Source: a virus (Duplodnaviria > Caudoviricetes). Taken from it: 64,000 nucleotides of DNA. The position numbers were made by a program, and so were the translations under genes. The notes beneath the pieces are model-generated. The model made no database searches. It had not been told where the DNA came from and worked only from the letters and a program-made list of their open reading frames with translations. The DNA is taken from positions 25,758 through 89,757 of IMG/VR virus record IMGVR_UViG_3300033066_000386; one strand, given 5' to 3'. Below are positions 1-64,000 of this stretch, in pieces (position 1 is the first letter of the stretch; each line of letters begins with the position of its first letter).

Positions 1-218
1 ACCGTTCCACCCGCTGCACTGACAATCGTTCCGGCCACCACCTGGGTAACACCAGCATCCCACGTATCGCCAATCTTCTTGATTTGGCAATACACCGATA
101 CGGCCACGAAGTCGGTCAAGAGGTTGATGACTTCATCCGTGTTGTAGTCCATGAACGTGTAGATACCGATTACCACCGGCATGTTCACGCGAATCGGGTC
201 TGAGTATTGGACTGACAT
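1..218 (-). CDS. hypothetical virion-associated protein (partial, runs off left edge)
   Basis: Hand-translated open frame MSVQYSDPIRVNMPVVIG...AAGGT from ATG at 218; co-oriented with structural genes; not in ORF track. Confidence 0.45.
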   Translation of the reverse strand, partial: MSVQYSDPIRVNMPVVIGIYTFMDYNTDEVINLLTDFVAVSVYCQIKKIGDTWDAGVTQVVAGTIVSAAGGT

Positions 219-220
219 AG

Positions 221-391
221 TTAGCAACTCGTGGAACTAGAACCACCCACTGCCGGAATACTCAAGGCCGTGTAGCCCACGGCAGGGATGCTCATTGCCG
301 TGTGCCCTACCGCTGGTATCTGAATAAAGGGCACGGGGGCCACCGCCGATGACCCTCCCATCAATACCCCTGGAACCAATAGTGCGAGCAT
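221..391 (-). CDS. small 56-aa hydrophobic protein with three IPAVG repeats
   Basis: Hand-translated MLALLVPGVLMGG...QIPAVGHTAMSIPAVGYTALSIPAVGGSSSTSC; fills gap between neighbouring genes. Confidence 0.5.
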   Translation of the reverse strand: MLALLVPGVLMGGSSAVAPVPFIQIPAVGHTAMSIPAVGYTALSIPAVGGSSSTSC

Positions 392-421
392 GATTCACCT
401 TTAGCGAAGCATCATACAGCC

Positions 422-1915
422 TTAATCGGCTGCCGTAAAGCCTTGTAGGTTTACGAGAACCCCTTGCGTGGCCGTGTTGGTCACTTCGGCAATCACGATG
501 GCCGTATTGGCCGTTCCTTGCAAGGGCCGAGCGAAGGATAAGGCATAGCCCCCACCGTTGGCTTGTGCCCATCCGCGATGGATGACCGTACCGCTAGGAC
601 CGTCTTTAATCACCACTTCCGTGCCGGTGGTGTTGTTTGAGTTAATCACTTGAAGGGCACTAATGTAATTCCGAATTCCTGCCCCTGATGCCGCCTTGGC
701 AGTCACTTCGACGCTGTTGAGGATTCCACCTGCCGGGGCTGCATATTGCCAGCTCAAGGAGCTTGGGGCATAGGGTTGAAAAACTTGTTTGCCCAAGGCA
801 TCGGCATAGCCATTGACCCGATCCGCATTAGCCACTGCTGTTGGGTCACTAGTCCTGGCTTGGTATCCAACCTTGACCGGATTGCCGGAGTCCGCTGTAT
901 CGCTGGCCACATCCCCTTGCGTGTTCACCGTATTGGTGATGGAGGTCAAGGTGGTGATATTCCAAGTGCCGGATTGAGTGGCTGCTACCGTACCCGTTAC
1001 GGTAACGGTCGGCATGGTCAACACATCAATCTGTAGCTCACCGCTAGCATCCGTCTTGAACACCCTTGCATTGGTTCCATCCGTGCCCACCCCCACGAAT
1101 CCCTTGGTTGGGATGGCCGCTCCCGTTGTTCCTACCGCATCGTCTAGCAATTGGAGGGAAGTGGTCTGGCTCTGTTGCTCGGCTAGAGTAGAGGCTCCCG
1201 TTGGGAGAGATACCGTGCCACTAATGTTGGTGACGTTCCACACACCGGACTGTGCGGCTTGAGTCGCAAAGGTTCCAGCGTTCGTAACCGCAATCGTCGT
1301 GTTAGAAAAGGCTACCGTTCCACTGACTGGTTGGGTAACGGCACTGCCGTCTACCTTCAAGGCAGTCATGGATGCGATGCCCTGCACGGTGATTACGTCA
1401 CTCGATGCGGTCCCAGCCGTTCCTAATGCTGGTTGCTTTGCAGCAGTTGAAGCCCCTGTTGGGAGGGATACCGTACCGCTAACATTGGTGATATTCCATG
1501 TACCGCTCTGGGTTGCTGCTACCGTCGATAGGGGCGTGAGCGTAGATATCTGTGCTGCCGTCAGCACCACCGGAACCGATGCCGCTGACAGGGCTTGACC
1601 CAAGGCTGGAGTCTTACCGTCGATAGAGGCCAGGGAAGCAATCTCCGTCGCTTGGTTGGCTGCTGTAGCCGGTCCAATGAAACTAGAGCCATCCGATATC
1701 CTTACGGCAACCGGAGTGCCTACGGGAGCGTCTACGGTGAGGCTGCCACCGGCATCGCTAATGGGCAATCCAGTGCTGGAGGTGACTTCCGTAAAGGTTC
1801 CGTTCGGACCAAACATGAGCTTGATCCACTGAACCTGCGCACCGCTGCCGTTTTCGTCAGAGGCAATCGTGGCCCCTGTTCCCACGGGGGCCGAAAGAAC
1901 CACATTATCAGCCAA
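422..1915 (-). CDS. virion structural/fibre-like protein, Thr/Ala/Gly/Ser-rich with internal repeats
   Basis: 497 aa, TTG start; repeats QSGTWNITNVSGTVSLPTGAS / QSGVWNVTNISGTVSLPTGAS; beta-rich C-terminal domain; structural gene context. Confidence 0.6.
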   Translation of the reverse strand: MADNVVLSAPVGTGATIASDENGSGAQVQWIKLMFGPNGTFTEVTSSTGLPISDAGGSLTVDAPVGTPVAVRISDGSSFIGPATAANQATEIASLASIDGKTPALGQALSAASVPVVLTAAQISTLTPLSTVAATQSGTWNITNVSGTVSLPTGASTAAKQPALGTAGTASSDVITVQGIASMTALKVDGSAVTQPVSGTVAFSNTTIAVTNAGTFATQAAQSGVWNVTNISGTVSLPTGASTLAEQQSQTTSLQLLDDAVGTTGAAIPTKGFVGVGTDGTNARVFKTDASGELQIDVLTMPTVTVTGTVAATQSGTWNITTLTSITNTVNTQGDVASDTADSGNPVKVGYQARTSDPTAVANADRVNGYADALGKQVFQPYAPSSLSWQYAAPAGGILNSVEVTAKAASGAGIRNYISALQVINSNNTTGTEVVIKDGPSGTVIHRGWAQANGGGYALSFARPLQGTANTAIVIAEVTNTATQGVLVNLQGFTAAD

Positions 1916-1916
1916 T

Positions 1917-2033
1917 TTATACCCCCACCCCTAGAAGGGAACGGAAAATCACATTGGGAGCCGTGAATGAGGTCTGATAGAAGAACGGTCCCGCACCGAA
2001 CGGAATGTAGCCAAAGGGAGAATAACCGTACAT
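1917..2033 (-). CDS. small 38-aa aromatic-rich protein
   Basis: Hand-translated MYGYSPFGYIPFGAGPFFYQTSFTAPNVIFRSLLGVGV; tightly packed between neighbours. Confidence 0.4.
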   Translation of the reverse strand: MYGYSPFGYIPFGAGPFFYQTSFTAPNVIFRSLLGVGV

Positions 2034-2036
2034 GAA

Positions 2037-2324
2037 TCACCCCACCGTAATCGTCACAACTTCCGCCATTGCCGACACCTGTTCGGACGCTTTCTTGCGT
2101 TGATCAGCAATCGCCGATTCCAACTGCTTGTTGACCTTGGACCGCAAGTGATCCCCCAGCCATGCCAACAATTCGTTCTTGGCAAAATCTAGCTTCGATA
2201 CAGGATTATCGATGACCTTGCCGTCGCCGCCGTTCATTTGCGATTGATAACCCTTGTTCTCGCAGATGGCTTCCACGCACAGATCGAATTGCTCATCAGG
2301 AGCGGAAATCGTAATACTCTTCAT
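2037..2324 (-). CDS. hypothetical protein
   Basis: 95-aa ORF with SD (gagg), operon packing. Confidence 0.6.
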   Translation of the reverse strand: MKSITISAPDEQFDLCVEAICENKGYQSQMNGGDGKVIDNPVSKLDFAKNELLAWLGDHLRSKVNKQLESAIADQRKKASEQVSAMAEVVTITVG

Positions 2325-2332
2325 GTGTACCT

Positions 2333-2620
2333 CTAGGGAATGATTCTTCCGTCACTCAGTTTGTACAGGTTGTCATCGTGATTGTTGTCCACGATGAACG
2401 TGTTGATCGCTGCCAGCGAACCCAAAGCATTGTCCATCTCTTCGTCCGTGATTCCCTGATTGTTTCCAGTAAAGTCGGCATCACCAATAGTCGTACCAGC
2501 GTCTATTTGCTGGGCCATCCTTCCTAATGAAACGGCACTCTCGATGGTCCTCAATAGGTCCGTCGATACCTTGCGAACGTCGTTAATGAAGTTCGTCTTC
2601 TGATTCGCAGTAAGAGACAT
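2333..2620 (-). CDS. hypothetical protein
   Basis: 95-aa ORF with SD (aggag), operon packing. Confidence 0.6.
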   Translation of the reverse strand: MSLTANQKTNFINDVRKVSTDLLRTIESAVSLGRMAQQIDAGTTIGDADFTGNNQGITDEEMDNALGSLAAINTFIVDNNHDDNLYKLSDGRIIP

Positions 2621-2688
2621 AGCACTTCTCCTGATTGAAGATTGTCAACCAAATGGGCGAGCCATGATTCATTTGCCGTTTCATCGCC

Positions 2689-3768
2689 TTACTTATCCAC
2701 GGTGTCGTATAGTGCCAGCCATGAGCCAGCCCCAAGCGTCATCGTTCCGGTTGCCGTTGTATCCTCCGATGCTCGAAGAATAAACGTCCCACCGGCATTC
2801 ACTTCCAAGTAGCCTTGCACGAAGATTCGTGTCGTCCCAGTTACGCTCGTGTAGTTCAGGTCCGTGTCTAACGCCGTAGCCGCAATCGTCCCTGGAACCA
2901 CCGTGCCGCCCACCGCGTTGAAGGCCACGTCGAACGTCGTCCGAGTTGCCGTACCACCGTCGAAGTCGAATTTGGCCCCTTCCCCCGCCACGCTGTTGCT
3001 GACGATGAGGTAGCCTGTGATTCGATAACTACGCCCTGCAATGACCGTTATGCTAAGATTGGTACTGGTAAGTGTGGCATCGCTGCGAGTGAATGCGGAT
3101 TCAAGTGCGGCTTCACCTGCGGAGTTCTGAATCCAGCCTGTGCCGGATGTACCGCCACTTCCCACACCCCACACGCCAGACGCCAGACGATATAAACTAA
3201 TGTCGCACGCTACACCATTTGGGTCCCCTGGACTTACAGCAAATGCACAATTATTTGTTTGTATAGCACCTGTTACGATCCGAAGGTAAGAATTCACAAA
3301 AAGTCTGTCATAAAAACAAAACTCTAATGCGCCAAGTCTCATTTTATTTGACCCAGAACTCTCAATATTCTGGATAAAAAATGTGGTTCCATCGTGGTAA
3401 AATAACACCTCATTGTTTCCAGGAGTGCCCCCTGGCTGACGCACAACCAACGTGCCTTCGGTCAACGGGGAGCAAGCGATGTACCTTGTCCCCGCCGACC
3501 AGTTCACCGCAGCGTTGCTGTTGGAAGAAGTGTAGATTGTCGTGCGTGCCAGCGTCGTGCCTGATGCCGTATACGTGCCTAAACCGTTCTCCCATCCGCC
3601 GCTAGGATTGCCACTGGCGTCTACTTCCCATGCCGAGTATTGGACCGTGTTGGCGTTGCCGACGATGGCGAAGGATTGGAAGCCCGTCACAGCACCGGCG
3701 AGCGTGTACGTGCCTACGCCAGTAGTTGTAGAGGACTCAAGTACCCTGTCCTGATTTGATAAAGTCAT
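2689..3768 (-). CDS. tail/virion-associated protein
   Basis: N-terminus DRVLESSTTTGVGTYTLAGAVTGFQSF resembles a common phage tail-protein N-terminal module; Gly/Thr-rich beta C-terminus. Confidence 0.6.
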   Translation of the reverse strand: MTLSNQDRVLESSTTTGVGTYTLAGAVTGFQSFAIVGNANTVQYSAWEVDASGNPSGGWENGLGTYTASGTTLARTTIYTSSNSNAAVNWSAGTRYIACSPLTEGTLVVRQPGGTPGNNEVLFYHDGTTFFIQNIESSGSNKMRLGALEFCFYDRLFVNSYLRIVTGAIQTNNCAFAVSPGDPNGVACDISLYRLASGVWGVGSGGTSGTGWIQNSAGEAALESAFTRSDATLTSTNLSITVIAGRSYRITGYLIVSNSVAGEGAKFDFDGGTATRTTFDVAFNAVGGTVVPGTIAATALDTDLNYTSVTGTTRIFVQGYLEVNAGGTFILRASEDTTATGTMTLGAGSWLALYDTVDK

Positions 3769-3851
3769 AAAACATTCCGGTTCTTACGTTGCCATTGGTT
3801 CCATTTCGGCATACAATGCTTGTGTCTATGTTCTCATTTAAGGAGCAATCT

Positions 3852-4460
3852 ATGCCAGCCAAAAGCCACGGAATGACCAATACCAAGGAATACCGCACTT
3901 GGGAAAACATGAAAAAACGCTGCCATTGCGTTACTGACCCTCATTACCCAAGGTGGGGAGGTCGAGGCATATTCGTTTGCGACGAATGGAAGAAATCCTT
4001 CATGGCGTTTTACAACGATATTGGCCCATGCCCTTCCAAAGATCATCAAATAGAGAGAATAAACAACGACGGTCCGTATTGCAAGGATAATTGCCGCTGG
4101 GCACACAAAAGCGAACAAGCCGCCAACACGAGAAAGAACGTCTTTCTTGTCTACAAAGGAGAAAGGAAAACCGTCAGCGAATGGGCAAGGACAATCGGCA
4201 TAGATGTGTCTGCCCTTAAGGGGAGGATTTATGGAGGATGGCCCGTAGAGAAAGCGATAGAGACTCCTTCTTACATTGGCAATCGGCTTCACGGAACCGC
4301 AATTGAATATCTCGGCCAAACGAAAAGTGTTGCCGCTTGGGCGCGACAATTCGGCGTCCCTTCTCTTCGCATAAGAAGAAGGCTTGCTTCTGGCATGAGT
4401 ATCCACGATGCAATCCATACGCCACTTCAACAAGGAAGGAAAAGGAACACCCGATCTTGA
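3852..4460 (+). CDS. HNH-type homing endonuclease, antisense to the structural operon
   Basis: YRTWENMKKRC...RWGGRGIFVC...IERINNDGPYCKDNCRWA motif plus repeated C-terminal YKGERKTVSEWAR/YLGQTKSVAAWAR modules; SD aaggag before ATG 3852. Confidence 0.8.
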   Translation: MPAKSHGMTNTKEYRTWENMKKRCHCVTDPHYPRWGGRGIFVCDEWKKSFMAFYNDIGPCPSKDHQIERINNDGPYCKDNCRWAHKSEQAANTRKNVFLVYKGERKTVSEWARTIGIDVSALKGRIYGGWPVEKAIETPSYIGNRLHGTAIEYLGQTKSVAAWARQFGVPSLRIRRRLASGMSIHDAIHTPLQQGRKRNTRS

Positions 4461-4508
4461 TTCGATAATGCCATTTAATTAACCGTGTATACTCGCGCGA
4501 CTAGAACT

Positions 4509-5468
4509 CTAGTTTGCCCAACTGACTTCTCGATACCGTGCCAAGATTCGTCTCACGCTCCCCAATTCTGGGTTCTCGGCATCGCTCAATAGTGAGTAAG
4601 AGTATGCACCTAGACTCTCGCTTTGTAGTAACGCTCCCATCGGTTGGGTGCGGATCATGACCGCCGTTAGTGCCTGGCAAGCGTAGGTCAAGTCCGGGGG
4701 GATTTGATCGGGGGCATAGCCTGCGGTGTAACACACCTTGATGTTGCCCATCCCTACCGGCCATCCCGCTAGCCTTGCTGCGGAGAGCTTGCCCAATTGG
4801 AAGGTCTGTTGTCCGTAACCGCCTCCGCCCCATCCCCACCATGCACCGATGTTGCCGCCGATTCTCCGTACCAATCCTCTGTGTGAAACCATCTCTCCAT
4901 CCACCATCACGGCGTAGTTATTGCCTTGGGTTAGGAGGCTCGTGTCAGCGAATCCACCTTGACCTTGCCCGTAGTACCCTGCCGGGTTGAAGTAGATGGC
5001 TGGGCTACCCACTTGATAATCCGTTGCTAGCGTTCCCGTGCCGCCCGTGCAACCCGTGAAGGTGGTTGCCGTGGTTCCGGTGTAGGTGACAAGCGTTTGC
5101 GTTGTCGTCCCATTTTGGATCGATAGAGTCGGTGCAGGGACGTTGCTATCGCCGTTCTGTCCTGGATGGAAGCCAACCGTTGAGGCTACGTTGATGGTCC
5201 CTGTAGGCAGGGCTACTCCGTTGCTTCCTGCGGCTATCGTGGTGAGGCCCGACCATACCGGACGTTGCCGTAGAATCACGTCTACCTGGCCCGTGCCGTC
5301 GTAGAATTCCTGATAGGCTTCCATCTCCAGTCGTTGCTTGCACCACTGTTTAATCGAGGTGTCGGCAGCGTGGACCAGATTGTAGAGCCATTCATCGGAG
5401 GCCAAGGCCGGGAGATTTAAGCCCGGAATCAGCCTCACATTGGCGACGGTTGTCAGCACGTTAAGCAC
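4509..5468 (-). CDS. head-tail adaptor (gp6/gp15-like) with inserted beta-rich domain
   Basis: LVHAADTSIKQWC...IKVCYTAGY...IPPDLTYACQALTAVM...SESLGAYSYS pattern typical of head-tail connectors; position downstream of capsid genes. Confidence 0.7.
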   Translation of the reverse strand: MLNVLTTVANVRLIPGLNLPALASDEWLYNLVHAADTSIKQWCKQRLEMEAYQEFYDGTGQVDVILRQRPVWSGLTTIAAGSNGVALPTGTINVASTVGFHPGQNGDSNVPAPTLSIQNGTTTQTLVTYTGTTATTFTGCTGGTGTLATDYQVGSPAIYFNPAGYYGQGQGGFADTSLLTQGNNYAVMVDGEMVSHRGLVRRIGGNIGAWWGWGGGGYGQQTFQLGKLSAARLAGWPVGMGNIKVCYTAGYAPDQIPPDLTYACQALTAVMIRTQPMGALLQSESLGAYSYSLLSDAENPELGSVRRILARYREVSWAN

Positions 5469-5844
5469 TCACCTTTTGCAGACGTTTCTTTTCTTCCTCG
5501 GCACGCTTCTTCTCTTCCTGTCTCGTCTCGTCGAGATCGCGCATCCGCTGGATTGCCACGGCTTCCCCTAACGGGTAAATCCAGGCCACGGGCGGGATGA
5601 CGGCTTGGCGAAGGGGTTCTTCACCGCCCATGCGGGTGGGAAGCTGGCGGATCAAGGTCTTGACGCTCTTTTGTGGAACCGCACCTTTGGGGTCTTCCCA
5701 AGTACTAAGCCCGCCCTCATCCTTGGCCAAGCATTTCCAATTGCGTGAGGTCAAGTACTCGTTGCATTCATCGATTACCGATTTGTTCTGTTGCAAGAGT
5801 CCCGGTGGGGGGGCTTGCGGTCGTTTGCCTACTTCGTTTGCCAT
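5461..5844 (-). CDS. hypothetical protein
   Basis: 127-aa ORF in operon, overlaps next gene. Confidence 0.55.
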   Translation of the reverse strand: MANEVGKRPQAPPPGLLQQNKSVIDECNEYLTSRNWKCLAKDEGGLSTWEDPKGAVPQKSVKTLIRQLPTRMGGEEPLRQAVIPPVAWIYPLGEAVAIQRMRDLDETRQEEKKRAEEEKKRLQKVSA

Positions 5845-5846
5845 GA

Positions 5847-6713
5847 CTACTCTCCTACTTGAATGGTGATTCCGGCACTCGGCTTTTCCCCGATGGGAGA
5901 GCCAATGTGCTGGTTTTTGTGAACATGTTCCAAGGCTTTATCGGTTGGCCATTCTCCCCACGGATGCTCGTTGGAGAATGGGAAGTGACCCATATGCTTG
6001 AGCTTGACCTTGCGGGTGGCCATTACTTTGCCGCCCATTTTGGCGATCTCCCTTGAGATGTGCCAGTCGCTGGGGGCATGATGGGCCATCCATTTTCCGT
6101 CGTCGTTTCGTGCCACTCGGTCGTAGCCTGCGAAGTTGAGCTTGAGGATGCCGTTTTCGTCAACCTCGTTTCTCCACGCGCGACTAAAATTCATCAGAAT
6201 GCAACTGGTGTTGACCAGCAATCTCCGATCCGGGTAGCCGCAATCGACGTTATCGAAGGTCTCCGGTAGCCTATAGATTTCCTCCATCGTGATCCTACGG
6301 TGGACCAAGAAGGGGTTGTCATGACTGTCAATGGCCGTCGAGGATAGCCCGTTGAAATCCTTGATGGGTGAGACTGCCCCTAACAAGTCGCAATCGGTGC
6401 GGATCATCTCTTCCAAGAGAATGTCGATCCACCCGTTCTCCGGCACTACGTCATTGTGCAAGAGAGCGATATGCGTGATGGGGATATCGTTGGCTTCGAT
6501 GCTGTTAAGAGCCGCAGCCAAGAGGATGTTATGGCTACTAAAGCTGGTCTCGACCTGATCTTGGAATAGCTTGCCGTGCAGCTTGCTATCGGCACGCAAT
6601 GACCCTTGCCAGAATGCGCGGCTAGAGGTTGGATAGGTTTGCCCGTAAGTGCAGTGAAGACTCAGGACTCGAATGTCCTTGTAGGGGTCTTCTGATTCTT
6701 TCTCGTTGTCCAT
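5847..6713 (-). CDS. GT-A fold glycosyltransferase-like protein
   Basis: THIALLHNDVVP (DxD-equivalent), LLVNTSCIL, SDWHISR...GGKV...KLKHMG matches the layout of phage GT2-like enzymes. Confidence 0.65.
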   Translation of the reverse strand: MDNEKESEDPYKDIRVLSLHCTYGQTYPTSSRAFWQGSLRADSKLHGKLFQDQVETSFSSHNILLAAALNSIEANDIPITHIALLHNDVVPENGWIDILLEEMIRTDCDLLGAVSPIKDFNGLSSTAIDSHDNPFLVHRRITMEEIYRLPETFDNVDCGYPDRRLLVNTSCILMNFSRAWRNEVDENGILKLNFAGYDRVARNDDGKWMAHHAPSDWHISREIAKMGGKVMATRKVKLKHMGHFPFSNEHPWGEWPTDKALEHVHKNQHIGSPIGEKPSAGITIQVGE

Positions 6714-6747
6714 CTTGCTTGCTCCTCAAGTAGACAAGGGGGTTGTT

Positions 6748-6789
6748 AAAAAGCTGAGAGGGGGAAAGGGTGCACACCCGCCTCTCAGC
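6748..6789 (-). terminator. rho-independent terminator after decoration gene
   Basis: Minus strand gctgagagg...cctctcagc stem followed by TTTTT. Confidence 0.6.
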
Positions 6790-6806
6790 CGCGACTGGAA
6801 ACACGC

Positions 6807-7286
6807 TTAGATATTGCTGGTGTTCTGGACAACATAGGTGCTGTTGGCGGTCGGCACGTTGTCCTTGGCGGGTTTATAGGCCGACACATCCCCTTCGAGA
6901 ACGGCCCCGAAGAAGCTGGCACAGTTCGGATTGCAGAGGAGCATCAGGTAGCGTTTGCCGCTTGGCAATTGATCCGCTCGAATCTCGATCTGGCCGCACA
7001 TGTTGGCCGTCGGTGCAACCGTCGGGCCGTTGGTGACCGCCGACCATAGTCCGGTGCAAAGCGTGTTGGAGGAGTTGCTGGCAAGGAACGTTGCCGTAAC
7101 CGTGCAGCTCGCACCGACCGTTGCCCCGACGATGACCGTACCGCGCGCGCGACGAACGATGCTCATGTCGATTGCACCCGTAACCAACCCGGCAGCGTTG
7201 GATACCGAGTTGGCCGCATAGTTCGCCGTTGGCAACGGTTGAACCACCGCGATTGATTGGATCATTGTTTCTGTCATGGAAGCCAT
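6807..7286 (-). CDS. putative capsid decoration/cement protein
   Basis: 159-aa beta-rich protein directly after capsid gene; IDMS...RYLML pattern seen in post-MCP decoration proteins. Confidence 0.5.
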   Translation of the reverse strand: MASMTETMIQSIAVVQPLPTANYAANSVSNAAGLVTGAIDMSIVRRARGTVIVGATVGASCTVTATFLASNSSNTLCTGLWSAVTNGPTVAPTANMCGQIEIRADQLPSGKRYLMLLCNPNCASFFGAVLEGDVSAYKPAKDNVPTANSTYVVQNTSNI

Positions 7287-7310
7287 GATGATTCTCCTAT
7301 TAAAAAATGG

Positions 7311-8417
7311 TCAATTGAGAACTACGTAAGGGCTGACGGTTGTCGAACCATCACCGGCCATCGTGATCGGGCCGCTAACTTCGGGCCGTCCATCCATGCG
7401 GAGCCAAGTGCGGAATTGCGATTGATTGTTGGCGAATAACTGCTCGGTACTGATGTCGATCATCACTTCGCTCCTCACCCCAATCGTGTAGAGCGAGGGA
7501 TCGAACAGGATCAGGTCTCCTGCCGTGCCAAGGTTGGGCAGCTTATCCGTGACGAACAAAGGTCGGGATAGCAAGTAGCCCGCTTGTCCCGGTGCTGGAT
7601 CGGCCCAGTTCGGGGTGTAGCCCGTGACCTTGGTGATTTGGCCTAGTGCCGGTGGGCTGCACACCCAGATCGAATTGGTCCAAGAGTAGGGCAGTAGTGC
7701 CGCTGCCATGTTCGAGATATCGGCGATGGCGATGGCGTTGCCACCGGCCCTTGTCACCGATTTCTTGCCTGGGCAGTTGAGGATTCCCAAAGGCATGGAC
7801 GTGGCCGCTCCTAGCCCTCGTAAGAAGGCGTATTCGGAGTACCATGCGGCAGCCTTGCCGAACAGGTTGATGAGATAAGCATCCCCACCTGGTCCCAAGT
7901 CCATGAGGAAGTTGTTGGAGACGTTGCTATAGCCGATCAAATCCCAAGCGTTCAATTCGTTCTGCTTGAACGTGGGCTCGGTCTGAGATGGTGCTTGAGA
8001 GAACCCCCACGAGAAGGTCATGCCACCGAAATAGGGAGCAACCCCTGCGGATTGAATCGTCTCCACATTCAAGCGTGGTAATAGCGTCGTGGAGGAACCC
8101 ATCGGAACTCTAGTCGCGCGAGGATAAACGATGCTATTCTCTTCAATGGTCCGCATAAGTTCCAAGCTGAACTCTTTCGGAACCAAGTAGCCGCCCACTT
8201 CTCCTGTCGTCTCTCCCATAACCGTCTTGGTGGTTTGCACTGGGCTGACGTTGTGGTGACTACCGTAGGACTTCTCCAAGGTCTCGATGGCCGCATGCCG
8301 ACGGTAAGGGTCTTTATGCGTGGAGTCCTTGACCGCCTTGAGGAAGCCAACGAAAGAGCGGTCGGCGGGTTGCTCCACCTCCGTCTCTCTCATTCGTGTG
8401 TTCAATGCGGTTGCCAT
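7311..8417 (-). CDS. HK97-fold major capsid protein, paralog 2
   Basis: GETTGEVGGYLVPKEF...EPTF...GDLILFDPSLYTIGVR...FRTWLRMDGRP...SPYVVL. Confidence 0.9.
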   Translation of the reverse strand: MATALNTRMRETEVEQPADRSFVGFLKAVKDSTHKDPYRRHAAIETLEKSYGSHHNVSPVQTTKTVMGETTGEVGGYLVPKEFSLELMRTIEENSIVYPRATRVPMGSSTTLLPRLNVETIQSAGVAPYFGGMTFSWGFSQAPSQTEPTFKQNELNAWDLIGYSNVSNNFLMDLGPGGDAYLINLFGKAAAWYSEYAFLRGLGAATSMPLGILNCPGKKSVTRAGGNAIAIADISNMAAALLPYSWTNSIWVCSPPALGQITKVTGYTPNWADPAPGQAGYLLSRPLFVTDKLPNLGTAGDLILFDPSLYTIGVRSEVMIDISTEQLFANNQSQFRTWLRMDGRPEVSGPITMAGDGSTTVSPYVVLN

Positions 8418-8527
8418 ATTAACCTTGTGTTACAATGTACTTGGGTGAACCGACGGGTTCCGTAAGTGCTTCCTTGATGCATCCTGAGTCTTGGAAGCAG
8501 CCCCACTTTTTACTACAGGAGTCTCGT

Positions 8528-9112
8528 ATGTCACTGTTTCCGATCCCAACGTTTATTTGCACGGCTTGCAAAGAGCCTAAGGAAATTCGTTTCTTCAATC
8601 TTCGTAGAGACGGTAGGCCAACTACGCAATGCAAACTTTGTCAGAGAAAACGGTGTCGAGAAGCTACCCAGAGATACCGCAAAGGCAAACGTCCTGAAAT
8701 CGTCCCTGACCCTACTTCTCGAAAATTCACTTGCATACGCTGCAAGAAAACAATGGGCGAAGAATACTTCAACAAGAATGCCGCTCGTCATCGTGGCTGT
8801 GACAACCGCTGCAAAGAGTGTTCTTCCAAGGAGGTTTTCGATAGACGACTCAGATTCCAATTCGGCATCAGCGAAGATGACTACAATCGAATGCTGAAGA
8901 AACAGAAAAATCTGTGCTTCATTTGCCGAAAACCAGAATCAGCCGTTCATATGGGAAAGACTCCCAGGCTTAGCGTTGACCACTGCCACAAAACCAACAA
9001 GGTTCGTGGGCTACTCTGTTACGCTTGCAATCACTTAATTGGCTTTCTCGAACGTCACGGTAAGGTTCAGGTCGAGAAAGCTTGGAAGTATATTGCCGAG
9101 CATTCTAGTTAG
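8528..9112 (+). CDS. endonuclease VII-like homing endonuclease, antisense, between the two capsid genes
   Basis: QFGISEDDYNRML..Q...CFIC...LSVDHCHKTNKVRGLLCYACN motif; N-terminal CxxC repeats; SD aggag before ATG 8528. Confidence 0.85.
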   Translation: MSLFPIPTFICTACKEPKEIRFFNLRRDGRPTTQCKLCQRKRCREATQRYRKGKRPEIVPDPTSRKFTCIRCKKTMGEEYFNKNAARHRGCDNRCKECSSKEVFDRRLRFQFGISEDDYNRMLKKQKNLCFICRKPESAVHMGKTPRLSVDHCHKTNKVRGLLCYACNHLIGFLERHGKVQVEKAWKYIAEHSS

Positions 9113-10521
9113 TTCAGATAAACGAACGGGCTGACGGTCCATCCGTTGGCATCCTGGATCGAGTCATTGAGCCACGGGCGCCCATCGCAGCGGGTAATCA
9201 CACGCCAGCACAACTGGTTGTTCTGGAACTTGTACTGATTGCTCACGTCGATCTGCATTTCCATGCGGTTGCCGATGACGTACTTGGACCAATCCACCAA
9301 CATCACATCTCCCGCCGTTCCGAGCGTTGGCAATTTTTCCGTGAAGAAGATCGGCAAGCCATTCAAGAAGGCTTGCGGTAACTTCTGAGCCATCGGGCCA
9401 TTGACGCCCTGTTGGTACATGTTGGTCCAAACCAACTGATTGCCTGGAATGAATGTGGTAGTAGCCGTGTTGGCTACCGCACCCGATGCCATCTGGATCA
9501 ACTGAGGAATCACGCTTTGGTGCATGATCCAACAGGCGTCATCCCAAGAGCGAATCTGGAGATGGCTCAACATGGCTGCGGCGTCTGCCAAGGTGAAGCG
9601 GCTAGCCACGGTTCGGTTCTGAGCGATTGCTGCGGGGGCATTGAGAACACCGAGAGGCATGCTCGAACCCGCACCCAACCCACGAAGGAAGGCGTACTCT
9701 TTGTACCAGACGATGGCCTGGCCGAAGAGTTGAGTGAGGAGTGCATCCAAGCCCACACCGTTGTCCATCAATAGCTGATTGCTGGCAACCGTGAATAGCT
9801 GGAGGTTCCAGGCCGTCCACTCGCTTTGCTTGAAGGTCGGCTCCGTCTCGTTGATGAGTTGGGCTTCTGGTTGCCACGTGGCTTGCACGCCGCCGAAATA
9901 GGGGGACACACCGGATGCTTGAGCCGTGGTAATGTCCAACATCGGCCATTGTGCCGTGTAGGAGGTCATCGGAACCACTTTGGCCCGTTGTTCGATAAAG
10001 CCATCTTCCGCAGCGATGGTTAGAAGCTCGCTGATGAATTGAGGTGGCACGATGTAACCACCGGTGACACCGCTGCCTTCCGCTAAGGCTGCCTTGCGGA
10101 TTTCACCAGTGGCCTTATCCCGAACTCCACCTTGCTTGATGGCCTTGTGAACCGAGCAGAACTCGTGTTCTTTCTCGAAGCTATCGTCGTTGTAGTTGTC
10201 GTTCCACAGCCCTTGGCTTTTGGCCACTTCCATTGCGTTGCGATCACCGCTCAAGGCTGCGAGCTTGACCAAGGCGGGACCAGCACCGCATAGACGGGGC
10301 TTGCCGTTGTGCTTTTTCGCGAACATATCCGCCGCTGCCGCACTGCCGTAGCTTTTGGCGATGCGCTGCAAGCGATCATAGGTGCGCTGATTGAAGTCGC
10401 CCTTTTGGTCCCATGCGTCCTTCTCGGCGAACACCATATCGGGGGCATGCCGTGATGCCGGAGTGCTGGCCGCTTTCTGGAGTGCGGCTTCGATTTTGTC
10501 GAGTTGAGCTTTTGCGGACAT
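9109..10521 (-). CDS. HK97-fold major capsid protein, paralog 1 (with N-terminal delta/scaffold-like domain)
   Basis: ALAEGSGVTGGYIVPPQF...ETEPTF...GDVMLVDWSKYVIGNR...WRVITRCDGRP...SPFVYL. Confidence 0.92.
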   Translation of the reverse strand: MSAKAQLDKIEAALQKAASTPASRHAPDMVFAEKDAWDQKGDFNQRTYDRLQRIAKSYGSAAAADMFAKKHNGKPRLCGAGPALVKLAALSGDRNAMEVAKSQGLWNDNYNDDSFEKEHEFCSVHKAIKQGGVRDKATGEIRKAALAEGSGVTGGYIVPPQFISELLTIAAEDGFIEQRAKVVPMTSYTAQWPMLDITTAQASGVSPYFGGVQATWQPEAQLINETEPTFKQSEWTAWNLQLFTVASNQLLMDNGVGLDALLTQLFGQAIVWYKEYAFLRGLGAGSSMPLGVLNAPAAIAQNRTVASRFTLADAAAMLSHLQIRSWDDACWIMHQSVIPQLIQMASGAVANTATTTFIPGNQLVWTNMYQQGVNGPMAQKLPQAFLNGLPIFFTEKLPTLGTAGDVMLVDWSKYVIGNRMEMQIDVSNQYKFQNNQLCWRVITRCDGRPWLNDSIQDANGWTVSPFVYLN

Positions 10522-10613
10522 TGAAATATTCTCCTATTACAAAGAAGCTATGTAGTGAAGCGTTGTAGAGCGACATTCGCTCCACCGATGCTTCGATGTT
10601 TACTCGCGCGACC

Positions 10614-13600
10614 CTAAATGGCGAAACCGTAGTCCTTCAATCGATTGGTCAGTACCTTGAGGCGTTCCATGTCTTCCGGTGACAAGTCGTCGTCCTCGTC
10701 TTTTTCTTTGGTACACTTGCAATCGGACGACTTCTTTTTGCCCTTTCCTACATTGGCGAACATGGCCCGACATTCATCGTCCTGATCTTCACCCTCGCAG
10801 TCCTCACCGTAGATAATTTTTTCCTCTACAACTTCGCTAGAGGAATCCTTGGTTTCTTCCTCTTCCTCAAGGAACTCGGCCTCCTTGACCAACACCAGTT
10901 TGTTGCCCACTCGTTTGGCCGTGCCGACCTTGCGGGTGTACCACTTGAGGTTCTTCGGGTGCTGGTAGCGCTCCAGAATCTCCTCAGTGTCCTCATCGGG
11001 GTTGATGCCCACTTCCTCGTCGATGACATCTTCGTGTTCCGGCTCGGCTTCCTCTTGCTCCGCCCATTCCACGAGATCAAGGTCTTTGTCTTCGACCTCT
11101 TCGGAGATGTTGTCGTCTTCGAGGGATTTCTTTTCTTGGATGCCAGGATAGTTCTGTCTGAGCCAATGAAGAAGTTCGGTTACATTGGAGGCCCTTGCGG
11201 AGTCTATGATTTCCCCAGAGGCATCAAAGACTTCTACCAAAGGGGCTTTTGGGTCTTTCGTTAGCCTGAACTTCTCTCCCGATTTCCGCACCGACTTACG
11301 ACGCTTGCTCACCACCTCGTCTTCGGGTGGGATTTCACCGGCTTGAACCATGCCTTCCTCGCCGGGATCGGTCTCTGATCCACCCGTGCCGTCCGTCTCC
11401 ATGCCCTTCATGCACTTGTCAAGGAACTCATCGGGGTCGCCCTCACCCTTGGCGTGGTGGGTGTGCAACATGCCCTTGAGGTGTTCCATGCGGGGATCGA
11501 CGTACTTGGCCTTGTATTTGGTCAACCCCTCTTCAATGCCGGGGTGGTCGAGTTTGGAAATCTCGTCTTCGAGGAACTCCGCTTCGGCCTTGGCGTGCTG
11601 ATAGGTCTTGACGATGGATGCCGCCGATGGCTTGACCGTGAACGGCTCCTCCATCTCGATATCCTCGGCGATGAGATCGTGTGCATCGTCCTTCATGACC
11701 TGATCCTCTTCGTCCATGTCGGCTTTGCGTACCGGCTTGCTCTTGGCCACTGGTTGCTTGACCGGAGTTTTCTTTTTCATTGATTTGCCCCTTAGTTCAG
11801 AAGCAACCTTGTTGGCTTCCTGTAAAGTGTCGTAAAGCAACCCGTCTTTCGACGAAGCCACTCCCCCACCGTCCACAATTACCCTTCCGTCTGGTAGAAC
11901 GTTTTCCACGGTCTTGACCAGACCTCTCGTATCAACAATGAATTTCCCGTAGCCAGGTAGCTTGGGCTTGTCCATGAAATTGACGGCGACGACTTTCGTG
12001 GCTGGCTTAACGCTGTCAATGGAGATTGATTTCTTCTTTTTGTTGCCGCACGGACAATCGGGCTTGCCACCGCACTCGCAGGGGGGAACGGTGTAGCCAC
12101 CGCTGGCTCCGGAGGACTCGGCCAGGGATTTTTCGGCTCGTGAAAGGATCGCCTGCTGTAACTTAAGAGCTGCCCTGGAGGCTAGAGTACTTCCGTCGTC
12201 TGGGTCTCGACCCCTTACCCAAGATTGGTCAAAATAAATAGGTATAGTAACTACATCTCGTGAACCAACCGCTGCCCCAATCTCCATGTTTATTCCGGAT
12301 GGAACCCCACCAGCTCTTTGAACAGCCTTGTCTGCGATGTCATCCAAATCAGCATCAGTTAGTCTTCTTCCTTTGTAATTTGAGGGGATGGGTATGACTG
12401 CAACGATCCTACCCCCTAAAGATTTGTTAATCGACTTCCACACTTTTGGGTCATCCAGCCTATCCTTTGGCTCGGCCAGGGATTTTAGTTGTCTGTAGTT
12501 GTCGTTCTCGAAAAACCCTTTCGGGTCAACCATGAGCAGTATTCTTTCGCGAGTTGAATTACCCAACTTGATTGGTGTGTCCAACTGCACCGTTGCTTGC
12601 CCAAAGTTTCCACCGGCTGTATCGTTGTGAATCCCGGTGATACGTCCTTTGAAATCACTCTCCCCCAATCCTGGGACTGAGTAATGCCCTTCAACGTGCA
12701 TTCCTACTGACAACTTTTTCCCTTTAGTCACGGCTTTCGACTTGCACCCACAGTCCTTCTTGGCGGCTTTTGCTACTTCAATTTCGTCGCCATCGTATCT
12801 CTGAATTTCTCCGTCGTCCATTTCCACGATATATTGAGCCAATCTGCCTGAGCCGCGAACTTCCTCTATCTTTCCTTTGCCATGGCGACTCTGCACCCGA
12901 TCCCCGACCTTAAAGGAATAACCCCGGTCAAGACGAGAGTCCCCGCGAGGAGCGTTGTTTCTTAGTGAAGATTTCTTCACGGTGCAATCTCCGTTCGGAC
13001 ACCACCCCGACCACACAATTCCTTGTTCCTTGCGGCTCTTGGCGGCATAGGGCTTCAAGGCTTTTTGCAGTCTGGGAGTGATGAAGGATTTCTCTTTGTC
13101 GAGGCTGTCACGGATGGCCCCGGCGTTGGCGGGGACTCCGACGATGCTCGTTTCGGTGTGATCCCATGAATCGAATCGCCACCCCGAAGGACGGGTATCG
13201 CGTGGATTCGACTTGTACATCTCTTCCCGGCGTTGAGCGATGAGCGGGACGAATGCAATGCTCGTGGCGTTGAGAATTCCGCGCTGAACCTTCCCGAATA
13301 CGAACATCGCGTCGGGGTCGGCACGGTCGGGGTAGAAATTGGAGATGCACTTATCCCGCTGGGAAACCACCGCTATCGATCCATCAGGTGCGCGGCTCGT
13401 TCCAATGGGGATTTCCCATTCCTGATGGCCGAAGAACCACACGGGATTATTCGCGTAGTTTTTGCCTACTCGACCCATCGGCACGACGATATCTCCATCC
13501 CGATCCTCTTCCAGGGTGGTGATGATGAATTGGATATAGTCGTTGGTGGACCCGCTCAAGTTGGCCGATCCGCTCCGGCCCATGCCCAAAGCGGAGTTGC

Positions 13601-13742
13601 CCGAATGGTCCTTGTAGACGAATGCGTATTGTTCTTGCAATGACATGAAGTCCTTGACGGACACGTTGCCGTCCCTAATCGCTTTGGCGACTAGCGACTT
13701 TCGCGTCTCTACGTCTTTCAGGACTTTTAGGGTGTTACGCAT
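10614..13742 (-). CDS. HK97-type prohead protease with long multi-domain and acidic C-terminal extension
   Basis: ITTLEEDRDGDIVVP...NPVWFFGH...ATSIAF...ETSIVGVPAN protease motifs; start refined to ATG 13742 (SD agggg); 1043 aa. Confidence 0.85.
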   Translation of the reverse strand: MRNTLKVLKDVETRKSLVAKAIRDGNVSVKDFMSLQEQYAFVYKDHSGNSALGMGRSGSANLSGSTNDYIQFIITTLEEDRDGDIVVPMGRVGKNYANNPVWFFGHQEWEIPIGTSRAPDGSIAVVSQRDKCISNFYPDRADPDAMFVFGKVQRGILNATSIAFVPLIAQRREEMYKSNPRDTRPSGWRFDSWDHTETSIVGVPANAGAIRDSLDKEKSFITPRLQKALKPYAAKSRKEQGIVWSGWCPNGDCTVKKSSLRNNAPRGDSRLDRGYSFKVGDRVQSRHGKGKIEEVRGSGRLAQYIVEMDDGEIQRYDGDEIEVAKAAKKDCGCKSKAVTKGKKLSVGMHVEGHYSVPGLGESDFKGRITGIHNDTAGGNFGQATVQLDTPIKLGNSTRERILLMVDPKGFFENDNYRQLKSLAEPKDRLDDPKVWKSINKSLGGRIVAVIPIPSNYKGRRLTDADLDDIADKAVQRAGGVPSGINMEIGAAVGSRDVVTIPIYFDQSWVRGRDPDDGSTLASRAALKLQQAILSRAEKSLAESSGASGGYTVPPCECGGKPDCPCGNKKKKSISIDSVKPATKVVAVNFMDKPKLPGYGKFIVDTRGLVKTVENVLPDGRVIVDGGGVASSKDGLLYDTLQEANKVASELRGKSMKKKTPVKQPVAKSKPVRKADMDEEDQVMKDDAHDLIAEDIEMEEPFTVKPSAASIVKTYQHAKAEAEFLEDEISKLDHPGIEEGLTKYKAKYVDPRMEHLKGMLHTHHAKGEGDPDEFLDKCMKGMETDGTGGSETDPGEEGMVQAGEIPPEDEVVSKRRKSVRKSGEKFRLTKDPKAPLVEVFDASGEIIDSARASNVTELLHWLRQNYPGIQEKKSLEDDNISEEVEDKDLDLVEWAEQEEAEPEHEDVIDEEVGINPDEDTEEILERYQHPKNLKWYTRKVGTAKRVGNKLVLVKEAEFLEEEEETKDSSSEVVEEKIIYGEDCEGEDQDDECRAMFANVGKGKKKSSDCKCTKEKDEDDDLSPEDMERLKVLTNRLKDYGFAI

Positions 13743-13871
13743 ACCCCTAAAGCTAGCTAGGGGTACGGAGATAGTAAATCGGAAATGACTTAGGGGTGTG
13801 TAAGTGTAACTACTGGTTATCCACAAAACGAACGGCACGGAAAATATTTTGGAAAAATCTTTCGCTAGGGC

Positions 13872-13900
13872 TTGCACTTGGTGAATCAGGGGTGTATATT
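13872..13900 (+). promoter_or_regulatory. sigma70-type promoter P1 for plus-strand island
   Basis: TTGCAC-N17-TATATT with A/T-rich upstream tract. Confidence 0.7.
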
Positions 13901-13943
13901 GATAGTGTAGTCAGCAATGGTAACACTTAACCGGAGAAAGCTC

Positions 13944-14261
13944 ATGTCCTTCAATCGCAATCTCGACAAAGTCACCATCAACGGCACGGAATACAGTCTT
14001 AATGGCCGCTCGGAGTGCGAGATCATTGGCCAATGCCAGTATGTTGTCGCGGTTGACCCTGATGGCATTGACGGCGAAGTTCAGACGCAAATTTACATCG
14101 AGTCCGTTGACGCCGAATATGGCGACGATGAAACGACGATGTATCGATGGGTCGAAAACGATGACAATGGAAGTCATGAAAGCGGCGACTGGACGCTATC
14201 CCGCGAAGAGGCGGTTGAGGCAGGCCGCAAATTCGCCGCGAGCAATCAGGAGTCGCTGTAA
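13944..14261 (+). CDS. hypothetical acidic protein (island 1)
   Basis: SD ggag, ATG 13944, downstream of P1. Confidence 0.65.
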   Translation: MSFNRNLDKVTINGTEYSLNGRSECEIIGQCQYVVAVDPDGIDGEVQTQIYIESVDAEYGDDETTMYRWVENDDNGSHESGDWTLSREEAVEAGRKFAASNQESL

Positions 14262-14322
14262 CAGCCATGACACCCTGAGCCATGCCGTTATATAGCGGTG
14301 TGGCGTCTTGGAGCAACAAGCC

Positions 14323-14604
14323 ATGTCTACTTACACCCACGTCGGTTTCAAGCGATTCACCGGCTACATTCATCGCGCAAAACTGTACGGCCACCGTGAT
14401 TATCATGGGGTCATTCACGCGATCAACGGTGAGTCCGCTGGCTCTCTACATGAAGGCAAGCCTTATGTGTCGCTGTGCGGAAAGTCGGTCATCGCCGACA
14501 CTGATTTTGATGGTCGATACAATCTCTGGCACGCGAGCGAAGGCCCGAAAGTGACCTGCAAACGATGCGCGAAAATCATAAAGGAGGCGGTCAGTGAGGC
14601 CTAA
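14323..14604 (+). CDS. hypothetical protein (island 1)
   Basis: SD ggag, ATG 14323; SLCG...CKRC Cys pattern. Confidence 0.6.
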   Translation: MSTYTHVGFKRFTGYIHRAKLYGHRDYHGVIHAINGESAGSLHEGKPYVSLCGKSVIADTDFDGRYNLWHASEGPKVTCKRCAKIIKEAVSEA

Positions 14605-14794
14605 ACCCAAACCCAAACGCCCAGGCGGCGCGGCCCAACTCCGCGCCCTCGGCAAGATCCCGATCCAGGTCACGTTGACCGCCGAACAGTTGGAATTAAT
14701 CGACCGTGCACGTACCAAGGATGGACGCTCGCGGGCCGGGTTCTTCGCACATTACACGATGGAAGCCGCGAATAAGTTGCTCAAAGAAAACTGA
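14594..14794 (+). CDS. ribbon-helix-helix-like DNA-binding protein
   Basis: PIQVTLTAEQLELIDRARTKDGRSRAGF pattern; basic N-terminus. Confidence 0.6.
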   Translation: MRPKPKPKRPGGAAQLRALGKIPIQVTLTAEQLELIDRARTKDGRSRAGFFAHYTMEAANKLLKEN

Positions 14795-14795
14795 C

Positions 14796-15044
14796 TTACT
14801 TGGAAATGGTGCGGATTAGACGGAAGTAGAGTTTGCCCTTAATGAACTGACAGAGGATGTCTTGCCGCTTGGATTTGACGTACTTGCGAATCTCGAAAAT
14901 GTGTCTGCGCACCGCCGTGATGCCGCTTAGATCGTCCGGTAGGCATAGGTGCAATTCTTGCCGATGATGGGGCAATCCGTCCGATAGAACCTTGAGAATC
15001 TTCTTCTGAGTCACCGTCAAAGGCTTTAGCTGCTGAGTCTCCAT
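14796..15044 (-). CDS. winged-helix DNA-binding protein
   Basis: LTVTQKKILKVLSDG...RRHIFEIRK...KLYFRL. Confidence 0.55.
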   Translation of the reverse strand: METQQLKPLTVTQKKILKVLSDGLPHHRQELHLCLPDDLSGITAVRRHIFEIRKYVKSKRQDILCQFIKGKLYFRLIRTISK

Positions 15045-15053
15045 TCGTTCTCC

Positions 15054-15365
15054 TTAAGAAACCCACATTCCCAAGATGTGCCGCTCAACTATTTGACCGT
15101 TGCGGATTAAATCAATGCCGCCAGACCCGCTAAGGCCGTTCATGGTTACTCCGTGGGTGACGAAGACACCATCTTGACCCTGCATTTGCTCCAGCTTAAT
15201 CCTCAGCGATTCCACCTGCCCTTTCGGTATATCTTCTTCACGCCAGCCTTTGAAATGCCTGTTGATAATCCGGTCAATGGATATCGGGTAGGCGTGCTGG
15301 AATATGGCTTCGTTGACAACTGGGTAAAGATGCTTTACCGACTCGTCGATTACTATGTTTGACAT
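15054..15365 (-). CDS. hypothetical protein
   Basis: 103-aa ORF abutting neighbours. Confidence 0.55.
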   Translation of the reverse strand: MSNIVIDESVKHLYPVVNEAIFQHAYPISIDRIINRHFKGWREEDIPKGQVESLRIKLEQMQGQDGVFVTHGVTMNGLSGSGGIDLIRNGQIVERHILGMWVS

Positions 15366-15587
15366 TCACAACCCCTTCTTGACCATGTGGACTGCCGTGC
15401 CGCTTGGATGAACGCCCTTGGATCGTGCCTTGCAGGTTGGGCATTCGGCGATGAGGATTTCTTCTCCCATCGCCTTGCCTAGCTTGCACTCGTAGCGAAA
15501 ACACTCCATGAGCGTATCGCACGATAGGCACTTCCCACGCATCACGTCATGAGGATTGGTGGGGAGATTTGTCTTCTTAATCAACAT
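15366..15587 (-). CDS. small zinc-ribbon protein
   Basis: CLSC...CPTC. Confidence 0.55.
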   Translation of the reverse strand: MLIKKTNLPTNPHDVMRGKCLSCDTLMECFRYECKLGKAMGEEILIAECPTCKARSKGVHPSGTAVHMVKKGL

Positions 15588-15716
15588 GCAACTTCTCCCC
15601 TAGTGCGGAACAGAGGATGATTTCAAGAGCAAATAGCAAATTGCCGGGTAGGTCCGAGGCATGCTCTTTTGCATAACCCATATAGACTCGCGCGACTAGA
15701 TATACCTGATTCATGA

Positions 15717-16055
15717 TTACACCAATCCGTTAACGCCTTGAATTCCACACGCTTCATTGAACATCTGCCGTAGCCTGCCCTTGATGAGCATCTCATCCCC
15801 ATCACGGCATCGCCCCTCATTGGCAGCCCATACACATATCCGTAGTTGATCTTGAGAGAAGGGGATATCGAGCGGTTCCCTCATGTTGGGAGCGATGGTG
15901 GAATCGATCATCTCGTCGAATCGGGAGATGAGTGCCATTCGTGTGGCCGTCTCTCCGGCACTGCGCGTCTGCACATTCCTCACGGCGAACACGAACCATC
16001 GCAGATCGTTGAGGGTGATACGCAGCGTGGTGACTGATTGAACTTCTTCACTCAT
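15717..16055 (-). CDS. hypothetical protein
   Basis: 112-aa ORF in operon. Confidence 0.55.
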   Translation of the reverse strand: MSEEVQSVTTLRITLNDLRWFVFAVRNVQTRSAGETATRMALISRFDEMIDSTIAPNMREPLDIPFSQDQLRICVWAANEGRCRDGDEMLIKGRLRQMFNEACGIQGVNGLV

Positions 16056-16064
16056 TCCATTTCC

Positions 16065-16367
16065 TCACGAATTGTCGGGAACGTTGGTAGGTTCCACCAT
16101 CTCAACAGTTTGCCCAGACAGACTATGTTGGCAGTCTCCGCAATATTCGATTTTACCTCCACGAACGTGGTAGTGGCAGATCGTTTCTTCCGCGCGGTTT
16201 TCCCCTGCCGGGATGTAGTGCCTAACAGACGGCGACAACGTTGGGGATTCCTCATCACCATTCCAATGCCATCGCTCGGCAGGTACTCCGTGAAGATGTT
16301 TACAGCCTGGGCAGTGATACCAAACGTGCTGAACACCTTGATAATTTCTGACGGCTACCTTATTCAT
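16065..16367 (-). CDS. DUF6527-like Cys/His zinc-binding protein
   Basis: CPGCKHLH...WHWNGDEESPTLSPSV...CHYHVRGGKIEYCGDCQH. Confidence 0.65.
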   Translation of the reverse strand: MNKVAVRNYQGVQHVWYHCPGCKHLHGVPAERWHWNGDEESPTLSPSVRHYIPAGENRAEETICHYHVRGGKIEYCGDCQHSLSGQTVEMVEPTNVPDNS

Positions 16368-17140
16368 TCCATTTCCTCCGTCATCGAGCAGCTACAGTGA
16401 GGATGCCTCGGCGGACACATTACCCGTGCATAGGGGCCGGTTCCATCTACGACAAAAGGTTCGTTCAACCTCACCAATTTGCCCTCTAGTTCCGCGCACT
16501 TGGGGCAGCAGTCCCAACTACTAAGCCACCGCTTGTGCGTTGCCCCCGCCTCTTGTGCAGCATCGATTTGGCCCAGGTGGGTGAATCGGCTCGACTCCGT
16601 TTGTGCTATTGTAAACGCTCGGTTGGGGTTGGAGAATATCTCCCGTATCTTTTTTGCCAGGAGCTTGTGGGCTGCACCGGCTTCTAGACCCTCCCGCATC
16701 AGTTGGCGTAGGTTGACCATTGCCGTCTTGAGGTCCGTGGTTGCCGTCTCTAGCGTGGACCTAGCGAAGATGAAGGTGTGGTTGTCCACGGCGTCTAGTA
16801 TCTTCGGGTTGAATAGCTCGAAGTCCTCTTCGATGGTTGCTGCCTTGAAGATGGCACGTTGGAGCCGTTTCTTGGTTCCGAATGCCCTATCGGTGGGTAG
16901 GGTGTGGCTTGCGATACCCGTTTGTAGTCGCGCGAGTCTACTTGCTGCCTGCATGATGCCAGTCTGGTACTGATCCGTCATCACGGGCTTGATCGCTTCC
17001 ACAGTCACGCTCACCCACGGGGTCAAGTCGGGGACCGTCATCTTGTCCATGTCGATCCTCGACGCAACCTCTCTGGCCTGCAACGTGAATATGCGCTGAA
17101 GGATTCTTTGGAGCGTCAAGGCGTTGTTGCTTTTCTTCAT
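16364..17140 (-). CDS. MuF/gp7-like minor head morphogenesis protein
   Basis: RAFTIAQTESSR...KRWLSSWDCCPKC..LEG...PPRHPHCSC. Confidence 0.88.
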   Translation of the reverse strand: MKKSNNALTLQRILQRIFTLQAREVASRIDMDKMTVPDLTPWVSVTVEAIKPVMTDQYQTGIMQAASRLARLQTGIASHTLPTDRAFGTKKRLQRAIFKAATIEEDFELFNPKILDAVDNHTFIFARSTLETATTDLKTAMVNLRQLMREGLEAGAAHKLLAKKIREIFSNPNRAFTIAQTESSRFTHLGQIDAAQEAGATHKRWLSSWDCCPKCAELEGKLVRLNEPFVVDGTGPYARVMCPPRHPHCSCSMTEEME

Positions 17141-17162
17141 TCTTGATCCGGCTGAACATAAT

Positions 17163-17633
17163 CTACGATTGCATTGCCACGATCATTTCCGATAGGGTGC
17201 GCACCTTCTCTTCGGCGTCCTCATCGTTCGGGTCGATGTTGTCGGCAATCAATTGAGCCACGGTGTCATCCAGTTTGGCTTGACGCTCTTCGGCATCCTT
17301 GCGAATGAGGCTTTTGTAGATCGGGGAGGACAATAGCCGCTTGTTCTTGGGAGGGGGCACTTCTTCATTCGGCTTGCCCACACCATAATAGGGCTTGTCC
17401 GTTTCCGGGTTTAGCTCGATCTCTCCACCCATCTTTTCTTTGACCAAGTTGGCTGCCAACCATCCCGGTCTGCCGTCCGATTCGCCGTATTCATACGCAG
17501 GGTAACTGGCCACTAAATTGGCCTCAACTGCTAACAGATTACCCAAGTCGCTTTCCTCATAAACAGTCCAAGTATTGTCGTCACCCAAAACGAGGGTGTC
17601 GTCACCTATTTCCACTTTGGCTAGCCATTTCAT
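17163..17633 (-). CDS. hypothetical head-module protein
   Basis: Start refined to ATG overlapping upstream stop (TAATG); carries SSPIYK motif. Confidence 0.6.
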   Translation of the reverse strand: MKWLAKVEIGDDTLVLGDDNTWTVYEESDLGNLLAVEANLVASYPAYEYGESDGRPGWLAANLVKEKMGGEIELNPETDKPYYGVGKPNEEVPPPKNKRLLSSPIYKSLIRKDAEERQAKLDDTVAQLIADNIDPNDEDAEEKVRTLSEMIVAMQS

Positions 17634-20062
17634 TACTTGATCTCCTGATTTTTGAGAAGAGAGCCGTCCAAAACCCCTAGCACGAACGAGCAATATTCAG
17701 GGTCTCGTTTGGCGAATCCCGATGGGTCTTTGTAAAGAAGCTCTACTCCCATAGAGAGTATCTCCGTCGCTGGAGCTTCAATCAGACCTGGTACACCGTA
17801 ATCTTTGCCGACGTAATAAGCTCTGATTTCGGCCTTCTTGTCGTTTGGATCGTCTGAAAACGCTTTGGCAAAATCATCTTTAGAGCCAATTTCGTTTTCA
17901 GAATATCCTCCACCAAACTTTTTCTTGAGAGATGTGGGTTCTTCGTCTTTTATGCGGTACTTCAGGAATTCCATACAGGCATCGTGTGCCCCCGGCATAT
18001 TGAACTCCACCCCATGAGACATTTCGTGGACAAATATATCAGTACCATCTTCTGGAGTGCAGTACACAGACTTAATTCCGTCCTTGTAATAAGCTCTGCC
18101 GTCGAACTCTGCGAATCTAATTTGAGGCATGTCCTTACCGCCAAGCCCTTTGGCCAGTACGTTGCTGAGGAACTCGTGTGCCTTGTTTGCTTTCTCCTTG
18201 TAGACCGGGCTAACAACGGTCTGACTAAACTTGATCGGTATCTTGGCTGGGTTATCAACCTTCAAGGTTTTTATCAACGCATCATGGTTGTCAGAATCCT
18301 GAGCCCTACTAGCCTTGACAGTCTCATCGTACAAGTTCTGAGACATTGAGGTAATCTCGTTAAGAATCTTCACACGCTTTGGATGACCGAACTTCAACTT
18401 ATCCGCTTCGGCCTTGGCACTAGATATTTTGTTCTTCAACTCCTCAATCTTTTTCTTTATGGCTTGCTTGCCGCTGCTAATTGACTCCAAGGATTTCAAC
18501 TTCTTCTTCAAAGACTCATTGCCAGCAATGCGCTCACCTATCGGGATAGGTTTGGCAAAAGCGTCTCGGATGTCTTCTTTTGTTATGTCATCAAATTGCG
18601 TAACATGGGGTTTTATGTCAGCAACTTCTCCCGTAGAACTGTAACTTCTGGTACTCAGCTTGCCCATCGATACCAGCTTATTGACGGCACGTTTCGCATC
18701 TTCAGCCGATATGCCTTTGGGCATTTTGGCAAGCAAGTCGTCCAGGGAGGTTTCTTTACCCTTTAAGTCGAATACCTCTGGATTAGGTAAGTCGTCGATT
18801 ATTGGTTCCGGTTCTACCTTCGGTTCAGGGTTTGGAGTTGGCTGCACCGGATCGGGCTTAACTTCAGGTTCCGGCTCTTCCTTGCCTTTCATCAACGTCA
18901 GTGCACCTTGAGCAATGGCATCCGCCCTCTTGGCCTTGGCGGGGTTGCCCTTAATGCTCAATCCCAGCTCGGCCTGAATCTTCTTGAGTTCTGGGATGGT
19001 GTGGCCGGATATTAGCCCTAGCAGCTTCTCCGGTGTGCCTTGGCCGGACTCCACCAAGTCCCTAATTTCCTTTACCGATTGCTCTACGGGCTTCTTGGCT
19101 GGCTTTTTGGACGCTGGCTTCTTTTTGCCCTCACCGAGAGCATTGCAGGGAACTCTCTTGCCATTCTGATAGCAGATGTTGTATCCGCGTGCATCGGTCT
19201 TCTTGCCGGTGAATCCGCCCTTGACCACGGTCTTGACTTGCTTGTAAATGGGGCTGGACCCTAATCCTTCGTCCTCCTCTTCGGGTGGAGCGTAGGGGGA
19301 GACGTCGTGTGCCCTTTTTAGGAATTTCTCGGATGCCTTCACGGTCGCTATACGAAAGTCGTCGTTTGCCGTCATCTTCATGTTGCGGACGGCATCGTTA
19401 AGGGCTTTCTCCAAATCCTTTGGGTCATCATCATTGGTAGTTGTGCGGGTGATGATGTAGTCGTCGAGAGCGTCTTTCACGATTTGGCACTTATCGACGA
19501 AATCGGAATATGCTTGATTCACCGATTCTTTAAACTCCTCTTCCGCCTCTCCAAACTCGGCATCGAAGCTTTCTATTTCCTCATCGCCATAAACGTCCTC
19601 TTCGGGCCGGAAGGATTCAATGAGGTGTTCCGTAACGTTCTCGACCATCGTGTTAGCGTAGAACTCGGCTTCTTCCGTGGCTTTCTGAACCAAGTCATTG
19701 GCGTCTGATTGGATGCTGGCTATGGCACTAGAGTCAAACGTTCCTTCATCATCGTCTACGGCATTCTCAACCTCACCCATGAGGTCCGCCAATCCATCCA
19801 CGCAATCAAACCCAGTTTGCTCAATTCCTTCGGCAGCTTTGTCGATTGACTTGGTTGCCGCTTCCGTTAGATGATCGCCCTGCGAGTTCTCCCCAACGAC
19901 GTGTTCGGAATCACTCTTGTCGTCATCTGGCTTGGCGGACTCCCCACCCTGACCGCTGGGCTTGCAATGGCCCTTGTCGTCCCTATCGCATTCCTCAAAA
20001 AAGGAACCCTTTTGGACGTACTTTTTGTCCCGGTAAATGGGGCTGGTCCAGAGCATTGTCAT
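17633..20062 (-). CDS. 809-aa putative internal head protein with C-terminal HExxH metallopeptidase-like domain
   Basis: CDRDDKGHCKP N-terminal motif, very acidic region, Pro/Glu linker, DIFVHEMSHGVE and TEILSMGVE zincin-like motifs. Confidence 0.6.
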   Translation of the reverse strand: MTMLWTSPIYRDKKYVQKGSFFEECDRDDKGHCKPSGQGGESAKPDDDKSDSEHVVGENSQGDHLTEAATKSIDKAAEGIEQTGFDCVDGLADLMGEVENAVDDDEGTFDSSAIASIQSDANDLVQKATEEAEFYANTMVENVTEHLIESFRPEEDVYGDEEIESFDAEFGEAEEEFKESVNQAYSDFVDKCQIVKDALDDYIITRTTTNDDDPKDLEKALNDAVRNMKMTANDDFRIATVKASEKFLKRAHDVSPYAPPEEEDEGLGSSPIYKQVKTVVKGGFTGKKTDARGYNICYQNGKRVPCNALGEGKKKPASKKPAKKPVEQSVKEIRDLVESGQGTPEKLLGLISGHTIPELKKIQAELGLSIKGNPAKAKRADAIAQGALTLMKGKEEPEPEVKPDPVQPTPNPEPKVEPEPIIDDLPNPEVFDLKGKETSLDDLLAKMPKGISAEDAKRAVNKLVSMGKLSTRSYSSTGEVADIKPHVTQFDDITKEDIRDAFAKPIPIGERIAGNESLKKKLKSLESISSGKQAIKKKIEELKNKISSAKAEADKLKFGHPKRVKILNEITSMSQNLYDETVKASRAQDSDNHDALIKTLKVDNPAKIPIKFSQTVVSPVYKEKANKAHEFLSNVLAKGLGGKDMPQIRFAEFDGRAYYKDGIKSVYCTPEDGTDIFVHEMSHGVEFNMPGAHDACMEFLKYRIKDEEPTSLKKKFGGGYSENEIGSKDDFAKAFSDDPNDKKAEIRAYYVGKDYGVPGLIEAPATEILSMGVELLYKDPSGFAKRDPEYCSFVLGVLDGSLLKNQEIK

Positions 20063-20089
20063 TCTCCAAACTGAGTTGTACTCGCGCGA

Positions 20090-20314
20090 CTAGATACCGT
20101 CGAAGGCTAAAGCATCCTCTTCCGTCAAGTCCTCGTTGGTCCAATCCGGTGCGGTGGGTTGCTCGGCAAAGGCTTTATCGGCCTTGTCTAGCGCCTCTTG
20201 GCGGCTATGGGTCTCGTCGAGTGCCACGGCGAGCAACGCCATATACCAATCGGCATTGTCCCCGGCCTTCTGGACCCTAGCGCACACCTCTCGTGCATAT
20301 TCTTTGCTTGTCAT
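20090..20314 (-). CDS. hypothetical protein
   Basis: 74-aa ORF overlapping portal stop (ATGA). Confidence 0.55.
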   Translation of the reverse strand: MTSKEYAREVCARVQKAGDNADWYMALLAVALDETHSRQEALDKADKAFAEQPTAPDWTNEDLTEEDALAFDGI

Positions 20315-23300
20315 TTCTTGACCTTCTTTTTAGCGGGTTTACGTGCCGTCTTCCTTGATTTCTTGGGTTCTTCCTTCTTACCGGAGATCATCTTCTTGGC
20401 CGCTCGGATCGTTGCCATTGGGTTCCTTACCGTACTGTAGGCGATGTAGCCCAATGAGCAGGCTGGAATCCATGTCCCCACCTTAGCTGCGGCTACGTTG
20501 CCTCCCGTAGCGAGCAAGATGGCCGGGGCTTGGATCGTCCAGCCAACGGCTAGATCGGCGATTCCAACGGCCTTGCCAACCATCTTAGCATGCTCCTCGC
20601 CTAGCCCACGCTCAATGGCCACGGTCTCGGCCATCTCACGGGATTTGTTATAGCCGGTCATGAGCTTGTGTTCAACGAATCTTACCGCTCCGTAGGTTTT
20701 GACTAGCGCGGTTTGAACCGATTCGGGCAGCACGCTTCCACCGATCTCCCCAATGGTCAACATCGTTTCCTTCACATCGCTAAACTTCTCCGCTGCCGCC
20801 TTGAAGTTATCGACGATGGCCGTCTTGACCTTGGAGGAGCTGCCTGCACTCGTCTCCGTCGTCTTGGCCCCACCCTCTCCCGATAGGGGCGTGCATCCAG
20901 TCAAGTCTGCCCGCTCACCTGGCTTGCACGAACCTTCCGATTTAGTTTTTTGAGAAGACATGCTTGGTTCCCGCAAGATACCAATACCTTTCCCACCCTG
21001 ACTTGATTCTCGTACTTCTGGTAATCCCATGTGTTGTAGTCGCCCATCGACTGTGCGTGTGCCGCCACCACCGCTTGATAGGGTGTTAGAAGGTATTCCC
21101 TTTCTTTTAGCGTTGCTAGGTCGATTACTTTTACCAACATTGTTTCTCTCCCTCAATTTCTTGGACCAATCTTCGATCACGTTGAAAATCTCTGGGCTAT
21201 ACGATTTTAACTCATCTGGGGCCGTCACGTATGCCGCCGCTGCTTCCATGAGATTTTCTAGCTTACCGGCAATCCCCCCGTATACAGAGACGCTTTTTTT
21301 CAGCCCGGAGAGCTTTTCAGCATAGGATTTAGCTAAATCAGGATCGCTGCTGTAGGCGTGGTGAGCTACCTCATGGGCGGCAAAGTGCATTCCTTGGGTT
21401 ACGTTAGGTGATTTGAATAGGAATGCCGCTGGTGAATCTTTGTGTGCGTTTACCACGAACACTCCATCATGAGATGCGTCTCCACCGATGCCAAAGGAGG
21501 ATTTGCGCGAACCAAACTTCAGCTTTGGCATACCGATCCCAAACGTCTCCGCTGTTTTTTCGGCTGATTTTTTCGCGGACGCCACCAATTCCTCTCCACC
21601 ATCTTTCGGAACCCAAGCAGATATCTTTGAGTCTTCTGGGGGATTTTCTCGAATATTTTTGTCAACATCCTGAACCCACTTGGCTATATCGTCCTTCGTG
21701 CCAGACACCACTCCTTCGCTGCCGTCCCTACCCGTGTAGAACATATACCCGTCAATAAGTTGATACGATTGCACGGCTGGCGGAAATGAGTAGTCTGAAT
21801 CTACCGGTTCTACTTCGTATTTCCCCCCATTGACCATTACCGAACTACCAACTTTGGGTAGTTTCTGAATGTCCTTTCCTAGGGCTAAGTGAACTGCCTT
21901 ACCGCCGCTGCCGTTGATTGGGGTACATCCGGTGAGGTCCGCGCGTTCCCCAGGCTTGCATGATCCGCCATCGGCCTTACGGACGGCATACTTGGCAATG
22001 TACTTGAGGGAATTGCTGACCTTGAACGATTTGGTTTGGGTTGCACGTTGCAGGTGTTCCAAGTCGTCCAATAGTTCTGGACGAAGATTGTGGTTGTCGA
22101 AGTCCTTGGGTGATACCCACGCAACCACCTCAAATACGTCACCGTCCGGGTTCGTGTCCAATCGGCGGTTGACGATATCGACCGTATCCTCTGCCGCCAC
22201 TTGGTAGACGAATCCTTCGTACTTCCCATTCGTGCCACGCCAGTTATCGACAATCTTCCCATCCGGTAATTCGATACCCGTTTCCTCAAACCACTCTCGC
22301 TTGGCAGATTCAAGTGGATCGCCGTTGCCCTCAATCTTGCCTCCAGGGAATTCCCATGTGCCGCCCCGATGATCGTCGATATGGCGTTGGAGCATCAACA
22401 CCCTACCGGTATCCCTAGCGATGACTGCCAGCCCCGATGCAACCACGCTCTTGCGAACCAAGTTGTTTTTCTTGAGGTAGGCGTTGAGTTCCTTTTCCGT
22501 TGAGAATTCAATCGACTTATCGTACTTGTTGGGGAACACCTGTTGCCATTCCGGTCCTGGCTTGCCGCCCTCGTTTTGAACGATGACCCGCTGTTCATCT
22601 CCGGTCCACTTGGAAGCTTGGCTCTTGATGGCTAACTCAGTTTCTACGCCACCATCGAACCAATCCATGAAGTCAACGATGGCCAGTTTAGGAGGGCCTT
22701 GATTGACCCAAACGTAAAGCCCTTCCTTGTGTTCTTCGGGAAGAGCGTCTAGGTAGTTGCTGAGGTCTCCTACTGCTGCATCTGCCGTCGATTTAACAAT
22801 CGTCTTGGCGTCCTTGATCTTTTGATTTAGGCGATTCATTTCGATTATGTGTGCCCAACCTAGCAATTCGTTATCAGTCTTGCATACCGACTTGGCAGCA
22901 TTCCATTCCTTTGTATGGCTGATCGTCTTGAACCATTCATCCCAATGCTTGACCGATTTCGTAGGTTCTCCATTTGGTTCCTCTACTCCGGCGTCCATAT
23001 CCAGTGGCTTGGATTCGATGGCTAGCGGGTTGTCCGGTGCGGATTCTTCCCCACCTTCGGGCAGCTCCAAGGGTCCACCCTCCATAGCTTGCTGCTCGGC
23101 CTGTTCGGGTTGGGTGAACGGCTTGAGCAAATCGGCCAAGTCCTGTTGATCTTCTCCCGTGTTGAGTGGTAGCGGGACCATACCGCCTGGACCCGAAACC
23201 AATGGATCATCCCCACCATGCTCGTACCTAGGCCGACCTCTTAACGCGCGGACTTCGTTCGGAGTCACTGAATGGCATTGCATGTCGGTCGCCAAATCCG

Positions 23301-25659
23301 CGTTAACTTGGGCTGGATCGGCTGGAGTGCAATTGCCGGTGATGTGAACCTTGCCCCCACGCCGAACAACAAACTTCCCTGTCGGTACTTCAACGCACCA
23401 TACAAGCCCGCTATAGGGAATCGTGGAACGATGTTCCGGCTCCACCACGGCGTGCATTCTGGCACACAAGTTGACGGAGTAAATGTCGGAATGCCCTTTC
23501 TTGACCCCTACCTTTTTTACGATTGCCGCCGCTATACCGCACTTGATGGCAATTTCTTGAACATCGTCCGCGAGTTGTTTGCTGATCGTGAAGTATTTTG
23601 AATTCCACACTCCGGTGTTTTTGTTGATCTTGGGTTTGATGCCATCTCCAGCAATGAGGGCGTCTAACAATATGCGTAGGTATTCCGCTGGCCACGCCTT
23701 GACGTAGCTGGGGATTCGCATGTTTACCGACCCCTTGCCGCAATGCTCCTCAAGATGTTCGTACATGCCACGGTTGTTGCAAACAAATTGCATGGCCTTT
23801 TCGGTCTTTTGCCGCTTCTTCCAATTGCCCGGCATCCTGTCAATGCAAGCTTCCATCTTTGGGTAGCTAAGATTGTCGTTGTTTTGACTGATGTAAATCA
23901 GCCACGATCCGCCATATGGCTTGTTTCTTTGCAAGCATCCTTCGCTCAAGTAATAACCCATAAACTCTAGCCATAGCTTTGGCTCCATTTGCATCGGGTT
24001 GAGTAGGGTTTGTTGGTGTCCTCCACCATACTCTTTGACGGTTATATTGGTTGGGGTCTCGCATGCCGCTGGAGCAGCTTTGAGAATGTGATACGTGAGG
24101 CTTTCGGCCAAATCTTCGGCTAGCCGGAAACCCCATTGAGGAATTGCTCGACCCGATTTCGGCCTATCCTGCACCCACACGCGATGCCTAGGCGTCATTG
24201 CCACATTGATGCGACCACTTTCCCAGACATGGAGAACCCCTTCGTGTTGACGGCGGATGATTCGCTTCGGCTGGTGGTAAGAAAGCGTGTTTGTCACTTC
24301 GTCATAACAGGCGATTTCCGTACCGTAGGTGATGTCTTCTTGACGCTTCCACCCATCGGACGTTAGGCATTCTGTTTCTAGGTCCAAGCAGTCATCCCAC
24401 CACAATTTCGCCCTTTTTCCAGGTTGCGACCAGCGCGAAGCTAGATGTTTAGTCAACGTTTGACCGCGCATTTGTAAGCGAGGGTTAATACATTGGCTGC
24501 ACATGGATGCCAAAGTCGCCAACACGCTCCCAAACGTAAGGCCATCTGATATGCCTACGGCAGCCTTAGGAACTTGGAACAGCGACAAGATCATATCCCT
24601 AATTTGTTCCTCTGAGGAAAAATACGCCATCTCGGTAGGGGAAAAGCTTAACGGCGTGATCTTGGCTCCTGGCGGGGTGATGACGGGTTTGCCGTAGTTG
24701 CCCTCGCCCTGCATCCTGGACATGAACTTCGATTCGATACGGGCAATCATGTTGTCGTCAGGGTCTTCATAGCCTTGGGCTAGTTCCAGCCAAAACTCAG
24801 GGCGGGCTTGATTGATGAACTGTGCCCATCGTGAACGGCTGATGCTCTCTTCCGTATCAATCCATTGGCTACCCGCCGTTAGCTTGCTCCATCCGCCGAT
24901 CTTGTTCTGAGGACTCTTCCACCGCTCCATGATGATTTCATTGGGTGGGAACTTGAGTAGTCCCGATGCACCCGCTCCACCCCACGGACGCACTTCGTAA
25001 TATTCGATCAACTCCCCGGCATGGGGATGATCCGCGCTGACGTGCAATCCCCCACCCGTCCGTGGCCATACCCAGTGCGTGGGGATCACCCATAGCTCAC
25101 AGGGGGTTCCGTTGAGGGAATTGGGGACTGCCCAGATATAGCTGACTCCGCATAGCTCTTGGAACATCTGGCTTTCGTAGAGGATGTCAAAGGTGGTATC
25201 GACTGGGTTGGGGTTCTCTAGCAATCGGCGTAGAGGGTGATCGTTGCCCATCGGCTCAAGGTCGTCATGAGGCTTGATGACACTGAGGGCCTTGCTCCTC
25301 CACTCCCCCATCGTCAAATAGGAATGGCCTGCCCAATCCATCGTGCAACTACCGCCAAACCCCCTGCCCTTGGAGTTGAGCAGCCCTCGGTGCATCCCCT
25401 TCACGGTTAACCCCGGCTTCTCGGCGTCCACCACGTAGGCCAAATTCGGGAATAGGCCACCCATGCGGCAACATATGGCATTGACCGCCACGTAAGTCCA
25501 ATTGCGGAAGTGGGCCACCTGCTCGGCAACGTTCTGATCCCACCCATACGATGTGGTACGGTTGGGGAATAGGCTGGATATGACGCGCTCCCCAGGCGTG
25601 GCAACTTTTTGTATCGAATTGAATCGCTTGAGCTGGGGGAGGTACTTGGCACTTCTCAT
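20311..25659 (-). CDS. portal protein polyprotein (HK97-like portal + intein + NUDIX + HExxH + C-terminal hydrophobic/basic domain)
   Basis: LLENPNP...LCGVSYIW...ELWVIP...SEEQIRDMILSLFQVP...VTPNEVRALRG portal motifs; WEFPGGKIE...REWFEETG; HEVAH; 1782 aa with no stop. Confidence 0.85.
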   Translation of the reverse strand: MRSAKYLPQLKRFNSIQKVATPGERVISSLFPNRTTSYGWDQNVAEQVAHFRNWTYVAVNAICCRMGGLFPNLAYVVDAEKPGLTVKGMHRGLLNSKGRGFGGSCTMDWAGHSYLTMGEWRSKALSVIKPHDDLEPMGNDHPLRRLLENPNPVDTTFDILYESQMFQELCGVSYIWAVPNSLNGTPCELWVIPTHWVWPRTGGGLHVSADHPHAGELIEYYEVRPWGGAGASGLLKFPPNEIIMERWKSPQNKIGGWSKLTAGSQWIDTEESISRSRWAQFINQARPEFWLELAQGYEDPDDNMIARIESKFMSRMQGEGNYGKPVITPPGAKITPLSFSPTEMAYFSSEEQIRDMILSLFQVPKAAVGISDGLTFGSVLATLASMCSQCINPRLQMRGQTLTKHLASRWSQPGKRAKLWWDDCLDLETECLTSDGWKRQEDITYGTEIACYDEVTNTLSYHQPKRIIRRQHEGVLHVWESGRINVAMTPRHRVWVQDRPKSGRAIPQWGFRLAEDLAESLTYHILKAAPAACETPTNITVKEYGGGHQQTLLNPMQMEPKLWLEFMGYYLSEGCLQRNKPYGGSWLIYISQNNDNLSYPKMEACIDRMPGNWKKRQKTEKAMQFVCNNRGMYEHLEEHCGKGSVNMRIPSYVKAWPAEYLRILLDALIAGDGIKPKINKNTGVWNSKYFTISKQLADDVQEIAIKCGIAAAIVKKVGVKKGHSDIYSVNLCARMHAVVEPEHRSTIPYSGLVWCVEVPTGKFVVRRGGKVHITGNCTPADPAQVNADLATDMQCHSVTPNEVRALRGRPRYEHGGDDPLVSGPGGMVPLPLNTGEDQQDLADLLKPFTQPEQAEQQAMEGGPLELPEGGEESAPDNPLAIESKPLDMDAGVEEPNGEPTKSVKHWDEWFKTISHTKEWNAAKSVCKTDNELLGWAHIIEMNRLNQKIKDAKTIVKSTADAAVGDLSNYLDALPEEHKEGLYVWVNQGPPKLAIVDFMDWFDGGVETELAIKSQASKWTGDEQRVIVQNEGGKPGPEWQQVFPNKYDKSIEFSTEKELNAYLKKNNLVRKSVVASGLAVIARDTGRVLMLQRHIDDHRGGTWEFPGGKIEGNGDPLESAKREWFEETGIELPDGKIVDNWRGTNGKYEGFVYQVAAEDTVDIVNRRLDTNPDGDVFEVVAWVSPKDFDNHNLRPELLDDLEHLQRATQTKSFKVSNSLKYIAKYAVRKADGGSCKPGERADLTGCTPINGSGGKAVHLALGKDIQKLPKVGSSVMVNGGKYEVEPVDSDYSFPPAVQSYQLIDGYMFYTGRDGSEGVVSGTKDDIAKWVQDVDKNIRENPPEDSKISAWVPKDGGEELVASAKKSAEKTAETFGIGMPKLKFGSRKSSFGIGGDASHDGVFVVNAHKDSPAAFLFKSPNVTQGMHFAAHEVAHHAYSSDPDLAKSYAEKLSGLKKSVSVYGGIAGKLENLMEAAAAYVTAPDELKSYSPEIFNVIEDWSKKLRERNNVGKSNRPSNAKRKGIPSNTLSSGGGGTRTVDGRLQHMGLPEVRESSQGGKGIGILREPSMSSQKTKSEGSCKPGERADLTGCTPLSGEGGAKTTETSAGSSSKVKTAIVDNFKAAAEKFSDVKETMLTIGEIGGSVLPESVQTALVKTYGAVRFVEHKLMTGYNKSREMAETVAIERGLGEEHAKMVGKAVGIADLAVGWTIQAPAILLATGGNVAAAKVGTWIPACSLGYIAYSTVRNPMATIRAAKKMISGKKEEPKKSRKTARKPAKKKVKK
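20901..21140 (-). CDS. nested out-of-frame gene inside the portal ORF (phage hypothetical protein)
   Basis: 79-aa ORF with SD GAGGGAG; protein-like sequence YLLTPYQAVVAAHAQSMGDYNTWDY while the portal frame here is S/R/G/P-rich. Confidence 0.5.
   Translation of the reverse strand: MLVKVIDLATLKEREYLLTPYQAVVAAHAQSMGDYNTWDYQKYENQVRVGKVLVSCGNQACLLKKLNRKVRASQVSGQT
23332..24390 (-). mobile_element. intein with LAGLIDADG homing endonuclease in portal
   Basis: WWDD|CLDLETECLT...TPRHR...GYYLSEG...ALIAGDG...WCVEV...GKVHITGN|CTPAD; 353 aa; +1 Cys. Confidence 0.9.
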
Positions 25660-25789
25660 ATCTTCTATCCTTTTGGGAAGTCAATTTCCGAATTATTGTA
25701 ACTACCCACTCGGCAAAGGGATAGCCCACTTTTTGGCCATGTATAGTCGCGCGACTAAAAACTATTTTCAACTTTTTCTAAAATCCCCC

Positions 25790-25818
25790 TTGCACTTATC
25801 CGATTCTAAGTGTATATT
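25790..25818 (+). promoter_or_regulatory. sigma70-type promoter P2
   Basis: TTGCAC-N17-TATATT preceded by aaaactattttc tract. Confidence 0.72.
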
Positions 25819-25861
25819 GAGTGTGTAGGGATAACCGAACACGAAATGAAAGGGTAGAACA

Positions 25862-26122
25862 ATGGCAGCTATCATGGAAATCAGGATTGAAGGCGAAGTG
25901 AAGGGCGTAAGCTGTGCAGTTGCTCATTTCAGCATTGACGGCAAGGAATACCTAATCACCGGAACGAAGTCTTTTGTTTCTGTGTACGCTGGGCGTTGGA
26001 TCAATGACCGTCGTGGGCTTGGCAAGACGTTTTGGAACGTCGCTGAAATTTCCAAGCACTACAAGAAGAACGCGGATATCTTGACCGAATACGCCAACCG
26101 CGTAATGAACATGGCAAGCTAA
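25862..26122 (+). CDS. hypothetical protein (island 2)
   Basis: 86-aa ORF right after P2. Confidence 0.6.
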   Translation: MAAIMEIRIEGEVKGVSCAVAHFSIDGKEYLITGTKSFVSVYAGRWINDRRGLGKTFWNVAEISKHYKKNADILTEYANRVMNMAS

Positions 26123-26194
26123 CTGCTTTTCTCATCGGGTCGGTCATCAATGGGACCGACCCCAACTTGGTTTCCATTTTCAACGGAGAATAAC

Positions 26195-26446
26195 ATGAAA
26201 TGCTCGCACTGGGCCGACGATAGCCGCACGGAACGAACGGAAAGCGGTCGCATTGTCGTTATTGAAGATTCGCAACGATGTACCAACGCCGCAACAGTTT
26301 GGCTCCATGCCCCGGACGGTCGCAAAGTACCCGGTTGCTGGTATTGCCAACAGCACGCCAATGCAATCGTTACCGAATACCGTGAAAAACTTAACGAAGT
26401 CTGGACCGCGCGGAAGATTGACAATCTTGGGGGCCTTATCAAATGA
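26195..26446 (+). CDS. hypothetical Cys-containing protein (island 2)
   Basis: SD ggag, ATG 26195; C...C...CWYC pattern. Confidence 0.55.
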   Translation: MKCSHWADDSRTERTESGRIVVIEDSQRCTNAATVWLHAPDGRKVPGCWYCQQHANAIVTEYREKLNEVWTARKIDNLGGLIK

Positions 26447-26952
26447 CAACCGAAACCAAACATTCCGCGATGTTCTACTTCGACCTTGCCGTTGGCCTGA
26501 TGCGTCAGCATGGGCTGGAATCGTGGGCCTTCGTGTTCGACAATGCCAAGCGTAGGGCAGGGGTATGCCGGTATCGATGCAAGGTCATCTCGCTATCCCG
26601 CCACTACGTCCGGCTCAATGCCGACAACTACGAGGACATACGCGACACCATCCTCCACGAGATTGCCCATGCCCTTGCCGGTCACAAAGCCGGGCATGGT
26701 CCGGCATGGAAAGCGGTATGCCGTCGCATCGGGGCCAAACCGGAGCGATGCTACGATCCGAGCAAGGTAGTCATGCCCAAGGGTTCCTTGCAAGCCACTT
26801 GCGGTGGATGCCTCAAGGTGTTCACCCGTCACAAGGCTGTACGCAAGGGTTCGTGGCGGTATTGCGTCAAGTGCGGCAAGGACAAGGGTCGATTGACCTT
26901 CGCCAAACGTGTAGAGTCGCGCGAGTACAAACCCTCATCACTGTTTCAATGA
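26443..26952 (+). CDS. SprT-like zinc metalloprotease domain protein
   Basis: NAKRRAGVC...DTILHEIAHAL...GHGPAWK...C-terminal CGGC/CVKC. Confidence 0.88.
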   Translation: MTTETKHSAMFYFDLAVGLMRQHGLESWAFVFDNAKRRAGVCRYRCKVISLSRHYVRLNADNYEDIRDTILHEIAHALAGHKAGHGPAWKAVCRRIGAKPERCYDPSKVVMPKGSLQATCGGCLKVFTRHKAVRKGSWRYCVKCGKDKGRLTFAKRVESREYKPSSLFQ

Positions 26953-26961
26953 GGAACCGAC

Positions 26962-27180
26962 ATGAAAGCCAAACCAACGAAATCTACCGCCAAGAAGAAG
27001 CGGCCTAGCGGATATGCCCAAGCCAAAGCTTCCGGCAAGGTGGTGGTGATGCTCCAGCTCACTCCCGATCAAGCCGCCGTCATCGACCTTGCCGCTACCC
27101 TTGAGGGCAGGTCACGAACCAACTACATCGCCCATCACGCTTACCTAACCGCTTCCCAACACAAGGAGAAGACGACGTAG
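26962..27180 (+). CDS. ribbon-helix-helix-like DNA-binding protein (paralog of 14594..14794)
   Basis: VVMLQLTPDQAAVIDLAATLEGRSRTNY. Confidence 0.6.
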   Translation: MKAKPTKSTAKKKRPSGYAQAKASGKVVVMLQLTPDQAAVIDLAATLEGRSRTNYIAHHAYLTASQHKEKTT

Positions 27181-27212
27181 AAAACTATTTTCCACTTTTT
27201 CTAAAAATCGTG

Positions 27213-27241
27213 TTGCACTTAAACGAATTTAAGCGTATACT
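27213..27241 (+). promoter_or_regulatory. sigma70-type promoter P3
   Basis: TTGCAC-N17-TATACT; upstream tract nearly identical to P2. Confidence 0.72.
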
Positions 27242-27280
27242 AAGTGTGTAGAGACGAGCGACAACCAAACGCAAAGGAGA

Positions 27281-27574
27281 ATGACGATGGCAACCGAACT
27301 GATCACCAGGACGTGCAAATGCCTCGCGTGCGGGCGACGACCCGCCGCAACGACGCCGGAATGGCCGGCGCTTTGTGCATCGTGCCTCGACCGCACCGGC
27401 GAACGCATCAGGCCCGGTGTCCGCGTGATCTGCGAAGTCGATGATGGATGCAGCGGTACGGTCAATCGAATCGAAGATGGCCTGGCGGTTGTGACGACCA
27501 GCGATGGCAAGGAAGCGTGGATACCCATCCCCGAATTGGTTGCCATCACGAAAAGCATGAGATCCAAGTCCTAG
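27281..27574 (+). CDS. zinc-ribbon plus KOW/SH3-like small protein
   Basis: CLAC...CASC then IRPGVRV...GTVNRIEDGLAVV. Confidence 0.55.
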   Translation: MTMATELITRTCKCLACGRRPAATTPEWPALCASCLDRTGERIRPGVRVICEVDDGCSGTVNRIEDGLAVVTTSDGKEAWIPIPELVAITKSMRSKS

Positions 27575-27596
27575 CCCCAACATCGGTACAGCGTCC

Positions 27597-27893
27597 TCAA
27601 TCGCCCAACCATTTTCGGTAGTACGTTTCGGAAGCAGTCGGTTCATCGCCAAATGTCTGGCCTGATTGCTTGAACTGCTTCCACAAAGCTTCTTCCATCG
27701 CTTCCGCAGCATCCAACCAATAGAAGCATCGGTACAAAACCGATGTCCTAATTTCCATCGTTGGTGGTAGGTCAGCCGTGGGTGGGGTGGAGCAGAATTC
27801 ACATCCGCAATCCCCCCGTAGCCCATCGTGCTGGCATGTGGCACACAAGCTCTCCACCAAGTCTTGACCGCAATTCGGGCAATTACCGTTCAT
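27597..27893 (-). CDS. Cys-rich hypothetical protein
   Basis: CPNC, CATC, CGCEFC. Confidence 0.5.
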   Translation of the reverse strand: MNGNCPNCGQDLVESLCATCQHDGLRGDCGCEFCSTPPTADLPPTMEIRTSVLYRCFYWLDAAEAMEEALWKQFKQSGQTFGDEPTASETYYRKWLGD

Positions 27894-28086
27894 TGGATTT
27901 CTCCGGTTCGTACCGTTGGCAAACTCTCACTCGTCGCATCATCACTCTATAGGTGTGGCAGTCATGTGCCTCAAAGAATCTATCGCATAGACCGTTAATG
28001 ACTGATAAATGCAACAACATTCTTCTTGTCTCGATATCATCGCATTCCAACAAATCCATGTAGTTTTGCATGTAGTAATCGAGCAT
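27883..28086 (-). CDS. hypothetical protein
   Basis: Start overlaps upstream stop (TAATG). Confidence 0.5.
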   Translation of the reverse strand: MLDYYMQNYMDLLECDDIETRRMLLHLSVINGLCDRFFEAHDCHTYRVMMRRVRVCQRYEPEKSNER

Positions 28087-29720
28087 TACACTTCCTTCGG
28101 CAATAGGATTTGTTGGTCGTGCTTGCATTCGATTTCGATGACGGCGGGGTCGGTATATTTAAGTACTCGTTCAAGTTCAGATATGTTTTCTCTGGTTAAG
28201 CGACTGTGTATGACAATTCCCATTGCTTCGGCTACGTCTGAAATGTCTGGTATGGCCACATCATCGCCGCTACCTATCCTCCTGCCCTCACAGTATCGGT
28301 CTTGGGTATTACGAATGGACGCATAGCCACCGTTGCTGATGACGATGATCTTGACGTTGAGTTCTAGTCGCGCGAGTACGCTTAGCTCCTGCACGTTGGT
28401 CATGAAGCTACCATCCCCGATAACGGCAACCACCGGCACATTCGGATTGGCCAGGGCTGCTCCGATGGACGCTGGCAATGCCCACCCCATTTGGGCCAAT
28501 GATCCAGGGCAGATGAATCTTCGGTTGCCCATCATCTGCATGACCTGAGGAATGGCGTAGTAGGGCTGCCCGGCATCGTAAAGGATAATGGCGTCTTGGG
28601 ATATCTCGTCGTTCAAAGCGGATAAGGCTTCGTACAGGTCTAGCGGTCCATCTTCGTTGTCTACGATATACTCTTGGCTATGTTGGTGGTAGGCGTCTCC
28701 ACATGCCCTATGCCAATCGCTTCCCTCATGGGTAAATTCCAGCTTGAGCTTAACCAGCTTTCTAAGGAACTCGCCCACGTCGCACTCGAACTTCAAGCCG
28801 CCGTGATCCACCTTGTCCAGTACGGCGCGGTCCGGGTCCACATGGATGATCGTGGCGTTCTTGGGCAGGTACTCGCCATCCCATCCGATGGTTTGGTTGT
28901 GTAGGCTACAGCCCATGACGAGGACCACATCGGCATTCTTGAGCATCCAGTTCGCTGCGGTATGACCCTTCACTCCTGGGTGGCCATAGCTGTATCGGAT
29001 GGCATCTTTGGCGAATTGGGTGGTGATGATCGGGATGGTGCAGGACTCGTCTAGCTGGCGTGCCGCCTCAATCGCTCCAGAACAGCGTATGCCGTGTCCA
29101 AATAGGATCAACGGGCGTCTAGCCTCCTTGAGCAGTTTGGATGCCTGCAAGGGCCATTCTGGATTGATTTTAACCCGTTCTAGGGCCGGATTTAGTGGCT
29201 CTTTAGGAATCGGCAGCTTGTCTTGGCTGATTTCGCTGCTTTGAAAGTCGAGGGGGACTTCCAAATAGACCGGCCCCGGCCTTCCCGACACGCATTCCAT
29301 CCATGAGCCTTCGATGCAGATAATGCCGTGATCCTTGGTGAAGGCCGAGACGATGGGGAACGTATCTACTTCAAGAAACCCCGTTTGTCTCAATCTAGTT
29401 CCATTATTGCAATCCTTGACCTTGCTTTGACCCACGATGTAGATGACGGGGATGGAGTCTTGGTACGCGCTGACGATTCCCGTAATGAGGTTGGGTCCAC
29501 CTGGTCCACCCGTGGCAAGGCATAGGCTGGGTCTGCCCGTTATCCGAGCGTAGGCATCGGCAGCATAGGCTGCGGCTTGCTCATGGTGGAAGCAGGTGTA
29601 CCCCATGCCGCTCTTCTTAACCGCGTCCATCAAGTACATCATCTGCCCACCCGATACCAGGAAGGCGTGGTCAATGCCCTGGGCTTGCAGGAATTGGATG
29701 AGGTAGTCAGCTACGATCAT
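28086..29720 (-). CDS. thiamine-diphosphate-dependent enzyme (acetolactate-synthase fold, YerE-like)
   Basis: MIVADYL...HHEQAAAYAADAYAR...TGGPGGPN...RPGPVYLEVPLD...MGWALPASIGA...GDGSFMTN...NGGY; SD aggag at 29720; frame stays open to 29855. Confidence 0.9.
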   Translation of the reverse strand: MIVADYLIQFLQAQGIDHAFLVSGGQMMYLMDAVKKSGMGYTCFHHEQAAAYAADAYARITGRPSLCLATGGPGGPNLITGIVSAYQDSIPVIYIVGQSKVKDCNNGTRLRQTGFLEVDTFPIVSAFTKDHGIICIEGSWMECVSGRPGPVYLEVPLDFQSSEISQDKLPIPKEPLNPALERVKINPEWPLQASKLLKEARRPLILFGHGIRCSGAIEAARQLDESCTIPIITTQFAKDAIRYSYGHPGVKGHTAANWMLKNADVVLVMGCSLHNQTIGWDGEYLPKNATIIHVDPDRAVLDKVDHGGLKFECDVGEFLRKLVKLKLEFTHEGSDWHRACGDAYHQHSQEYIVDNEDGPLDLYEALSALNDEISQDAIILYDAGQPYYAIPQVMQMMGNRRFICPGSLAQMGWALPASIGAALANPNVPVVAVIGDGSFMTNVQELSVLARLELNVKIIVISNGGYASIRNTQDRYCEGRRIGSGDDVAIPDISDVAEAMGIVIHSRLTRENISELERVLKYTDPAVIEIECKHDQQILLPKEV

Positions 29721-29869
29721 GGTTGCTCCTTTTCGTATTTGAGGGAGAACGCTAGCAACTCTTCGAGCGTGGGGGCCGCGATCTTCGTCATAACGATTGC
29801 CGCACCTCTCACACACGTCATCCTCAAGGTGATATCCACATTCACATGTAAGCATTGAATTACTCCTAG

Positions 29870-30115
29870 CTATCGCACGCTGGACAACGCATTGGATACT
29901 CGAAGCTCCACTTGGTCAACTGCTAACTCAAACGCATGTTCCAACCCGTCTGCCCTATCTCCCATATAGGTCTGCCATCTCCATCCGTAATCCTTCTCAC
30001 CCACCCCTTCCGTGAAGTACACGTCTGCAACCTTACGGACCAATCCGCGCACCTTTGGGCCGAAGTTCCATGTGTCGTCACCGATGTATTGCCACTCCAT
30101 TTCGTCAATGCTCAT
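29870..30115 (-). CDS. hypothetical protein
   Basis: 81-aa ORF with SD aggag. Confidence 0.55.
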   Translation of the reverse strand: MSIDEMEWQYIGDDTWNFGPKVRGLVRKVADVYFTEGVGEKDYGWRWQTYMGDRADGLEHAFELAVDQVELRVSNALSSVR

Positions 30116-30123
30116 GGTTGCTC

Positions 30124-30351
30124 CTAGCAGCGAATAATCGGATTGTTGTCGGAATGGATTTTGTTCAGCGCGTCCTGCATTTCCTTATCCCCAAACGAGG
30201 GATCAATCTCGTGCTTGAACACCAGATCGAGATGCTTCCTAATCATCGTTGTTGCCTCTGGGTCAATGCCTTCGTCCAAGATGCTGCCCCTTCCCTTACC
30301 GCTAATCTCAAAATACCCTTGTAACCAGTAACAGAAATCTCGACTTGTCAT
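30124..30351 (-). CDS. conserved phage hypothetical protein
   Basis: MTSRDFCYWLQGYFEI...IRKHLDLVF, a familiar phage small-protein pattern. Confidence 0.65.
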   Translation of the reverse strand: MTSRDFCYWLQGYFEISGKGRGSILDEGIDPEATTMIRKHLDLVFKHEIDPSFGDKEMQDALNKIHSDNNPIIRC

Positions 30352-30518
30352 GACGTTCTCCCATAAAAGTGAAAGCGGGTTCCGTGGCTTCGATTGCTAC
30401 ACCCGCCACATAGCACGGTCTGTGGGTTGGGGCCTTGTTATCGGCCTGCTTGCGTGGGAACTGGCGAAGACGTAGGCCACGCAAGCCCCGGAGAGCCACG
30501 GCTGCTCCTATGAAACTC

Positions 30519-31376
30519 CTACGTCTTCCTGAGTCCTTCGAGTACGTAATAGTTCATGGTCCGCTTGAGGGCATCTTCGAGCGGAATGGTGGGCTCGTAA
30601 TTACCAAGAATGAAGTCCTTTTCTGGTTCATCGTCTCCGAGAACCACGTTGTCCGTTAGTAGTCGCGCGACCCTGACTAGGCTAACAGCATCGAGACTTC
30701 CTAGTTCACACAACAGATTCTCTACAGTTGCTCGCAACAATTCAATTACCATATCGCAAGCGTGGAGATAACCCCTAACGGTGTTGGGAGAGCGTACCAA
30801 GACCGGCTCACCGGCAAGGGCTTGCTTGATGAAGTTGCCCACCGCGAATCGCTCTAGGTCCATCATGGGGCCGACGAAGCTGTAACCACGAACAATGCTG
30901 GCTTCCAATCCGTCTTCTTCACACGCTCGGTGCAACATCGTTTCACATAGACGCTTGGTCTCGGCTATCACCCTGCGCGAATCGTTCCACCCATAATCCA
31001 TGTGGACCGCTTGGCTGGAGGTGAATAACAGCTTCTTTACGCCTTGCACCTTGCAGAATTCCAAGACACGTTCCATGCCCACAATGTTGTTGGCGATGCT
31101 CTTGTGGTCGTAGGCAAAGTGCATGACGTAATCGTGGCCGTCAGCATGGTCCAAGCCCAATAGCGGGTCCAAGTTCTGAATTCGGTAAGCGTCGTGGTAG
31201 CTCCAGAACGTGGTGATGCCTAGCAATTCATCCGCGCGATCCAACGTCATCGTCATCCACCTACCAAAGAACCCAGCGGCTCCCGTGATGAAGATGCGTT
31301 TGCCGTCAAGCTGCCTCAGATACGGCTCCGCATGCTTGACGATGTGGTCCAAGTCGGCTTGTAGTTGTGGGTTCAT
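30519..31376 (-). CDS. NAD-dependent epimerase/dehydratase/reductase (extended SDR)
   Basis: KRIFITGAAGFFG, LLFTSS, AETKRLCE, RGYSFVGP, RGYLHACD; start refined to MNPQLQ. Confidence 0.85.
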   Translation of the reverse strand: MNPQLQADLDHIVKHAEPYLRQLDGKRIFITGAAGFFGRWMTMTLDRADELLGITTFWSYHDAYRIQNLDPLLGLDHADGHDYVMHFAYDHKSIANNIVGMERVLEFCKVQGVKKLLFTSSQAVHMDYGWNDSRRVIAETKRLCETMLHRACEEDGLEASIVRGYSFVGPMMDLERFAVGNFIKQALAGEPVLVRSPNTVRGYLHACDMVIELLRATVENLLCELGSLDAVSLVRVARLLTDNVVLGDDEPEKDFILGNYEPTIPLEDALKRTMNYYVLEGLRKT

Positions 31377-31524
31377 CGCATGATCCTTTCGATGATAGCA
31401 GAGGCGGCGAATGGAATTAGGGTGCAGACAAATCCGATGATCGACCCCACCACCATCCCTGTTCGCCAAGCCCTACCGTAAGCCCTGATCTCCCCTTCGG
31501 TCTTGTAGTCGTCTATGTCGAAAA

Positions 31525-31716
31525 TCATTCCTTGCCTCCCAGCCCTGCGGCTTTACAGACTTCCTCAACCGCTTGATCCAATACGTCGATCTTATCCTCA
31601 GCCTTCCTCAAGCGGTGATAGAGGAAGGGGACAATGGAGGCCAATGCGACCGCGGCCACGGACAGGCACGCACACACAATGCCAAGACACACGCAGACCG
31701 TTTCTAGAGTATTCAC
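31525..31716 (-). CDS. small single-TM membrane protein
   Basis: Long hydrophobic N-terminal helix then coiled coil. Confidence 0.5.
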   Translation of the reverse strand: MNTLETVCVCLGIVCACLSVAAVALASIVPFLYHRLRKAEDKIDVLDQAVEEVCKAAGLGGKE

Positions 31717-31907
31717 TCGGTTACTCCGTTGTCTTGGTAGGTCGTCGCAACGAACTGTGCGTGCGAATCGTCTATGGCCAGTTCTTCCTCGTAGCAGTCG
31801 TTACAGATTGGCTCATAAAGGTCAGCAGGATGCCCAGGGAAGTTGTCTGAAGCAACCTTTATTGGGAATGACTTCTCACACTTCCAGCACACGAATTCTC
31901 CGCTCAT
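31713..31907 (-). CDS. small zinc-finger protein
   Basis: CWKC...CNDC; overlaps neighbours. Confidence 0.5.
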   Translation of the reverse strand: MSGEFVCWKCEKSFPIKVASDNFPGHPADLYEPICNDCYEEELAIDDSHAQFVATTYQDNGVTE

Positions 31908-32101
31908 TTCGCACCACCTTTCTCCACCAGCTTGGGGGGCTGTTCCTGGCCGTTGGCAATTTCATGAGTGAGTGAGTCGATGTACTTGAGCAATTCGCCC
32001 ACATGCTCGGCGTAGGTTTGGTTGCTGGCGGCATTGTAGCCCAGGCTTGCTTCCGCATGCCGCTTACGAATCACTTCCAATCGTTCCTTAGTCATCATCA
32101 T
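31904..32101 (-). CDS. hypothetical protein
   Basis: 65-aa ORF, coupled overlaps. Confidence 0.5.
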   Translation of the reverse strand: MMMTKERLEVIRKRHAEASLGYNAASNQTYAEHVGELLKYIDSLTHEIANGQEQPPKLVEKGGAK

Positions 32102-32609
32102 TCTCCCTTGGTTGCATTAAACCATTTCGTTTCTTGTTGGGACCGAATCCTAGACGCCTTCGACGGGCGGCAAAGCTGGGGGGCTTGATTCCCAACTCGG
32201 ATGCGGCTTCCTTGTCCGTGTATCCGGCGTCCATCAGTCGTATCGTTTGTTCTCGCACTTCCCAATCCACATTCTTGACGTACCAGTCTTCGTCGCCTAC
32301 CTTGCAATTGGGCTTTAATCCGCGCGCCTTGCGCCATTGGCGGATGTTGCTGGACGTGCATCCGATTCTATCCGCAATGTCCCGATCCGATAGACCTGAA
32401 CCATAAAGCTCTTGCCCCATCTCGGACAGCTTCCGGCTATGGCGGAACGTGGGTATCGCCGGTATCCCCCGCTTGGCCCTCCATTGCTGGACCAACCATT
32501 TCGTGCAACCCACCTTTTGGGCAATGACGGAATCACGCAGCCCCATCTCGACCATGCCCCTACCGATCTGGTCTAGTACCTTGGTTGCCCCGGTATGTAT
32601 GTGCGACAT
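32088..32609 (-). CDS. DNA-binding protein with three tandem HTH repeats
   Basis: LRDSVIAQKVGC..WR, LSDRDIADRIGC..WR, YTDKEAASELGI..RR. Confidence 0.65.
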   Translation of the reverse strand: MSHIHTGATKVLDQIGRGMVEMGLRDSVIAQKVGCTKWLVQQWRAKRGIPAIPTFRHSRKLSEMGQELYGSGLSDRDIADRIGCTSSNIRQWRKARGLKPNCKVGDEDWYVKNVDWEVREQTIRLMDAGYTDKEAASELGIKPPSFAARRRRLGFGPNKKRNGLMQPRENDDD

Positions 32610-32619
32610 GAACCCTCCG

Positions 32620-32883
32620 TCATTTCTTTTTCAAGTGCTTTCCCGCAATGATCGTTTCCAGGTGTTCCACACGCACCCGTAACTCCGATAACTCGTCTTC
32701 CAAGGTAAGCTGCTCGCCACCACCCCCACCTTCCCCGTCGTCTTCGTCCTCATCTGGTGGTCCAAGGCCAATGATTACATCCACGAGGGCTTCTACGTGA
32801 TCGGTGGTTAGCTGATCCGTCTCGACCATTTGAGAGAAGGAACCCCTGTCAGGACGATTGCTAACGCTATGGTACTTAAACAT
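32620..32883 (-). CDS. hypothetical protein
   Basis: 87-aa ORF with acidic/Gly linker. Confidence 0.5.
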   Translation of the reverse strand: MFKYHSVSNRPDRGSFSQMVETDQLTTDHVEALVDVIIGLGPPDEDEDDGEGGGGGEQLTLEDELSELRVRVEHLETIIAGKHLKKK

Positions 32884-33251
32884 GCTGCCCCTCCCTCATC
32901 CGTAGTTTCTTCCGTGCCTCTCGATACGCCACTTGCTGTTGAGCGACGGTGAACCTTTTCTTGAACGTCAACCTGCTATGGATGACCGCCGTCTCATAGT
33001 TGACCATGATTTCCCAATTCTTCCGCGCGGATTCCACGATGGCATCGCGTAGCACATCGATTGCCTTCATGTACTCTTCCGGTGTATCCATCATCCTTGC
33101 ACCCCCCTTTCTTTCTTGGGCTTCGGGCTGCCCTTGCCGCACATCGAATGCTTCAACCCATCTCGGTACTTGGAATTGGATTGAGAGCATTTCTTGCAAA
33201 CGCGCTGCCCGTCGAATTGTTGAGGCTTTTCCTCTCGGCACTTAAGGCAAA

Positions 33252-33539
33252 TCATGTCATCACTCCGTGACCAGGGTTCTTCAAATCCCCTCCATCCAAT
33301 GCCAGCCCCTCTTTGGCCAGCTTGGATAGACGCTTGATGGCATATTCCATTTGTAGGGCTTCCGACTTGCTCTCGCATTTTAGCATCCATACCAGCGATA
33401 CGGGCAGTCTTGATCGGGTGTATTTGGCCCCCTTGCCGCTATTGTGTTTCTTCTCGCGCGAGTACACATCATTGGACACGCCGCAATAGAGGCTGCCATC
33501 GGAGCATCGCAAGATGTAAGTGTGCCACGTTAGTACCAT
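33252..33539 (-). CDS. GIY-YIG nuclease (UPF0213/YhbQ-like)
   Basis: YILRCSDGSLYCG...HNSGKGAKYTRSRLPV...EALQMEYAIKRL. Confidence 0.88.
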   Translation of the reverse strand: MVLTWHTYILRCSDGSLYCGVSNDVYSREKKHNSGKGAKYTRSRLPVSLVWMLKCESKSEALQMEYAIKRLSKLAKEGLALDGGDLKNPGHGVMT

Positions 33540-33772
33540 GTCGGAACGCTCGGCTGGGTCAGGACGTTGAACCGCTTCTGAACGGCTGCCATGACCCTAT
33601 CGTAGACCCAATCCGGTAGCTGCTCGGTTGGCGTTGTGAGGATGATGTCTTTCGGTATCTCGGCTAGGAATGTCATCCTATCCGCCGTCCCAAGCAGCTT
33701 CCGTGCCCGCATCATGAGGATGAAGGCATTGGGTTCCTTGAGGTCCGTGATGTCGATTTGCTTACGCTCCAC
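33530..33772 (-). CDS. hypothetical protein
   Basis: 80-aa ORF in operon. Confidence 0.5.
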   Translation of the reverse strand: MERKQIDITDLKEPNAFILMMRARKLLGTADRMTFLAEIPKDIILTTPTEQLPDWVYDRVMAAVQKRFNVLTQPSVPTWY

Positions 33773-33976
33773 TAGTAATCCTCCAATTTAGTTAGTCGCA
33801 CCCGTTGTCCGACATGCCGTCAATCCAATTTGTTTCGATGACCTGCCTCTTCTCTTCTACGGCGTCAATAGCCCATTGGCATCCTTTGAGAGCGAATGCC
33901 AACATCCACTCGTCTCCGGTTGGGTAATAGGTGGAACCGTCTTTACAGACTATACCTGGGCGTATTGGCTCTAACA

Positions 33977-34207
33977 TCAGTAATCCTCCGTTAGAAACTC
34001 CACGTCTTTGCACCACACGCACTCGAACTTGGTTTCGACCCGAATCTTGCCATCCTTGGTGTATCGCCCATGCCCCTTGTAGGCGTAGCTCCCACCGCAA
34101 TAGGAATGTCTACAGGGCTTGCCGTGGCCCTTGTCATGGAGTCGGTCGATGAACTCCGATAGCCCCGGCTTGGCTGGCGTTACCTTCCGTGTCGGTTTCA
34201 TGGTCAA
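33977..34207 (-). CDS. hypothetical Cys-containing protein
   Basis: 76-aa ORF, CVWC. Confidence 0.45.
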   Translation of the reverse strand: MTMKPTRKVTPAKPGLSEFIDRLHDKGHGKPCRHSYCGGSYAYKGHGRYTKDGKIRVETKFECVWCKDVEFLTEDY

Positions 34208-34443
34208 CCCTTGTCTATCTGCTCGGCAAATTCCATAGCGGCTTTAACGGTATTAAACCTCTTATGCCACGGTGTGCCGTTGCTCTTTTTGTGTACGTTG
34301 GAAATCAGTAGTGCCGCCGATCCTCGACGTAAAATCTCAAATTTCCCATCTTCCGAATCGTACCCTGCGATTGCATTATCTTTACGAATCCACAATCGGA
34401 AATCGCTACCCAAGGTAATGTGTTTAGGAAATGCCGGTCTCAT
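34204..34443 (-). CDS. hypothetical protein
   Basis: Start overlaps rfbH stop (ATGA). Confidence 0.5.
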   Translation of the reverse strand: MRPAFPKHITLGSDFRLWIRKDNAIAGYDSEDGKFEILRRGSAALLISNVHKKSNGTPWHKRFNTVKAAMEFAEQIDKG

Positions 34444-35765
34444 CGCTCCACCACCTTTTCGTGAAAAATCTCTAGAACGTAATCCAGCATAGCAGTCGTT
34501 AGCCCCGGCCAACAACCTACCCAGAATGTATTGTGCATCACATAATCAGTGTTGGCAAGTTGGCCCACCACTCGCTTCTCCACGTCCTTGTAGGCCGGTT
34601 GCTTGGTGAGATTGCCCCCGAATAACAATCGGGTCTGGATGCCATGATCGTTTAACTTGGCTACTACGTAGTTGCGATTAAAGAATGCAGAGGATGTTGG
34701 ACGTATCGACAAGGCGAACCCGAACCATGAGGGGTTGCTGTTGGGTGTAGGCTCCGGCAGGATGAAGTATTCTTCCAAGTCTTTGAGGCCATCGTAGAGG
34801 TACTTCCAGTTGAATCTGCGCGATTCGATGAACGACGGCAGCTTCTTGAGTTGAGCCAACCCCAAGGCGGCTTGCATCTCGGTTGCTTTCAAGTTGTAGC
34901 CAATCTCCGAGAAGGCGTACTTATGATCCCATCCATCCGGCAATTCGCCTAGCACGCTCTTGGGCTGATTGAACCGCTTACCACAAGAGTTGTCCACCCC
35001 TGGCGGACACCAGCAAGAACGCCCCCAGTCCCGTAGCGAGTTGACGATAGAGTTTAGCTTGGCGTTGCTCGTCACCACCATGCCTCCCTCGCCGGTTGTC
35101 ATGTGGTGGGCTGGATAGAAGCTGTAGGTGGAAAAATGACCGGCCACGCCCACATGGTCGCCAATTATCTCATCCCCATACCTTGAGCCTAGCGCGTCGC
35201 ACGAATCTTCGATCAGGTAGAGGTCGTGCTTGTGAACGAACTCGTAGACTTCCGTCATGTTGAAGGGGTTGCCCAGCGTATGGGCGATCATAACCGCGCG
35301 GGTCTTGTCGCTCCTTGCGGCTTCCAACTGGGTCACGTCGATGTTGTAGGTCGGCAAGGTCACGTCCACGAATACAGGAACTAAACCATTCTGAATGATC
35401 GGGTTGACCGTGGTGGGGAACCCTGCGGCTACGGTGATTACCTCATCCACCTTCCTGAGAGGGTTGTCCAATCGCTTCGAGGTGAGGGCGGTGAGGGCTA
35501 GTAGATTCGCACTACTCCCGCTATTGGCGAAGGATGCGAACCGTTGCTCCACCGTATCCGCAAATGCCTTCTCGAATGCCGGTACACGATGCCCACCCGT
35601 TAGGTCGAAGTCCAGGGCGGATTCCACCAAGGCCACCATCTCCTCATGATCGTAGACCTTGCCGCTCACGGGGACTTTGTTCTTGCCTGGGATGAACGGC
35701 GTGGGCTTGTGGAACAAGTCGCAATATCGCTTGACGGAATCGAGAATGGAGGCTTTGTCGTTCAC
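34440..35765 (-). CDS. rfbH: CDP-4-keto-6-deoxy-D-glucose 3-dehydrase (E1), PLP/PMP-dependent
   Basis: VPVSGKVY...NSGSSANLLAL...AHTLGNPF...EDSCDALGS...SFYPAHHMTTGEGG (His in place of Schiff-base Lys), RDWGRSCWCPPG...C Cys motif. Confidence 0.92.
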   Translation of the reverse strand: MNDKASILDSVKRYCDLFHKPTPFIPGKNKVPVSGKVYDHEEMVALVESALDFDLTGGHRVPAFEKAFADTVEQRFASFANSGSSANLLALTALTSKRLDNPLRKVDEVITVAAGFPTTVNPIIQNGLVPVFVDVTLPTYNIDVTQLEAARSDKTRAVMIAHTLGNPFNMTEVYEFVHKHDLYLIEDSCDALGSRYGDEIIGDHVGVAGHFSTYSFYPAHHMTTGEGGMVVTSNAKLNSIVNSLRDWGRSCWCPPGVDNSCGKRFNQPKSVLGELPDGWDHKYAFSEIGYNLKATEMQAALGLAQLKKLPSFIESRRFNWKYLYDGLKDLEEYFILPEPTPNSNPSWFGFALSIRPTSSAFFNRNYVVAKLNDHGIQTRLLFGGNLTKQPAYKDVEKRVVGQLANTDYVMHNTFWVGCWPGLTTAMLDYVLEIFHEKVVER

Positions 35766-36073
35766 TTTGATAACTCCGCGTTGAGCATATCGGTCAGGTC
35801 GGAAAGGAATAGGTTCATGCAGACGGATTTACAGGGGTCTTTTTCGGACAAGCTGTAATGATTAAAGACAACCATTTCGAGCGGTCTTAGATTAAAGTAT
35901 CTTTGAGACACCTCCCTAATCATCTCCACCGTTAGTAGTCGCTTGGGCTTGTCATCCCGTTTGTACTCGTGCGACTCCAACTCGCTTAGCCGATCATTCA
36001 CTTCGGCCAACGTATCGTAGCCAACCTCCCGTGTCATATCCCCTAGCGTCTCACGAACGTAATACCTACTCAT
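35762..36073 (-). CDS. hypothetical protein
   Basis: Start refined to MSRYYVRE. Confidence 0.5.
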   Translation of the reverse strand: MSRYYVRETLGDMTREVGYDTLAEVNDRLSELESHEYKRDDKPKRLLTVEMIREVSQRYFNLRPLEMVVFNHYSLSEKDPCKSVCMNLFLSDLTDMLNAELSK

Positions 36074-36440
36074 GGCGTTGCTCCTTCGGCCACCCCGACC
36101 ACGACTCTCCGTGCATGGGATGGAACATTGATAAAGCATCCAGTATTGAGTTTATTTTTTGAGACAGTTCCCATGACCACGAACTACTACCAACGTTCCT
36201 AGTTAGGTCAGCTATTAACTGAATGGCTTCCTGATGCTTCTCTAAGATACAATCACGGTTAGCCTCAATTAAGCCAGCCATAGGATCGTACCTAGCGGAT
36301 AACTCCTTTTCCAATTCATCAATCACTGCTGCCCTACGAAGCAACTGCCTGCTTAAGATGCGTAGATCATCATCAGGATCACAATTAGGCTCGTTGAGTA
36401 ATTTGTTGGCCAGCACTATAGAGTCAGATTTCTCGCTCAC
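36066..36440 (-). CDS. hypothetical protein
   Basis: GTG start overlapping rfbG-like stop; visibly AT-richer. Confidence 0.5.
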   Translation of the reverse strand: MSEKSDSIVLANKLLNEPNCDPDDDLRILSRQLLRRAAVIDELEKELSARYDPMAGLIEANRDCILEKHQEAIQLIADLTRNVGSSSWSWELSQKINSILDALSMFHPMHGESWSGWPKEQRHE

Positions 36441-37390
36441 GGCTTGTTCTCCCCAAAGTATTTGCGATACCACTTAACCGTCTCTTTCAACCCATCCGCT
36501 AGCGTCCAATTGGGAACCCAGCCCAGCTTGGCACGGGCTTTTTGAGAGGAGAGATGCTGGGCCTGAATCTCGTTCGTGGCCTCGTTGCGGATATCGATTT
36601 TACAATACCTAGCGTCGGACATGAACAAGCCATGCATCTCAGCTAGAACGTTGACCACCATTTCTTTAGCGTCAATCGGCTCATCGTTGCTGAAGTTGAA
36701 TGCCTCACCGTTCTGCACCATGCCGAATGCCAGGCCCTCCGCTAAAGCAATGTAGGCGTTGACGGCATCCTCTACGTAGAAGTAGTCGCGGATTGGTGTA
36801 CCATCGCTACGAATAACGGGATTCTGACCTTGGAGTACACTACGAATGGTCCCTGGTACGATACGGTTCCAGTTGAGGTCCCCTCCCCCGTAGATATTAC
36901 CCATGCGTGCAATGGCAATGGGGAGGTCATAGGTTTTGGCGTAGCACTGGGAGATGAGGTCGGCACAGGCTTTGGAGCAATCATAGGGGTAGAGTCCTCG
37001 TAAGGGCGTGTTCTCGGTGTAGGGCAGGATGGGGGATTCGCCATACGCCTTGTCGGACGACACGGTAATTATCTGCTCAACTTTTCCGTGTCTTCGGCAG
37101 GCGTCGAGAACGTTCACCGTTCCCATTACGTTGGTGTCCATTGTCGATTTTGGATTTTTGATTGCCTCACCTACCTGCGACTGCGCGGCCAAATGAAAGA
37201 CTGTCTTGCTAATTTCGGTCAAGCGGTAAACGGCTTGGAGGATCGTTACGTCCATCTCTTCGTGGAGGCACAAATCAAGTCTCCAAACGAATGCCCCCAT
37301 CTCCTCCAGCTTCCTTACCAGCCATGATCCAACGAATCCGCTGGAGCCGGTGACGAGGACGGATCGATCTTTCCAGAATTCGGGTTTCAT
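36437..37390 (-). CDS. rfbG: CDP-glucose 4,6-dehydratase-like SDR
   Basis: FWKDRSVLVTGSSGFVGSWL, HLAAQ, SSDKAYG, YDCSK, ARMGNIYGGGDLNWNRIVP. Confidence 0.8.
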   Translation of the reverse strand: MKPEFWKDRSVLVTGSSGFVGSWLVRKLEEMGAFVWRLDLCLHEEMDVTILQAVYRLTEISKTVFHLAAQSQVGEAIKNPKSTMDTNVMGTVNVLDACRRHGKVEQIITVSSDKAYGESPILPYTENTPLRGLYPYDCSKACADLISQCYAKTYDLPIAIARMGNIYGGGDLNWNRIVPGTIRSVLQGQNPVIRSDGTPIRDYFYVEDAVNAYIALAEGLAFGMVQNGEAFNFSNDEPIDAKEMVVNVLAEMHGLFMSDARYCKIDIRNEATNEIQAQHLSSQKARAKLGWVPNWTLADGLKETVKWYRKYFGENKP

Positions 37391-37436
37391 TGCTTTGCTC
37401 CAATCGAGTTAGGCTCGCGCGAGTAAATACGGGTAA

Positions 37437-37679
37437 TTACCCCTCCACTTTCTTCATCGGGCAAGATGGATGATGCCCGCAAGCGCCTGGGTCATTGCTG
37501 GCCCCGCAATCACACTTCGGGGAGTTGTCGTCTACCGGCTGTAACGCTTCTCTGGCAAGCTTCAAAGCATCGTAGAGAACGTCGTGGTCATTGCTTGTCA
37601 GCATGTAGCCGATGGTCCAATCTAGCTGAACCAACCTCTCACAAGCTTGCTGACACAAATCCAAGTTTACTTTATCCAC
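37437..37679 (-). CDS. hypothetical protein with C-terminal Cys motif
   Basis: GTG start within end of rfbF; CDCG...HHPSC. Confidence 0.45.
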   Translation of the reverse strand: MDKVNLDLCQQACERLVQLDWTIGYMLTSNDHDVLYDALKLAREALQPVDDNSPKCDCGASNDPGACGHHPSCPMKKVEG

Positions 37680-38464
37680 GGTGCATTCCCTTCCTTCCAC
37701 ATTTGGTTGAGTTCTGCCAAATCCTTCGAGGTATCGCACGATGCGAAGAACCCCTTGTGACGATACGCCATGAGGTCGCTCGTCTCGGCCATGTCCTTGA
37801 GAGTGTCTTCGAGTGGACCCTTGCTTAATCGATCCAGGATGCCCCTATTGAACACGAAGAACCCCGCATTGACCCATTCATCGGTTTGGGGCTTTTCCTT
37901 GAAGGAGAGGACCGTATCGGCAGCTAGGATGTAGCCTTGGGCATCGGTATAGGTTCGGTCGTTGATGTCCAAGACCCCGTACTTGGATCGGGGCTGGACG
38001 GCTACCAGGGTTGCCATGCGTCCGTGAGTGCGATGGAAATCCACCACCTCTTGAATGTCCACATTGGATAGTCCATCCCCGTAGGTGCAAAGGAAGGTGG
38101 GTTCGGTGATGTAGTCGCGCAGTCTTAACAGCCTCTCACCCGTTTGGGATTCCATGCCGGTGTCCACCATCGTGACCTTGAACGAGTCCTTTTCGTCCAT
38201 TGGGTCGCCGTGGTACTTCATGGCCCCGATGTTGGAGATGGTGTAAGGATGCTGCATCATCGGGTACTCGAAGAAATAGCGCTTTATCATATCGCCCTTG
38301 TAGCCCAAGGCCATGATGAAGTGGCGGTAGGATCTAAGCATGTACCCTTCCATAATGTGCTTGATGATGGGCTTGTTGCCGATCTCGACCATGCATTTGG
38401 GCTTGTATTCCGTCTCCTCCCTCATCCTAGTCCCTAGGCCACCACATAGAATTACCGTTTTCAC
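37667..38464 (-). CDS. rfbF: glucose-1-phosphate cytidylyltransferase
   Basis: VKTVILCGGLGTRMREETEYKPKCMVEIG...LGYKGDMIKRYF...VDTG..SQTGERL...TYGDGLSN...NAGFFV...YRHKGFF. Confidence 0.92.
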   Translation of the reverse strand: MKTVILCGGLGTRMREETEYKPKCMVEIGNKPIIKHIMEGYMLRSYRHFIMALGYKGDMIKRYFFEYPMMQHPYTISNIGAMKYHGDPMDEKDSFKVTMVDTGMESQTGERLLRLRDYITEPTFLCTYGDGLSNVDIQEVVDFHRTHGRMATLVAVQPRSKYGVLDINDRTYTDAQGYILAADTVLSFKEKPQTDEWVNAGFFVFNRGILDRLSKGPLEDTLKDMAETSDLMAYRHKGFFASCDTSKDLAELNQMWKEGNAPWIK

Positions 38465-38661
38465 TGCCTGCTCCTCTTGTTGAATTCCATTGCCAATCGA
38501 TTCAATTCTAGCACGCACTCATGCCAGTCCTCGACCATGATTTGCTTGAACCGCATGCCGATGGGCAATGATGGGCGGCAATCGTGAGCGGACTGCCACA
38601 TGTCGCTGGCACACCTCACACAGTTGTCAATCGTCTTGGAATCCACTTGAACGAAGATCAT
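38461..38661 (-). CDS. hypothetical protein
   Basis: 66-aa ORF coupled to rfbF (GTGA). Confidence 0.45.
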   Translation of the reverse strand: MIFVQVDSKTIDNCVRCASDMWQSAHDCRPSLPIGMRFKQIMVEDWHECVLELNRLAMEFNKRSRQ

Positions 38662-38663
38662 GG

Positions 38664-39038
38664 TTAAGCATTTCTTGTCGCGCGAGTAACGGAGTCAAAA
38701 TCGGCCATCGCCCTGTCACGGGTGGAATACCTACGCTGGTTCCCCTCCTGTGTGCCTTCGGTCAGAGCGTTGAATATGGTTGGGGGCAATTCGTAAATGC
38801 AATCGCTTTCCGACTCCGCAAGATACCACACATAGGTATCTGCCAGCACCCCCACGCTATAGAATGGCTCCTTGACCTGACTCACGATCTCCGCTTTCGG
38901 TTCCGATTCCAAGGCGGAAAGAACCGCATCGGCGTAAGCCAATCCCTTGACTGCGGCATCCTTGGGGGATAGCCCGGAGTAGATGATCGGCCACATGAAC
39001 TGCCTCACCAAATCGTATCGTTGCTCTTCTTTGGTCAT
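38664..39038 (-). CDS. hypothetical protein
   Basis: KDAAVKGLAYADAVLSAL motif shared with 44018..44311. Confidence 0.55.
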   Translation of the reverse strand: MTKEEQRYDLVRQFMWPIIYSGLSPKDAAVKGLAYADAVLSALESEPKAEIVSQVKEPFYSVGVLADTYVWYLAESESDCIYELPPTIFNALTEGTQEGNQRRYSTRDRAMADFDSVTRATRNA

Positions 39039-39403
39039 GACTTCTCCTTGAGCTTGATCCCTAGTGCCCTGCACAGACGCCGCACATCTCCACGGGTCGG
39101 ATTGTCCTTGACGACGGATGTTCCGATTGTCAAGCACGGAGCAAGATTGCCACACGCAGGACACCATGCCAAATCTAGCCCAGACTTAGACGCCAGCAGC
39201 AATGCGTATCTCTTCCAGGGGCAAGGCGGCAGGTGCGGCCCAAACATTGCTTCCAACCATTCTTCTGTTACAGGCTCACCGTCATCTAAGAGGTGTTCGG
39301 CTAGATGCTCCTTCGCCAACATCACGCCAGCGTTGTCGTACCGATTGCTAATGCTATTTTTGGACATGAGCAGCTTAGCCGCCGCTCTCAATTCTTCGCT
39401 CAT
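39035..39403 (-). CDS. hypothetical protein
   Basis: NPTRGDVRRLCRALGI C-terminus; coupled overlaps. Confidence 0.55.
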   Translation of the reverse strand: MSEELRAAAKLLMSKNSISNRYDNAGVMLAKEHLAEHLLDDGEPVTEEWLEAMFGPHLPPCPWKRYALLLASKSGLDLAWCPACGNLAPCLTIGTSVVKDNPTRGDVRRLCRALGIKLKEKS

Positions 39404-40191
39404 TGAATCCCCCCTTTCAGTAGCTCAACGCACCAGCAACCAACAACGTGCCGCACAGGGCGATTGCCTGTGCCGTTGCAGTCATCACATCTCTGTTTAC
39501 ATTGCAAGCGATCATCCTCGTCGTAGAATCTAGCCCCCTCACCATCGCAATGCGGACACGGCTCCGTCCCTCGCAGGTGATCCAGAATCGCCGCCTCCGC
39601 ACAGCCCGCTTCCTCAAGAACATCACCAAGGATCGGCAGCATGGCCCATTGCGGTTCATCGCGAGGGATGACATTGGTTCCTTTGCATTGCGGGCAATAT
39701 TCGTCGCACAAATGAAGTTCCAATTGGTTGCCACTCGCAACAGTATAACTCGGAACCGGGACGGTCCAACGATTCTCGTTGTCGCACTCTTCCTCCATCA
39801 TCGCACGAATCAAGTTCGGGATGGTGGCGTTGTTCCAGGTGAGCCATGCGGGGTCAAACTCAATCGAGTTGGGTGGCTTTTCTTCCCACAACCATTGAGG
39901 AATAGCCACATTACTCCTCCAGAATTCACCTTCACGGCGCACGATGGGCCGAAATGGATTCCCGATGATCTCACGGAGAATGTCCGCGCGAAGTTCCGCA
40001 GGCAATAACTCACGGAAGTTGCACCATTCCGCAAATCGACCTGCATCCGCCTCTGCCATATTGCCAGGAACGCCTAATGCCTCTCTGCACGCCTCCACGA
40101 AGAACCGCATCTGCCGTTCCGTTACCCGATCACAGATGAAGGCGTGCATTGCCTGCGGATCGGTCGAAGATAACCACTGATTCTCCGTCAT
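39400..40191 (-). CDS. Gemmataceae-type repetitive family protein with zinc-ribbon insertions
   Basis: MTENQWL..TDP...LREIIGNPFRP...FDPAWLTW...LPILGDVLEEAGC...ILDHLRG...HVVGCWCVELL. Confidence 0.65.
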   Translation of the reverse strand: MTENQWLSSTDPQAMHAFICDRVTERQMRFFVEACREALGVPGNMAEADAGRFAEWCNFRELLPAELRADILREIIGNPFRPIVRREGEFWRSNVAIPQWLWEEKPPNSIEFDPAWLTWNNATIPNLIRAMMEEECDNENRWTVPVPSYTVASGNQLELHLCDEYCPQCKGTNVIPRDEPQWAMLPILGDVLEEAGCAEAAILDHLRGTEPCPHCDGEGARFYDEDDRLQCKQRCDDCNGTGNRPVRHVVGCWCVELLKGGIQ

Positions 40192-40757
40192 GACTTCTCC
40201 TTCGGGCAATCGCAAGCCATGTTGTCTGCGTACCTATTGCAGCACACGGATTTCAACGCTACTTGTTTGCCAGTCACTTCTGGAGGCGGATCGTCTCCAC
40301 GTCGGTATTCGTATCCAGGTGGTGGAATAAACTCGTGTCTGATGTTCCTACCGACCCAATCAATACCCTCAGTGGCACGCATCCAATAATACCCCGCTGG
40401 AAGTTTCTCATGTCCAGGTGGAGGGTACAACTTGTTGCGAATGTAGTCGATGACACTGATCTGGTTCATGTCCTTGACAACAAGGTAACTGAGGTTGTTG
40501 CAAACCACGCCAAGTACCCGCTCACGCTCGGACTCATCCCGCTCCTTCTCGCGGGATTCGAGGGCGGCAATAATGTTTTTAGTGAACGGCTCGTTTTCTT
40601 TAACAGTTTCACGTATCGTCTTCATTGCTTCTCTTTTCTTAATAAGTCCCACGTACCTTTCCGCATCCGATTTGTTGGTGGATATACCAACCAGTTCTTG
40701 ACACGGAGCATCCGAATAAACACACCACATGCCGCTGCCGTTTGGTCCAATAGTCAT
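40188..40757 (-). CDS. hypothetical protein
   Basis: 190-aa ORF, coupled overlaps. Confidence 0.5.
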   Translation of the reverse strand: MTIGPNGSGMWCVYSDAPCQELVGISTNKSDAERYVGLIKKREAMKTIRETVKENEPFTKNIIAALESREKERDESERERVLGVVCNNLSYLVVKDMNQISVIDYIRNKLYPPPGHEKLPAGYYWMRATEGIDWVGRNIRHEFIPPPGYEYRRGDDPPPEVTGKQVALKSVCCNRYADNMACDCPKEKS

Positions 40758-41225
40758 GACACGTTCCTCCCCACGAATGCCAACGTCCACCACACGAACA
40801 ATGATACACCACCTCCGATGAGCATCTGGCCCACGTCTGGGTATCCGCCCATTGCCCTACAAGCGGAGAAGATTAGAATCATGCCCCATTGATTATCGTC
40901 GGGTGTTTGCCAACTCATGAAGTGATTTCCAGTCGCGCGAGTAAAAATGAATGGGTCTTCCGTGACCCGAAGTCCCCCAATCCTCAGTTGCTCTGGCCGG
41001 TTACGATCCGGCTCCGTTTGCTCAAACGTATTAGCTTTCGGATAGGCAGGCAAACGTATTCCTGCACTTGCGTGTCACCATCCACGCCGCAGAGCAAGCA
41101 GCCGGATTCTCTCCATCCGGCGTAAGTCACGCCATATTAATTTTGGGTTGCATACCCGGCTGTCCCGCTAGCAGGGACGCATCTCTTCGGCGTTCAAGTT
41201 TCCGCTTCCATCAATGCTAACGTAG

Positions 41226-41429
41226 TCAACGTACCTGACACTGACCGTTGCTGCATCCACCGGAGAAGATTCCGGCCACTCGATGCGTAACCGCGCGGAT
41301 CGGTTGAGCATTGCTCGCACCGCATCCACCACGGTTGGCACGTAGACGCTGGAATAATCGGGCCTCTGCTTCCGTAGAAGCAAACGCTGACACTACGGCT
41401 ACTGCACAAATCAAAAACAACATACGCAT
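41226..41429 (-). CDS. small secreted Cys/Gly-rich peptide
   Basis: Signal peptide MRMLFLICAVAVVSAFASTEAEA; RLFQRLR...CSNGQC. Confidence 0.55.
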   Translation of the reverse strand: MRMLFLICAVAVVSAFASTEAEARLFQRLRANRGGCGASNAQPIRAVTHRVAGIFSGGCSNGQCQVR

Positions 41430-41514
41430 ACCAAACCTCCTTGAAAAAGGGCGAAACAAAGCCCAGCCGCAACGAGCGGACTGGGCACGCACCGCAAGGA
41501 AATCCTTGCTCACC

Positions 41515-42003
41515 TCAATATCCTTTTAGCGTCTGTTCCACCAACGCAATCAAGTCGTCGCTAATCGACTCATTCGCATTCTTGAAATTTCCTCCAGCAT
41601 TCTCGTACTCCGCAAAAGCAGAGTTGTAGGAATCAATCGCCTCTCCCCACTTTTCCAAGGCATACGATGCCGCCGCCGCTTCCACATGCGTTGTACCCGA
41701 ATCGATGCATCCATCACCGGCAACAATGTATCCATCACACGACGCTACTTGTGTATCGAGCTTCGTGAATGATAACCCCAAGAAGAACGCATCCGTCTCG
41801 TTCAGACAGCCCTTGACGGCGAGATACTTGGCATATGACGCCGCGATCCTTGCCGTCTGGAAGTCACGGCTCTTCTTTGCCCCAGCCATGTAATCCACCG
41901 CACTAACCGCAGAATCGCCAGCACTCTTTTGGGCAGCATCCGCCCCAGCCTTCGTTGGTGGGACCATCGCCACAACTAGAAACGCGCACATTAACGAATT
42001 CAT
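41515..42003 (-). CDS. putative exported Ala-rich helical protein
   Basis: N-terminal hydrophobic segment; 162 aa. Confidence 0.55.
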   Translation of the reverse strand: MNSLMCAFLVVAMVPPTKAGADAAQKSAGDSAVSAVDYMAGAKKSRDFQTARIAASYAKYLAVKGCLNETDAFFLGLSFTKLDTQVASCDGYIVAGDGCIDSGTTHVEAAAASYALEKWGEAIDSYNSAFAEYENAGGNFKNANESISDDLIALVEQTLKGY

Positions 42004-42082
42004 CTGAAACTCCCTTCCTAAAGAAACTCAAAACTAGTCAATCTCTACTATCCCATCGTCTGTTATTCCTTCTCCTTAGGTA

Positions 42083-42310
42083 TTAGCCACAACGCAAGGT
42101 GTCTTCCTTCACTCCCATTATCGCATCCCTCACCCACCGCTCCGCCTCCCCTTCCGTGACATGCTTGCTAACCGGCTCCGTGGCGTCAATCGTATCACGG
42201 ATGGCCACGAACTTGATGCACTCCAAGTCCACCCTTAGCACCACCCACTCCCCATTGCGTTTCTCCACACGGTAGGGAATGCGGTATCCAATGTTGACGG
42301 CACGGGGCAT
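42083..42310 (-). CDS. hypothetical protein
   Basis: 75-aa ORF with SD ggag. Confidence 0.5.
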   Translation of the reverse strand: MPRAVNIGYRIPYRVEKRNGEWVVLRVDLECIKFVAIRDTIDATEPVSKHVTEGEAERWVRDAIMGVKEDTLRCG

Positions 42311-42349
42311 AATTTAAACTCCATTCTTAGTCGCGCGACCTTAACTGTC

Positions 42350-43090
42350 TCACGCAATCCAGAACTGCTTTGTACCACGTTCGCCCACCCATAAGGCCAA
42401 AGCACATGCCAGGACCATGTCGTCATGCTCGGCTTCCCGCCACACGTCGGCGGCATCGTCCCCCGCCTTGTCCTTGCGAATCTCGTACTTGAAATTCTCG
42501 AACTCCTTGAGCAATGTAGCACATGAGGGTATCCGCTTCTCGATTGACAGCCTGCCCGTGCCCATCAAGGCTTGCAACACTGATACCAATTCCTTCTTTG
42601 GCACTTTCCACCCCGCTCCATCAGGATTTACCGTGTTGCCTCCAGTAATCGATATGGGACGGATACTAGCCCGATGAAGTGAGGTTGCTTCCTTCTTCAT
42701 CTCGTTGACCACGATCTCCAGTACCGCATTGCCCACCCCGGTCTTATCCACGGCCAGGATGGTTCCTCCTAGCCCGCCTTGCTCTACTGGCTTGCTATAC
42801 GCTTTGGCCAACCATGAGGCGATCTTGTAATAGTCCGTACCCAACTCCCATCGGTCCATGCGGATGAGGTTGTACTTCCAATCCCGCTTCTGATTCCCGA
42901 ATACGGACAAGGGCTTGATTGCGGATAGCGAGGTTGTCTTGCTCCCACCCTCATCCACCACCACAACACCCGGATTCTTGACGATGGGACGTGTCCGCTC
43001 GAATACGGCGAAGGCAGTGTAGTCGGAAATTTTTCCGAGATCACACCCGCTGATGATTTGTCGTTCAGTCTCTTTGGGGGAATCGCTCAT
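42350..43090 (-). CDS. terminase large subunit, stand-alone C-terminal RNase H-like nuclease domain
   Basis: ISGCDLGKISDYTAFAV...LAVDKTGVGNAV...ISITGG...VPKKELVS...HDDMVLACALALW. Confidence 0.85.
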   Translation of the reverse strand: MSDSPKETERQIISGCDLGKISDYTAFAVFERTRPIVKNPGVVVVDEGGSKTTSLSAIKPLSVFGNQKRDWKYNLIRMDRWELGTDYYKIASWLAKAYSKPVEQGGLGGTILAVDKTGVGNAVLEIVVNEMKKEATSLHRASIRPISITGGNTVNPDGAGWKVPKKELVSVLQALMGTGRLSIEKRIPSCATLLKEFENFKYEIRKDKAGDDAADVWREAEHDDMVLACALALWVGERGTKQFWIA

Positions 43091-43578
43091 CGGTTGTTAC
43101 TCGCTCGAGTAGGTACGCCATTCCAAGGGTAGCCTAGCGACCCGAAGTATACGCCTTCTGGCACCGGCAACTGCCTTGACCTGAGCCAAATGGAATTCAA
43201 GCTCCCAGCGGTGTCGTCGATGAAGATGACTTTCTTGTTTTCGATTACGCACAGTTCCAATGCCTTCGTCCGTGCTTCTCTTTCAACTTCGTAGCATAGG
43301 ACTGGGATGCCGAACAATCTAGCGTCAAGCCAATTGGGCTGCTCAATGTCGCTTGAACCAATCGTCTTAATCACAATGTCCAACCCCTGCTTCGATGCCA
43401 CGATGTAATCGATCTTGGCTAGAGGGTTCTTGGCCATCTCGTCCTTGACCTTGTTCATCGTCTCCATGAGCTTAGCGTAGTTCCAATCAGACGTGGAGTT
43501 GCTTGTCGTCGTTGTGCAGGTATCCACAATAACTCTCCTACTCGAAATAGAGTTTGTACGTCCACTCGTCACCGCCAA
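43087..43578 (-). CDS. hypothetical protein
   Basis: ORF coupled to terminase nuclease gene; start uncertain. Confidence 0.45.
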   Translation of the reverse strand: MAVTSGRTNSISSRRVIVDTCTTTTSNSTSDWNYAKLMETMNKVKDEMAKNPLAKIDYIVASKQGLDIVIKTIGSSDIEQPNWLDARLFGIPVLCYEVEREARTKALELCVIENKKVIFIDDTAGSLNSIWLRSRQLPVPEGVYFGSLGYPWNGVPTRASNNR

Positions 43579-43873
43579 CCTGTTCCACCCTCATGCACTT
43601 CTTGTCAGGAAAGAATGGATGCGACTGCCCTATTATCAAGGCGACTTCAAGATTAGAAAGACGATGATCGAACCTAGCCAAGGAAGTCATCTTGGAGTTC
43701 GATAAGTGATGGCCGACTAGAACTGGCTTTCTGTTGTCCACCAACTCATAGGCAACGTACCCATCGTGTTCCTTACCATCGTCCTTGAAGGAAAGACCGT
43801 GATCGGCCAGAGCCAAGTTCACTGCCCGCATGATGTCTTCAGCCGAGTCATCGTATTGAATCTTAAGCCACAT
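43538..43873 (-). CDS. hypothetical protein
   Basis: 111-aa ORF. Confidence 0.5.
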   Translation of the reverse strand: MWLKIQYDDSAEDIMRAVNLALADHGLSFKDDGKEHDGYVAYELVDNRKPVLVGHHLSNSKMTSLARFDHRLSNLEVALIIGQSHPFFPDKKCMRVEQVGGDEWTYKLYFE

Positions 43874-44017
43874 ACTTCACCCCCGCCTCTTTCATGTCTC
43901 GGTACAGGTCCGCACCACTTCCACCCACTTCGACCTCTTGTGTGATCGACTCAATCTTGTGGTTCTCATCCAGCATCACCGTTACCCGCCACAGTCCAGA
44001 CGGCATCAGTTGTGCTT

Positions 44018-44311
44018 TCATCCTTCCAGCCTTTCTAGTAGGGCGTCAGCGTACAGCACCGCATCTTCCGCCACTACTTTAGGGTCGCTATCGTTCAATT
44101 CCCCTGACAATAACCCTTGCATTGCGGCTACGGCAGCCTCGAACCTCATTCTAGTGCGGTCTCTCTCAAGCCGTTCCTTGCGGATGTTGCCCCACTCTAT
44201 CATTGTGTAATCACCACTGCTCATGATCGATTCTCCATATGTAGTCGCGAGTTGTGCCTTCATTTGCATTTCCTCCATTCCCACCGAACCACTCCCGTCG
44301 CTGGGTCGCAT
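44018..44311 (-). CDS. conserved phage hypothetical protein
   Basis: FEAAVAAMQGLLS...AEDAVLYADALLERL, a common phage small-protein motif; start uncertain. Confidence 0.6.
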   Translation of the reverse strand: MRPSDGSGSVGMEEMQMKAQLATTYGESIMSSGDYTMIEWGNIRKERLERDRTRMRFEAAVAAMQGLLSGELNDSDPKVVAEDAVLYADALLERLEG

Positions 44312-44469
44312 ACATACGCAGCGGCCCCGGGTTCGATTGCTTCGGATTTGAACTGATGCACCTTTACCTCGTTAGAGTGGTTGACGAACATTCCCGTAGC
44401 TACCATGCCCACAAGAGCAATCGTAAAGGCAAAGGCTACCCAAGCGATTGTCGGTGTTGACCCTTCCAT
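44260..44469 (-). CDS. small membrane protein
   Basis: N-terminal TM helix. Confidence 0.5.
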   Translation of the reverse strand: MEGSTPTIAWVAFAFTIALVGMVATGMFVNHSNEVKVHQFKSEAIEPGAAAYVCDPATGVVRWEWRKCK

Positions 44470-44514
44470 AATTCACTCCCATGTATAGTCGCGCGAGTGA
44501 GCTTCGCTTAAAAA

Positions 44515-45018
44515 TCATTCAACGTCACGATTGGCAATGTGTTCTTCCGTCAAGACGCGAACGCTCACGTCTAAGAACTTAGTTCGTGCTTCATTCGTCA
44601 GGGTCCACTTCTGGCCGTCTTTGGCGAACCAGCCACACATCAGGGCGTCCATTGCCACGGCTCCGGTTAGGTGAAGGCGTGCGGCGATGGATTCAACGTC
44701 TTGAGGACCATTGAAAGCGATGAGGCAGGCAATCAGCTTGCGCACTTCCAATTTGTAATCCACGATGCCGCCCTGCTCACGCACCACCTCTTCACGGCTG
44801 GTTGACGTGGTGGTGGCGTTGAGCATGTCGATGATTAGCTTTGCAGACTTGGTATCGCCGCCCTTGGCCTTATCGACTTGCACGCCCACGATCTCCTGCA
44901 TGTCACCCTCGCTCACCGTCTTGAGCATGGTGTAAAGCAGATTCTTCCGTAGTGCGTCAATGGCCGACACCGGAACGGATTCCGATATCTCAGACAACTT
45001 CATTTTTCCCTTGCTCAT
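44515..45018 (-). CDS. hypothetical protein with C-terminal winged helix
   Basis: KAKGGDTKSAKLIID; NGPQDVESIAARLHL...WF. Confidence 0.55.
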   Translation of the reverse strand: MSKGKMKLSEISESVPVSAIDALRKNLLYTMLKTVSEGDMQEIVGVQVDKAKGGDTKSAKLIIDMLNATTTSTSREEVVREQGGIVDYKLEVRKLIACLIAFNGPQDVESIAARLHLTGAVAMDALMCGWFAKDGQKWTLTNEARTKFLDVSVRVLTEEHIANRDVE

Positions 45019-45646
45019 TTGCTCGACCCTCCAGTATTTTCAACGACTTAATGCTAAGTTGGTAAAGCCTTTTGTTTCCCGATTCCACCCTATTCAACAA
45101 ATCTTTGTCAAACAAATGCTTGATGCCCCTACTGGATGTCAACACAGTTATTTCCAAGGCGTTAGCTATGTCTTTTACACTTGCTGGCAGACCAATTTCA
45201 GCGAATGCGTTCCAAATTCTGACAGCATTGTACTTTGTTCCTTCAGGTAATCCGGATCTTTTGGCGAACTTATTAACCACCTCACGGTACTCATCTCTGA
45301 CCTTTTTGGTGGAGCAGTACTTGCAGTCAACTCCCCTCCTTAAGGAAGCTCCATCTACTTCTTTAATTTCTTGACAGCCTTCACATTGGCATACCCACAG
45401 TATAGACTTACCTATCTTCCTGCTTTTTGCTATCACTGTTCGGCTTCCAAACTTTCTCCCAATCATGCCTATCTTTTTACACTCGCAACACGATTTTCGG
45501 AGACCTTTTAGTAAGTAGTCACACCTGATTTCTTTAACGGTTCCGCATTCGCACTGACACACCCAATGATCTAAGCCGTATTTTCTTTCTCCTTTGTGGA
45601 GAACTGTCCATTTCCCAAACTTTTCACCCGTCAAATCCCTTCCCAT
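44990..45646 (-). CDS. HNH-endonuclease-associated repeat protein with winged helix
   Basis: Two DLTGEKFGKWTV...WVCQCECG / FGSRTV...WVCQC repeats; no clear HNH core; AT-richer. Confidence 0.6.
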   Translation of the reverse strand: MGRDLTGEKFGKWTVLHKGERKYGLDHWVCQCECGTVKEIRCDYLLKGLRKSCCECKKIGMIGRKFGSRTVIAKSRKIGKSILWVCQCEGCQEIKEVDGASLRRGVDCKYCSTKKVRDEYREVVNKFAKRSGLPEGTKYNAVRIWNAFAEIGLPASVKDIANALEITVLTSSRGIKHLFDKDLLNRVESGNKRLYQLSIKSLKILEGRANEQGKNEVV

Positions 45647-45672
45647 GCTACACCCCGATTCTACTCGCGCGA

Positions 45673-45948
45673 CTACACATGACTTTTGGCAAACGGATTT
45701 ATGACCTTCCTGAGCATCGCCGCCACTTCCTCTTCGGTCAATCCAAAATGGATGATGACGCTCTTTAACGTCCATGTCTCAAACACATCATCCCAATTTC
45801 GGTCGAACCAGTCTTCTTTCTTCCCACGCTTAGTGGCCTTTCGGCAAGCCCAGACGAACCTGCGTTTTTGGTTGAGAGTGATCCTGTTCTTACAAAACCC
45901 AGCCATCTCAACCAAGTTCGTTGATGTTTTCCATTCTTGCTCTGTCAT
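45673..45948 (-). CDS. protein resembling N-terminus of the 39400..40191 family
   Basis: MTEQEWKTSTNLVEM...KRRFVWACR. Confidence 0.5.
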   Translation of the reverse strand: MTEQEWKTSTNLVEMAGFCKNRITLNQKRRFVWACRKATKRGKKEDWFDRNWDDVFETWTLKSVIIHFGLTEEEVAAMLRKVINPFAKSHV

Positions 45949-45959
45949 CTCATTAGCCC

Positions 45960-46262
45960 CTACAGTCGCATCCCCTCAAATTCCTTCTCCAGAATCTTCG
46001 TCTCGGATAGAAGGAACTCTTTGAGGAGGTTGAATAATCTTCGCCTCGATGAATCCGATTGCAGGTTCAAGTCGAATCTCTTTCCGTCTGCCCCAATATG
46101 CACCTCCGCGCTAACCCATTTCTGGGTGTCGGAGGTGAACGGCATATCTCGTAGATTCTTGATATCTGCAAGAATGGTCCGCCCGGCAATGATCTTGTCT
46201 TGGACCGCTTCCATCTCTTCAATGGTCATTTGAATTCCCCTTTTGTTGTTCGATTCACTCAA
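45960..46262 (-). CDS. hypothetical protein
   Basis: 100-aa ORF, start uncertain. Confidence 0.5.
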   Translation of the reverse strand: MSESNNKRGIQMTIEEMEAVQDKIIAGRTILADIKNLRDMPFTSDTQKWVSAEVHIGADGKRFDLNLQSDSSRRRLFNLLKEFLLSETKILEKEFEGMRL

Positions 46263-47250
46263 ACCACAGCTTCAAGGGTTCCTGCGTGTCCTTGACCATT
46301 GCGTGGATGAGGTCATGAGAGAACACGGAGTTAACCGACGACAGGAAGCTGCATCCATACTCTTGATTGAACCACATTTCCCCCAACTCGGCACGCTCTT
46401 GGGCCAAGAACTCCTTGGATATGCGTGGGCATTGCTCGGCTGTCACTTGAATGATTTTCCAGTATTCCTTCTCGCCCTTGGCCCTTGCCTCCATCGTCTT
46501 ATTGTAAGCTTCCCAGAACCATCCGCGCTTCCCGAAGGGAGTGGAGGCTGCTACCAACCGTCCGGGCCTGCCATGCACTTGCTCGGTCACGGTGAGGAAG
46601 GGCCTGGCTACCGATAAGAGGTTGTCGGGTACACGAGCGGCCTCATCGATGATGAGCAACGTCACCGCACTAAAGCCAACGATGGTATCGGGATTGCCTG
46701 GGAGGGAGGTGATTCTAGCCCGGTTAGGGAACTCGTGGGTCAACGCCTTTTCCTTGACCCCGGATAGCTCGTAGGAACCCGATAGAGCCGCAGCATCCCA
46801 CCCCTCCTTTTGGATGGCGGCATCGTCCTCCCTCACTTCCTCAACGATGGTCTTGGGCTTCCAAGACTGACGACGCAAGACTCGCCCCCCGGTGAGTCCG
46901 CGCCATAGTTCCTTGACCTTCCTCAGTAGCTCGACCGATTGCCTCAAGGATCGGGATAGGAGTAGGATTTCGGCATGTGGATGCTTGATTGCTTCCGCCA
47001 ATGCCATTGCCGCGATGACGCTCGACTTGCCCCCCTGCCGTGTGCATAGGAGCATGGTCTGGATATGATCCGAATTCATGACCTCTCGCTGCCAAGGGTC
47101 AATGTCCGGCATGAGCGGATACATCACTCGGCAAGGGTCTTCACGGATCGCGCGTTCCAAGCTCTTGCCGTCATCCCATACCGACAACTCCTTGTACACG
47201 TCGGCCCAGGCATTGCCCTTGCCCTTGAACTTGTCGGCTAGTGTTTTCAT
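46255..47250 (-). CDS. terminase large subunit, stand-alone N-terminal ATPase domain
   Basis: DPWQREV, CTRQGGKS (Walker A), LLIIDEAA (Walker B), ASTPFGKRGWF, QEYGCSF; ends without nuclease domain. Confidence 0.88.
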   Translation of the reverse strand: MKTLADKFKGKGNAWADVYKELSVWDDGKSLERAIREDPCRVMYPLMPDIDPWQREVMNSDHIQTMLLCTRQGGKSSVIAAMALAEAIKHPHAEILLLSRSLRQSVELLRKVKELWRGLTGGRVLRRQSWKPKTIVEEVREDDAAIQKEGWDAAALSGSYELSGVKEKALTHEFPNRARITSLPGNPDTIVGFSAVTLLIIDEAARVPDNLLSVARPFLTVTEQVHGRPGRLVAASTPFGKRGWFWEAYNKTMEARAKGEKEYWKIIQVTAEQCPRISKEFLAQERAELGEMWFNQEYGCSFLSSVNSVFSHDLIHAMVKDTQEPLKLWFE

Positions 47251-47510
47251 CCTTCGAGAACCTTCTTCTCCAAGATGTCTTTCATTTTGGCATCGGCATT
47301 TGCAAAGACTTTGAGAGAAATAAACTCAGGGATGCCGTGTTCCTTTTCTAGTCTCTTGGCTTCCCTGGCCGACAATTCTTGGAGGGCTTTCCAAGCGTAT
47401 TCCAGCCTAGACCGCCGCAAGCAATTCAATTCGTCTTCAATGGGAATGCTCATGATCGCTCCTAAATGATTTCTAGTCGCGCGACTGTAACTCGCTTGGC
47501 TTGCTCTCAA
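47247..47510 (-). CDS. hypothetical protein
   Basis: Coupled to terminase ATPase gene; true start probably near MSIPIED. Confidence 0.45.
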   Translation of the reverse strand: MRASQASYSRATRNHLGAIMSIPIEDELNCLRRSRLEYAWKALQELSAREAKRLEKEHGIPEFISLKVFANADAKMKDILEKKVLEG

Positions 47511-48114
47511 TGGGCACTGGCACGATTTGGATGGTCCGTTGTTGTAGTGCGCGGAGCAAGTCTGGATGTTGACCCAATACGTCCTTGGCCGCTTCCTTGA
47601 AGGCCCGAACCAATTCCAAGGCTTGCTCCAAGGTGATCGTCCTATCCTTCGTTTCGTCTAGACCTAGCAGCTCCCTCTCGGCCTTCAAGGTGTTCATGAT
47701 CGTGGTCAGATAGGTATTCTCCGGCAGCCTTCCCTCGATGGTCACGATCCGCTTGATGCGCTGTTCGGAACACTCCAAGCCCTCATCCTCCACCACCGCA
47801 TACTCGGATTGCTCCTTGAACGTATCCTTCTGACTCCGGTCATAGGCCAACCATGCCTCACGCCTAATGTCCCGATATTCCTCCAGCTTGGCACGAACCT
47901 TGGCCGCGCGGTCCTCAACCTCTTGCCTCTTGTAGTCCTCCCGAATCTTCTTCAAGTAGACCGAGATCATCGGTTGACTCAGGTCGAACCCCTCTCGGAG
48001 TAGCGCATCCTTGATGTCGAACTGCCCGAACCCCCTCCGGTCCATCTTGGCAATCAATGCCCTGACCTGGCTCCGTTGCGTCTTCGTCAGTTTGTTTGCC
48101 TTGCTTGCCGTCAT
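47473..48114 (-). CDS. putative terminase small subunit
   Basis: N-terminal HTH (GFGQFDIKDAL...SQPMISVYLK), helical middle, AERELLGLD; upstream of TerL. Confidence 0.65.
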   Translation of the reverse strand: MTASKANKLTKTQRSQVRALIAKMDRRGFGQFDIKDALLREGFDLSQPMISVYLKKIREDYKRQEVEDRAAKVRAKLEEYRDIRREAWLAYDRSQKDTFKEQSEYAVVEDEGLECSEQRIKRIVTIEGRLPENTYLTTIMNTLKAERELLGLDETKDRTITLEQALELVRAFKEAAKDVLGQHPDLLRALQQRTIQIVPVPIESKPSELQSRD

Positions 48115-48180
48115 AATGCCCTATGTATAATGCGATTCATTTGTCGTCGGTCATTGCTAGTCGCGCGACTCTAAACGTCG

Positions 48181-49014
48181 TTAAAACAATCCGCCCACCG
48201 CATGTTTTCTTTCCGCTTCCTCAAATCTTAGTCTACGCTCGTGTGCGGCTTGCGTGCGTTGCCTTGCTATCTTGCAATAATCCTCATGCACGTCAATGCC
48301 GATGCACAGCCTACCCGTATCCCTTGCCATTTTCGTGGTGGTCCCCGATCCCACAAAAGGGTCCAGCACCAAGTCCCCAACGTTGGACCACGATAGGATG
48401 TGGTCGCGTGCTAGGGCTTCTGGAAATGGTGCAGGGTGTTCCGTTAGTTGAGCCGGTTGCTCTCTCCAAACGTTGGTACGTTTCCCGTACTTTTTCCTAA
48501 CCACGATTCTTGATTCACTCGACTTATCAGCCCTCAAATTGCAGTTCACTTTGACCTGCCCGTTAGAAACTACGTTAAGGCGATCTTCAATTAGATTTAG
48601 AGACTTGGGCTTCCCGTTGGACATGACGAAAACGTATTCAAAGTTCTGCCCATAGCAATCTTGACTACCTAACGCTCCGCTGCCAGTCTTTTCCCAAATC
48701 ATCGTGTCGTGCAACCGCAGCCCGCATACGTCCTTGAAGTGCAGGGCTTGGCGGAAGCTGGTTCCCGTCTCGCTGCCGTCAATCGTGGCATCGGCCACCA
48801 CCCATACGATGACTCCACCCGGCTTAAGAATGCGAGTCAGTTGCTCGGCCACGCCCTCGAAGTTCCACGAATGCCCCCCATAAACACGAAGAGAATCGTA
48901 GGGCGGGCTAGTCACCACCAAGTCGATGCAGGCGTCTGGGAACGTCTTCATGACCTTGACGTTATCCCCGCACACGATTTGATTCAGCGGCAGCCTTGGA
49001 CGTATCGGAGGCAT
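48181..49014 (-). CDS. DNA methyltransferase (N4-C/N6-A, beta class)
   Basis: LVVTSPPY, HPAPFP, VLDPFVGSGTT. Confidence 0.92.
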   Translation of the reverse strand: MPPIRPRLPLNQIVCGDNVKVMKTFPDACIDLVVTSPPYDSLRVYGGHSWNFEGVAEQLTRILKPGGVIVWVVADATIDGSETGTSFRQALHFKDVCGLRLHDTMIWEKTGSGALGSQDCYGQNFEYVFVMSNGKPKSLNLIEDRLNVVSNGQVKVNCNLRADKSSESRIVVRKKYGKRTNVWREQPAQLTEHPAPFPEALARDHILSWSNVGDLVLDPFVGSGTTTKMARDTGRLCIGIDVHEDYCKIARQRTQAAHERRLRFEEAERKHAVGGLF

Positions 49015-49238
49015 TAGAGCACATCCCCCTCACACGGTTCGTATTCGTCGTACACCTCGCCCGTGCCACTGCATGTGCCGCACTTAACTCCCACACAGCC
49101 ATTGCAGCACTCTCGGCAACCAACCCCCTTACACACAAGACATTCTCCCTTGATTACGGCGTAGCCCTCACAGTCGGGGCATTCCTTCATTGGCCCGTTG
49201 GTGTAGGGGTTTTCGTCCCCAAATGCTTCTAAGCTCAT
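49014..49238 (-). CDS. DnaJ-type zinc-finger small protein
   Basis: Repeated CxxCxGxG. Confidence 0.6.
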   Translation of the reverse strand: MSLEAFGDENPYTNGPMKECPDCEGYAVIKGECLVCKGVGCRECCNGCVGVKCGTCSGTGEVYDEYEPCEGDVL

Positions 49239-49492
49239 CGTAGAATCTCCTCTAGTCTAGCCAGCTTGTTCTTGTCGCCGTGGTAACAGAATAGTTCGAG
49301 CAGCTTGTATTGCAGGCTGATGTATTTAGCAACGGCAGTGGACCTGCTCAACATTTCTAGCCCATCCACTACGGTCGTTCCCACATGCTCGACTCCCTTG
49401 ATCATTAGTATGGCTTCACGGATGACTTCGGCTTGATCTTCACCGTAGTCCTTGTCTAAAACAACAGTCAAGTTTCGCACCTTGTCGCTCAT
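49235..49492 (-). CDS. hypothetical protein
   Basis: Start refined to MSDKVRNL. Confidence 0.5.
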   Translation of the reverse strand: MSDKVRNLTVVLDKDYGEDQAEVIREAILMIKGVEHVGTTVVDGLEMLSRSTAVAKYISLQYKLLELFCYHGDKNKLARLEEILR

Positions 49493-49876
49493 GATGCCTT
49501 CTCCCTTACCGTTAGCGTTACTCCCGTGCCATCCCAGTCCTCTACGATCCATCCTATACCAAAGAATCAGCGGGATTGCGATGCCAAGAGATTGGCCCCC
49601 ACCTTGATGGCGGATAGCTCCACATCCGTAACCGTAGTCGCGCGAGAAGAAACGCACTTCACGACGATCTTGGCACGCTTCTTGTTTTCGTCTCTATCCA
49701 GCTCGATCAAGTGTCCTGCCACGGTGCGCGATAGTCCGGTGTAGATCGACATGATTCGAGCGTCCCTTAAGGTCTTCATGACTAGCGTAGATTTCATGTT
49801 GCTCCTCCATTTGAACCTGGCTCGTTTAAGTATAAGCCGGAAGGAGAGGAAAGTAAACGTTACGGTTCGGCCCAAT

Positions 49877-50338
49877 CTACTCGAACACATCTGCCGTGTT
49901 CTCAAGGATGCGTATCAGTTGCGGAGAAATGTGAAACCTCTCCGCGTTCTTCTCGATGCTCTTGCGAATGTTTCCGTCATTGTGTCGCAACGTTGCCGCC
50001 TTCCAGTCGCAAAACATTTCAATCAAATCAATGAGGTTCATGTCCTCAACGCCGTTCTTGAAATGCTCAGGGTGATGACGGTTGTGAGCGTAGTGATGCT
50101 TCAACGCTGGTCCAAGTGCCTTACGGAATTCGTCGTACTCCGCGCTGCCGTAAGTGCATCCTGCCAGCTTGGGCGTGTACTCCGTGAATAGGGCGACCTC
50201 CGGGTGATCCAGCTTGCTTTCGTCGTGGGCTTCCGCACGCCTCATCAATTCGTGGATGATCCGATTCACGAAATGCTGCACCTTCTGAATGTGCAACAAC
50301 GTTTCATAATTCGTGGCCCGCTCTTCTAGCGTCAACAT
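49877..50338 (-). CDS. DUF5662-like HD-related protein
   Basis: HIQKV...AEAHDESKL...HHYAHNRHHPEHF...DLIEMFCDW. Confidence 0.7.
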   Translation of the reverse strand: MLTLEERATNYETLLHIQKVQHFVNRIIHELMRRAEAHDESKLDHPEVALFTEYTPKLAGCTYGSAEYDEFRKALGPALKHHYAHNRHHPEHFKNGVEDMNLIDLIEMFCDWKAATLRHNDGNIRKSIEKNAERFHISPQLIRILENTADVFE

Positions 50339-50585
50339 TTCTTGCTCCTCAAAAAGAATTTCCCCGATTGCCCTTGCCACTATCCTATCGCACACACTAC
50401 AATTGTTATGTACGACCTTAAGATGGCCAGGGGGACGCACACACAACAAAAACACCATAGGTGTTTAGGATTCAGAAAAAATCAGAAACCACACATCCGC
50501 TAACCAGTCATCCACCGCCTCAATCCATTCCTTCATAACACCCTCCTAGCTGAGTTCTACTCGCGCGAGTAACGTAGTCCATACA

Positions 50586-50837
50586 TCAAAACGGGATATC
50601 CCCATCCACCTTGGGATTGGGTGGGGCTAGGCAATCCTCGAATCGGTAGACGTTGCCTGCATCATCGACCAATGTCTTTTCATTCTTGACCCAATCCTCT
50701 GCCAAGCGGATCAAGGTCGAGTCTCTGGGCTGGGCATCCCCGATTAACCCTAACTTGTGCAGCATGGATGCCAGTGCGGTCCGTAGCCGTTGCTCGGTTA
50801 GGAACTCTCGGAACTTCTCACGGTTGATCGGAGGCAT
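50586..50837 (-). CDS. hypothetical protein
   Basis: Start MPPINRE overlapping upstream stop; ends DIPF. Confidence 0.5.
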   Translation of the reverse strand: MPPINREKFREFLTEQRLRTALASMLHKLGLIGDAQPRDSTLIRLAEDWVKNEKTLVDDAGNVYRFEDCLAPPNPKVDGDIPF

Positions 50838-51187
50838 CACATGTCCTTTTCGGGCTGATGGTATTTGCCGTAGAGCAAGCACTTCCGAATCCATCTGCCC
50901 ACCCATTTGGGGGCATGGCTAGAGCAAGCCTTGGGGTTGGTCTCTTTTAGCCAGTCTCCCGTTCCGTAGAGGTCCATCGCCATCTTCTTTAGCACGGCTT
51001 CCGACAACCCTTTGACGACTGCCCACTTGCACGGCATGAGCGTGAGGGCGTATTTGTCCCCATCGTCGTCCTCGTTCTCGTGGATGAGGAACGGGCCGAA
51101 CATGATGCCTTCCACTTTTCTAGGAAAGGATATGCCATCCCTGTTCATCAGGATTTCCGCCTCACCCTTCCGCCAAAAGCTCGGCAT
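50837..51187 (-). CDS. hypothetical protein
   Basis: 116-aa ORF with SD aggag. Confidence 0.5.
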   Translation of the reverse strand: MPSFWRKGEAEILMNRDGISFPRKVEGIMFGPFLIHENEDDDGDKYALTLMPCKWAVVKGLSEAVLKKMAMDLYGTGDWLKETNPKACSSHAPKWVGRWIRKCLLYGKYHQPEKDM

Positions 51188-51195
51188 GGTTGCTC

Positions 51196-51498
51196 CTAGA
51201 ACGGTATCGGTTCTTCGACTTTTACTCGCGCGAGACTAACTAGACCATCGAATACGCGATGGCAGCCCTTGCACATGGGTCGGTAGCAATCGGGGTTCTT
51301 TAGCACGTCCCGATATCGCCTATCCAAGCCTCTGCTAGGACCCTTGAGGCCCGTGGGCTTGACGTGGGCGGCATGCTCGGAGGGTTGCTTGCAGAACACG
51401 CATTGCACCCCGATGAGCGTCAATGCCCTAGTCTTGAGCCGTTGCCGATACGTGCGGTTCCTGTCCTTGCCCTCAACCATAGCTGGCAACCTCCGCAT
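51196..51498 (-). CDS. HNH-like zinc-binding nuclease
   Basis: CVFC...HAAHV...MCKGCH; ends PIPF. Confidence 0.6.
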   Translation of the reverse strand: MRRLPAMVEGKDRNRTYRQRLKTRALTLIGVQCVFCKQPSEHAAHVKPTGLKGPSRGLDRRYRDVLKNPDCYRPMCKGCHRVFDGLVSLARVKVEEPIPF

Positions 51499-53236
51499 AG
51501 AGTCGTGATAGCCGTGGGGTCAATCGCCAAGCCATGCGATTGCCGTGGGCCTTGTCTTGCCATAGTTCCACCGCCCCTAGCTTACGCAGGAATTGGAGTA
51601 GCTTGCGTTCCTCTTGACTTGATTGGCTGGTCAGGATGGCCAAGGCACGTAGCTCCAAGCCTTCATCCCCGGCTTCGTGCAGGTACTTGACGATCTCGGT
51701 GGTACGCCCACTAGAGGTGTCCATCGCACACTTGACCACGATTTCTAGCACCCGCTTGTCTATCGTGGTTTGACCTCGTGCCGCAGCCAGGCATATGGCC
51801 AGCCTAGCATATTGCTCTACCAATCGCGCGGAGAATTCCCTTTCCGTCTTCTCCTGTTGCTTGAGCGATGGCCTGGCACGTAGGTATGCCGAGTACGTGG
51901 CTAGGTTGACGATCTGATTGGCTACGTATTCATCCGTTTCCACGTTGGACAAAAGGAACTCGGCATTGTCGTGGAGGTATTCGATATAGCCCCCGGTCAT
52001 TTGCATCATCTTAACCATGTCTGGGTTGAGTTGGGTGGTCATGGTTCCATTGGAGCGAGTCTTGACGTTCTTAAATGCGCGGTTTACCACGCTCATATTG
52101 ATTTCCCGTTCCAAGTCTTCGTCGATGCCCTCCATCATGATGCAATCCACGAACCTAGCCCCTAGCTCGTTCATGTCCGATCCGGCCATGCCCGAACCAG
52201 TGCCGCACATGATCCACGTCATGTTGATGCCTTCGGAGTCCATGCCCATGCCGTTGCGATAGTTGGTCCTCGATACGCGGTCGAATAGATCGCGTGCTTC
52301 CCCCATGATTTGAGGCCAATTCGGGGATTTCACCATGCTATCAGCATCCTTGGTAATGAGCGTCTTGCCCTTCAATTCGAGTACCACGCTCTTATTCGTG
52401 CCGCTATCGTCCCGATGACCTGAGTGAAATCCGCGCATGGTTGACAGGGCTTTGACGTGGGTCTTGTTGGTGGAGAGGGCTTCGCACAAAGTCGATTTGC
52501 CGCAGTTATGGTTAATCACGTTCCCGGCCCAATAGGATTCCAGCAACGGCACATGGAAATCGTAGTATTCCCGATCCTCCAAATACACGATGCTCTCGAT
52601 CTCGTCGAACTCCACCAGCTTCCTACCCTCAAGGTCATCCCCTGAGATGGTCGGAAGACGGTAAACGCCGGATTGCCGAAGCATGTCGGAAACGCTCACG
52701 TAAGAAGTCCTATCCCAAAAGCGATGACCCTCAGTAACGTCCATCGTCGTGCCGGATTTGAACGTCACCCGATACATCGGAGCCGGTGGATAGACGGCAG
52801 GTGGTAGGGCTTGAGCAACCCCCATCGTGCCGTCATCCCTCTTGCTCCACACGAAGAATCGTTTGCCCAATTCGTAGCGTTCCTTAACCGTCTTGGTAGT
52901 ACCATCCATAGGGTCATAGATGGGCGTATCCCCGTCCAAACATGAGGGAGGCCCGATCAGGCGAATCCACAGTTGGGAACCCACCGACCCCGTGCCTAGA
53001 ATGGCTGCTAGACACACGCTAAAGCCCCGGTCTAGCCCTTCGGTCCATTTCATGGCCTTCTTGCACACCTCGACCAGTTCTTCCCAACTCTCGCAAGGCA
53101 AGGTCTCCATCTCGACGGAGCCGCTGCCATTGGCATTGCCGTTGGGCTTGCGTCCACCAATCACCCAATCATCGGGAATGGGCTTGATGCGGTCCATCAA
53201 TCGTTCAAGTAGGCGTACTCGTATCGCAATCGTCAT
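51473..53236 (-). CDS. AAA+/MCM-like ATPase (putative replicative helicase) with mini-intein
   Basis: Spliced Walker A LIGPPSCGKST; LITKDADSM; LGARF; winged-helix-like C-terminus; downstream of primase. Confidence 0.7.
   Translation of the reverse strand: MTIAIRVRLLERLMDRIKPIPDDWVIGGRKPNGNANGSGSVEMETLPCESWEELVEVCKKAMKWTEGLDRGFSVCLAAILGTGSVGSQLWIRLIGPPSCLDGDTPIYDPMDGTTKTVKERYELGKRFFVWSKRDDGTMGVAQALPPAVYPPAPMYRVTFKSGTTMDVTEGHRFWDRTSYVSVSDMLRQSGVYRLPTISGDDLEGRKLVEFDEIESIVYLEDREYYDFHVPLLESYWAGNVINHNCGKSTLCEALSTNKTHVKALSTMRGFHSGHRDDSGTNKSVVLELKGKTLITKDADSMVKSPNWPQIMGEARDLFDRVSRTNYRNGMGMDSEGINMTWIMCGTGSGMAGSDMNELGARFVDCIMMEGIDEDLEREINMSVVNRAFKNVKTRSNGTMTTQLNPDMVKMMQMTGGYIEYLHDNAEFLLSNVETDEYVANQIVNLATYSAYLRARPSLKQQEKTEREFSARLVEQYARLAICLAAARGQTTIDKRVLEIVVKCAMDTSSGRTTEIVKYLHEAGDEGLELRALAILTSQSSQEERKLLQFLRKLGAVELWQDKAHGNRMAWRLTPRLSRLYAEVASYG
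52505..52942 (-). mobile_element. mini-intein (146 aa, no endonuclease) in Walker A
   Basis: GPPS|CLDGDTPI...TEGHRF...YYDFHV...NVINHN|CGKST. Confidence 0.9.
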
Positions 53237-53244
53237 GTCGAATC

Positions 53245-53994
53245 CTATTGGAAAAGCGAGTTCTCTGATCGTCCCTTATGTGCCTCTTCCGCCAGCCGCA
53301 ACCGTTCCATCCTATCCCATTCCTTTTGCATCCTCTCGGCAGCGATCTTGCAGTACTTCTCCTCAATCTCGATGCCGGTGAATTTCCTTCCCAGCCTGAT
53401 GCAAGCCACTCCGGTGGTCCCCGATCCGGTGAATGGGTCCAAGACAGCCCCTCGTACTGATATGCCAAGCAGCTCTAAAATTAGGCTAAGCGGTTTTGTA
53501 TGGGGGTGGCCTGTCTCAGATGTTGTTCCTGACTGACCCTCCAACGTTCTGAAGACGCAAGAGCGTTCTACGTTTCTGGTTGGCCACTCTCCTACCAAGA
53601 ATATCGGTTCGGCGTCCCTACGTAGACCAGTTACCGATCCAACCAATCCAGAATCAGGAGGCTTATGCCATACGCATACCTGCTTCACTCTCAACGGATA
53701 GGGTGCGTAGAAAGAGCCAAAAACTATACCTGGAAAATCCAACATTCCCAACACGCTATCTCTTAGTGAGGTATCTTCGTCCCCTAGAATCCCTGAGTGA
53801 GACTTGCTAGCCCGCTGATTGTTTGTGCCACGCTTCCAAGCTATCCCATACGGTGGGTCGGTGACAACGGCGTCCACCTTGCCTAACAGGGGCAGAATCT
53901 TGAGGCAGTCGCCGTGGTAGAGGACGTGATTACCGCAAGGGCTTTTCCAATACGGTTCTGGGAGTCTGGGTCTAATTGGAGGCATTGGTATCAT
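53245..53994 (-). CDS. DNA adenine methyltransferase (beta class)
   Basis: VVTDPPY, HPHTKP, VLDPFTGSGTT; second ATG at 53985 gives MPPIRP start. Confidence 0.9.
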   Translation of the reverse strand: MIPMPPIRPRLPEPYWKSPCGNHVLYHGDCLKILPLLGKVDAVVTDPPYGIAWKRGTNNQRASKSHSGILGDEDTSLRDSVLGMLDFPGIVFGSFYAPYPLRVKQVCVWHKPPDSGLVGSVTGLRRDAEPIFLVGEWPTRNVERSCVFRTLEGQSGTTSETGHPHTKPLSLILELLGISVRGAVLDPFTGSGTTGVACIRLGRKFTGIEIEEKYCKIAAERMQKEWDRMERLRLAEEAHKGRSENSLFQ

Positions 53995-54908
53995 CCCTCG
54001 TGATTATTCTTGCCGCTCAGCCAGTCGCGCACATCGTAGCCATCGGGGAGAGAGGGATCATAGCCCTTGCCTTCGCCCCAGTCCAGGTATCTCAATTCAC
54101 TAGGCTGTCCATCCGTGGATTTGGAAAAGAGCTGGGCTATTCGTTTCATGCCATCGTGTCCCGACATGGCCCCATTCTCGCGGGGATGATCACTATCGTA
54201 AAGCATCGTCATCTGTTTGCCCGTGAATAGCGTGGCCCAATGCTCGTGGAAGGTGGTGGCTCCCGGTGCGGCCAAGACGTTGATATCGGCATAGAGACTA
54301 ATGGCATCGTTGGCCGTCACTTCCAGCTTGCCGTCGTCGTTCTCCTTGCAGTTCTTTAGCACCTCGTAGATCGCCATGCCATCCCATACGCCCTCAGCTA
54401 AATAGACCTGGGATTTCTTGGGGGACCACAGATGCCTGCCAAGTAGCCCGTGACCCATGCCGGGGGCGGTCATGAGCGTTCTAGGGCGTCCCACGTAGCG
54501 GTAGAGCGTGACCATCTTGCCGTCCGCATTCCACCCCGGTATCACCCATTCCCCCGTAATGGCCGACCGACGCACCCCCCATTCGACTAGGGTGGAGGTG
54601 TAGAGCAAGCCCCGATTGTCCCGCAGCTTTTCCCAGTCCTTGTCGATCTCTTCGCTTGAATGCTCCCACAGCTTGCGGACAAAGGTAAGAGGGTTGCCCC
54701 CCTTGATGACCTTGCCGTTCTCCGATCCCTCATTGCACACGAAGCAACGCCATAGACCCAAGCTGTCTTCCTTGAGCGAGACGCTAAATTTGTTCTTACC
54801 GCAGAAGGGGCATTCCCCCATTGCCTGACCGTTACTGTTCTCTTGCAAGTCCATGCCGTGGAATTCGTAGACGGCCAATGGGTTGGCCTCCTTGGTCTTT
54901 ACCGCCAT
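53991..54908 (-). CDS. DNA primase (zinc finger + TOPRIM)
   Basis: CPFC...WRCFVC; VYLAEGVWDG; MLYDSD; DVRD. Confidence 0.85.
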   Translation of the reverse strand: MAVKTKEANPLAVYEFHGMDLQENSNGQAMGECPFCGKNKFSVSLKEDSLGLWRCFVCNEGSENGKVIKGGNPLTFVRKLWEHSSEEIDKDWEKLRDNRGLLYTSTLVEWGVRRSAITGEWVIPGWNADGKMVTLYRYVGRPRTLMTAPGMGHGLLGRHLWSPKKSQVYLAEGVWDGMAIYEVLKNCKENDDGKLEVTANDAISLYADINVLAAPGATTFHEHWATLFTGKQMTMLYDSDHPRENGAMSGHDGMKRIAQLFSKSTDGQPSELRYLDWGEGKGYDPSLPDGYDVRDWLSGKNNHEG

Positions 54909-54910
54909 GT

Positions 54911-55159
54911 CTAGCCCTCATATTTGAAGTTCATGTCTTCTATTTCAATCGCGCGTTGAATGCTGTCCATAGCCTCGACCATATCCTTACGCCAATCTTT
55001 ATCCGCTCGTCCCCCACGCAGCACCTTTTTTACGGCCTGGATTTGCCCCACGTTGGTGATGCCATACGAAGAAAGTAGATCGTAGATATCGCAGGTTAGC
55101 GTCTTGCCCTTGTCCGGCCCGTTGGAGGCTCGAATCGTCTTTAGATAGGGGTTGTCCAT
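54911..55159 (-). CDS. DUF3310-like phage protein
   Basis: DIYDLL...AVKKVLRGG...KDWRKDMVEAMDSIQRAIE. Confidence 0.5.
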   Translation of the reverse strand: MDNPYLKTIRASNGPDKGKTLTCDIYDLLSSYGITNVGQIQAVKKVLRGGRADKDWRKDMVEAMDSIQRAIEIEDMNFKYEG

Positions 55160-55189
55160 GCTTTTCCTTTCCGAAAATGACAATCGTGC

Positions 55190-55218
55190 TTGTCAAAACG
55201 CGCGATTCGACGTAGAAT
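55190..55218 (+). promoter_or_regulatory. sigma70-type promoter for winged-helix gene
   Basis: TTGTCA-N17-TAGAAT; spacer contains ACGCGCGAT. Confidence 0.55.
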
Positions 55219-55253
55219 CCTTTGAGTGTCCATTCATTCCAAGGAGCAATGCC

Positions 55254-55589
55254 ATGCCAAAGAAAGCCGATTATGTCCTCCGTAAGCCGCAAGTCCGTAT
55301 TCTGAAAGCACTTGCGAAATCCAAGTCCCGGCACGGACTAACGCGTGCCGAGATTGCGGAGGCTGCCAGCGTGTCCCCATCCATGACCGCCAACTTGGGT
55401 CCACTTGATCCCAAGCAAGTAAAAACCATCGAAGGCAAGTACGGCAAGCGGTCCCTGATGGAACTCAAGTACGTTGAATCGCGGGAGATTCCGGCCAACT
55501 TGGACGACGATACCGGAGAGGCCACCAGCTTTTATCTGCGCTATCTCATTACGGATGCCGGGAAGCAAGCACTTGAGACTCTGAAATAA
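55254..55589 (+). CDS. winged-helix transcription regulator (MarR/PadR-like)
   Basis: QVRILKAL...GLTRAEIAEAASVS...YVE...YLITDAGKQAL; SD aaggag. Confidence 0.65.
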   Translation: MPKKADYVLRKPQVRILKALAKSKSRHGLTRAEIAEAASVSPSMTANLGPLDPKQVKTIEGKYGKRSLMELKYVESREIPANLDDDTGEATSFYLRYLITDAGKQALETLK

Positions 55590-56235
55590 CCCCCTCATGT
55601 CGTCTCGTATCGCCCTTCGGGTAGGGCAGTACCTTGTATCTCAAGGCTGCCCTGGCTTTCTTGGTGAACCGTTTATTGCCAACGAACGTCACATATCGAT
55701 GCTTCCCCTTCTGCTTCTTTTTGATTAACTCGGTCCATTCCAATCCCATCGCTTCCGCCTTCGTGTCAATATGCCTACGGGTCATGGACACCACCGATCC
55801 ATCGTAAGGATGGAGCCAAATGGGTTCGGCGTTACCATGCCCGGTGTAAGTCCAATTCGTGGCCTGGTAGACGTAGCCCACATGACCCACATGCTCGTTG
55901 CAATCGGCGTAGCTGACCACGATCCAATCTTCCTTGCCCAACTCCCTCAAGGCTGCCCCGATCAGCTTGGAAGCGGCATTACGTTCTTTGGTGACGATGA
56001 CTAGCCTGGATAGCTCTAGCACTTGCTTGGAATACTCAGGGCCGCATACCCCCTTGCATAGCGTGTAGGATGCCGGGATGGAGAAGCACACGCACCCGAT
56101 TAACTGCTCGTTTCGATACAGCCCCCAGCAATACTTGATGGGTGGGGTTCTGCCGCTGTAATGATGCTTGAGAATCATTTCCTTACATGATTCCTTGCTC
56201 AGTTCCCCTACGGATGATGGACGGATTGGAGGCAT
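55549..56235 (-). CDS. Mom-like (GNAT-fold) DNA base modification enzyme
   Basis: HHYSGR...LIGCVCF...LELSRL...ASKLIG...VVSYAD...GHVGYVYQATNWTYTG. Confidence 0.78.
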   Translation of the reverse strand: MPPIRPSSVGELSKESCKEMILKHHYSGRTPPIKYCWGLYRNEQLIGCVCFSIPASYTLCKGVCGPEYSKQVLELSRLVIVTKERNAASKLIGAALRELGKEDWIVVSYADCNEHVGHVGYVYQATNWTYTGHGNAEPIWLHPYDGSVVSMTRRHIDTKAEAMGLEWTELIKKKQKGKHRYVTFVGNKRFTKKARAALRYKVLPYPKGDTRRHEGVISESQVLASRHP

Positions 56236-56237
56236 GT

Positions 56238-56921
56238 TTAGTCTTTGCCTCCCGACGGCAAAGGTTTTCGCCCACCTCTACATCGTTGGCAGAGCGGTAG
56301 ATAACTGTTTTGACCGCACTTCGTACACTTTTGCAGCTTTCTGCCGGTACGTTTCAAACCGCCCTTGCCGATCTTCTCCCTAACCTCTGGCGTCAATATC
56401 TTTCCTTCGGCATGGGCACGCTTCACGCCCTCGCTGAGTCTCCTACTTTTCTCTTCGCTTTGAATCTTCCTGACCCTTCGACAGTTCTCGGACAATAGGA
56501 GCCACCTACAATTCTCCGGTGAGTAACCCTTTTCCGGGTCTATGCGATCCACGGAGTATTCTTTGGAAGGTCGCTCGCCCATGTCCTCAAGGAAATTCTC
56601 AAACTTGTACCAGCGGTCGCAGATGGTGATGCCGTTGTAGCAAGCCTGTTTCTTTGCCGTATGGCATCGGGATATCATGTTGCTCCAGCACACATACGTT
56701 GACTTGTATTTGATGCCTAACCCTTGAGGGGTCTTAACCCTCTTTTCGACCGGCTTTCGCCAACATCCGCACGATTGCCTACCGCCAGTGGTTAAAACCC
56801 ACTCTCCTAATTTGACTAGCTCGCCGCATGAACAGCGGCATAACCAGCTGCATCCGCGCGGACCAACTCCGGCCATGCCTTCCACAACGAAATTACCGAA
56901 TTTCTTTCCTATCATCGACAT
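56238..56921 (-). CDS. HNH homing endonuclease
   Basis: FGNFVV...WLCRCSCG; WSNMISRC; SVDRIDPEKGYSPENCRW; NUMOD3-like tail. Confidence 0.85.
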   Translation of the reverse strand: MSMIGKKFGNFVVEGMAGVGPRGCSWLCRCSCGELVKLGEWVLTTGGRQSCGCWRKPVEKRVKTPQGLGIKYKSTYVCWSNMISRCHTAKKQACYNGITICDRWYKFENFLEDMGERPSKEYSVDRIDPEKGYSPENCRWLLLSENCRRVRKIQSEEKSRRLSEGVKRAHAEGKILTPEVREKIGKGGLKRTGRKLQKCTKCGQNSYLPLCQRCRGGRKPLPSGGKD

Positions 56922-57010
56922 TACCCCTTAAAGTAACCCTTGGAATTGTCTAAGCGGGCAGCCATGCAAGGACATGGTTTTCGGTGATCAGCCTAGCCCG
57001 CCGTAGATGT

Positions 57011-58453
57011 TTAGTATACGGATTTTCCCTCAGACCAATTGTCTTCATGCCGGGTAATCGACACCTTGAGGGGGACGCCTATGTCCTCCCCGGATTGCTC
57101 CATAATCGCCCTGATTTCTCGTGCCTTGTCGTCGTGGTCGCCTTCGGGGAAATCGAAGCCCAACTCGTCGTGAACGTACATGGTGACATAGTAGCCGCGC
57201 GGATCGTTCCTGGTCCACTCCCTAAGACGTTTATCGCAACGAATGAGAGCCTTGGACGCACACTGGCAAGCCGTGCTTTGAATGTAGTAATTGAGGGGAA
57301 CCGTGGGGCTAACCTTTCCCCACGAACCGCGCTGACAATAGATGGGGTATCCTCGTGTTGGATCGACCGTCTTATCCGGCATCGTCTCCACGTAGCCTAG
57401 CTTGCTTGCCATCGCTATTAGCTTGTCGTTGAGCTTCGTATGTTCCTTGAGCCTGTTCTGAACCATCGCTTGCGCACCGGGTCTTCGGGCTGCACGATCC
57501 GCCGTACCGCTAGCCAATAACGCCCCGTAGGATAGAGCAAATCCGAACCCCTTCACGTGCTTGTACCAGCTTGCTTCGTACCGTTTCTTGAATGCCCCCT
57601 TAATGTTGCACAGCTTCATCTTGGGTTTGCCGACATACTTTCCGTCCGACACGCATGGACAAGGCATCTTCTCCACCGATTTCAAAACGCTCTTGGTTCC
57701 CGCGCAGTCTGGGCACACCATCTCATTGAACAAGTCTTCGTAGATAATGCTCGCATTCATCAGGTGGTAGCTGCCAAAGCATGGCGGATCATCGGGCCTC
57801 TCAAACAATTCGATCATCACCCGTTCTTTGGAAGCGTATGCCGTTAGCCTTAGCTCCAGGTTTTCGTAGTCCAATGAATACCATACCCTGCCCTTCGCTG
57901 GCCCAAAACAGTAGCGCACATTGGCTTCCTCGATCTTACCTATCTGTTGGGAATTGGGGTTCGAGCTGCTAAATCGTAGTGTGCTAGTACCAGTGGGGTT
58001 TAACGAACTGTGAATGCGGTCATTGACAACAAACTTCTCATAGCTATCGATGTAGCCTATGGCCGTCTGACGTTTCCGGTACTGAGCTAGGTTCTTCACA
58101 AAATGGTAAGCAGGTGATGACCGTGGTAACGTCAATAGCCAATGCTCCATGACATACTTATCCATCGACGGATTTCCCTTCTCCGTCTTCTTTGGGGATT
58201 CCAATTTGAAGCCCTTGAATATCACGTCATTGAGGGCGTTGCTACGTCCATTTTTGGGCAACTCATCCAGCTCGGTTCCTTCCAGTCCATCCGCCAGGCT
58301 CAAGCAAATGTTACGGCTGCAATCGCTCTCCTCCTTGAGCCGTGTCTTGAGCTGCTTGGTGCGTTCCCGTGAGAACGTAACCCCACGTTCCTCCATGCCC
58401 TGAATGATGGGCAGGAGCTTCATGCGTTCGGCGTAGATGGCTTGTAGTGACAT
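57011..58453 (-). CDS. family A DNA polymerase, polymerase domain only
   Basis: TSTLRFSSSNPNSQQI, SLDYENLELR (motif A), KGFGFALSYG (motif B), VHDEL (motif C). Confidence 0.92.
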   Translation of the reverse strand: MSLQAIYAERMKLLPIIQGMEERGVTFSRERTKQLKTRLKEESDCSRNICLSLADGLEGTELDELPKNGRSNALNDVIFKGFKLESPKKTEKGNPSMDKYVMEHWLLTLPRSSPAYHFVKNLAQYRKRQTAIGYIDSYEKFVVNDRIHSSLNPTGTSTLRFSSSNPNSQQIGKIEEANVRYCFGPAKGRVWYSLDYENLELRLTAYASKERVMIELFERPDDPPCFGSYHLMNASIIYEDLFNEMVCPDCAGTKSVLKSVEKMPCPCVSDGKYVGKPKMKLCNIKGAFKKRYEASWYKHVKGFGFALSYGALLASGTADRAARRPGAQAMVQNRLKEHTKLNDKLIAMASKLGYVETMPDKTVDPTRGYPIYCQRGSWGKVSPTVPLNYYIQSTACQCASKALIRCDKRLREWTRNDPRGYYVTMYVHDELGFDFPEGDHDDKAREIRAIMEQSGEDIGVPLKVSITRHEDNWSEGKSVY

Positions 58454-58456
58454 GTT

Positions 58457-59182
58457 TCAATCGAATAATGAGTTGCGGTTGTGGTAGTTCTGCTCGGCGA
58501 TCCTCAGCCTCTCCATGCGTTCCCATTCCTCTTGCAAGCGTCTAGCCGATGCCTTACAAAACTGTTCTTTTAACTCGATGCCGGTGAATCTAAACCCTAA
58601 CCGAATGGCCGCTACGCCGGTGGTTCCTGACCCGCAGAATGGATCAAGTATCGTCTTGAACCCCTGAGGCAAATGTCCCAAACACCACAGCATCACGCCA
58701 ACCGGCTTTTGGGTAGGATGATCGCCACGAGGCTCTTTGTTTTCTCTCAACATTCCGTTCCAGCGATACTTGATCCTACGTACTGCCTTGTCAAGATTGG
58801 TCCAAGCTAGTTCACAATCAGCGAAATCACTTTCACCATTTTCCTTATCCCAGACTAGATAGCACTTGGTTGGACCTAAGTCATAGTAGTTTCCTCCGAA
58901 CACGATTGATTTACTTGCAGACGCTACCGCCTTTTCCATCGTGGCGTCGTCTATTGGTTTGTCATCCCAATCTTCGTCGCCATAATCTTTGGATATGGCC
59001 AGCTTTCCTCGCGACTTATTCTTCCCAGCAGCCTCACCAATGCCATAGGGAGGGTCCGTCACCACGGCGTCAACCTTTCCCAACAGCGGCAATATCTTCA
59101 AGCAATCCACGTGGTAGAGGACGTGGTGGCCGTCAGGGGATTTCCAATAGGGTTCCGGTAGTCTGGTTCGGATTGGGGGCAT
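58457..59182 (-). CDS. DNA adenine methyltransferase (beta class) inserted within polA
   Basis: VVTDPPY, HPTQKP, ILDPFCGSGTT. Confidence 0.92.
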   Translation of the reverse strand: MPPIRTRLPEPYWKSPDGHHVLYHVDCLKILPLLGKVDAVVTDPPYGIGEAAGKNKSRGKLAISKDYGDEDWDDKPIDDATMEKAVASASKSIVFGGNYYDLGPTKCYLVWDKENGESDFADCELAWTNLDKAVRRIKYRWNGMLRENKEPRGDHPTQKPVGVMLWCLGHLPQGFKTILDPFCGSGTTGVAAIRLGFRFTGIELKEQFCKASARRLQEEWERMERLRIAEQNYHNRNSLFD

Positions 59183-59880
59183 TACTTTTTCAACTCCTCT
59201 TCAATGTACATCCACAGCTTGAGCGTGTAGAGGCTATCCGTATTGGCATAGTCGCTTAGCACCGTCCACCACGGATGATCCGTAGGGTATTCCAGTTCTT
59301 TGGCAATCGCTCTTGGCAGCCAGTAGTCGGCACGCCATGCCTTGCCGGATTCAACGCCCTTGCCTTCCGCTTTGGATGAAGTCTTGATCGAAGGCATGTC
59401 TGGCAAGCCTTCCTTGGCGATACGCCAGTCCTTGAACTTGGATCGGGCCATGCGTCTTGCCTTTTGCACCGCATCCTGCAAGGCGTCCTCGTAGGGCGAA
59501 ATGTCCTCACCCAAGTAGTCCAGGCACATGGCGGTTAGATCGTGGGGCTTGCTTGAATTGAGCAGATGCCCGGCCATGAGCGTATCGTGGGTCTTGTGCC
59601 ACGGCCATTCGATGCCAAGACGGTGCAGGCCCTTGGCGTCGAAGCGTGAGTTATGCCCGATGAGATAGGTGCATCCGTCGATGAGGGCTTTGATTTCCAT
59701 TACGTCATCGGGAGGTATGGAAACCTTGCGGGTGAGCGGGTCTACGTCCCATTCCCAGAATAGCTGCGTGCCGTCTAATTGGCAGGTGGTGACTAGGAAA
59801 GGCATTGTGCCATGAAACCAATCGATGCCCTGGGTCTCACAGTCTAGGCTTAGGTATTTCTTGGGACGTAGTGGGGGCAT
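59182..59880 (-). CDS. family A polymerase 3'-5' exonuclease domain, stand-alone
   Basis: LDCETQG (ExoI), HNSRFD (ExoII), HDTL, YANTD (ExoIII). Confidence 0.88.
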   Translation of the reverse strand: MPPLRPKKYLSLDCETQGIDWFHGTMPFLVTTCQLDGTQLFWEWDVDPLTRKVSIPPDDVMEIKALIDGCTYLIGHNSRFDAKGLHRLGIEWPWHKTHDTLMAGHLLNSSKPHDLTAMCLDYLGEDISPYEDALQDAVQKARRMARSKFKDWRIAKEGLPDMPSIKTSSKAEGKGVESGKAWRADYWLPRAIAKELEYPTDHPWWTVLSDYANTDSLYTLKLWMYIEEELKK

Positions 59881-59890
59881 GCGTATTCCT

Positions 59891-60256
59891 TTACTTGGAT
59901 TGGGCTAAGTCTTCGATTCCGAACTTAACGCGGTAGCTGTCTAACACGTCCTTCGCTTCAAACGTGCTGTATGACTCCTCTGATTCCCGCATTTCCAATG
60001 TACCTACAGCCCAAGTCAAATATTGTGCGTCCGTCTCGCACAGGATCAGGTTGAGATTGCCGAACCGAACCGGCTCTTTACCATTCTCTGACATTCGGCG
60101 TAGGAAGTCTGCCGTTTCAGGGTCCACCCTAATCGCCAAGTCAACGTCCGATTCATCCGTTGGCTTGCCGTAGACGAACGATCCGGTTACGAATGCTCCA
60201 TTACCGATGTCCCCGTGGACCTTCGGTAGTGATTTCTTAGGATTCTTCTTTGGCAT
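59891..60256 (-). CDS. minimal nucleotidyltransferase (Pol beta-like/MNT)
   Basis: FVTGSFVYG...ESDVDLAI. Confidence 0.7.
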   Translation of the reverse strand: MPKKNPKKSLPKVHGDIGNGAFVTGSFVYGKPTDESDVDLAIRVDPETADFLRRMSENGKEPVRFGNLNLILCETDAQYLTWAVGTLEMRESEESYSTFEAKDVLDSYRVKFGIEDLAQSK

Positions 60257-60271
60257 TTCGTTCTCCTTGAA

Positions 60272-60305
60272 CTAAAGAAGATGGGGACGCTAGTAACGCC
60301 CCCAT
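60272..60305 (-). terminator. putative rho-independent terminator
   Basis: atgggg...ccccat stem then cttcttt on the minus strand, after SSB-like gene. Confidence 0.4.
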
Positions 60306-60334
60306 CGTGTCTAGTCGGTCGCGCGACTACAACT

Positions 60335-61435
60335 CTACTCTTCGACAGCCGACAACTCCGTGAGAGGAATTGGAATCGGCTTTTTGCCCTTGTCGAGAAT
60401 GGGCTTGCCGTTGCTAACCATCTTCACCGTGCAAGTGCCGTTCTTGGTGTTGATCGTTTGGACCTGAATTTGGTCCTTGAGCTTCTTCTTCGGGTTGGCC
60501 GGATCGGGGTGGGTCCACACGTAGATGTTGTTCACCTCGACCGTGAACTCTTCCGATGCCGTGCCCTCATCGCCAGCCCGTGCCTTCTCGATCATCGCCA
60601 CCACATCGTCCCAGTTGTCGGCAGCGGTAACGTCCTTATCGGGGATGCCTGCTGCCAAGGCGATTTCCGTCAAGCGGTCCACGGCGGTATCGTCACCATC
60701 GGCAGCCAGCTTTGCCAAGGCTTCCAAGTCTTCGGCCTCCGCTTCCGGCTTCGGTTCGGGGTCTTTCTTCTTGCCCTTGGTTGCCGTGGTGGTGGAGGGC
60801 TTTTCGGGTTCCGGCTCGTTCACCTTCACGTCGTCGGAGGCATCTTCCACGAAGTCCTCCAGTCCCTTCGTGCCGTACCAATTGTGATCCCATACGCCTG
60901 AGTTGGGGTAATCCTTGGTGGGTTCCTTGCTGCGGGTGGCGAATTTAAACTTGATGCACTGCTCGACTAACGTATCGAACAAAGCGTCGATGTCGGCATC
61001 GTCTTCCACGTCGTCCAAGCAGTTGGGTCCACCGAGCTTCTTGATCTCGTTGGCTGCCCGTGCCTCGTTCTCCTCTTGGGTGGCGATGACCGTGCCATCC
61101 TTCTTCTTCGTCTCGCAAAGCGGAATCATGATGTTGGTGAACAAGCCCTCGATGTTCATTTCCTTGGTGGAGTAGATTTCCACCTTGCCGTCCTTCCACA
61201 CCTTCTTCACGTCCGTGGCCGTCTTCGGGCTGATGACGCTACCCTCGAAGCGAAGGAACTCCTTGCCCTGATTTGGCCCCGACTTGTACTTGCCCCGCTT
61301 TATGGAGGCGAGCTTGGCCACTCCGTCGTGGATATCCCCCGGCAGGTCGGTTCGATCAGTGCCGAAGTCGATGGGGGCCTCCGCATGTTTCTTCATGTTC
61401 GATGCGAAGGACGATTTCTTTACCTGTGCTGCCAT
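60335..61435 (-). CDS. putative single-stranded DNA-binding/recombination protein with acidic linker
   Basis: OB-like N-terminus, Asp/Glu-rich, adjacent to helicase and Sak4-like ATPase; function inferred from context. Confidence 0.45.
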   Translation of the reverse strand: MAAQVKKSSFASNMKKHAEAPIDFGTDRTDLPGDIHDGVAKLASIKRGKYKSGPNQGKEFLRFEGSVISPKTATDVKKVWKDGKVEIYSTKEMNIEGLFTNIMIPLCETKKKDGTVIATQEENEARAANEIKKLGGPNCLDDVEDDADIDALFDTLVEQCIKFKFATRSKEPTKDYPNSGVWDHNWYGTKGLEDFVEDASDDVKVNEPEPEKPSTTTATKGKKKDPEPKPEAEAEDLEALAKLAADGDDTAVDRLTEIALAAGIPDKDVTAADNWDDVVAMIEKARAGDEGTASEEFTVEVNNIYVWTHPDPANPKKKLKDQIQVQTINTKNGTCTVKMVSNGKPILDKGKKPIPIPLTELSAVEE

Positions 61436-61481
61436 TACTGATGCTCCTCTGAAAATGAAACGGTTGGTTGACTCGGTTGAT

Positions 61482-62522
61482 TTAGTTTGCTAACACCCAT
61501 GTTAATTGATTCTTGGCCCGGCTAGCCGAAGTGTAGGTCCATCTTGCCATATCCCATTTGCTGCACTTCTGCTCGATGACGCATACGTGATCCGCCTCCG
61601 ACCCCTGGAATTTGTGGGTGGTGCAGCAATAGGCGTAGTCGAAGGGAATGAGGTTGCGGTCGTATTGCGGCTTGTTCTGGGAACCGAAAGCATCGGGGTT
61701 ATACCGGCAAGTGTATTTTATCCCATCCGACTCCATCGTTAGAAAAGGCGTATCTAGTCGCGCGAGTACACCTTGCATGCCGTTGAAAACTTTGGCGTCC
61801 TTGTCGTTCTGTAGGCACATGATGCGGTCGCCCACGCATGGATCGGGACCGTAGCCCAATTCCTCCCGATAGCTCTTGTTGATATTGACGCGAGTGGCGT
61901 TATAGGCACATAGCACCTGGTCTACGTGGGGCCAATCCACGGTGTCCATCTGATGCGTGCGGATGATCCTAACCTTGCCTTCCTTGCTCTTCCACGTCCG
62001 CGCATCGTTGCCCTTACGGAGATGGTCTGCAAACCGCGCGATTTCACCGGCATTGCGATGGATGGTTTCGAGTGTGATATCGGGCTGTAACATCAGGTTA
62101 AAGGAACCATCCCCAATCGGCTCTAGTTGGCCATGATCGCCGATGACGATGATGGGCAAGCCAAATCCTGTCAAGTCATCCCACAAAGGCTTGGGGACCA
62201 TGCTGCCCTCGTCGATGATGATGCCATCGCAATCCAAGTAGGGCTTGAGAAGGAATTCATCCAATTCCTTGTCGTAGTAATAGATCAAGCTATGGATAGT
62301 AGACGCCCCTGACACGCCCTTGGATCGTAGCACTTGAGCGGCCTTGCCCGTGTAGGAACAGGCATGCCATTGGTCCAACTCTTCCATCAGGGTTTGCACC
62401 AAGGTTGATTTTCCTGTTCCACCGATGCCCCCCATGATGCGTACTTGCTTTGGCGAGTGGATCAAGAAATCCACCGCCGCCATTTGCTCATCCGTCAACT
62501 CAATTCCGGTTTTGGTAATCAC
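61482..62522 (-). CDS. SF1B RecD/Dda-like helicase
   Basis: GIGGTGKST, SYTGKAA, TIHSLIY, IIIDEGSMV, GDHGQLEP, TTHKFQGSE, YTSASRA. Confidence 0.9.
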   Translation of the reverse strand: MITKTGIELTDEQMAAVDFLIHSPKQVRIMGGIGGTGKSTLVQTLMEELDQWHACSYTGKAAQVLRSKGVSGASTIHSLIYYYDKELDEFLLKPYLDCDGIIIDEGSMVPKPLWDDLTGFGLPIIVIGDHGQLEPIGDGSFNLMLQPDITLETIHRNAGEIARFADHLRKGNDARTWKSKEGKVRIIRTHQMDTVDWPHVDQVLCAYNATRVNINKSYREELGYGPDPCVGDRIMCLQNDKDAKVFNGMQGVLARLDTPFLTMESDGIKYTCRYNPDAFGSQNKPQYDRNLIPFDYAYCCTTHKFQGSEADHVCVIEQKCSKWDMARWTYTSASRAKNQLTWVLAN

Positions 62523-62523
62523 G

Positions 62524-63360
62524 TTACTTTCCCTCGATTACGGCACGTATCTTTTCGTAGCTGGGGTCGGCGATATCCTCTTCGGGTTCCTTGCTTCCTA
62601 GGGGCATGCGGAATCCCACCATGCTCTTTTCATGGGACACGATGCGAAGCATGTACTCGCTCTTGCCGGTGGACTTGGAAGTGGTCTTTTTCACCCCATT
62701 GATGACCTGTTCCTTGTACTCCATCTTCTCACGGATATACGTCTGGCATAGGTAGTCCACCGCTCCGTTGAGCCATAGTGCGGACGCCTTGCCTAGCGAT
62801 GGACCCATCATTCCGGGGATGCCTTGGATCATCTCCTCTTCGCTGGTCAGGTTGTTCTCGTGGGAGAGGACAATCATGTTCTTGCCGTGAGTGCTGGCCA
62901 GCTTGAAGAAGTCGTTGACGTTCTCCTTGAAGTTCCCCGCCACGGCCCCCCAGTCCTGTTTCTTGGCCATCGCCCACGTAAGCTGCACTGGCACGTTGAG
63001 CAAGCCTAGCTGCTCCTTCAAGAGGACCATGCGAAACCCGCTGGCCTCGTCCAAGATGACCGAATCGAACTTGTCTTCCACGGCGATGACCAACCCTTCC
63101 TTGAACTCATCCGATGAGGTGATTGGTAGCCAAATCGTATCCTTGCTCGTCGATACCGAACTAGTGCCATCCTCGAAGCCCAGAATCAGCTTCTTGCCAG
63201 GGAAGGTGCAAGCGATGCGAGTCTTGCCGCTCTTGGGTATGCCGTAGATGCAGACCCGCATGCCCTTTTTGATGTCTCCCACGGGGATCATCCGGTCACG
63301 TAATCCACCCTTGCTAACCTTGTCTCCGGTGGGGTTCTGTCTTTTAACGGTCGGCGGCAT
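62524..63360 (-). CDS. AAA_24/Sak4-like ATPase
   Basis: [28 protein letters not shown]. Confidence 0.8.
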
Positions 63361-63538
63361 TCTCTTCTCCTTTGTTGGGTTCTCGATCTAGTAATTCTCG
63401 GCGTAGGATGGGGATATCTTCGGGGGCATCGATGCCGATCCTGATGACGTTGCGGCTAATCGATATGACCTTGACCACGATATTGCCCTCCTTGCCGATG
63501 ACCACTTCCTCATTTACCTTCCGTGACACGATTAGCAT
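63344..63538 (-). CDS. csrA: carbon storage regulator CsrA/RsmA homolog
   Basis: [15 protein letters not shown]...VRIGIDAP..IPILRRE pattern. Confidence 0.88.
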
Positions 63539-64000
63539 GATTCAGCCTCTTGTAGTTCTGGGAATAGCGATTCTACCCTACGCAGCCCCACCGTGGAACC
63601 ATTGGCCAGGTATTCATCCAACTCGGAGAAACCGTGTTCCATGAGGGGGTTGTAGCATCCTAGCGGGGCATTCCAGTTCATCGGTGGGGTGGGGCATTCC
63701 TTTTTCTTCACCACCGTATCGTACCAGCAGCATAGATGCTCCAAGAACGGGTTGAGGAACGTGTGTTGGAAGAATGCCACGTCCGAGCTAGTCAAGTCGG
63801 ATTGGAAGCGAACGAACCACTCGGAGGGATCGGCCTGGAAGTAGTCGGTGCGTAGGCGGTTGAGCCATGCCTCCGTGGTCTCTCCAGGCTTGTATCCGCT
63901 CTTGAGTTGCCTTGCCTCATGTTGCTTGATGGGGCAGTCCCGTCTCACGATGTTGTAGCACACTCCGCGCACAACGAATCGAGACTTGTCCATTTTGGTT
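63532..64000 (-). CDS. C-terminal part of a probable PD-(D/E)xK exonuclease (partial)
   Basis: YNIVRR...C...NPLM pattern and position upstream of csrA/Sak4; frame continues past right edge. Confidence 0.4.

Follow-up and report, generated by a model that had tools for sequence, protein, structure and literature searches.

Dispersed symmetric repeats without an assigned function have been described before in other phages. The closest known analogue of the element reported here is the orphan dyad repeat of Cluster O mycobacteriophages, TGTTCGGNNNCCGAACA, a 17-bp sequence of two 7-bp arms and a 3-bp spacer, for which a dimeric binder was inferred by its authors and whose function is unknown (PMC4351075). 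Stoperators of Cluster A are asymmetric sites of 13-14 bp which are read by a monomer and oriented with transcription; a single phage protein, the immunity repressor of these temperate phages, binds them and stops the elongating polymerase (PMC9283540, PMC6550527). Cluster K mycobacteriophages carry start-associated sequences along with an extended form (as described in PMC4351075).

We analysed a window of 64,000 nucleotides (bases 25758-89757) together with the rest of the 89,757-bp genome of an uncultivated virus, a one-contig record rated 100% complete. The genome carries a two-fold symmetric 26-bp element with the consensus CATTTnTAS-TCGCGCGA-STAnAAAYG. As in Cluster O, more than 30 copies of a sequence with dyad symmetry are dispersed over a phage genome of 70-90 kb, the core is invariant with a few one-off variants, the intergenic share is roughly a third to a half, some copies are close to gene starts and around a third fall inside genes, and the phage is not obviously temperate (no integrase there, no tyrosine integrase found here). 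Unlike in Cluster O, the sequence is unrelated to TGTTCGGNNNCCGAACA, a contiguous invariant 8-bp G+C centre is flanked by looser A+T-rich arms over 26 bp, the sites adjoin the upstream stop codon, and the phage family differs.

With Cluster A stoperators the element shares dozens of dispersed short sites, many in short intergenic gaps and confined to one lineage, and a bound protein that stops polymerase is the model proposed here; in contrast to the asymmetric 13-14 bp stoperators, it is mirror-symmetric over 26 bp with no orientation information in or around the sites. Taken strictly, the stoperator-like repression network suggested by the first-pass annotation fits poorly, as the sites are symmetric and orientation-free and no tyrosine integrase was found. 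No repressor was identified in this phage. The Cluster K start-associated sequence, likewise a repeated short word just 5' of the ribosome-binding sites and starts of many genes, lacks symmetry and takes in the ribosome-binding site, whereas the palindrome, where it precedes starts, lies 5-11 nt before the ribosome-binding site and is also found far from starts and in genes. HIP1 (GCGATCGC), a host-genome feature of cyanobacteria, is also a highly over-represented 8-bp palindrome in and between genes, but it is not known to have much of a consensus in its flanks or a bias towards junctions, in contrast to the 26-bp consensus and the junction bias (P = 5e-9) seen here, where its core CGATCG is absent. 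Finally, matS/MatP, Noc, SlmA and parS/ParB each consist of tens of dispersed 12-16 bp palindromes with one dimeric reader, MatP containing a ribbon-helix-helix domain; unlike the present sites, these are bacterial chromosome systems with known partners and unrelated sequences. A parS/ParB-type centromere was rejected because no match to ParB_N (PF02195) was found anywhere in the phage genome.

Enrichment and architecture of the palindrome

The core TCGCGCGA occurs exactly 24 times in the window, whereas dinucleotide-preserving shuffles contained 1.21 on average and never more than 4, and seven of these copies are perfect TASTCGCGCGASTA 14-mers (4490, 20079, 25744, 28365, 45662, 50558, and 61755), of which none is expected by chance. 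Both figures agree with the first-pass annotation, which had listed at least 24 intact cores and seven perfect copies at these places; its estimate of 55% G+C, made by eye, is corrected to 52.5%. Across the whole genome there are 39 cores, 14 of them within perfect 14-mers, where chance would give about 1.8 on a single strand and 3.6 on both, and TCGCGCGA is the top-ranked 8-mer by enrichment (z = 39). The enrichment survives codon-preserving shuffling of the called genes (mean 1.76, max 6; 20 cores observed there). Since the rest of the genome is purged of palindromes, one with 39 copies is unlikely to be neutral. The density is one site per 2.3 kb and the spacing over the whole genome is random-looking (CV 0.83); the scarcity of copies noticed earlier from 51.3 to 60.3 kb is a real gap, but not an unusual one, as half of all random placements contain a gap of this length or more (Table 1).

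Conservation spans 26 bp and not the 14 bp first described. The position matrix is mirror-symmetric to 13 bp on each side of the centre without any orientation signal, two looser 9-bp arms enclosing the invariant 8-bp centre. The arms do not covary at the variable mirror positions of the 39 copies: positions 0 and 9 are complementary in 17 of 39 (16.3 by chance), and positions -3 and 12 in 3 of 39 (10.2 by chance). RNA folding of the 30-nt element averages -3.8 kcal/mol, compared with -4.0 in 30-mers drawn at random from the genome, and the two arms of one copy pair more weakly than arms exchanged among copies (-5.05). Because the arms vary independently and own arms pair worse than swapped ones, a hairpin of RNA or DNA is disfavoured, and the pattern argues for a putative dimeric protein that reads half-sites in duplex DNA. 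The earlier proposal of a dimeric binder fits the symmetry over 26 bp, the non-covarying arms and the lack of hairpin potential; the protein binding itself we infer. An extra 9-nt arm, GACTACGT, is common to four copies, three of which share one sense while the fourth is reversed, and is absent from a close strain at one of the four.

Table 1. Copies of the palindrome and candidate DNA-binding proteins, in window coordinates (RBS, ribosome-binding site)
Feature	Coordinates	Strand	Remark
Perfect copy, gene junction	4484..4509		Stop of 4509-5468 (-) overlaps arm
Degenerate copy, core ACGCGCGA, good flanks	6167..6192		Flank score 14.2
Copy within second capsid gene (7311-8417, -)	8105..8130		TAG in close strain, TCC here
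Junction, 1087-aa gene/major capsid gene	10595..10620		Stop touches arm; capsid start 79 nt on; identical in close strains
Candidate binder P0122, 66-aa ribbon-helix-helix protein	14594..14794	+	P0121 paralogue, 41% identical
Junction copy	15679..15704		18 nt past stop of 15717-16055 (-)
Copy within MuF-like gene (16364-17140, -)	16919..16944		
Perfect junction copy	20073..20098		Stop of 20090-20314 overlaps arm; RBS and ATG of 809-aa gene 22 nt downstream
Perfect copy, divergent region	25738..25763		Between portal gene (-) and plus-strand group starting 25862
Copy in final 25 nt of SprT-like gene (+)	26908..26933		34 nt upstream of ribbon-helix-helix gene 26962-27180
Candidate binder P0121, 72-aa ribbon-helix-helix protein	26962..27180	+	TacA1-like
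Perfect copy within ThDP enzyme gene (28086-29855, -)	28359..28384		
Copy within epimerase/SDR gene (30519-31469, -)	30654..30679		
DNA-binding candidate, 173-aa, several helix-turn-helix units	32088..32609	-	Could also be small terminase subunit
Copy within GIY-YIG gene (33252-33539, -)	33445..33470		
Degenerate copy, core TCGTGCGA, good flanks	35958..35983		Flank score 14.6
Junction copy	37406..37431		21 nt upstream of RBS and ATG, sugar dehydratase gene 36437-37390
Copy in final 11 nt of gene 38664-39167 (-)	38669..38694		
Copy within small, weakly called ORF (40754-41053, -)	40924..40949		
Junction after terminase nuclease gene	42322..42347		8 nt past stop, 17 nt to next ATG
Degenerate copy, core TCGCTCGA, good flanks	43092..43117		Flank score 10.0
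Junction copy	44480..44505		15 nt past stop, 16 nt to next ATG
Perfect junction copy	45656..45681		Stop overlaps arm; ATG of 218-aa gene 44990-45646 15 nt on
Junction, 3' end of gene 47473-48114 (-)	47468..47493		RBS and ATG 20 nt on
Junction after methyltransferase gene 48181-49014 (-)	48152..48177		
Copy 9 nt into longest reading of ORF 49235-49657 (-)	49629..49654		Placement ambiguous
Perfect junction copy with GACTACGT arm extension	50552..50577		RBS and ATG of 24-codon ORF 21 nt on
Copy in final 27 nt of gene 51196-51498 (-)	51217..51242		Next ATG 35 nt on
Junction copy	60310..60335		5 nt past stop of 60335-61435; then terminator-like hairpin
Perfect copy within RecD/UvrD-like helicase gene (61482-62522, -)	61749..61774		

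Placement in the genome and distribution among relatives

Called genes cover 86% of the genome and 108 of the 118 lie on one strand, yet 21 of the 39 copies fall outside them (P = 5e-9). The usual position at a junction is directly 3' of the upstream stop codon; at the eight long junctions the site adjoins the upstream stop in every case (combined P = 0.0015, a stop-codon statistic that depends on crude gene calls). Some 11 sites are followed, 15-26 nt downstream, by a start codon with its ribosome-binding site. At least 10 copies, about a quarter of all, lie deep within genes, and the coding copies use all three reading frames. The core within the second capsid gene falls on an invariant Arg-Ala pair, and a conserved Val is replaced there by Arg, matching the palindrome flank. 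The three-frame use, the Arg-Ala pair and the Val-to-Arg change support the earlier suggestion of selection at the DNA level within genes, and the labels then given to these genes (second capsid, MuF, SprT, ThDP enzyme, epimerase/SDR, GIY-YIG, and helicase) are upheld. In scans of the 40-60 kb stretch of the window, neither promoter-like (sigma-70-type included) nor terminator-like sites were enriched, and no extra conserved positions flank the junction sites genome-wide; as the scans and the flank analysis came out empty, nothing ties the sites to transcription signals.

In strains 88-97% identical in DNA, all 7 of 7 comparable sites are kept, one of them having drifted towards the consensus, and in neither of two close strains does their presence or absence differ. 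Six relatives with 58-76% capsid identity had zero copies and no comparable word, and the word was essentially absent across 201 genomes from a single bacterial phylum, as well as in the genome bin holding a related contig. Judged by these comparisons, the copies are a family that appears specific to the lineage. A generic host repeat had been considered at first pass, and no host-like genome searched has the motif as a common repeat.

Candidate binding proteins

The best candidates for the binder are two paralogous ribbon-helix-helix proteins, P0121 and P0122. P0121 matches Arc-like repressors weakly and a CopG-family chain without significance (E = 0.54), and copies lie both in the divergent promoter region of its operon and shortly upstream of its gene. 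In five motif-free relatives, the regions flanking the capsid genes yielded no P0122. Helix-turn-helix, HNH/winged-helix and HARE-HTH proteins likewise have sites nearby; at the density of sites in this genome, proximity of a gene to a site says little. Ribbon-helix-helix dimers such as Arc, MetJ and CopG insert a two-stranded sheet into one major groove, and such a sheet would suit the contiguous palindromic centre.

Possible functions of the sites

We propose, tentatively and with somewhat less than even confidence, that the sites are bound by a phage dimer and act on the read-through of polymerase at gene junctions. The copies would constitute a family of binding sites with two-fold symmetry, each read in double-stranded DNA half by half by a dimeric phage protein, for which one of the ribbon-helix-helix paralogues is the best candidate. 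Most sites would have been placed and retained where co-directional genes are separated by short gaps, straight after the upstream stop, where the bound protein may serve as a roadblock, pause site or insulator for RNA polymerase in the long one-strand operons; if one factor binds at the junctions, many junctions could therefore switch at once. We infer all three of these, the protein binding, the choice of binder and the effect on transcription. The copies deep in genes, where a message would be cut short, count against a roadblock, and the lack of orientation counts against both a roadblock and likeness to stoperators. Placement next to the stop could also be the cheapest parking, clear of the start signals of the next gene, which would suit a non-transcriptional role equally.

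Such a role, which is unlikely but deserves serious weighing, would be the organisation or self-marking of the genome, in which a dimer at the sites compacts, partitions, protects or marks phage DNA and the intergenic position is merely where sites cost least. The same symmetry and independence of the arms apply to it, and the random-looking genome-wide spacing, the quarter or so of copies deep within genes, the lack of a fixed relation to any promoter-like signal found and the position at stops, away from start signals, all suit it well. Because the bacterial genomes searched essentially lack it, the word could also distinguish phage from host DNA. Against this, no ParB-type protein was found in the phage, the link to junctions (P = 5e-9) is tighter than saving of cost alone needs, and we know of no site system of the matS/Noc/SlmA kind established in phages.

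It is improbable that the palindrome is, or overlaps, a phage promoter, whether used by the RNA polymerase of the host together with a phage factor or by a phage polymerase that escaped recognition. Transcripts would in that case begin just upstream of the ribosome-binding site, which suits the 11 or so sites lying 15-26 nt before a start with a ribosome-binding site, and the right arm, TAnAAA, weakly resembles a -10 box; as sigma-70-type promoters are not enriched, other promoter signals must exist. However, a symmetric, orientation-free element is at odds with 108 of 118 genes on one strand, ten copies are deep within genes, and the longer junctions have the site at the upstream stop and not at the downstream start. 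Furthermore, neither sigma factor region 2 nor a DxDGD-type polymerase motif was found in the phage proteins, and the large proteins scanned matched no polymerase family.

We give less credence still to a word like HIP1, driven by mutation and repair, which a methyltransferase and biased mismatch repair would maintain without any binding function. The phage does encode modification and repair genes (at least three N6/N4 methyltransferases, a Mom-like protein, and two MutS-domain-I proteins), and the 8-bp centre is all-or-none, with 39 perfect copies as against 31 one-off copies. Nevertheless, these variants (all 24 pooled; 41 copies expected) are only mildly depleted, conservation is symmetric over 26 bp, the junction bias and stop-adjacent placement are strong, and the HIP1 core CGATCG occurs 0 times against 38 expected.

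An element that acts through its structure, be it a hairpin in RNA (as a terminator, as a signal for processing or stability, or REP-like), a cruciform in DNA or a CGCGCG tract prone to form Z-DNA, is very improbable. The position straight after stops does resemble that of REP elements and terminators, one junction has a true terminator-like hairpin further downstream, and CGCGCG is the classic Z-DNA hexamer. On the other hand, the arms lack covariation, the element folds no better than random sequence and worse than with swapped arms, no T run follows the palindrome, and six alternating base pairs would probably be marginal for Z-DNA. A REP element or intrinsic terminator was thus rejected on covariation, random-level folding and the terminator-like sites, which are not enriched.

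Recombination or mobility, with repeats that either help gene modules to be exchanged at junctions or are themselves small mobile insertions, is the least probable of all and, as a role suggested at first pass, unsupported: the sites lie exactly at gene boundaries and the GACTACGT arm, missing once in a close strain, hints at copy-to-copy transfer, but the mosaic breakpoints between the phage and two close strains are not located at sites, all seven comparable sites are present in both strains, no transposase was found in the phage, a search covering the tyrosine type of integrase gave no match in this complete-rated record, and few or no repeats were seen at rearrangements in the Cluster O study as well (PMC4351075).

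Returning to dimer-bound sites that act on transcription, a bolder form of this explanation, which we regard as doubtful though conceivable, is that in a probably lytic phage some 40 symmetric words and one small dimer would form a punctuation gating read-through at about 25 junctions. In a wilder variant, the word may, in a genome from which nearly every other palindrome has been purged, be a self-mark by which a phage protein tells phage from host DNA. If the punctuation reading is true, the orphan dyad repeats known from Cluster O and similar phages would for the first time have a mechanism.

Enrichment and Anatomy of the Palindrome

From our counts, the window has exactly 24 occurrences of the 8-bp core TCGCGCGA, where shuffles that preserve dinucleotides give a mean of 1.21, in line with the at least 24 copies of the first-pass annotation, and all seven perfect 14-mers (the core with its inner flanks) lie where that annotation had placed them. 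The whole genome holds 39 cores, 14 of them perfect 14-mers, and an unbiased count of 8-mers showed TCGCGCGA to be the most enriched by far (z = 39). Twenty cores are found in called genes, ten of them deep inside, against a mean of 1.76 (maximum 6) in a shuffle that keeps every protein and the codon usage of each gene; the enrichment persists under this codon-preserving null, which had been set beforehand as a possible refutation. The G+C content, estimated earlier as about 55%, was measured as 52.5%. The stretch from 51.3 to 60.3 kb, described earlier as sparse, is indeed empty of copies but no more so than random spacing gives; the spacing of the copies along the genome looks random, which rules out a periodic or clustered layout. 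The literature found for the 8-mer was limited to primers and unrelated uses.

An alignment of the copies in coding-strand orientation shows a 26-bp consensus with mirror symmetry, C-A-T-T-T-n-T-A-S + TCGCGCGA + S-T-A-n-A-A-A-Y-G, in which the column counts of the left arm match those of the complementary bases in the right arm. The centre is all-or-none: its 24 one-mismatch variants total 31 occurrences against 41 expected, and only three of these (35967, 6176, and 43101) have good flanks. About 33 of the 39 copies have a flank score above the 99.9th percentile of the genome, and a few, e.g., that at genome base 497, are probably chance occurrences or a different element. Across the junction sites of the whole genome, no conserved positions were found more than 13 bp from the centre in either direction. 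Some copies carry an extra 9-nt arm (table); this extension is missing in the close strain (contig L284) at the copy near genome 25573, and there are hints that the arm has been copied between palindromes.

Coordinates of features in the phage genome and in one relative (L071 is a part of the phage genome; L326 is the 76% relative)
Feature	Location	Remarks
N6/N4 DNA methyltransferases (three) and Mom-family protein	window 48181-49014, 53245-53994, 55549-56235, 58457-59182	
Two MutS domain I proteins	L071 4153-6486 (-), 6715-8307 (-)	one fused to a UvrD-type helicase
tRNA-Ile (anticodon TAT)	L071 6637-6709	between the two MutS domain I genes
Endonuclease VII gene	window 8435-9112 (+)	opposite strand, between the two capsid genes; position conserved in the 96% and 76% relatives
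Copies with extra 9-nt arm GACTACGT (GACTCCGT in one) replacing the usual arm (n = 4)	window 50552-50577, 38669-38694; genome 25564-25589, 734-759	
Copies of CCGCGCGG	window 57196, 56855, 47905, 41292, 35295, 33024, 26407, 16191; four upstream of the window	
Terminator-like G+C-rich 10-bp hairpin with T-rich tail	window 60255-60309 (minus strand)	directly downstream of the copy at 60319
Junction before the capsid gene in L326	L326 1028-1151	no palindrome copy; two ordinary hairpins instead

Genome Content and Palindrome Avoidance

The element resides in a tailed phage recorded in IMG/VR as a single contig of 89,757 bp, rated 100% complete and linear, to which none of the GenBank phages searched is close. 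Bases 25758-89757 of this contig make up the window. The genome encodes structural and packaging proteins (a portal with NUDIX and LAGLIDADG parts, two HK97-type capsid proteins, MuF, and a split large terminase), replication proteins (a family A DNA polymerase in two genes and several helicases), modification and repair proteins (at least three N6/N4 DNA methyltransferases, a Mom-like protein, and two MutS-domain-I proteins), and a CDP-sugar pathway. One of the methyltransferase genes separates the exonuclease gene of the family A polymerase from its polymerase gene. A tyrosine integrase, a ParB_N domain, and sigma-70 region 2 were not found in the phage genome, nor was a phage RNA polymerase when its DxDGD-type motif was looked for; a lytic lifestyle and use of the host polymerase are both probable.

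When the motif was masked, the observed/expected ratio was below 0.25 for 23 of the 64 six-base palindromes, and seven with 11-38 expected each (CGATCG, CGGCCG, CGTACG, CTGCAG, GGGCCC, GGTACC, and GTCGAC) are absent. This deficit is a strong signature of restriction-site avoidance and points to a host, or a past, with many restriction systems; a palindrome of 39 copies is hard to view as neutral in such a background. A second 8-bp palindrome, CCGCGCGG, is enriched as well (12 copies vs. 4.9 expected under a high-order model). However, all of its copies lie within genes and have no flanks in common, which argues against a second site family, and CCGCGG itself is avoided; the excess is probably a side effect of codon usage or of avoidance.

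Placement Relative to Genes

By our crude gene calls, 108 of the 118 genes are on the minus strand and genes cover 86% of the DNA. On the same calls, 21 of the 39 copies lie outside genes (P = 5e-9), and several more fall within the final 11-27 nt of a gene or, by a few nucleotides, just inside an ORF that was called too long. For about 19 sites, the upstream frame ends anywhere from 18 nt ahead of the 14-mer to the third nucleotide within it, and TAG or TAA of the arm sometimes doubles as the stop codon; about 11 sites are followed, within 15-26 nt, by a ribosome-binding site and a start codon. In long intergenic gaps, all eight sites adjoin the upstream stop codon (combined P = 0.0015), with genes called in the same crude way.

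The copies inside genes are read in all three frames (S-R-D/E, S/T-R-A-S/T, and L-A-R-L/V), which excludes a shared peptide as their cause. In the second capsid gene, the core falls on an Arg-Ala pair shared without change by six homologues, and the conserved Val after this pair is Arg in this lineage, which yields the flank CTAGA; the left flank of this copy is TAG in the close strain vs. TCC in this phage. What is kept is the DNA word and not the peptide, and selection on the word inside unrelated genes, as proposed from the sequence earlier, is supported by the three frames and by the capsid Val-to-Arg change.

A Probable Duplex Site Rather Than a Hairpin

A hairpin function predicts that the variable mirror positions covary within each copy. 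The S/S pair is complementary in 17 of the 39 copies (16.3 expected) and the n/n pair in only three (10.2 expected). The 30-nt element folds at -3.8 kcal/mol, compared with -4.0 for random 30-mers of the genome, and the real copies fold worse than chimeras of left and right arms taken across copies (-5.05 kcal/mol), with none of 300 permutations as weak as the real set. A hairpin or cruciform is rejected on three grounds, namely covariation, folding energy, and the comparison with swapped arms. From the lack of covariation and the weaker folding, each arm follows the consensus independently of the other and there seems to be avoidance of perfect long palindromes, as would be expected if a dimer read the two half-sites on duplex DNA, and not if a strand folded. 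The hairpin at 60255-60309 (table) is the one clear terminator-like structure that we saw beside any copy; in the 40-60 kb stretch of the window, promoter-like and terminator-like sites were not enriched.

Distribution Among Strains and Other Genomes

The capsid protein has hundreds of relatives. In contigs from six sequencing runs that carry a 96% identical capsid, and whose DNA is 88-90% identical, the junction copy is kept in 6/6 and the capsid-gene copy in the 4/4 that reach that far; the 9.6-kb contig L284 (94-97% identical DNA) keeps all five copies. No core was found in the 76% relative, and five relatives at 58-65%, searched over 19-21 kb each around the capsid genes, had neither a core nor a comparably enriched word. 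Since these 58-76% relatives are devoid of it, the word is young or short-lived. Recombination breakpoints at the palindromes were not seen in the comparison with close strains, which lends no support to the recombination-site role suggested earlier.

One exact variant of the 14-mer gave only scattered single chance matches in IMG/VR. Among the matches listed, an 18-nt pattern gave scattered single sites in metagenomes and, with one genome per prokaryote species, single sites per locus except in one phage-like contig, L284, which was placed in a 2.5-Mb bin with the label Candidatus Saccharibacteria. Outside L284, that bin is at background (two near-perfect 14-mers vs. seven for a control pattern), and 201 genomes from the phylum of one Planctomycetales-labelled match hold 0-2 perfect 14-mers each, like the control pattern. 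A host-wide repeat was not found in the matches listed from the species scan, the bin, or the 201 genomes, so that, within what could be searched, the generic host repeat named in the first-pass annotation as a refuting outcome is not what we see. With CGATCG counts of 2020 in the bin and 0 in the phage, and with opposite oligonucleotide habits, the binning is doubtful as host evidence. Four unrelated IMG/VR contigs (L020, L043, L057, and L068) have two STCGCGCGAS sites each, exactly 626 nt apart, which probably marks a shared conserved gene.

Candidate Binders and Possible Role

The candidate DNA-binding proteins comprise a pair of ribbon-helix-helix paralogues, P0121 and P0122 (41% identical), along with a multi-HTH protein (window 32088-32609), an HNH-like protein (218 aa, window 44990-45646) that weakly matches a winged helix, and a HARE-HTH protein (genome 3682-4125). 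The genome is minus-strand apart from two small plus-strand gene groups, and the genes of P0121 (window 26962-27180, +) and P0122 (window 14594-14794, +) each close one of these groups or lie near its end. The divergent promoter region of the P0121 operon contains a perfect copy, and another copy precedes the P0121 gene by 34 nt. Outside its own cluster, P0121 has no relatives, and none of the candidates was found in the loci examined in the relatives of the phage. Proteins with the ribbon-helix-helix fold (MetJ, Arc, and CopG) recognise an uninterrupted palindromic centre within one major groove, and most helix-turn-helix dimers read two separated half-sites. Because the fold suits the contiguous centre, a ribbon-helix-helix dimer is our favoured candidate. 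The symmetry and the independent arms fit the dimeric phage protein predicted earlier.

Based on the junction bias and the placement beside stop codons, we propose that the predicted bound dimer would modulate read-through at gene junctions. Alternatively, the sites could be parked where they are least harmful and serve genome organisation or self-marking; junction bias and stop-codon placement fit this as well, and we consider it about half as probable as the modulation of read-through. A stoperator-like network, also suggested earlier, shares the dispersed layout, but stoperators are asymmetric, oriented, monomer-read, and tied to lysogeny, unlike this symmetric element in a phage with no tyrosine integrase found.

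The closest analogue is the 17-bp dyad repeat of Cluster O mycobacteriophages, present in Corndog as 34 copies whose arms are invariant, of which about 14 are intergenic, 10 near gene starts, and 10 in genes (PMC4351075). These phages have no integrase, and the authors predicted a dimeric binder for the repeat, whose function is unknown (PMC4351075). The present element differs in its sequence, its phage lineage, its contiguous invariant G+C centre with A+T arms, its placement beside stop codons, and the evidence of selection against hairpins; on these grounds we rank it with the known dyad repeats yet as distinct. It is real and well defined, while dispersed phage dyad repeats as such are already known.

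Among phages that show no obvious sign of being temperate, dispersed dyad repeats are known from Cluster O mycobacteriophages and have never been explained. This phage offers a second, unrelated, and unusually clean case, with an invariant centre, independent arms, junction sites, a word gained or lost quickly among relatives, and candidate binders that are few and small. If one factor controls at least 25 junctions, it would be a compact regulatory design and could help in annotating the operon structure of uncultivated phages.

Follow-up and report, generated by a model that had tools for sequence, protein, structure and literature searches.

A single portal gene interrupted by a predicted intein and extended by enzymatic cargo: a probable portal-anchored polyvalent effector of a tailed phage

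How does a phage portal protein come to be 1782 aa long, and what would the additional residues do? This question is raised by an ORF on the minus strand of the window, i.e., the whole stretch of 64,000 nucleotides analyzed here, taken from an 89.8-kb IMG/VR virus record. The following parts were distinguished in the ORF and its encoded protein, referred to as P0001:

20311–25659, minus strand: whole ORF of P0001, 1782 codons plus stop, likewise open in the genome record
24391–25659, minus strand: portal N-extein, residues 1–423, HK97 family (PF04860), based on Pfam, PHROG, and relatives
23332–24390, minus strand: predicted class-1-type intein with LAGLIDADG homing endonuclease, C424 to N776, followed by C777 at position +1
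22957–23331, minus strand: portal C-extein, residues 777–901, with the profile end TPNEVRALRG, an acidic stretch, and a conserved PNGxPxK
22450–22956, minus strand: conserved region with no fold assigned, residues 902–1070, shared in part with the relative P0015
22030–22449, minus strand: NUDIX hydrolase domain (PF00293), residues about 1071–1210
21901–21966, minus strand: junction motif, copy 1, residues 1232–1253, core C1234 to C1245, then xxGxGG
21148–21891, minus strand: zincin-like metallopeptidase (MPTase) module, residues 1257–1504, based on homologs, an AF2 model, and fold match
20935–21147, minus strand: low-complexity linker, residues 1505–1575, overlapping the following ORF in another frame
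20901–21140, minus strand: nested ORF of 79 codons, read in the linker's +1 frame and possibly an overlapping gene
20869–20934, minus strand: junction motif, copy 2, residues 1576–1597, C1578 to C1589
20314–20850, minus strand: tail module, residues 1604–1782, with predicted helices, a hydrophobic pair, and a Lys-rich end

Between 20311 and 25659, the minus strand holds a single frame of 1782 codons with no internal stop, in agreement with the 1782-aa product read there by the initial annotation. An ORF of this length might stem from separate genes fused through stop codons lost in assembly or sequencing. However, the relatives, in which stops might have split the frame into ordinary genes, carry a continuous portal-NUDIX-tail ORF instead. 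It is kept continuous in the independent assemblies of P0003 (a syntenic 89.8-kb contig), P0002, P0004, and P0006, and at least five independent assemblies with continuous ORFs speak against an artefact. In regard to selection, the ratio of synonymous to nonsynonymous changes in the frame of P0001 was 54:9 for the peptidase, 32:14 for the tail, 28:5 for the NUDIX domain, 32:15 for residues 902–1070, and 40:17 for the portal C-extein (the last of these in comparison with L005), as against about 1:10 in the other frames, and this in-frame selection spans all junctions. Purifying selection on its own frame and its preservation as a single ORF across independent assemblies show that this is a real gene; a fusion by lost stops is contradicted by these data and hardly credible. 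Megablast against GenBank phages resulted in no match, and a search of IMG/VR by single-sequence peptide patterns revealed no close relatives.

The Pfam profile Phage_portal matched residues 139–419 (E 4.4e-29; 102.1 bits with a cut-off of 39.1; profile positions 33–285 of 321), and the N-extein, which is 58–65% identical to its relatives, also matched PHROG portal families. In P0003, P0006, and P0015, the stretch homologous to the part behind the intein takes the portal profile to its last position (321/321), and the C-extein contains invariant columns in the portal alignment of relatives. The profile end, TPNEVRALRG, is located at residue 799 (window about 23236–23265). A genome-wide profile search of the 89.8-kb record revealed this one portal match only, and a MuF gene as well as two HK97-fold capsid genes are found downstream, in synteny with L002. 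Both the match to PF04860 and the head-module context thus place P0001 in the HK97 family, and it is the single portal gene of this phage, encoding an ordinary portal of that family in about residues 1–423 and 777–901. The portal end given in the initial annotation stood up to this analysis, but the implied core of about 830 aa did not, since residues 424–776 are assigned to a LAGLIDADG intein.

Intein-less relatives read uninterrupted (WWDDC-APADPAQVN) across the insertion site, and excision of residues 424–776, 353 aa in total, results in WWDD-CTPADPAQVN as compared with WWDDCAPADPAQVN in P0015, the junction being restored as in the intein-less sequence; the intein is precisely inserted at a conserved host site. 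The nucleophiles and motifs of class 1 inteins are present (C424, block B T489-P-R-H492, N776, and C777 at position +1), along with two LAGLIDADG motifs carrying the acidic residues E573 and D672, a match to Pfam LAGLIDADG_3 (PF14528; 27.1 bits, cut-off 22.5), and a match of the endonuclease to PI-PkoII, while tblastn against phages resulted in matches solely on intein-bearing phage genes. The residue preceding the terminal Asn is G775 and not His, and the related intein of P0002 also ends in GN; a penultimate His is not universal among active inteins. Portals related to P0001 have inteins at two other sites, with three sites being used among close relatives. On these sequence features, residues 424–776 are an intein with predicted splicing, and the spliced product would be 1429 aa long, comprising the portal and a C-terminal cargo of about 880 aa. 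The intein had gone unnoticed in the initial annotation. LAGLIDADG inteins in portal genes are likewise known from mycobacteriophages, where they are polyphyletic and occupy several insertion sites (Kelley et al. 2016, PMC5050341; bioRxiv 10.1101/2025.01.02.630785), whereas P0001 represents another portal lineage with another insertion site and a penultimate Gly.

The cargo is arranged in the order conserved region, NUDIX, zincin, and helical tail. While residues 902–1070 revealed no Pfam and no Atlas match, the NUDIX domain recognized by the initial annotation was confirmed by PF00293 (residues 1078–1192, E 1.3e-16, 61.3 bits with a cut-off of 21.1, window 22084–22428). Measured against the consensus Gx5Ex7REUxEExGU, its Nudix box (1107–1129) has an intact RExxEE and retains G1107, R1121, E1122, E1125, E1126, and G1128; at the position of the initial Glu, P0001 has Gly1113 and P0003 a Thr, whereas P0006 has the Glu. 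By sequence, the domain is MutT/RppH-like, the nearest solved sequences being those of BdRppH (3ees), NudG, and MutT. The earlier proposal that it degrades signals used in host defense is possible, although no result of this analysis favors it. Fusions of Nudix with Portal and with MuF have been described before, and, as in P0001, the portal fusions carry the Nudix domain at the C-terminus; they were assigned to the T4 NudE-like clade, with packaging and injection as their predicted fate (Iyer et al. 2022, PMC9503650, section 3.5.2), whereas the domain of P0001 is placed near BdRppH, NudG, and MutT by closest solved sequence.

The zincin-like domain seen earlier around an HEVAH motif was likewise corroborated. 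The motif corresponds to residues 1429–1433 (near window 21375), and the module consists of a beta-rich N-terminal subdomain and a catalytic domain with H1429, E1430, H1433, E1468, and N1404. Homologs were found in 78 representative clusters at E ≤ 1e-3 (57 at E ≤ 1e-10), and H1429, E1430, H1433, and E1468 (HExxH...E) are invariant in an alignment of 25 sequences. Since searches of PDB sequences with the module, both as single sequence and as profile, resulted in chance-level matches only, a fold search was needed. The AF2 model (mean pLDDT 92.9) was placed by VIA-align closest to anthrax LF, PPEP-2/-3, and Certhrax (Z 8.6–9.4), followed mostly by other zincins. Foldseek matches were weak (E at least 0.047), yet the leading ones were almost all zincins or LF-like domains. 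According to this model, the module is a zincin metallopeptidase with a fold like that of anthrax LF and the PPEP peptidases. With anthrax LF and the Pro-Pro endopeptidases (MEROPS M34), it has in common the HExxH...E zinc site and the way its catalytic domain is folded (Z 9.4 and 8.7; rmsd 3.6–4.2 Å over 139–152 residues at 12–16% identity), but it differs from M34 in its N-terminal beta subdomain, in the low identity, and in that Pfam ATLF had no match in P0001, so the likeness is probably one of fold rather than of family membership.

Concerning the C-terminus, the hydrophobic and Lys-rich tail of the initial annotation was found again: segments at about 1697–1745, including 1697–1718, are moderately hydrophobic (hydropathy maximum 1.55, borderline for a membrane segment), the module is strongly basic (17% Lys plus Arg), and its last 30 residues are Lys-rich. 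It is conserved in P0002, P0003, P0017, and P0093 with 50 invariant columns. A homolog search revealed two short homologs only, the AF2 model was unusable (pLDDT 42.8), and comparison with the Atlas yielded scores of at most 0.79, i.e., at noise level.

On either side of the peptidase lies one copy of a 22-aa motif with the core CKPGERADLTGC, whose general form is a peptide of about 20 aa with two Cys (G-[ST]-C-K-P-G-E-R-[AS]-D-L-T-G-C-T-P-x-S-G-E). P0002 and P0003 are devoid of residues 1254–1575, with the breakpoints falling inside this motif; the sequences thus suggest that the peptidase module behaves as a mobile cassette, which recombination inside the junction motif has inserted or removed. 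A recent DNA duplication was discarded as the origin of the two copies, with no repeat reported by the search and only 44 of 93 positions identical at the DNA level; the differences are mostly at wobble positions, which argues that the peptide is what selection keeps. The motif was also detected at interdomain positions elsewhere, in 21 or more additional proteins and nine metagenome loci, among them between modules of other polyvalent phage proteins, and it brackets a NUDIX in lambda-family portals. In IMG/VR, the exact pattern gave no locus and a relaxed pattern two, so the motif is rare, and a literature search on the peptide found nothing relevant and no description. As a strict rule, the notion that it is the specific substrate of this peptidase clade was rejected: 21 proteins had the motif only, 58 the clade only, and two had both. 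As the two mostly occur apart, the P0001 peptidase cannot have the motif as its dedicated site. The linker behind the peptidase is conserved in the closest relative only. For the ORF nested in it, no homolog was found among called proteins; it possibly represents an overlapping gene. Tentatively, polyvalent proteins packaged in virions might use the two-Cys motif as a dedicated junction signal, serving as an excision or clasp site and as a cassette-exchange joint across unrelated portal families, with the linker also encoding a second protein in another frame.

Which enzyme, then, might free the cargo? Two further genes of the head module bear on this point:

17633–20062, minus strand: next gene, head-module protein of 809 aa; N-module repeat internally, HEMSH domain at the C-terminus
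16364–17140, minus strand: separate MuF (SPP1 gp7-like) head protein of 258 aa, Pfam Phage_Mu_F 45.1 bits

The initial annotation had assigned the release to the prohead protease, with xxK|S/A motifs separating the modules. A capsid-maturation serine protease cutting at such sites would have precedents, as the HK97 capsid protein is cleaved after Lys and the portals of Mu, lambda, and P2 are trimmed by head proteases. Lys-Ser is indeed over-represented in the cargo (17 observed versus 6.8 ± 2.4 expected, reached in 0 of 2000 shuffles) and in a head protein of 1087 aa (17 versus 7.0), most other proteins being without excess, and K901 is invariant within the conserved PNGxPxK at the border of portal and cargo. 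While the Lys-Ser excess is therefore real, the boundary rule is not borne out: many of these sites lie inside folded domains (six of the 17 in that of the peptidase), Lys-Ala (4 versus 8.1) and Lys-Gly (2 versus 9.2) are depleted instead of enriched, and the residue behind K901 is S, G, or D among relatives. Instead, judging from the sequences, it is the two-Cys motif that is truly conserved where modules meet. Moreover, neither S78 nor ClpP was matched by Pfam across the 89.8-kb genome, a negative result that covers these two families; the S77 profile says nothing here, since it matched no control genome. With no prohead protease detected, release by such an enzyme is unsupported, although the unannotated head protein of 1087 aa might conceal a protease, and we consider this route unlikely.

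The peptidases that could be identified are zincins, one within the cargo and one candidate in the next gene. The C-terminal domain of the 809-aa protein revealed weak similarity to zincins (hhalign probability 32%; Pfam M4 E 0.22), and the counterpart of this protein in L004 matched Pfam ATLF; the HEMSH domain is a candidate for another zincin, one that might work in trans. Cleavage of the cargo, as we infer it, is more likely to be carried out by a zincin than by a prohead protease.

P0001 agrees with the phage polyvalent proteins, a class already published, for which portal or MuF anchors have been defined and in which the zincin MPTase is the commonest domain and proposed processor (Iyer et al. 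2017, PMC5512222): portal, NUDIX, MPTase, and tail occur in one ORF of a terminase-portal phage. Like the members of that class, it joins unrelated enzyme modules to a virion anchor, contains an MPTase of the zincin type unified with LF, and is encoded in the head module; it differs from them by an intein in the anchor, by the two-Cys motifs at the junctions, and by MuF being a separate gene (the 258-aa protein aligns with phrog_2662, a family of portal-MuF fusions, in its C-terminal part). The main text of PMC5512222 mentions no junction motif, and the word "cysteine" occurs zero times in it. Portal-Nudix fusions are known already (Iyer et al. 2017, 2022), as are portal inteins. Cargo on a portal is less unusual than had been assumed, and the less ordinary parts of this case are the junction motif and the possible nested gene.

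Taken together, the single portal gene is probably that of a portal-anchored polyvalent effector, with splicing, packaging, release by a zincin, and delivery at infection; for cleavage, packaging, and ejection, we infer this from the architecture and the literature. Translation would yield the precursor of 1782 aa, from which the 353-aa intein would excise itself, leaving an HK97-family portal with about 880 aa at its C-terminus facing the capsid interior. Judging from portal biology, twelve of these chains would form the portal vertex, and cargo would therefore be present in every head without a separate targeting signal. The cargo would then be severed from the portal and divided into modules at linker sites, the two-Cys motifs marking the boundaries, most likely by the embedded LF/PPEP-like zinc metallopeptidase and/or the neighboring HExxH protein. 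Finally, the freed NUDIX, peptidase, and hydrophobic basic tail would exit with the DNA and act early in the new host, as proposed by Iyer et al. for similar proteins: where a portal or MuF carries a Nudix, 2H, or ART domain, this domain has been suggested to enter the virion and to be injected (PMC5512222; PMC9503650, section 3.5.2).

The portals of relatives carry other effectors, namely a 2H phosphoesterase, an ADP-ribosyltransferase, a C39 peptidase, or MuF. This swapping on the same portal, together with the literature, is in line with the carrier idea of the initial annotation. It also bears on the view that the extension stays attached to the portal as an internal core or DNA-organizing body, in which the Lys-rich tails would bind DNA while the enzymes would remain undelivered. 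The tail is strongly basic and conserved, as this would require, and the virion RNA polymerase of N4 is packaged unprocessed despite containing an MPTase (PMC5512222); however, modules are exchanged like effectors, and a catalytically intact NUDIX and peptidase would have no obvious substrate inside the capsid, which makes a permanent attachment quite improbable. It is even far less probable that the fusion merely ensures late co-expression, with the cargo being cut off, left unpackaged, and active late in the producing cell: the embedded peptidase could strip the cargo before assembly, as proposed for DdrB of P1 (PMC5512222), but across many lineages, cargo of the same types is found on both the portal and MuF, two different head anchors, which is better explained by packaging.

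In other known systems, such as the polymorphic toxins of the MuF type (Jamet et al. 2017, PMC5576092) and the Alt and internal proteins of T4, effectors are also loaded into the head via an anchor or targeting sequence and have swappable C-terminal modules. In contrast to MuF toxins and T4 Alt, the anchor of P0001 is the portal itself, which would fix the number at 12 copies per virion. Though portal-anchored effectors have been predicted in the literature, our literature search found no experimental study of one. For annotation in general, very long "portal" ORFs need to be checked for an intein before their length is interpreted. The junction motif provides a concrete and mutable candidate for a processing or exchange signal of polyvalent proteins generally, and with a dose of 12 copies per virion set by the portal, this phage would offer a clean system for studying packaging, release of cargo, and the role of a head-delivered NUDIX in early infection.

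The open reading frame at 20311-25659 (minus strand) comprised 1782 stop-free codons (P0001, to which all residue numbers refer) and gave the only portal match in the virus record of 89,757 bp (IMG/VR), which is complete according to CheckV. Domain calls using Pfam agreed with those from PHROGs and NCBIfam.

Pfam domains of P0001
Residues 139-419, Phage_portal
Residues 660-735, LAGLIDADG_3
Residues 1078-1192, NUDIX

The initial annotation was correct in its coordinates for the NUDIX domain and the basic tail, for HEVAH (H1429, window position c. 21375), and for the point at which the portal profile stops (TPNEVRALRG, residue 799). That a frame of this length is an artefact was contradicted by two lines of evidence. 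Searching 5.8 billion proteins revealed continuous portal-NUDIX proteins in independent assemblies, namely P0002, P0003, P0004, P0006 (NCBI), P0007, and P0008. P0002 (1446 aa) was 92-96% identical to P0001 over the common cargo, i.e., the C-terminal extension of the portal (BLASTP), while P0003 (1026 aa) is located on an 89.8 kb contig syntenic with the window, both having the gene order ThDP enzyme, portal, large head protein, MuF, giant protein, and capsid. Furthermore, comparison with two close relatives showed that substitutions were mostly synonymous in the portal frame, but in the other frames nearly every one was non-synonymous. Thus, the 1782-codon ORF is not an artefact.

Synonymous:non-synonymous substitutions in the portal frame
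Portal C-end, 40:17
Region 902-1070, 32:15
NUDIX, 28:5
Peptidase, 54:9
Tail, 32:14

Upstream of the portal gene, a 589-aa thiamine-diphosphate enzyme with all three TPP domains (28086-29855, minus strand), not a terminase, was found, with a counterpart in the same position in loci L002 and L005.

The portal core as initially annotated overlooked an intein spanning C424 to N776. A tblastn analysis against GenBank phages resulted in matches only at residues c. 344-790 (clearest at c. 424-780), and all matched genes were known intein hosts, i.e., terminases, nucleotidyltransferases, and one DNA polymerase. In the alignment of relatives, WWDDC is joined directly to APADPAQVN in the portal homologs P0003, P0006, and P0015, while P0001 carries 353 extra residues at this site, followed by C777. 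The insert revealed a block B Thr-x-x-His (489-492), two LAGLIDADG motifs with acidic residues E573 and D672, and the terminal Asn, its penultimate residue being Gly, not His; its endonuclease portion matched the solved intein endonuclease PI-PkoII. The intein would splice itself out, leaving 1429 aa, i.e., a portal of ordinary size and an extension of about 880 aa. P0002 harbored a homologous intein (35.5% identity) at another site, after AYFS and with Ser at +1, and P0004 a third insert immediately before HAITPNE. Close homologs thus show three insertion sites, making this portal lineage a hot spot for inteins and the portal gene one for mobile elements. In the close relative L005, an HNH_3 endonuclease gene (L005:7427-8014) overlaps the portal start. 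Inteins within portals have been described from mycobacteriophages (PMC5050341; bioRxiv 10.1101/2025.01.02.630785).

Regarding the extension, region 902-1070 was conserved and under selection, and a search for a recognisable fold in it found none. The NUDIX domain retained an intact RExxEE core, with Gly1113 replacing the first Glu of the Nudix box; the nearest solved sequences were Bdellovibrio pyrophosphohydrolase 3ees, NudG, and MutT. Searching with the HExxH module (residues 1231-1603) against 1.84 billion representatives resulted in 78 clusters, of which 57 reached E<=1e-10, with many homologs free-standing (c. 250 aa) and many within giant multidomain proteins. H1429, E1430, H1433, E1468, and N1404 were invariant in 25 aligned members. 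The AlphaFold model was confident (pLDDT 92.9), and exhaustive structural comparison ranked the anthrax lethal factor catalytic domain and Pro-Pro endopeptidases at the top (Z 9.4, 9.4, and 8.7; 139-152 residues; rmsd 3.6-4.2 A), followed mostly by other zincins; Foldseek pointed weakly in the same direction. The module is the zincin-like MPTase of Iyer et al. 2017 (PMC5512222), described there as the commonest polyvalent-protein domain, unified with lethal factor and proposed as processor of these proteins.

The peptidase module and its low-complexity linker are flanked by two copies (C1234/C1245 and C1578/C1589) of a 22-residue junction motif with the core C-K-P-G-E-R-A-D-L-T-G-C followed by T-P-x-x-G-x-G-G. 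P0002 and P0003 possessed a single copy and lacked everything in between; in P0002, its upstream flank is that of copy 1 and its downstream flank that of copy 2. Therefore, the peptidase is a cassette whose gain or loss came about through recombination within the motif. At the DNA level, both copies were identical at 44 of 93 bases and differed at most wobble positions, indicating that conservation is at the level of the peptide. The motif appeared in 23 of 91 fetched proteins (1-3 copies each), always between Pfam domains, including ART, 2H/Acb1-like, topoisomerase IB, ATLF, ParB, MuF, and a polyvalent-type kinase. Lambda-family portals carry it as well; in one of them (L013:1424-5035, plus strand), a NUDIX domain lies between two copies, a parallel to P0001 on a different portal family. 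It is rare overall: IMG/VR yielded 2 loci and the JGI/ENA metagenomes 9, with several from Hainich assemblies (labelled 'Hain'). Since the motif and the peptidase clade of P0001 mostly do not occur in the same proteins, it is a general junction element rather than a substrate private to this peptidase. A literature search by peptide found no description of it, and the word 'cysteine' is absent from the main text of PMC5512222, so that the motif may, though not with certainty, be new to the literature.

The tail (1604-1782) was conserved (aligned with a homolog of 38% identity, it had 50 invariant columns) and is predicted to be helical, with a pair of moderately hydrophobic segments and a Lys-rich end. 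An unrelated IMG/VR protein (L007:3-1952, plus strand) displayed two junction motifs followed by strongly hydrophobic segments and finally an Arg-rich end, the same order on a different backbone, a hint that the terminal module may act on membranes or bind DNA.

Within the portal linker, a further ORF was detected.

20901-21140, minus strand, 79-codon nested ORF (+1 frame)

It is open in the close relative L004 too, with 8 substitutions in 240 nt (3.3%, compared to 8.5% in the peptidase domain). Of these, 5 are synonymous and 3 non-synonymous when read in the nested frame, as against 2 and 6 in the portal frame. No homologs were found among called proteins. This one comparison would fit dual coding.

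Further genes of the head module were as follows:

17633-20062, minus strand, 809-aa head-module protein, gene after the portal
16364-17140, minus strand, MuF (SPP1 gp7-like), separate gene, 258 aa
10614-13877, minus strand, 1087-aa protein upstream of the capsid genes
9109-10521, minus strand, HK97-fold major capsid protein (Phage_capsid, E 1e-33)
7311-8417, minus strand, its paralog in the same head module (Phage_capsid, E 1.9e-26)

The portal matches the N-terminal and MuF the C-terminal half of PHROG 2662, so some phages have them as one fusion, whereas here they lie about 3 kb apart.

Release of the cargo by a prohead protease is an unlikely reading. No match to the S78 (HK97-type) and ClpP families was found in the whole genome; the S77 search, which gave no match in control genomes, was uninformative. 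In the 809-aa protein, the N-terminal module recurs internally (residues 3-38 are similar to 267-400) and contains two-Cys stretches of its own; the C-terminal domain has HEMSH, i.e., an invariant HExxH and downstream Glu common to relatives, and weak profile similarity to zincins. This domain is swapped among relatives, the L004 counterpart having Pfam ATLF instead. Thus, the only identifiable head-module peptidases are zincins, that of the 809-aa protein being a candidate. The 1087-aa protein, which matched PHROG head proteins weakly and only N-terminally, may conceal the maturation protease or scaffold that escaped detection. Lys-Ser dipeptides, initially proposed as module borders, were indeed over-represented in the cargo and, with 17 versus 7.0 expected, in this protein, but were not specific to boundaries.

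Altogether, the architecture, conservation, catalytic residues, and cassette behaviour of P0001 are established, and in its testable features it works like a phage-type polyvalent protein that is anchored through a portal (PMC5512222). Fusions of portal and Nudix were explicitly reported (PMC9503650, section 3.5.2), and NCBI gives the name 'phage portal protein' to P0011, a relative from Streptomyces that has both NUDIX and MuF. P0001 thus belongs to the known class of portal-anchored polyvalent proteins. Less probably, the cargo would stay permanently attached as an internal body, or act in the producer cell only; in the reading that we prefer, 12 cargo-bearing portal chains would assemble, and the cargo would be released by proteolysis, ejected, and act early in the host.

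What the first reader, a model, noticed from the sequence alone, without database searches (positions are those of the whole stretch)
28086..38464. Phage-encoded CDP-dideoxy/branched-sugar pathway dispersed among small phage genes
Seen: rfbF (37667), rfbG-like (36437), rfbH with PAHH (34440), an SDR (30519) and a ThDP enzyme (28086), all co-oriented over about 10 kb. They are interleaved with about 20 phage micro-ORFs, often translationally coupled to them, and two carry the phage palindrome internally. Established: RfbF, RfbG and E1 (with reductase E3) make CDP-4-keto-3,6-dideoxyglucose; YerE (ThDP) adds a two-carbon branch and YerF reduces it to CDP-yersiniose. No E3, flippase or O-antigen polymerase is visible, but a GT sits in the head operon. 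Inference: the phage makes its own rare sugar to glycosylate virions or DNA; I know of no described tailed-phage pathway of this type.
Basis: partly seen in the sequence, partly recalled or inferred. Interest (0 to 1): 0.86.

Follow-up and report, generated by a model that had tools for sequence, protein, structure and literature searches.

The report
Phage pathway for branched dideoxy-sugar
An uncultured 90-kb wastewater phage carries intact genes to build, from glucose-1-phosphate, a rare carbon-branched 3,6-dideoxy sugar so far known only from bacterial surface glycans, plus a glycosyltransferase next to its capsid genes, which suggests (unproven) that the phage sugar-coats its own particle.

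Summary
Five intact, co-oriented genes lie where stated: RfbF, RfbG, RfbH/E1, an extended SDR and a ThDP enzyme. Twenty small ORFs sit between them, many with 4-nt start/stop overlaps.

The ThDP enzyme is not an acetolactate synthase. It falls in a fully supported clade of sugar-branching YerE/ErwE/JanthE-type enzymes whose cellular members sit beside rfbFGH, never beside ilvH. The phage gene order matches those bacterial clusters. The contig is not a chimera: the phage palindrome lies inside two of the genes, and independent metagenomes bridge the junctions.

- No E3 reductase, flippase or polymerase is present.
- The SDR lacks the canonical catalytic tyrosine.
- The nearest bacterial clusters are erwiniose-type (with aldolases the phage lacks), so the branch length is open.
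- The "GT in the head operon" is real by fold (GT-A, Z 16). Homologues occupy the same slot in related phages, and 16 viral records carrying one show no rfbH, so its link to this sugar is unproven.

YerE-like plus E1-like cassettes occur on many IMG/VR phage contigs, but I found none in deposited phage genomes or the searched literature. This scan has already noted similar cassettes in several other phage genomes.

The parts
37667..38464 (-). rfbF/ddhA-like glucose-1-phosphate cytidylyltransferase (265 aa from the GTG at 38464)
   Evidence: TIGR02623 E 1.5e-73, 247 bits, below the 300-bit cut-off. PDB 1tzf 3e-56 over residues 2-263, GGLGTR motif present. The start overlaps the upstream stop by 4 nt.
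36437..37390 (-). rfbG/ddhB-like CDP-glucose 4,6-dehydratase (317 aa, short form)
   Evidence: TIGR02622 is the best family, 217 bits, below the 278-bit cut-off. PDB 1wvg 1.6e-41; the SSDK and YxxxK (YDCSK) motifs are aligned; about 20 aa are deleted after the Rossmann beta2 strand. 50-53% identical to the RfbG of YerE-type clusters L082 and L088.
34440..35765 (-). rfbH/ddhC (E1), PMP- and [2Fe-2S]-dependent CDP-4-keto-6-deoxyglucose 3-dehydrase
   Evidence: NF011936 644 bits, above the 423-bit cut-off. PDB 3bcx 7e-144. The alignment shows FYPAHH (His in place of the PLP lysine), C-x-C-x7-C, and the Cys aligned with the second Cys of the Yersinia CC pair. 4-nt overlaps at both ends.
30519..31376 (-). 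Extended SDR of the type found in YerE-type clusters (285 aa). It lacks the canonical catalytic Tyr.
   Evidence: Pfam Epimerase. Phage-lineage relatives are 41-87% identical. TGxxGFxG, SS and K are conserved, but the Tyr of YxxxK is I/V/L. It lies in a 98*-supported clade with SDRs of YerE-type clusters, sister to the gene that follows rfbH in those clusters.
28086..29855 (-). YerE/ErwE/JanthE-like ThDP-dependent sugar C-branching enzyme. The core starts about aa 45; the first ATG adds a 45-aa Cys-rich extension.
   Evidence: TPP_enzyme_N/M/C domains. All AHAS models score far below their cut-offs. Catalytic Glu and GDGS...N are invariant. It lies in a 100*-supported clade with rfbH-linked enzymes and apart from ilvH-linked AHAS.
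27597..38661 (-). Operon-like run of 25 co-oriented ORFs: the 5 enzymes plus 20 small ORFs, including an HTH protein (32088-32609) and a GIY-YIG protein (33252-33539)
   Evidence: Gene model and junction overlaps. Among the small ORFs scanned only GIY-YIG got a Pfam family; the HTH protein was scanned. Relatives in other metagenomes keep the enzymes but delete or swap the small ORFs.
28368..28375 (.). Phage palindrome core TCGCGCGA inside the ThDP gene
30663..30670 (.). Phage palindrome core TCGCGCGA inside the SDR gene
5847..6713 (-). GT-A-fold glycosyltransferase-like gene in the head module, between the capsid genes and the head-tail adaptor. It is the candidate consumer of the sugar.
   Evidence: No Pfam hit itself; 6 of 43 homologues hit PF00535 weakly. 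AF2 pLDDT 91. VIA Z 16.1 to the STIV A197 glycosyltransferase, and nearly all of the top 50 are GT-A-fold entries, mostly catalytic glycosyltransferases. It occupies the same slot in related phages. The sister phage has it at 64% identity.

Best explanation
The five genes are a working, phage-resident cassette for a CDP-activated, C-4 acyl-branched 3,6-dideoxyhexose.

Proposed steps:
1. RfbF makes CDP-glucose from glucose-1-phosphate and CTP.
2. RfbG makes CDP-4-keto-6-deoxyglucose.
3. E1 (RfbH) removes the 3-OH. Electrons come from a host reductase, because the phage has no E3.
4. The YerE-like ThDP enzyme adds an acyl carbanion from a host 2-oxo acid to C-4. Pyruvate (a C2 branch, yersiniose-like) is the simplest donor, because the phage lacks the aldolases that build longer donors.
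5. The SDR probably tailors or reduces the product.

The cassette was most likely taken once from a bacterial surface-polysaccharide cluster with the same gene order (rfbF-rfbG-rfbH-SDR-ThDP) and later colonised by phage micro-ORFs.

What is shown: family membership, intactness, clade, synteny and phage residence. What is inferred: the chemistry of each step, the donor and the reductase source. The acceptor is unknown. The best candidate is virion (capsid-module) protein, through the GT-A enzyme encoded beside the capsid genes; I put about 0.35 on that sub-claim.

ThDP tree:
- A 100*-supported clade with stem length 0.58 holds the phage enzyme and every rfbH-linked cellular enzyme. These include three that lie next to ddhABC in Enterobacteriaceae and a relative of JanthE (E 1.5e-110). 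The clade contains no ilvH-linked AHAS and does not contain E. coli IlvI. PDB 8rph is JanthE according to PMC12188165.

Gene order:
- L082 has rfbF, rfbG, rfbH, SDR, aldolase and ThDP in the phage's transcription order.

SDR:
- It groups with SDRs of YerE-type clusters.

Phage residence:
- GC content is uniform.
- The phage palindrome lies inside two of the genes.
- Contigs from runs of other studies bridge enzyme/micro-ORF junctions.
- A sister phage on an 89,794-bp contig carries ThDP (55% identity), SDR (47%) and GT (64%).

Constraint:
- Six to nine relatives are 69-89% identical over the full length.

GT:
- It has a GT-A fold and keeps a conserved position in the head module.
Against: - No E3 is encoded, yet the E1 is of the iron-sulfur type that needs an electron donor.
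- The SDR lacks the Tyr of YxxxK throughout the phage lineage, so it may not be a conventional ketoreductase.
- RfbF and RfbG score below their NCBIfam equivalog cut-offs.
- The nearest cellular clusters all carry donor-building aldolases that the phage lacks. According to PMC9306805, ErwE refuses pyruvate. A pyruvate donor is therefore an assumption.
- Sixteen viral records carrying a homologue of the GT show no rfbH. No GT lies inside the cassette.
- There is no direct evidence of expression or of any sugar product.
Confidence: 0.7

Rival explanations
1. Host-envelope use. The cassette is an auxiliary metabolic module that feeds the CDP-sugar into the host's own O-antigen, capsule or glycoprotein machinery during infection. 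Possible purposes are blocking superinfection or stopping progeny from sticking to debris. The host's transferases would do the attachment.
For: The cassette derives from bacterial surface-polysaccharide clusters that contain Wza and GT2 genes. No transferase lies inside the cassette. rfbH/ddhC-type genes are listed as viral AMGs in surveys (PMC10653327). Sixteen viral records carrying a homologue of the head GT show no rfbH.
Against: No flippase, polymerase, GtrA/B-like or lipid-carrier GT family appeared in the Pfam scans of the phage. The host would need a matching transferase. The genes lie between the replication/terminase genes and the head genes of what looks like a lytic 90-kb genome. 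The host is unknown, so none of this is tested.
Confidence: 0.25
2. DNA hypermodification. The CDP-sugar is the donor for glycosylating a modified base in phage DNA, as NDP-arabinose is in RB69 and DLP3.
For: There is precedent for a phage-encoded NDP-sugar route that feeds DNA glycosylation (bioRxiv 10.1101/2025.06.16.659550). This phage invests heavily in DNA modification: a Mom-family gene and three N6/N4 methyltransferases.
Against: The Pfam scans listed no thymidylate-synthase-like hydroxymethylase, TET/JBP oxygenase or DNA-GT family. The only GT-like gene keeps a conserved head-module position next to the capsid genes in related phages. Mom chemistry does not use sugars (my own knowledge).
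Confidence: 0.07
3. Truncated or re-purposed pathway. Without E3 and with a Tyr-less SDR, the cassette does not reach a 3,6-dideoxy product. The ThDP enzyme might instead branch CDP-4-keto-6-deoxyglucose, or the SDR might be a non-catalytic partner.
For: E3 is absent. The Tyr of YxxxK is replaced in the whole phage lineage. Characterised YerE-like enzymes accept many ketones (PMC12247030).
Against: E1 keeps all its cofactor motifs and is the best-conserved gene, at 644 bits. In three of the four cellular YerE-type clusters checked, no E3-like gene was seen on the cluster's contig, although contig numbers could not be mapped with certainty; Pedobacter has one next to rfbF. From memory, SpnQ (a related 3-dehydrase) works with general cellular reductases. 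The SDR is conserved with ThDP in the sister phage.
Confidence: 0.12
4. Artefact or unrelated genes. The ThDP enzyme is a true acetolactate synthase AMG, or the region is host LPS DNA mis-assembled into a phage contig.
For: Source annotations call the homologues 'acetolactate synthase large subunit'. AMG surveys file viral ilvB under amino-acid metabolism (PMC8226683).
Against: All AHAS equivalog models score 190-290 bits against cut-offs of 500-1080. The tree places the enzyme apart from every ilvH-linked AHAS. The Pfam scans listed no AHAS small-subunit family. The genes are interleaved and translationally coupled with phage ORFs and carry the phage palindrome. Independent runs from other studies bridge the junctions.
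Confidence: 0.02

Closest known systems
CDP-yersiniose A pathway of Yersinia pseudotuberculosis (DdhA/RfbF, DdhB/RfbG, DdhC/E1, DdhD/E3, YerE, YerF), as summarised in PMC9306805 and PMC12247030
   Same: The enzyme families are the same and in the same logical order: cytidylyltransferase, 4,6-dehydratase, iron-sulfur PMP 3-dehydrase, ThDP C-4 branching enzyme, SDR. An unnamed enterobacterial locus (L179) shows the rfbF-rfbG-rfbH-ThDP-SDR layout, and its ThDP enzyme is in the same clade.
   Different: There is no E3. The phage ThDP enzyme is only about 26% identical to that enterobacterial type. The SDR belongs to another sub-group and lacks the catalytic Tyr. The genes are spread over 10 kb among phage micro-ORFs. 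The context is a virus, not an O-antigen cluster, and no flippase or polymerase is present.
Erwiniose-type clusters (ErwE/ErwF/ErwI/ErwJ of Pectobacterium atrosepticum, PMC9306805) and JanthE of Janthinobacterium (PDB 8rph, PMC12188165)
   Same: These are the nearest cellular relatives of the phage ThDP enzyme by tree and identity (38-40%). Gene order rfbF-rfbG-rfbH-SDR-(aldolase)-ThDP is shared.
   Different: Those clusters carry an HpcH-type aldolase, an acetaldehyde dehydrogenase and a DmpG-type aldolase to build long hydroxylated donors, plus a second SDR and GT2 genes. The phage has none of these. The phage enzyme has the canonical GDG motif, not JanthE's CDG.
Virion glycosylation in mycobacteriophages (Freeman et al. 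2023, PMC10527164, as cited in PMC12619734)
   Same: A phage-encoded glycosyltransferase sits in or next to the structural genes. Glycans on capsid and tail-tube subunits are the known outcome in that system.
   Different: As far as I know, those phages use host sugar donors and carry no nucleotide-sugar pathway. Here glycosylation of the virion is only inferred, and the GT belongs to a different, Pfam-invisible GT-A family.
Phage-encoded NDP-arabinose synthesis for DNA hypermodification in RB69 and DLP3 (bioRxiv 10.1101/2025.06.16.659550)
   Same: A tailed phage encodes its own nucleotide-sugar biosynthesis to supply a phage-encoded transferase.
   Different: The sugar chemistry is different. 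In that system the target is a 5-hydroxycytosine base made by a thymidylate-synthase homologue, and no such homologue appeared in the Pfam scans here.
Biosynthetic acetolactate synthase (IlvB/IlvI/IlvG with a small subunit)
   Same: It shares the three-domain ThDP fold and has comparable PDB E-values (6lpi 2.7e-65 against JanthE 1.7e-62).
   Different: It lies in a separate clade. No small subunit was found. Scores are far below every AHAS equivalog cut-off. The phage gene is linked to rfbFGH rather than ilv genes.

Membership tests
YerE-like sugar-branching ThDP enzymes | Three ThDP-enzyme domains with the catalytic Glu and the GDG...N cofactor motif | tested here: met
   PF02776, PF00205 and PF02775 all match. 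E92, G480-D481-G482-S483 and N508 are invariant in the alignment.
YerE-like sugar-branching ThDP enzymes | Phylogenetic placement with ddh/rfbH-linked enzymes and apart from ilvH-linked AHAS | tested here: met
   The clade is 100*-supported in FastTree (176 rows) and in IQ-TREE quick (83 rows). It includes three enterobacterial ddh-linked enzymes and a JanthE relative.
YerE-like sugar-branching ThDP enzymes | Genomic linkage to genes that make CDP-4-keto-3,6-dideoxyglucose | tested here: met
   The gene is co-oriented in the same run with rfbF, rfbG and rfbH, in the same order as in L082.
YerE-like sugar-branching ThDP enzymes | Carboligation of a 2-oxo acid onto the C-4 ketone of the CDP-sugar | not testable with these tools
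   This needs an enzyme assay.
E1 / RfbH / DdhC 3-dehydrase | Equivalog-level sequence match | tested here: met
   NF011936 scores 644 bits against a cut-off of 423. PDB 3bcx gives 7e-144.
E1 / RfbH / DdhC 3-dehydrase | His in place of the PLP lysine, and Cys ligands for the [2Fe-2S] cluster | tested here: met
   The alignment to 3bcx shows FYPAHH, C-x-C-x7-C and the upstream Cys. Which residues are the ligands is recalled from the literature, not tested here.
Complete yersiniose/ascarylose-type 3-deoxygenation system | A dedicated E3 (DdhD/AscD) reductase with Fer2 and FNR-like domains | tested here: not met
   No PF00111 or PF00175 match at E<=1 in the whole genome. None appeared in the Pfam scans of all ORFs.
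CDP-glucose 4,6-dehydratase (RfbG/DdhB) | NCBIfam equivalog cut-off | tested here: not met
   TIGR02622 scores 216.9 bits against a cut-off of 278.45. It is still the best-scoring family.
CDP-glucose 4,6-dehydratase (RfbG/DdhB) | Catalytic Ser/Thr-Asp-Lys and YxxxK motifs, and a Rossmann motif | tested here: met
   Alignment to 1wvg shows TGSSGFVG, SSDK and YDCSK.
Glucose-1-phosphate cytidylyltransferase (RfbF/DdhA) | NCBIfam equivalog cut-off | tested here: not met
   TIGR02623 scores 247.4 bits against a cut-off of 300.25. The next family scores 72 bits.
Glucose-1-phosphate cytidylyltransferase (RfbF/DdhA) | Full-length similarity to the solved enzyme, with the GGxGTR motif | tested here: met
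   PDB 1tzf gives 3e-56 over residues 2-263; GGLGTR is present.
YerF/ErwF-type SDRs of branched-sugar clusters | Clade membership with SDRs encoded in YerE-type clusters | tested here: met
   A 98*-supported clade holds the phage-lineage SDRs and all three cluster SDR groups, apart from RfbG and abe/prt-like SDRs. The nearest group is the gene that follows rfbH (support 91).
YerF/ErwF-type SDRs of branched-sugar clusters | Canonical SDR catalytic triad Ser-Tyr-Lys | tested here: not met
   Ser and Lys are kept. The Tyr is replaced by I/V/L in all ten phage-lineage sequences, and that position aligns to the Tyr of the UXS YDEGK motif.
GT-A glycosyltransferases (ORF 5847-6713) | GT-A fold | tested here: met
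   AF2 pLDDT 91. Foldseek 4e-7 and VIA Z 16.1 (rmsd 2.8 A, 173 aligned residues) to STIV A197; nearly all of the top 50 are GT-A-fold entries, mostly catalytic glycosyltransferases. The BFVD top hits are phage GT-A proteins.
GT-A glycosyltransferases (ORF 5847-6713) | DxD metal/nucleotide-sugar motif and a Pfam family match | tested here: inconclusive
   The protein has no Pfam hit, and 6 of 43 homologues hit PF00535 weakly. The family has an invariant H-x-D (HND here) plus invariant D216 (preceded by nearly invariant E215) and invariant H240, rather than a classic DxD. Some top structural hits are non-catalytic GT-like domains.

The most novel reading that the evidence does not exclude
The phage makes a carbon-branched 3,6-dideoxyhexose de novo and attaches it to its own capsid-module proteins through a widespread, Pfam-invisible GT-A family that sits beside the major capsid gene in many phage lineages. 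This would be the first virus shown to supply a branched-chain sugar for its own virion glycan. It would also imply that capsid glycosylation is common well outside the actinobacteriophages.
Probability: 0.3. Interest if true: 0.8.

Novelty: new variant of a known kind. Interest (0 to 1): 0.62.

Why it matters
Branched 3,6-dideoxyhexoses (yersiniose, erwiniose, caryophyllose) are known only as components of bacterial surface glycans. Their ThDP branching enzymes are also sought-after biocatalysts for making tertiary alcohols.

A complete phage genome, and many other IMG/VR phage contigs, carry this chemistry. That opens three points:
- It gives a new reservoir of YerE-like enzymes.
- Viral 'ilvB/acetolactate synthase' AMGs in surveys may be mis-filed sugar-branching enzymes.
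- It poses a concrete question: what does a lytic phage glycosylate with such a sugar?

If the answer is the capsid, this bears on phage immune recognition, stability and therapy design.

Tried and rejected
- **Megablast of the region against deposited phages.** No match.
- **tblastn of ThDP against deposited phages.** Hits were only short, unannotated or bacterial-looking records and annotated ilvB genes. The one deposited megaphage checked, which has an rfbH-like gene, has no ThDP gene within 12 kb.
- **Close relatives in IMG/VR.** Single-protein queries for ThDP and for the GT found none.
- **GT2, GT1, Fer2 and NAD_binding_1 family searches of the phage.** Nothing found.
- **Link between the GT and the cassette.** No GT homologue lies within 10 kb of the other viral YerE-like loci. 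None of 16 viral records carrying a GT homologue shows an rfbH match. A required GT-cassette link therefore has no support.
- **Pfam and PHROG scans of the small ORFs and of unknown neighbours.** Only GIY-YIG matched; no ferredoxin or rubredoxin that could replace E3.
- **Profile search of the GT family against PDB sequences.** Nothing found.
- **Expression evidence.** Contigs from two wastewater RNA libraries cover most of the region at 90-95% identity. Contigs cannot show transcription, so I do not count this as expression evidence.
- **Cluster look-ups.** They gave no organism names for the nearest ThDP homologues.
- **Host.** No tRNA genes in the window and no host assignment.
- **Not attempted.** I did not run complex prediction, because no binding claim is made.

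Full report
**Setting.** The window is bases 25758-89757 of an 89,757-bp IMG/VR virus record that CheckV rates as complete. It is a tailed phage.
- It has two capsid-family genes, a portal fused to NUDIX cargo, a Mu-F-like protein, a head-tail adaptor, split terminase domains and a family A DNA polymerase.
- Nearly all genes are on the minus strand.
- GC content is even, 0.49-0.56, across the window.

**The observation.**
- RfbH/E1 (34440-35765) passes the NCBIfam equivalog cut-off: 644 bits against 423.
  - It aligns end to end with the Yersinia E1 structure 3bcx (7e-144).
  - It keeps the FYPAHH histidine and the C-x-C-x7-C cysteines.
- RfbF (start at the GTG at 38464) matches TIGR02623 (E 1.5e-73) and PDB 1tzf over its full length, with GGLGTR present.
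- RfbG (36437-37390) matches TIGR02622 best and keeps SSDK and YxxxK. It has a roughly 20-aa deletion after the Rossmann beta2 strand.
- Both RfbF and RfbG score below their curated cut-offs.
- The ThDP protein (28086-29855) has all three TPP domains.
- The SDR (30519-31469, probably starting at the ATG at 31376) is an extended SDR.
- Twenty other small ORFs lie between 27597 and 38661. Nine junctions in the whole chain are 4-nt start/stop overlaps, including the starts of RfbF, RfbH and the SDR, and most starts have a Shine-Dalgarno-like sequence upstream.
- The palindrome core TCGCGCGA lies inside the ThDP gene (28368) and the SDR gene (30663).

**Is the ThDP enzyme an acetolactate synthase?** No.
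- Every AHAS equivalog model scores 190-290 bits against cut-offs of 500-1080.
- By raw similarity to solved structures it is equidistant from E. coli AHAS I, JanthE (8rph) and the 'acetolactate synthase II' entry 5ahk, which from memory is the PpYerE structure. I therefore built trees.
- I collected 80 cellular loci and 80 IMG/VR loci that encode relatives. I labelled each by what lies within 10 kb: rfbH/rfbF, or an ilvH-like small subunit.
- In a FastTree of 176 sequences and an IQ-TREE of 83, one clade (support 100, stem 0.58) holds the following:
  - the phage enzyme;
  - every rfbH-linked cellular enzyme;
  - about 50 viral enzymes;
  - three enzymes found immediately downstream of ddhA-B-C in unnamed Enterobacteriaceae genomes.
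- All ilvH-linked enzymes and E. coli IlvI fall outside this clade.
- The Janthinobacterium member of the clade (L082) hits the characterised YerE-like enzyme JanthE at 1.5e-110. PDB 8rph is JanthE according to PMC12188165.
- The phage has no AHAS small subunit in the Pfam scans.

**Origin and architecture.**
- In L082 the order is rfbF, rfbG, rfbH, SDR, HpcH-type aldolase, ThDP, acetaldehyde dehydrogenase, DmpG-type aldolase, second SDR and GT2 genes, next to a Wza-like exporter. This is the erwiniose-type layout described in PMC9306805.
- The phage transcribes rfbF, rfbG, rfbH, SDR and ThDP in that same order.
- Its RfbG is the same short type as in L082, L084 and L088 (46-53% identity; 26-31% in the other clusters where an RfbG match was seen).
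- The simplest history is one capture of a bacterial cassette, followed by insertion of phage micro-ORFs between the genes.
- Contigs from relatives in two wastewater RNA libraries keep ThDP, SDR and RfbH at 90-95% identity. They delete or replace exactly the small ORFs, with joints at 27893/28093, 29782/30015, 30127/30370, 31376/31525, 32112/32615 and 33773/33979. Near-identical contigs from a 2017 wastewater DNA run bridge enzyme/micro-ORF junctions.
- This rules out an assembly chimera. It also shows that the enzymes are the conserved backbone and the micro-ORFs are the variable part.
- A more distant sister phage, on an 89,794-bp contig, carries ThDP (55% identity), SDR (47%) and the head-module GT (64%).

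**Gaps in the pathway.**
- *No E3.* No Fer2 or FNR-type domain was found in the genome, yet the E1 is of the iron-sulfur type.
  - Among four cellular YerE-type clusters checked, Pedobacter has an FNR-like ORF just upstream of rfbF.
  - In the other three I saw none on the cluster's contig, although I could not map contig numbers with certainty.
  - A host reductase is therefore the likely electron source; this is an inference.
- *No donor-building genes.* All seven of the closest cellular clusters carry the two aldolases and the dehydrogenase. The phage has none.
  - The donor must therefore be a host 2-oxo acid. Pyruvate is the obvious one.
  - However, the nearest characterised relatives prefer or tolerate longer donors (PMC9306805, PMC12247030). 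The branch length is open.
- *An atypical SDR.* It keeps the TGxxGFxG, SS and Lys motifs.
  - The Tyr of YxxxK is I, V or L in all ten phage-lineage sequences and in a few cellular homologues. That position aligns to the catalytic Tyr of UDP-glucuronate decarboxylase.
  - In a tree, the phage-lineage SDRs lie inside a 98-supported clade made only of SDRs from YerE-type clusters. They are nearest to the gene that follows rfbH, not to the ErwF-position or YerF-position genes.
  - Its role as the side-chain reductase is therefore plausible but not secure.

**The transferase.**
- No Pfam GT family matches any ORF of 85 aa or more.
- ORF 5847-6713 lies between the capsid genes and the head-tail adaptor. 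It belongs to a large family: 1466 representatives at E<=0.001.
  - Its nearest ESM Atlas clusters are mostly viral.
  - Only 6 of 43 members reach a weak PF00535 hit.
- Its AlphaFold model (pLDDT 91) matches GT-A glycosyltransferases.
  - The best match is STIV A197, at Z 16.1, rmsd 2.8 A, 173 aligned residues.
  - Further matches include Mimivirus R699, COLGALT1, TarP, RmlT and SpsA.
  - The top hits in BFVD are phage GT-A proteins.
  - Some top hits are non-catalytic GT-like domains, but the family has invariant H-x-D, D216 (preceded by nearly invariant E215) and H240.
- In related phages (capsid proteins 40-60% identical) the homologue sits in the same slot, capsid-capsid-small ORF-GT-small ORF-adaptor. 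In more distant phages it lies just after the capsid gene.
- This argues for a role tied to the head.
- However, 16 viral records carrying a homologue, three of them at least 90% complete, show no rfbH match. The GT therefore does not depend on this sugar, and the link between the two is a hypothesis.

**How common, and is it known?**
- Of 142 IMG/VR stretches that encode a relative of the ThDP enzyme, 80 loci were kept, and most of those have an E1-like gene within 10 kb.
- Some of these records are clearly phages.
  - Three have T4-type terminase domains.
  - One complete 75-kb genome with terminal repeats has DNA polymerase, gp32-like and RecA-like genes flanking a larger sugar island.
- In 50,697 deposited phage records I found no YerE-like gene beside an rfbH-like gene, within what I checked.
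- Literature searches found no phage-encoded yersiniose or YerE-like pathway.
- AMG surveys do list viral rfbH/ddhC, and viral 'ilvB' filed under amino-acid metabolism. Some of these are probably such enzymes.
- This scan has already noted comparable cassettes in several other phage genomes. This instance is therefore one more member of a recurring and, as far as I could find, unpublished viral theme.

**Verdict.** This is a real, intact, phage-resident cassette for a CDP-linked, C-4-branched 3,6-dideoxyhexose.
- It is derived from bacterial surface-glycan clusters and stripped of E3 and the donor-building genes.
- The product's side chain, the SDR's role and above all the acceptor remain open.
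- Virion glycosylation through the head-module GT-A enzyme is the most attractive reading. It is not the only one.

Noticed in passing
window 29721-29855 (-): The first ATG of the ThDP gene has a strong AGGAG upstream and adds a 45-aa Cys-rich (CxC...CxxC) N-terminal extension. Relatives are 543-552 aa and lack it, and a relative's contig skips 29783-30014. It may be a micro-ORF fused in frame.
   Followed up: partly
window 7311-10521: Two capsid-family genes (7311-8417 and 9109-10521, both matching Pfam Phage_capsid and phrog_10) are separated by a plus-strand Endonuclease VII ORF (8435-9112). Related phages have the two capsid genes adjacent.
   Followed up: partly
window 55549-56235 (-): A Mom-family gene (PF25680, 2e-35) lies in the replication module. 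Three N6/N4 DNA methyltransferase genes and a UDG-superfamily gene occur elsewhere in the genome. The virion DNA is probably modified, independently of the sugar cassette.
   Followed up: partly
window 33252-33539 (-): A small GIY-YIG protein gene sits inside the cassette and itself contains a palindrome core (33454). It could be a mobile element that contributes to the micro-ORF turnover.
   Followed up: no
window 27597-34207 (-), several small ORFs: Several micro-ORFs encode proteins with four or more Cys in CxxC pairs, like zinc ribbons (27597-27893, 31713-31907, 33091-33390, 33977-34201). None matched rubredoxin or ferredoxin families, so nothing supports a role as electron carriers for E1.
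   Followed up: partly
L002 (IMG/VR record of 75,397 bp with terminal repeats), 7300-17700: A complete phage genome has a larger sugar island: E1-like, 4,6-dehydratase-like, YerE-like ThDP, NeuB-like, SDR, dehydroquinate-synthase-like, FGGY kinase and a DegT aminotransferase. It lies next to DNA polymerase, gp32-like and RecA-like genes.
   Followed up: partly
P0133, P0134 (cellular homologues of the SDR): Some cellular members of the SDR family found in YerE-type clusters also have Leu in place of the YxxxK tyrosine. The Tyr-less state is therefore not confined to phages.
   Followed up: no
window 39400-40215 (-): A 271-aa protein just upstream of the cassette has a C-terminal cluster of CxxC motifs, with weak DnaJ-CXXCXGXG and anti-termination-Q-like hits. 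It may be a regulator of the downstream run.
   Followed up: no
window 26443-27180 (+): A short plus-strand island, including a SprT-like metalloprotease ORF (26443-26952), interrupts the otherwise minus-strand genome between the cassette and the portal gene. The 219-aa minus-strand ORF at 27185-27844, which lies beside the island, looks non-coding.
   Followed up: no
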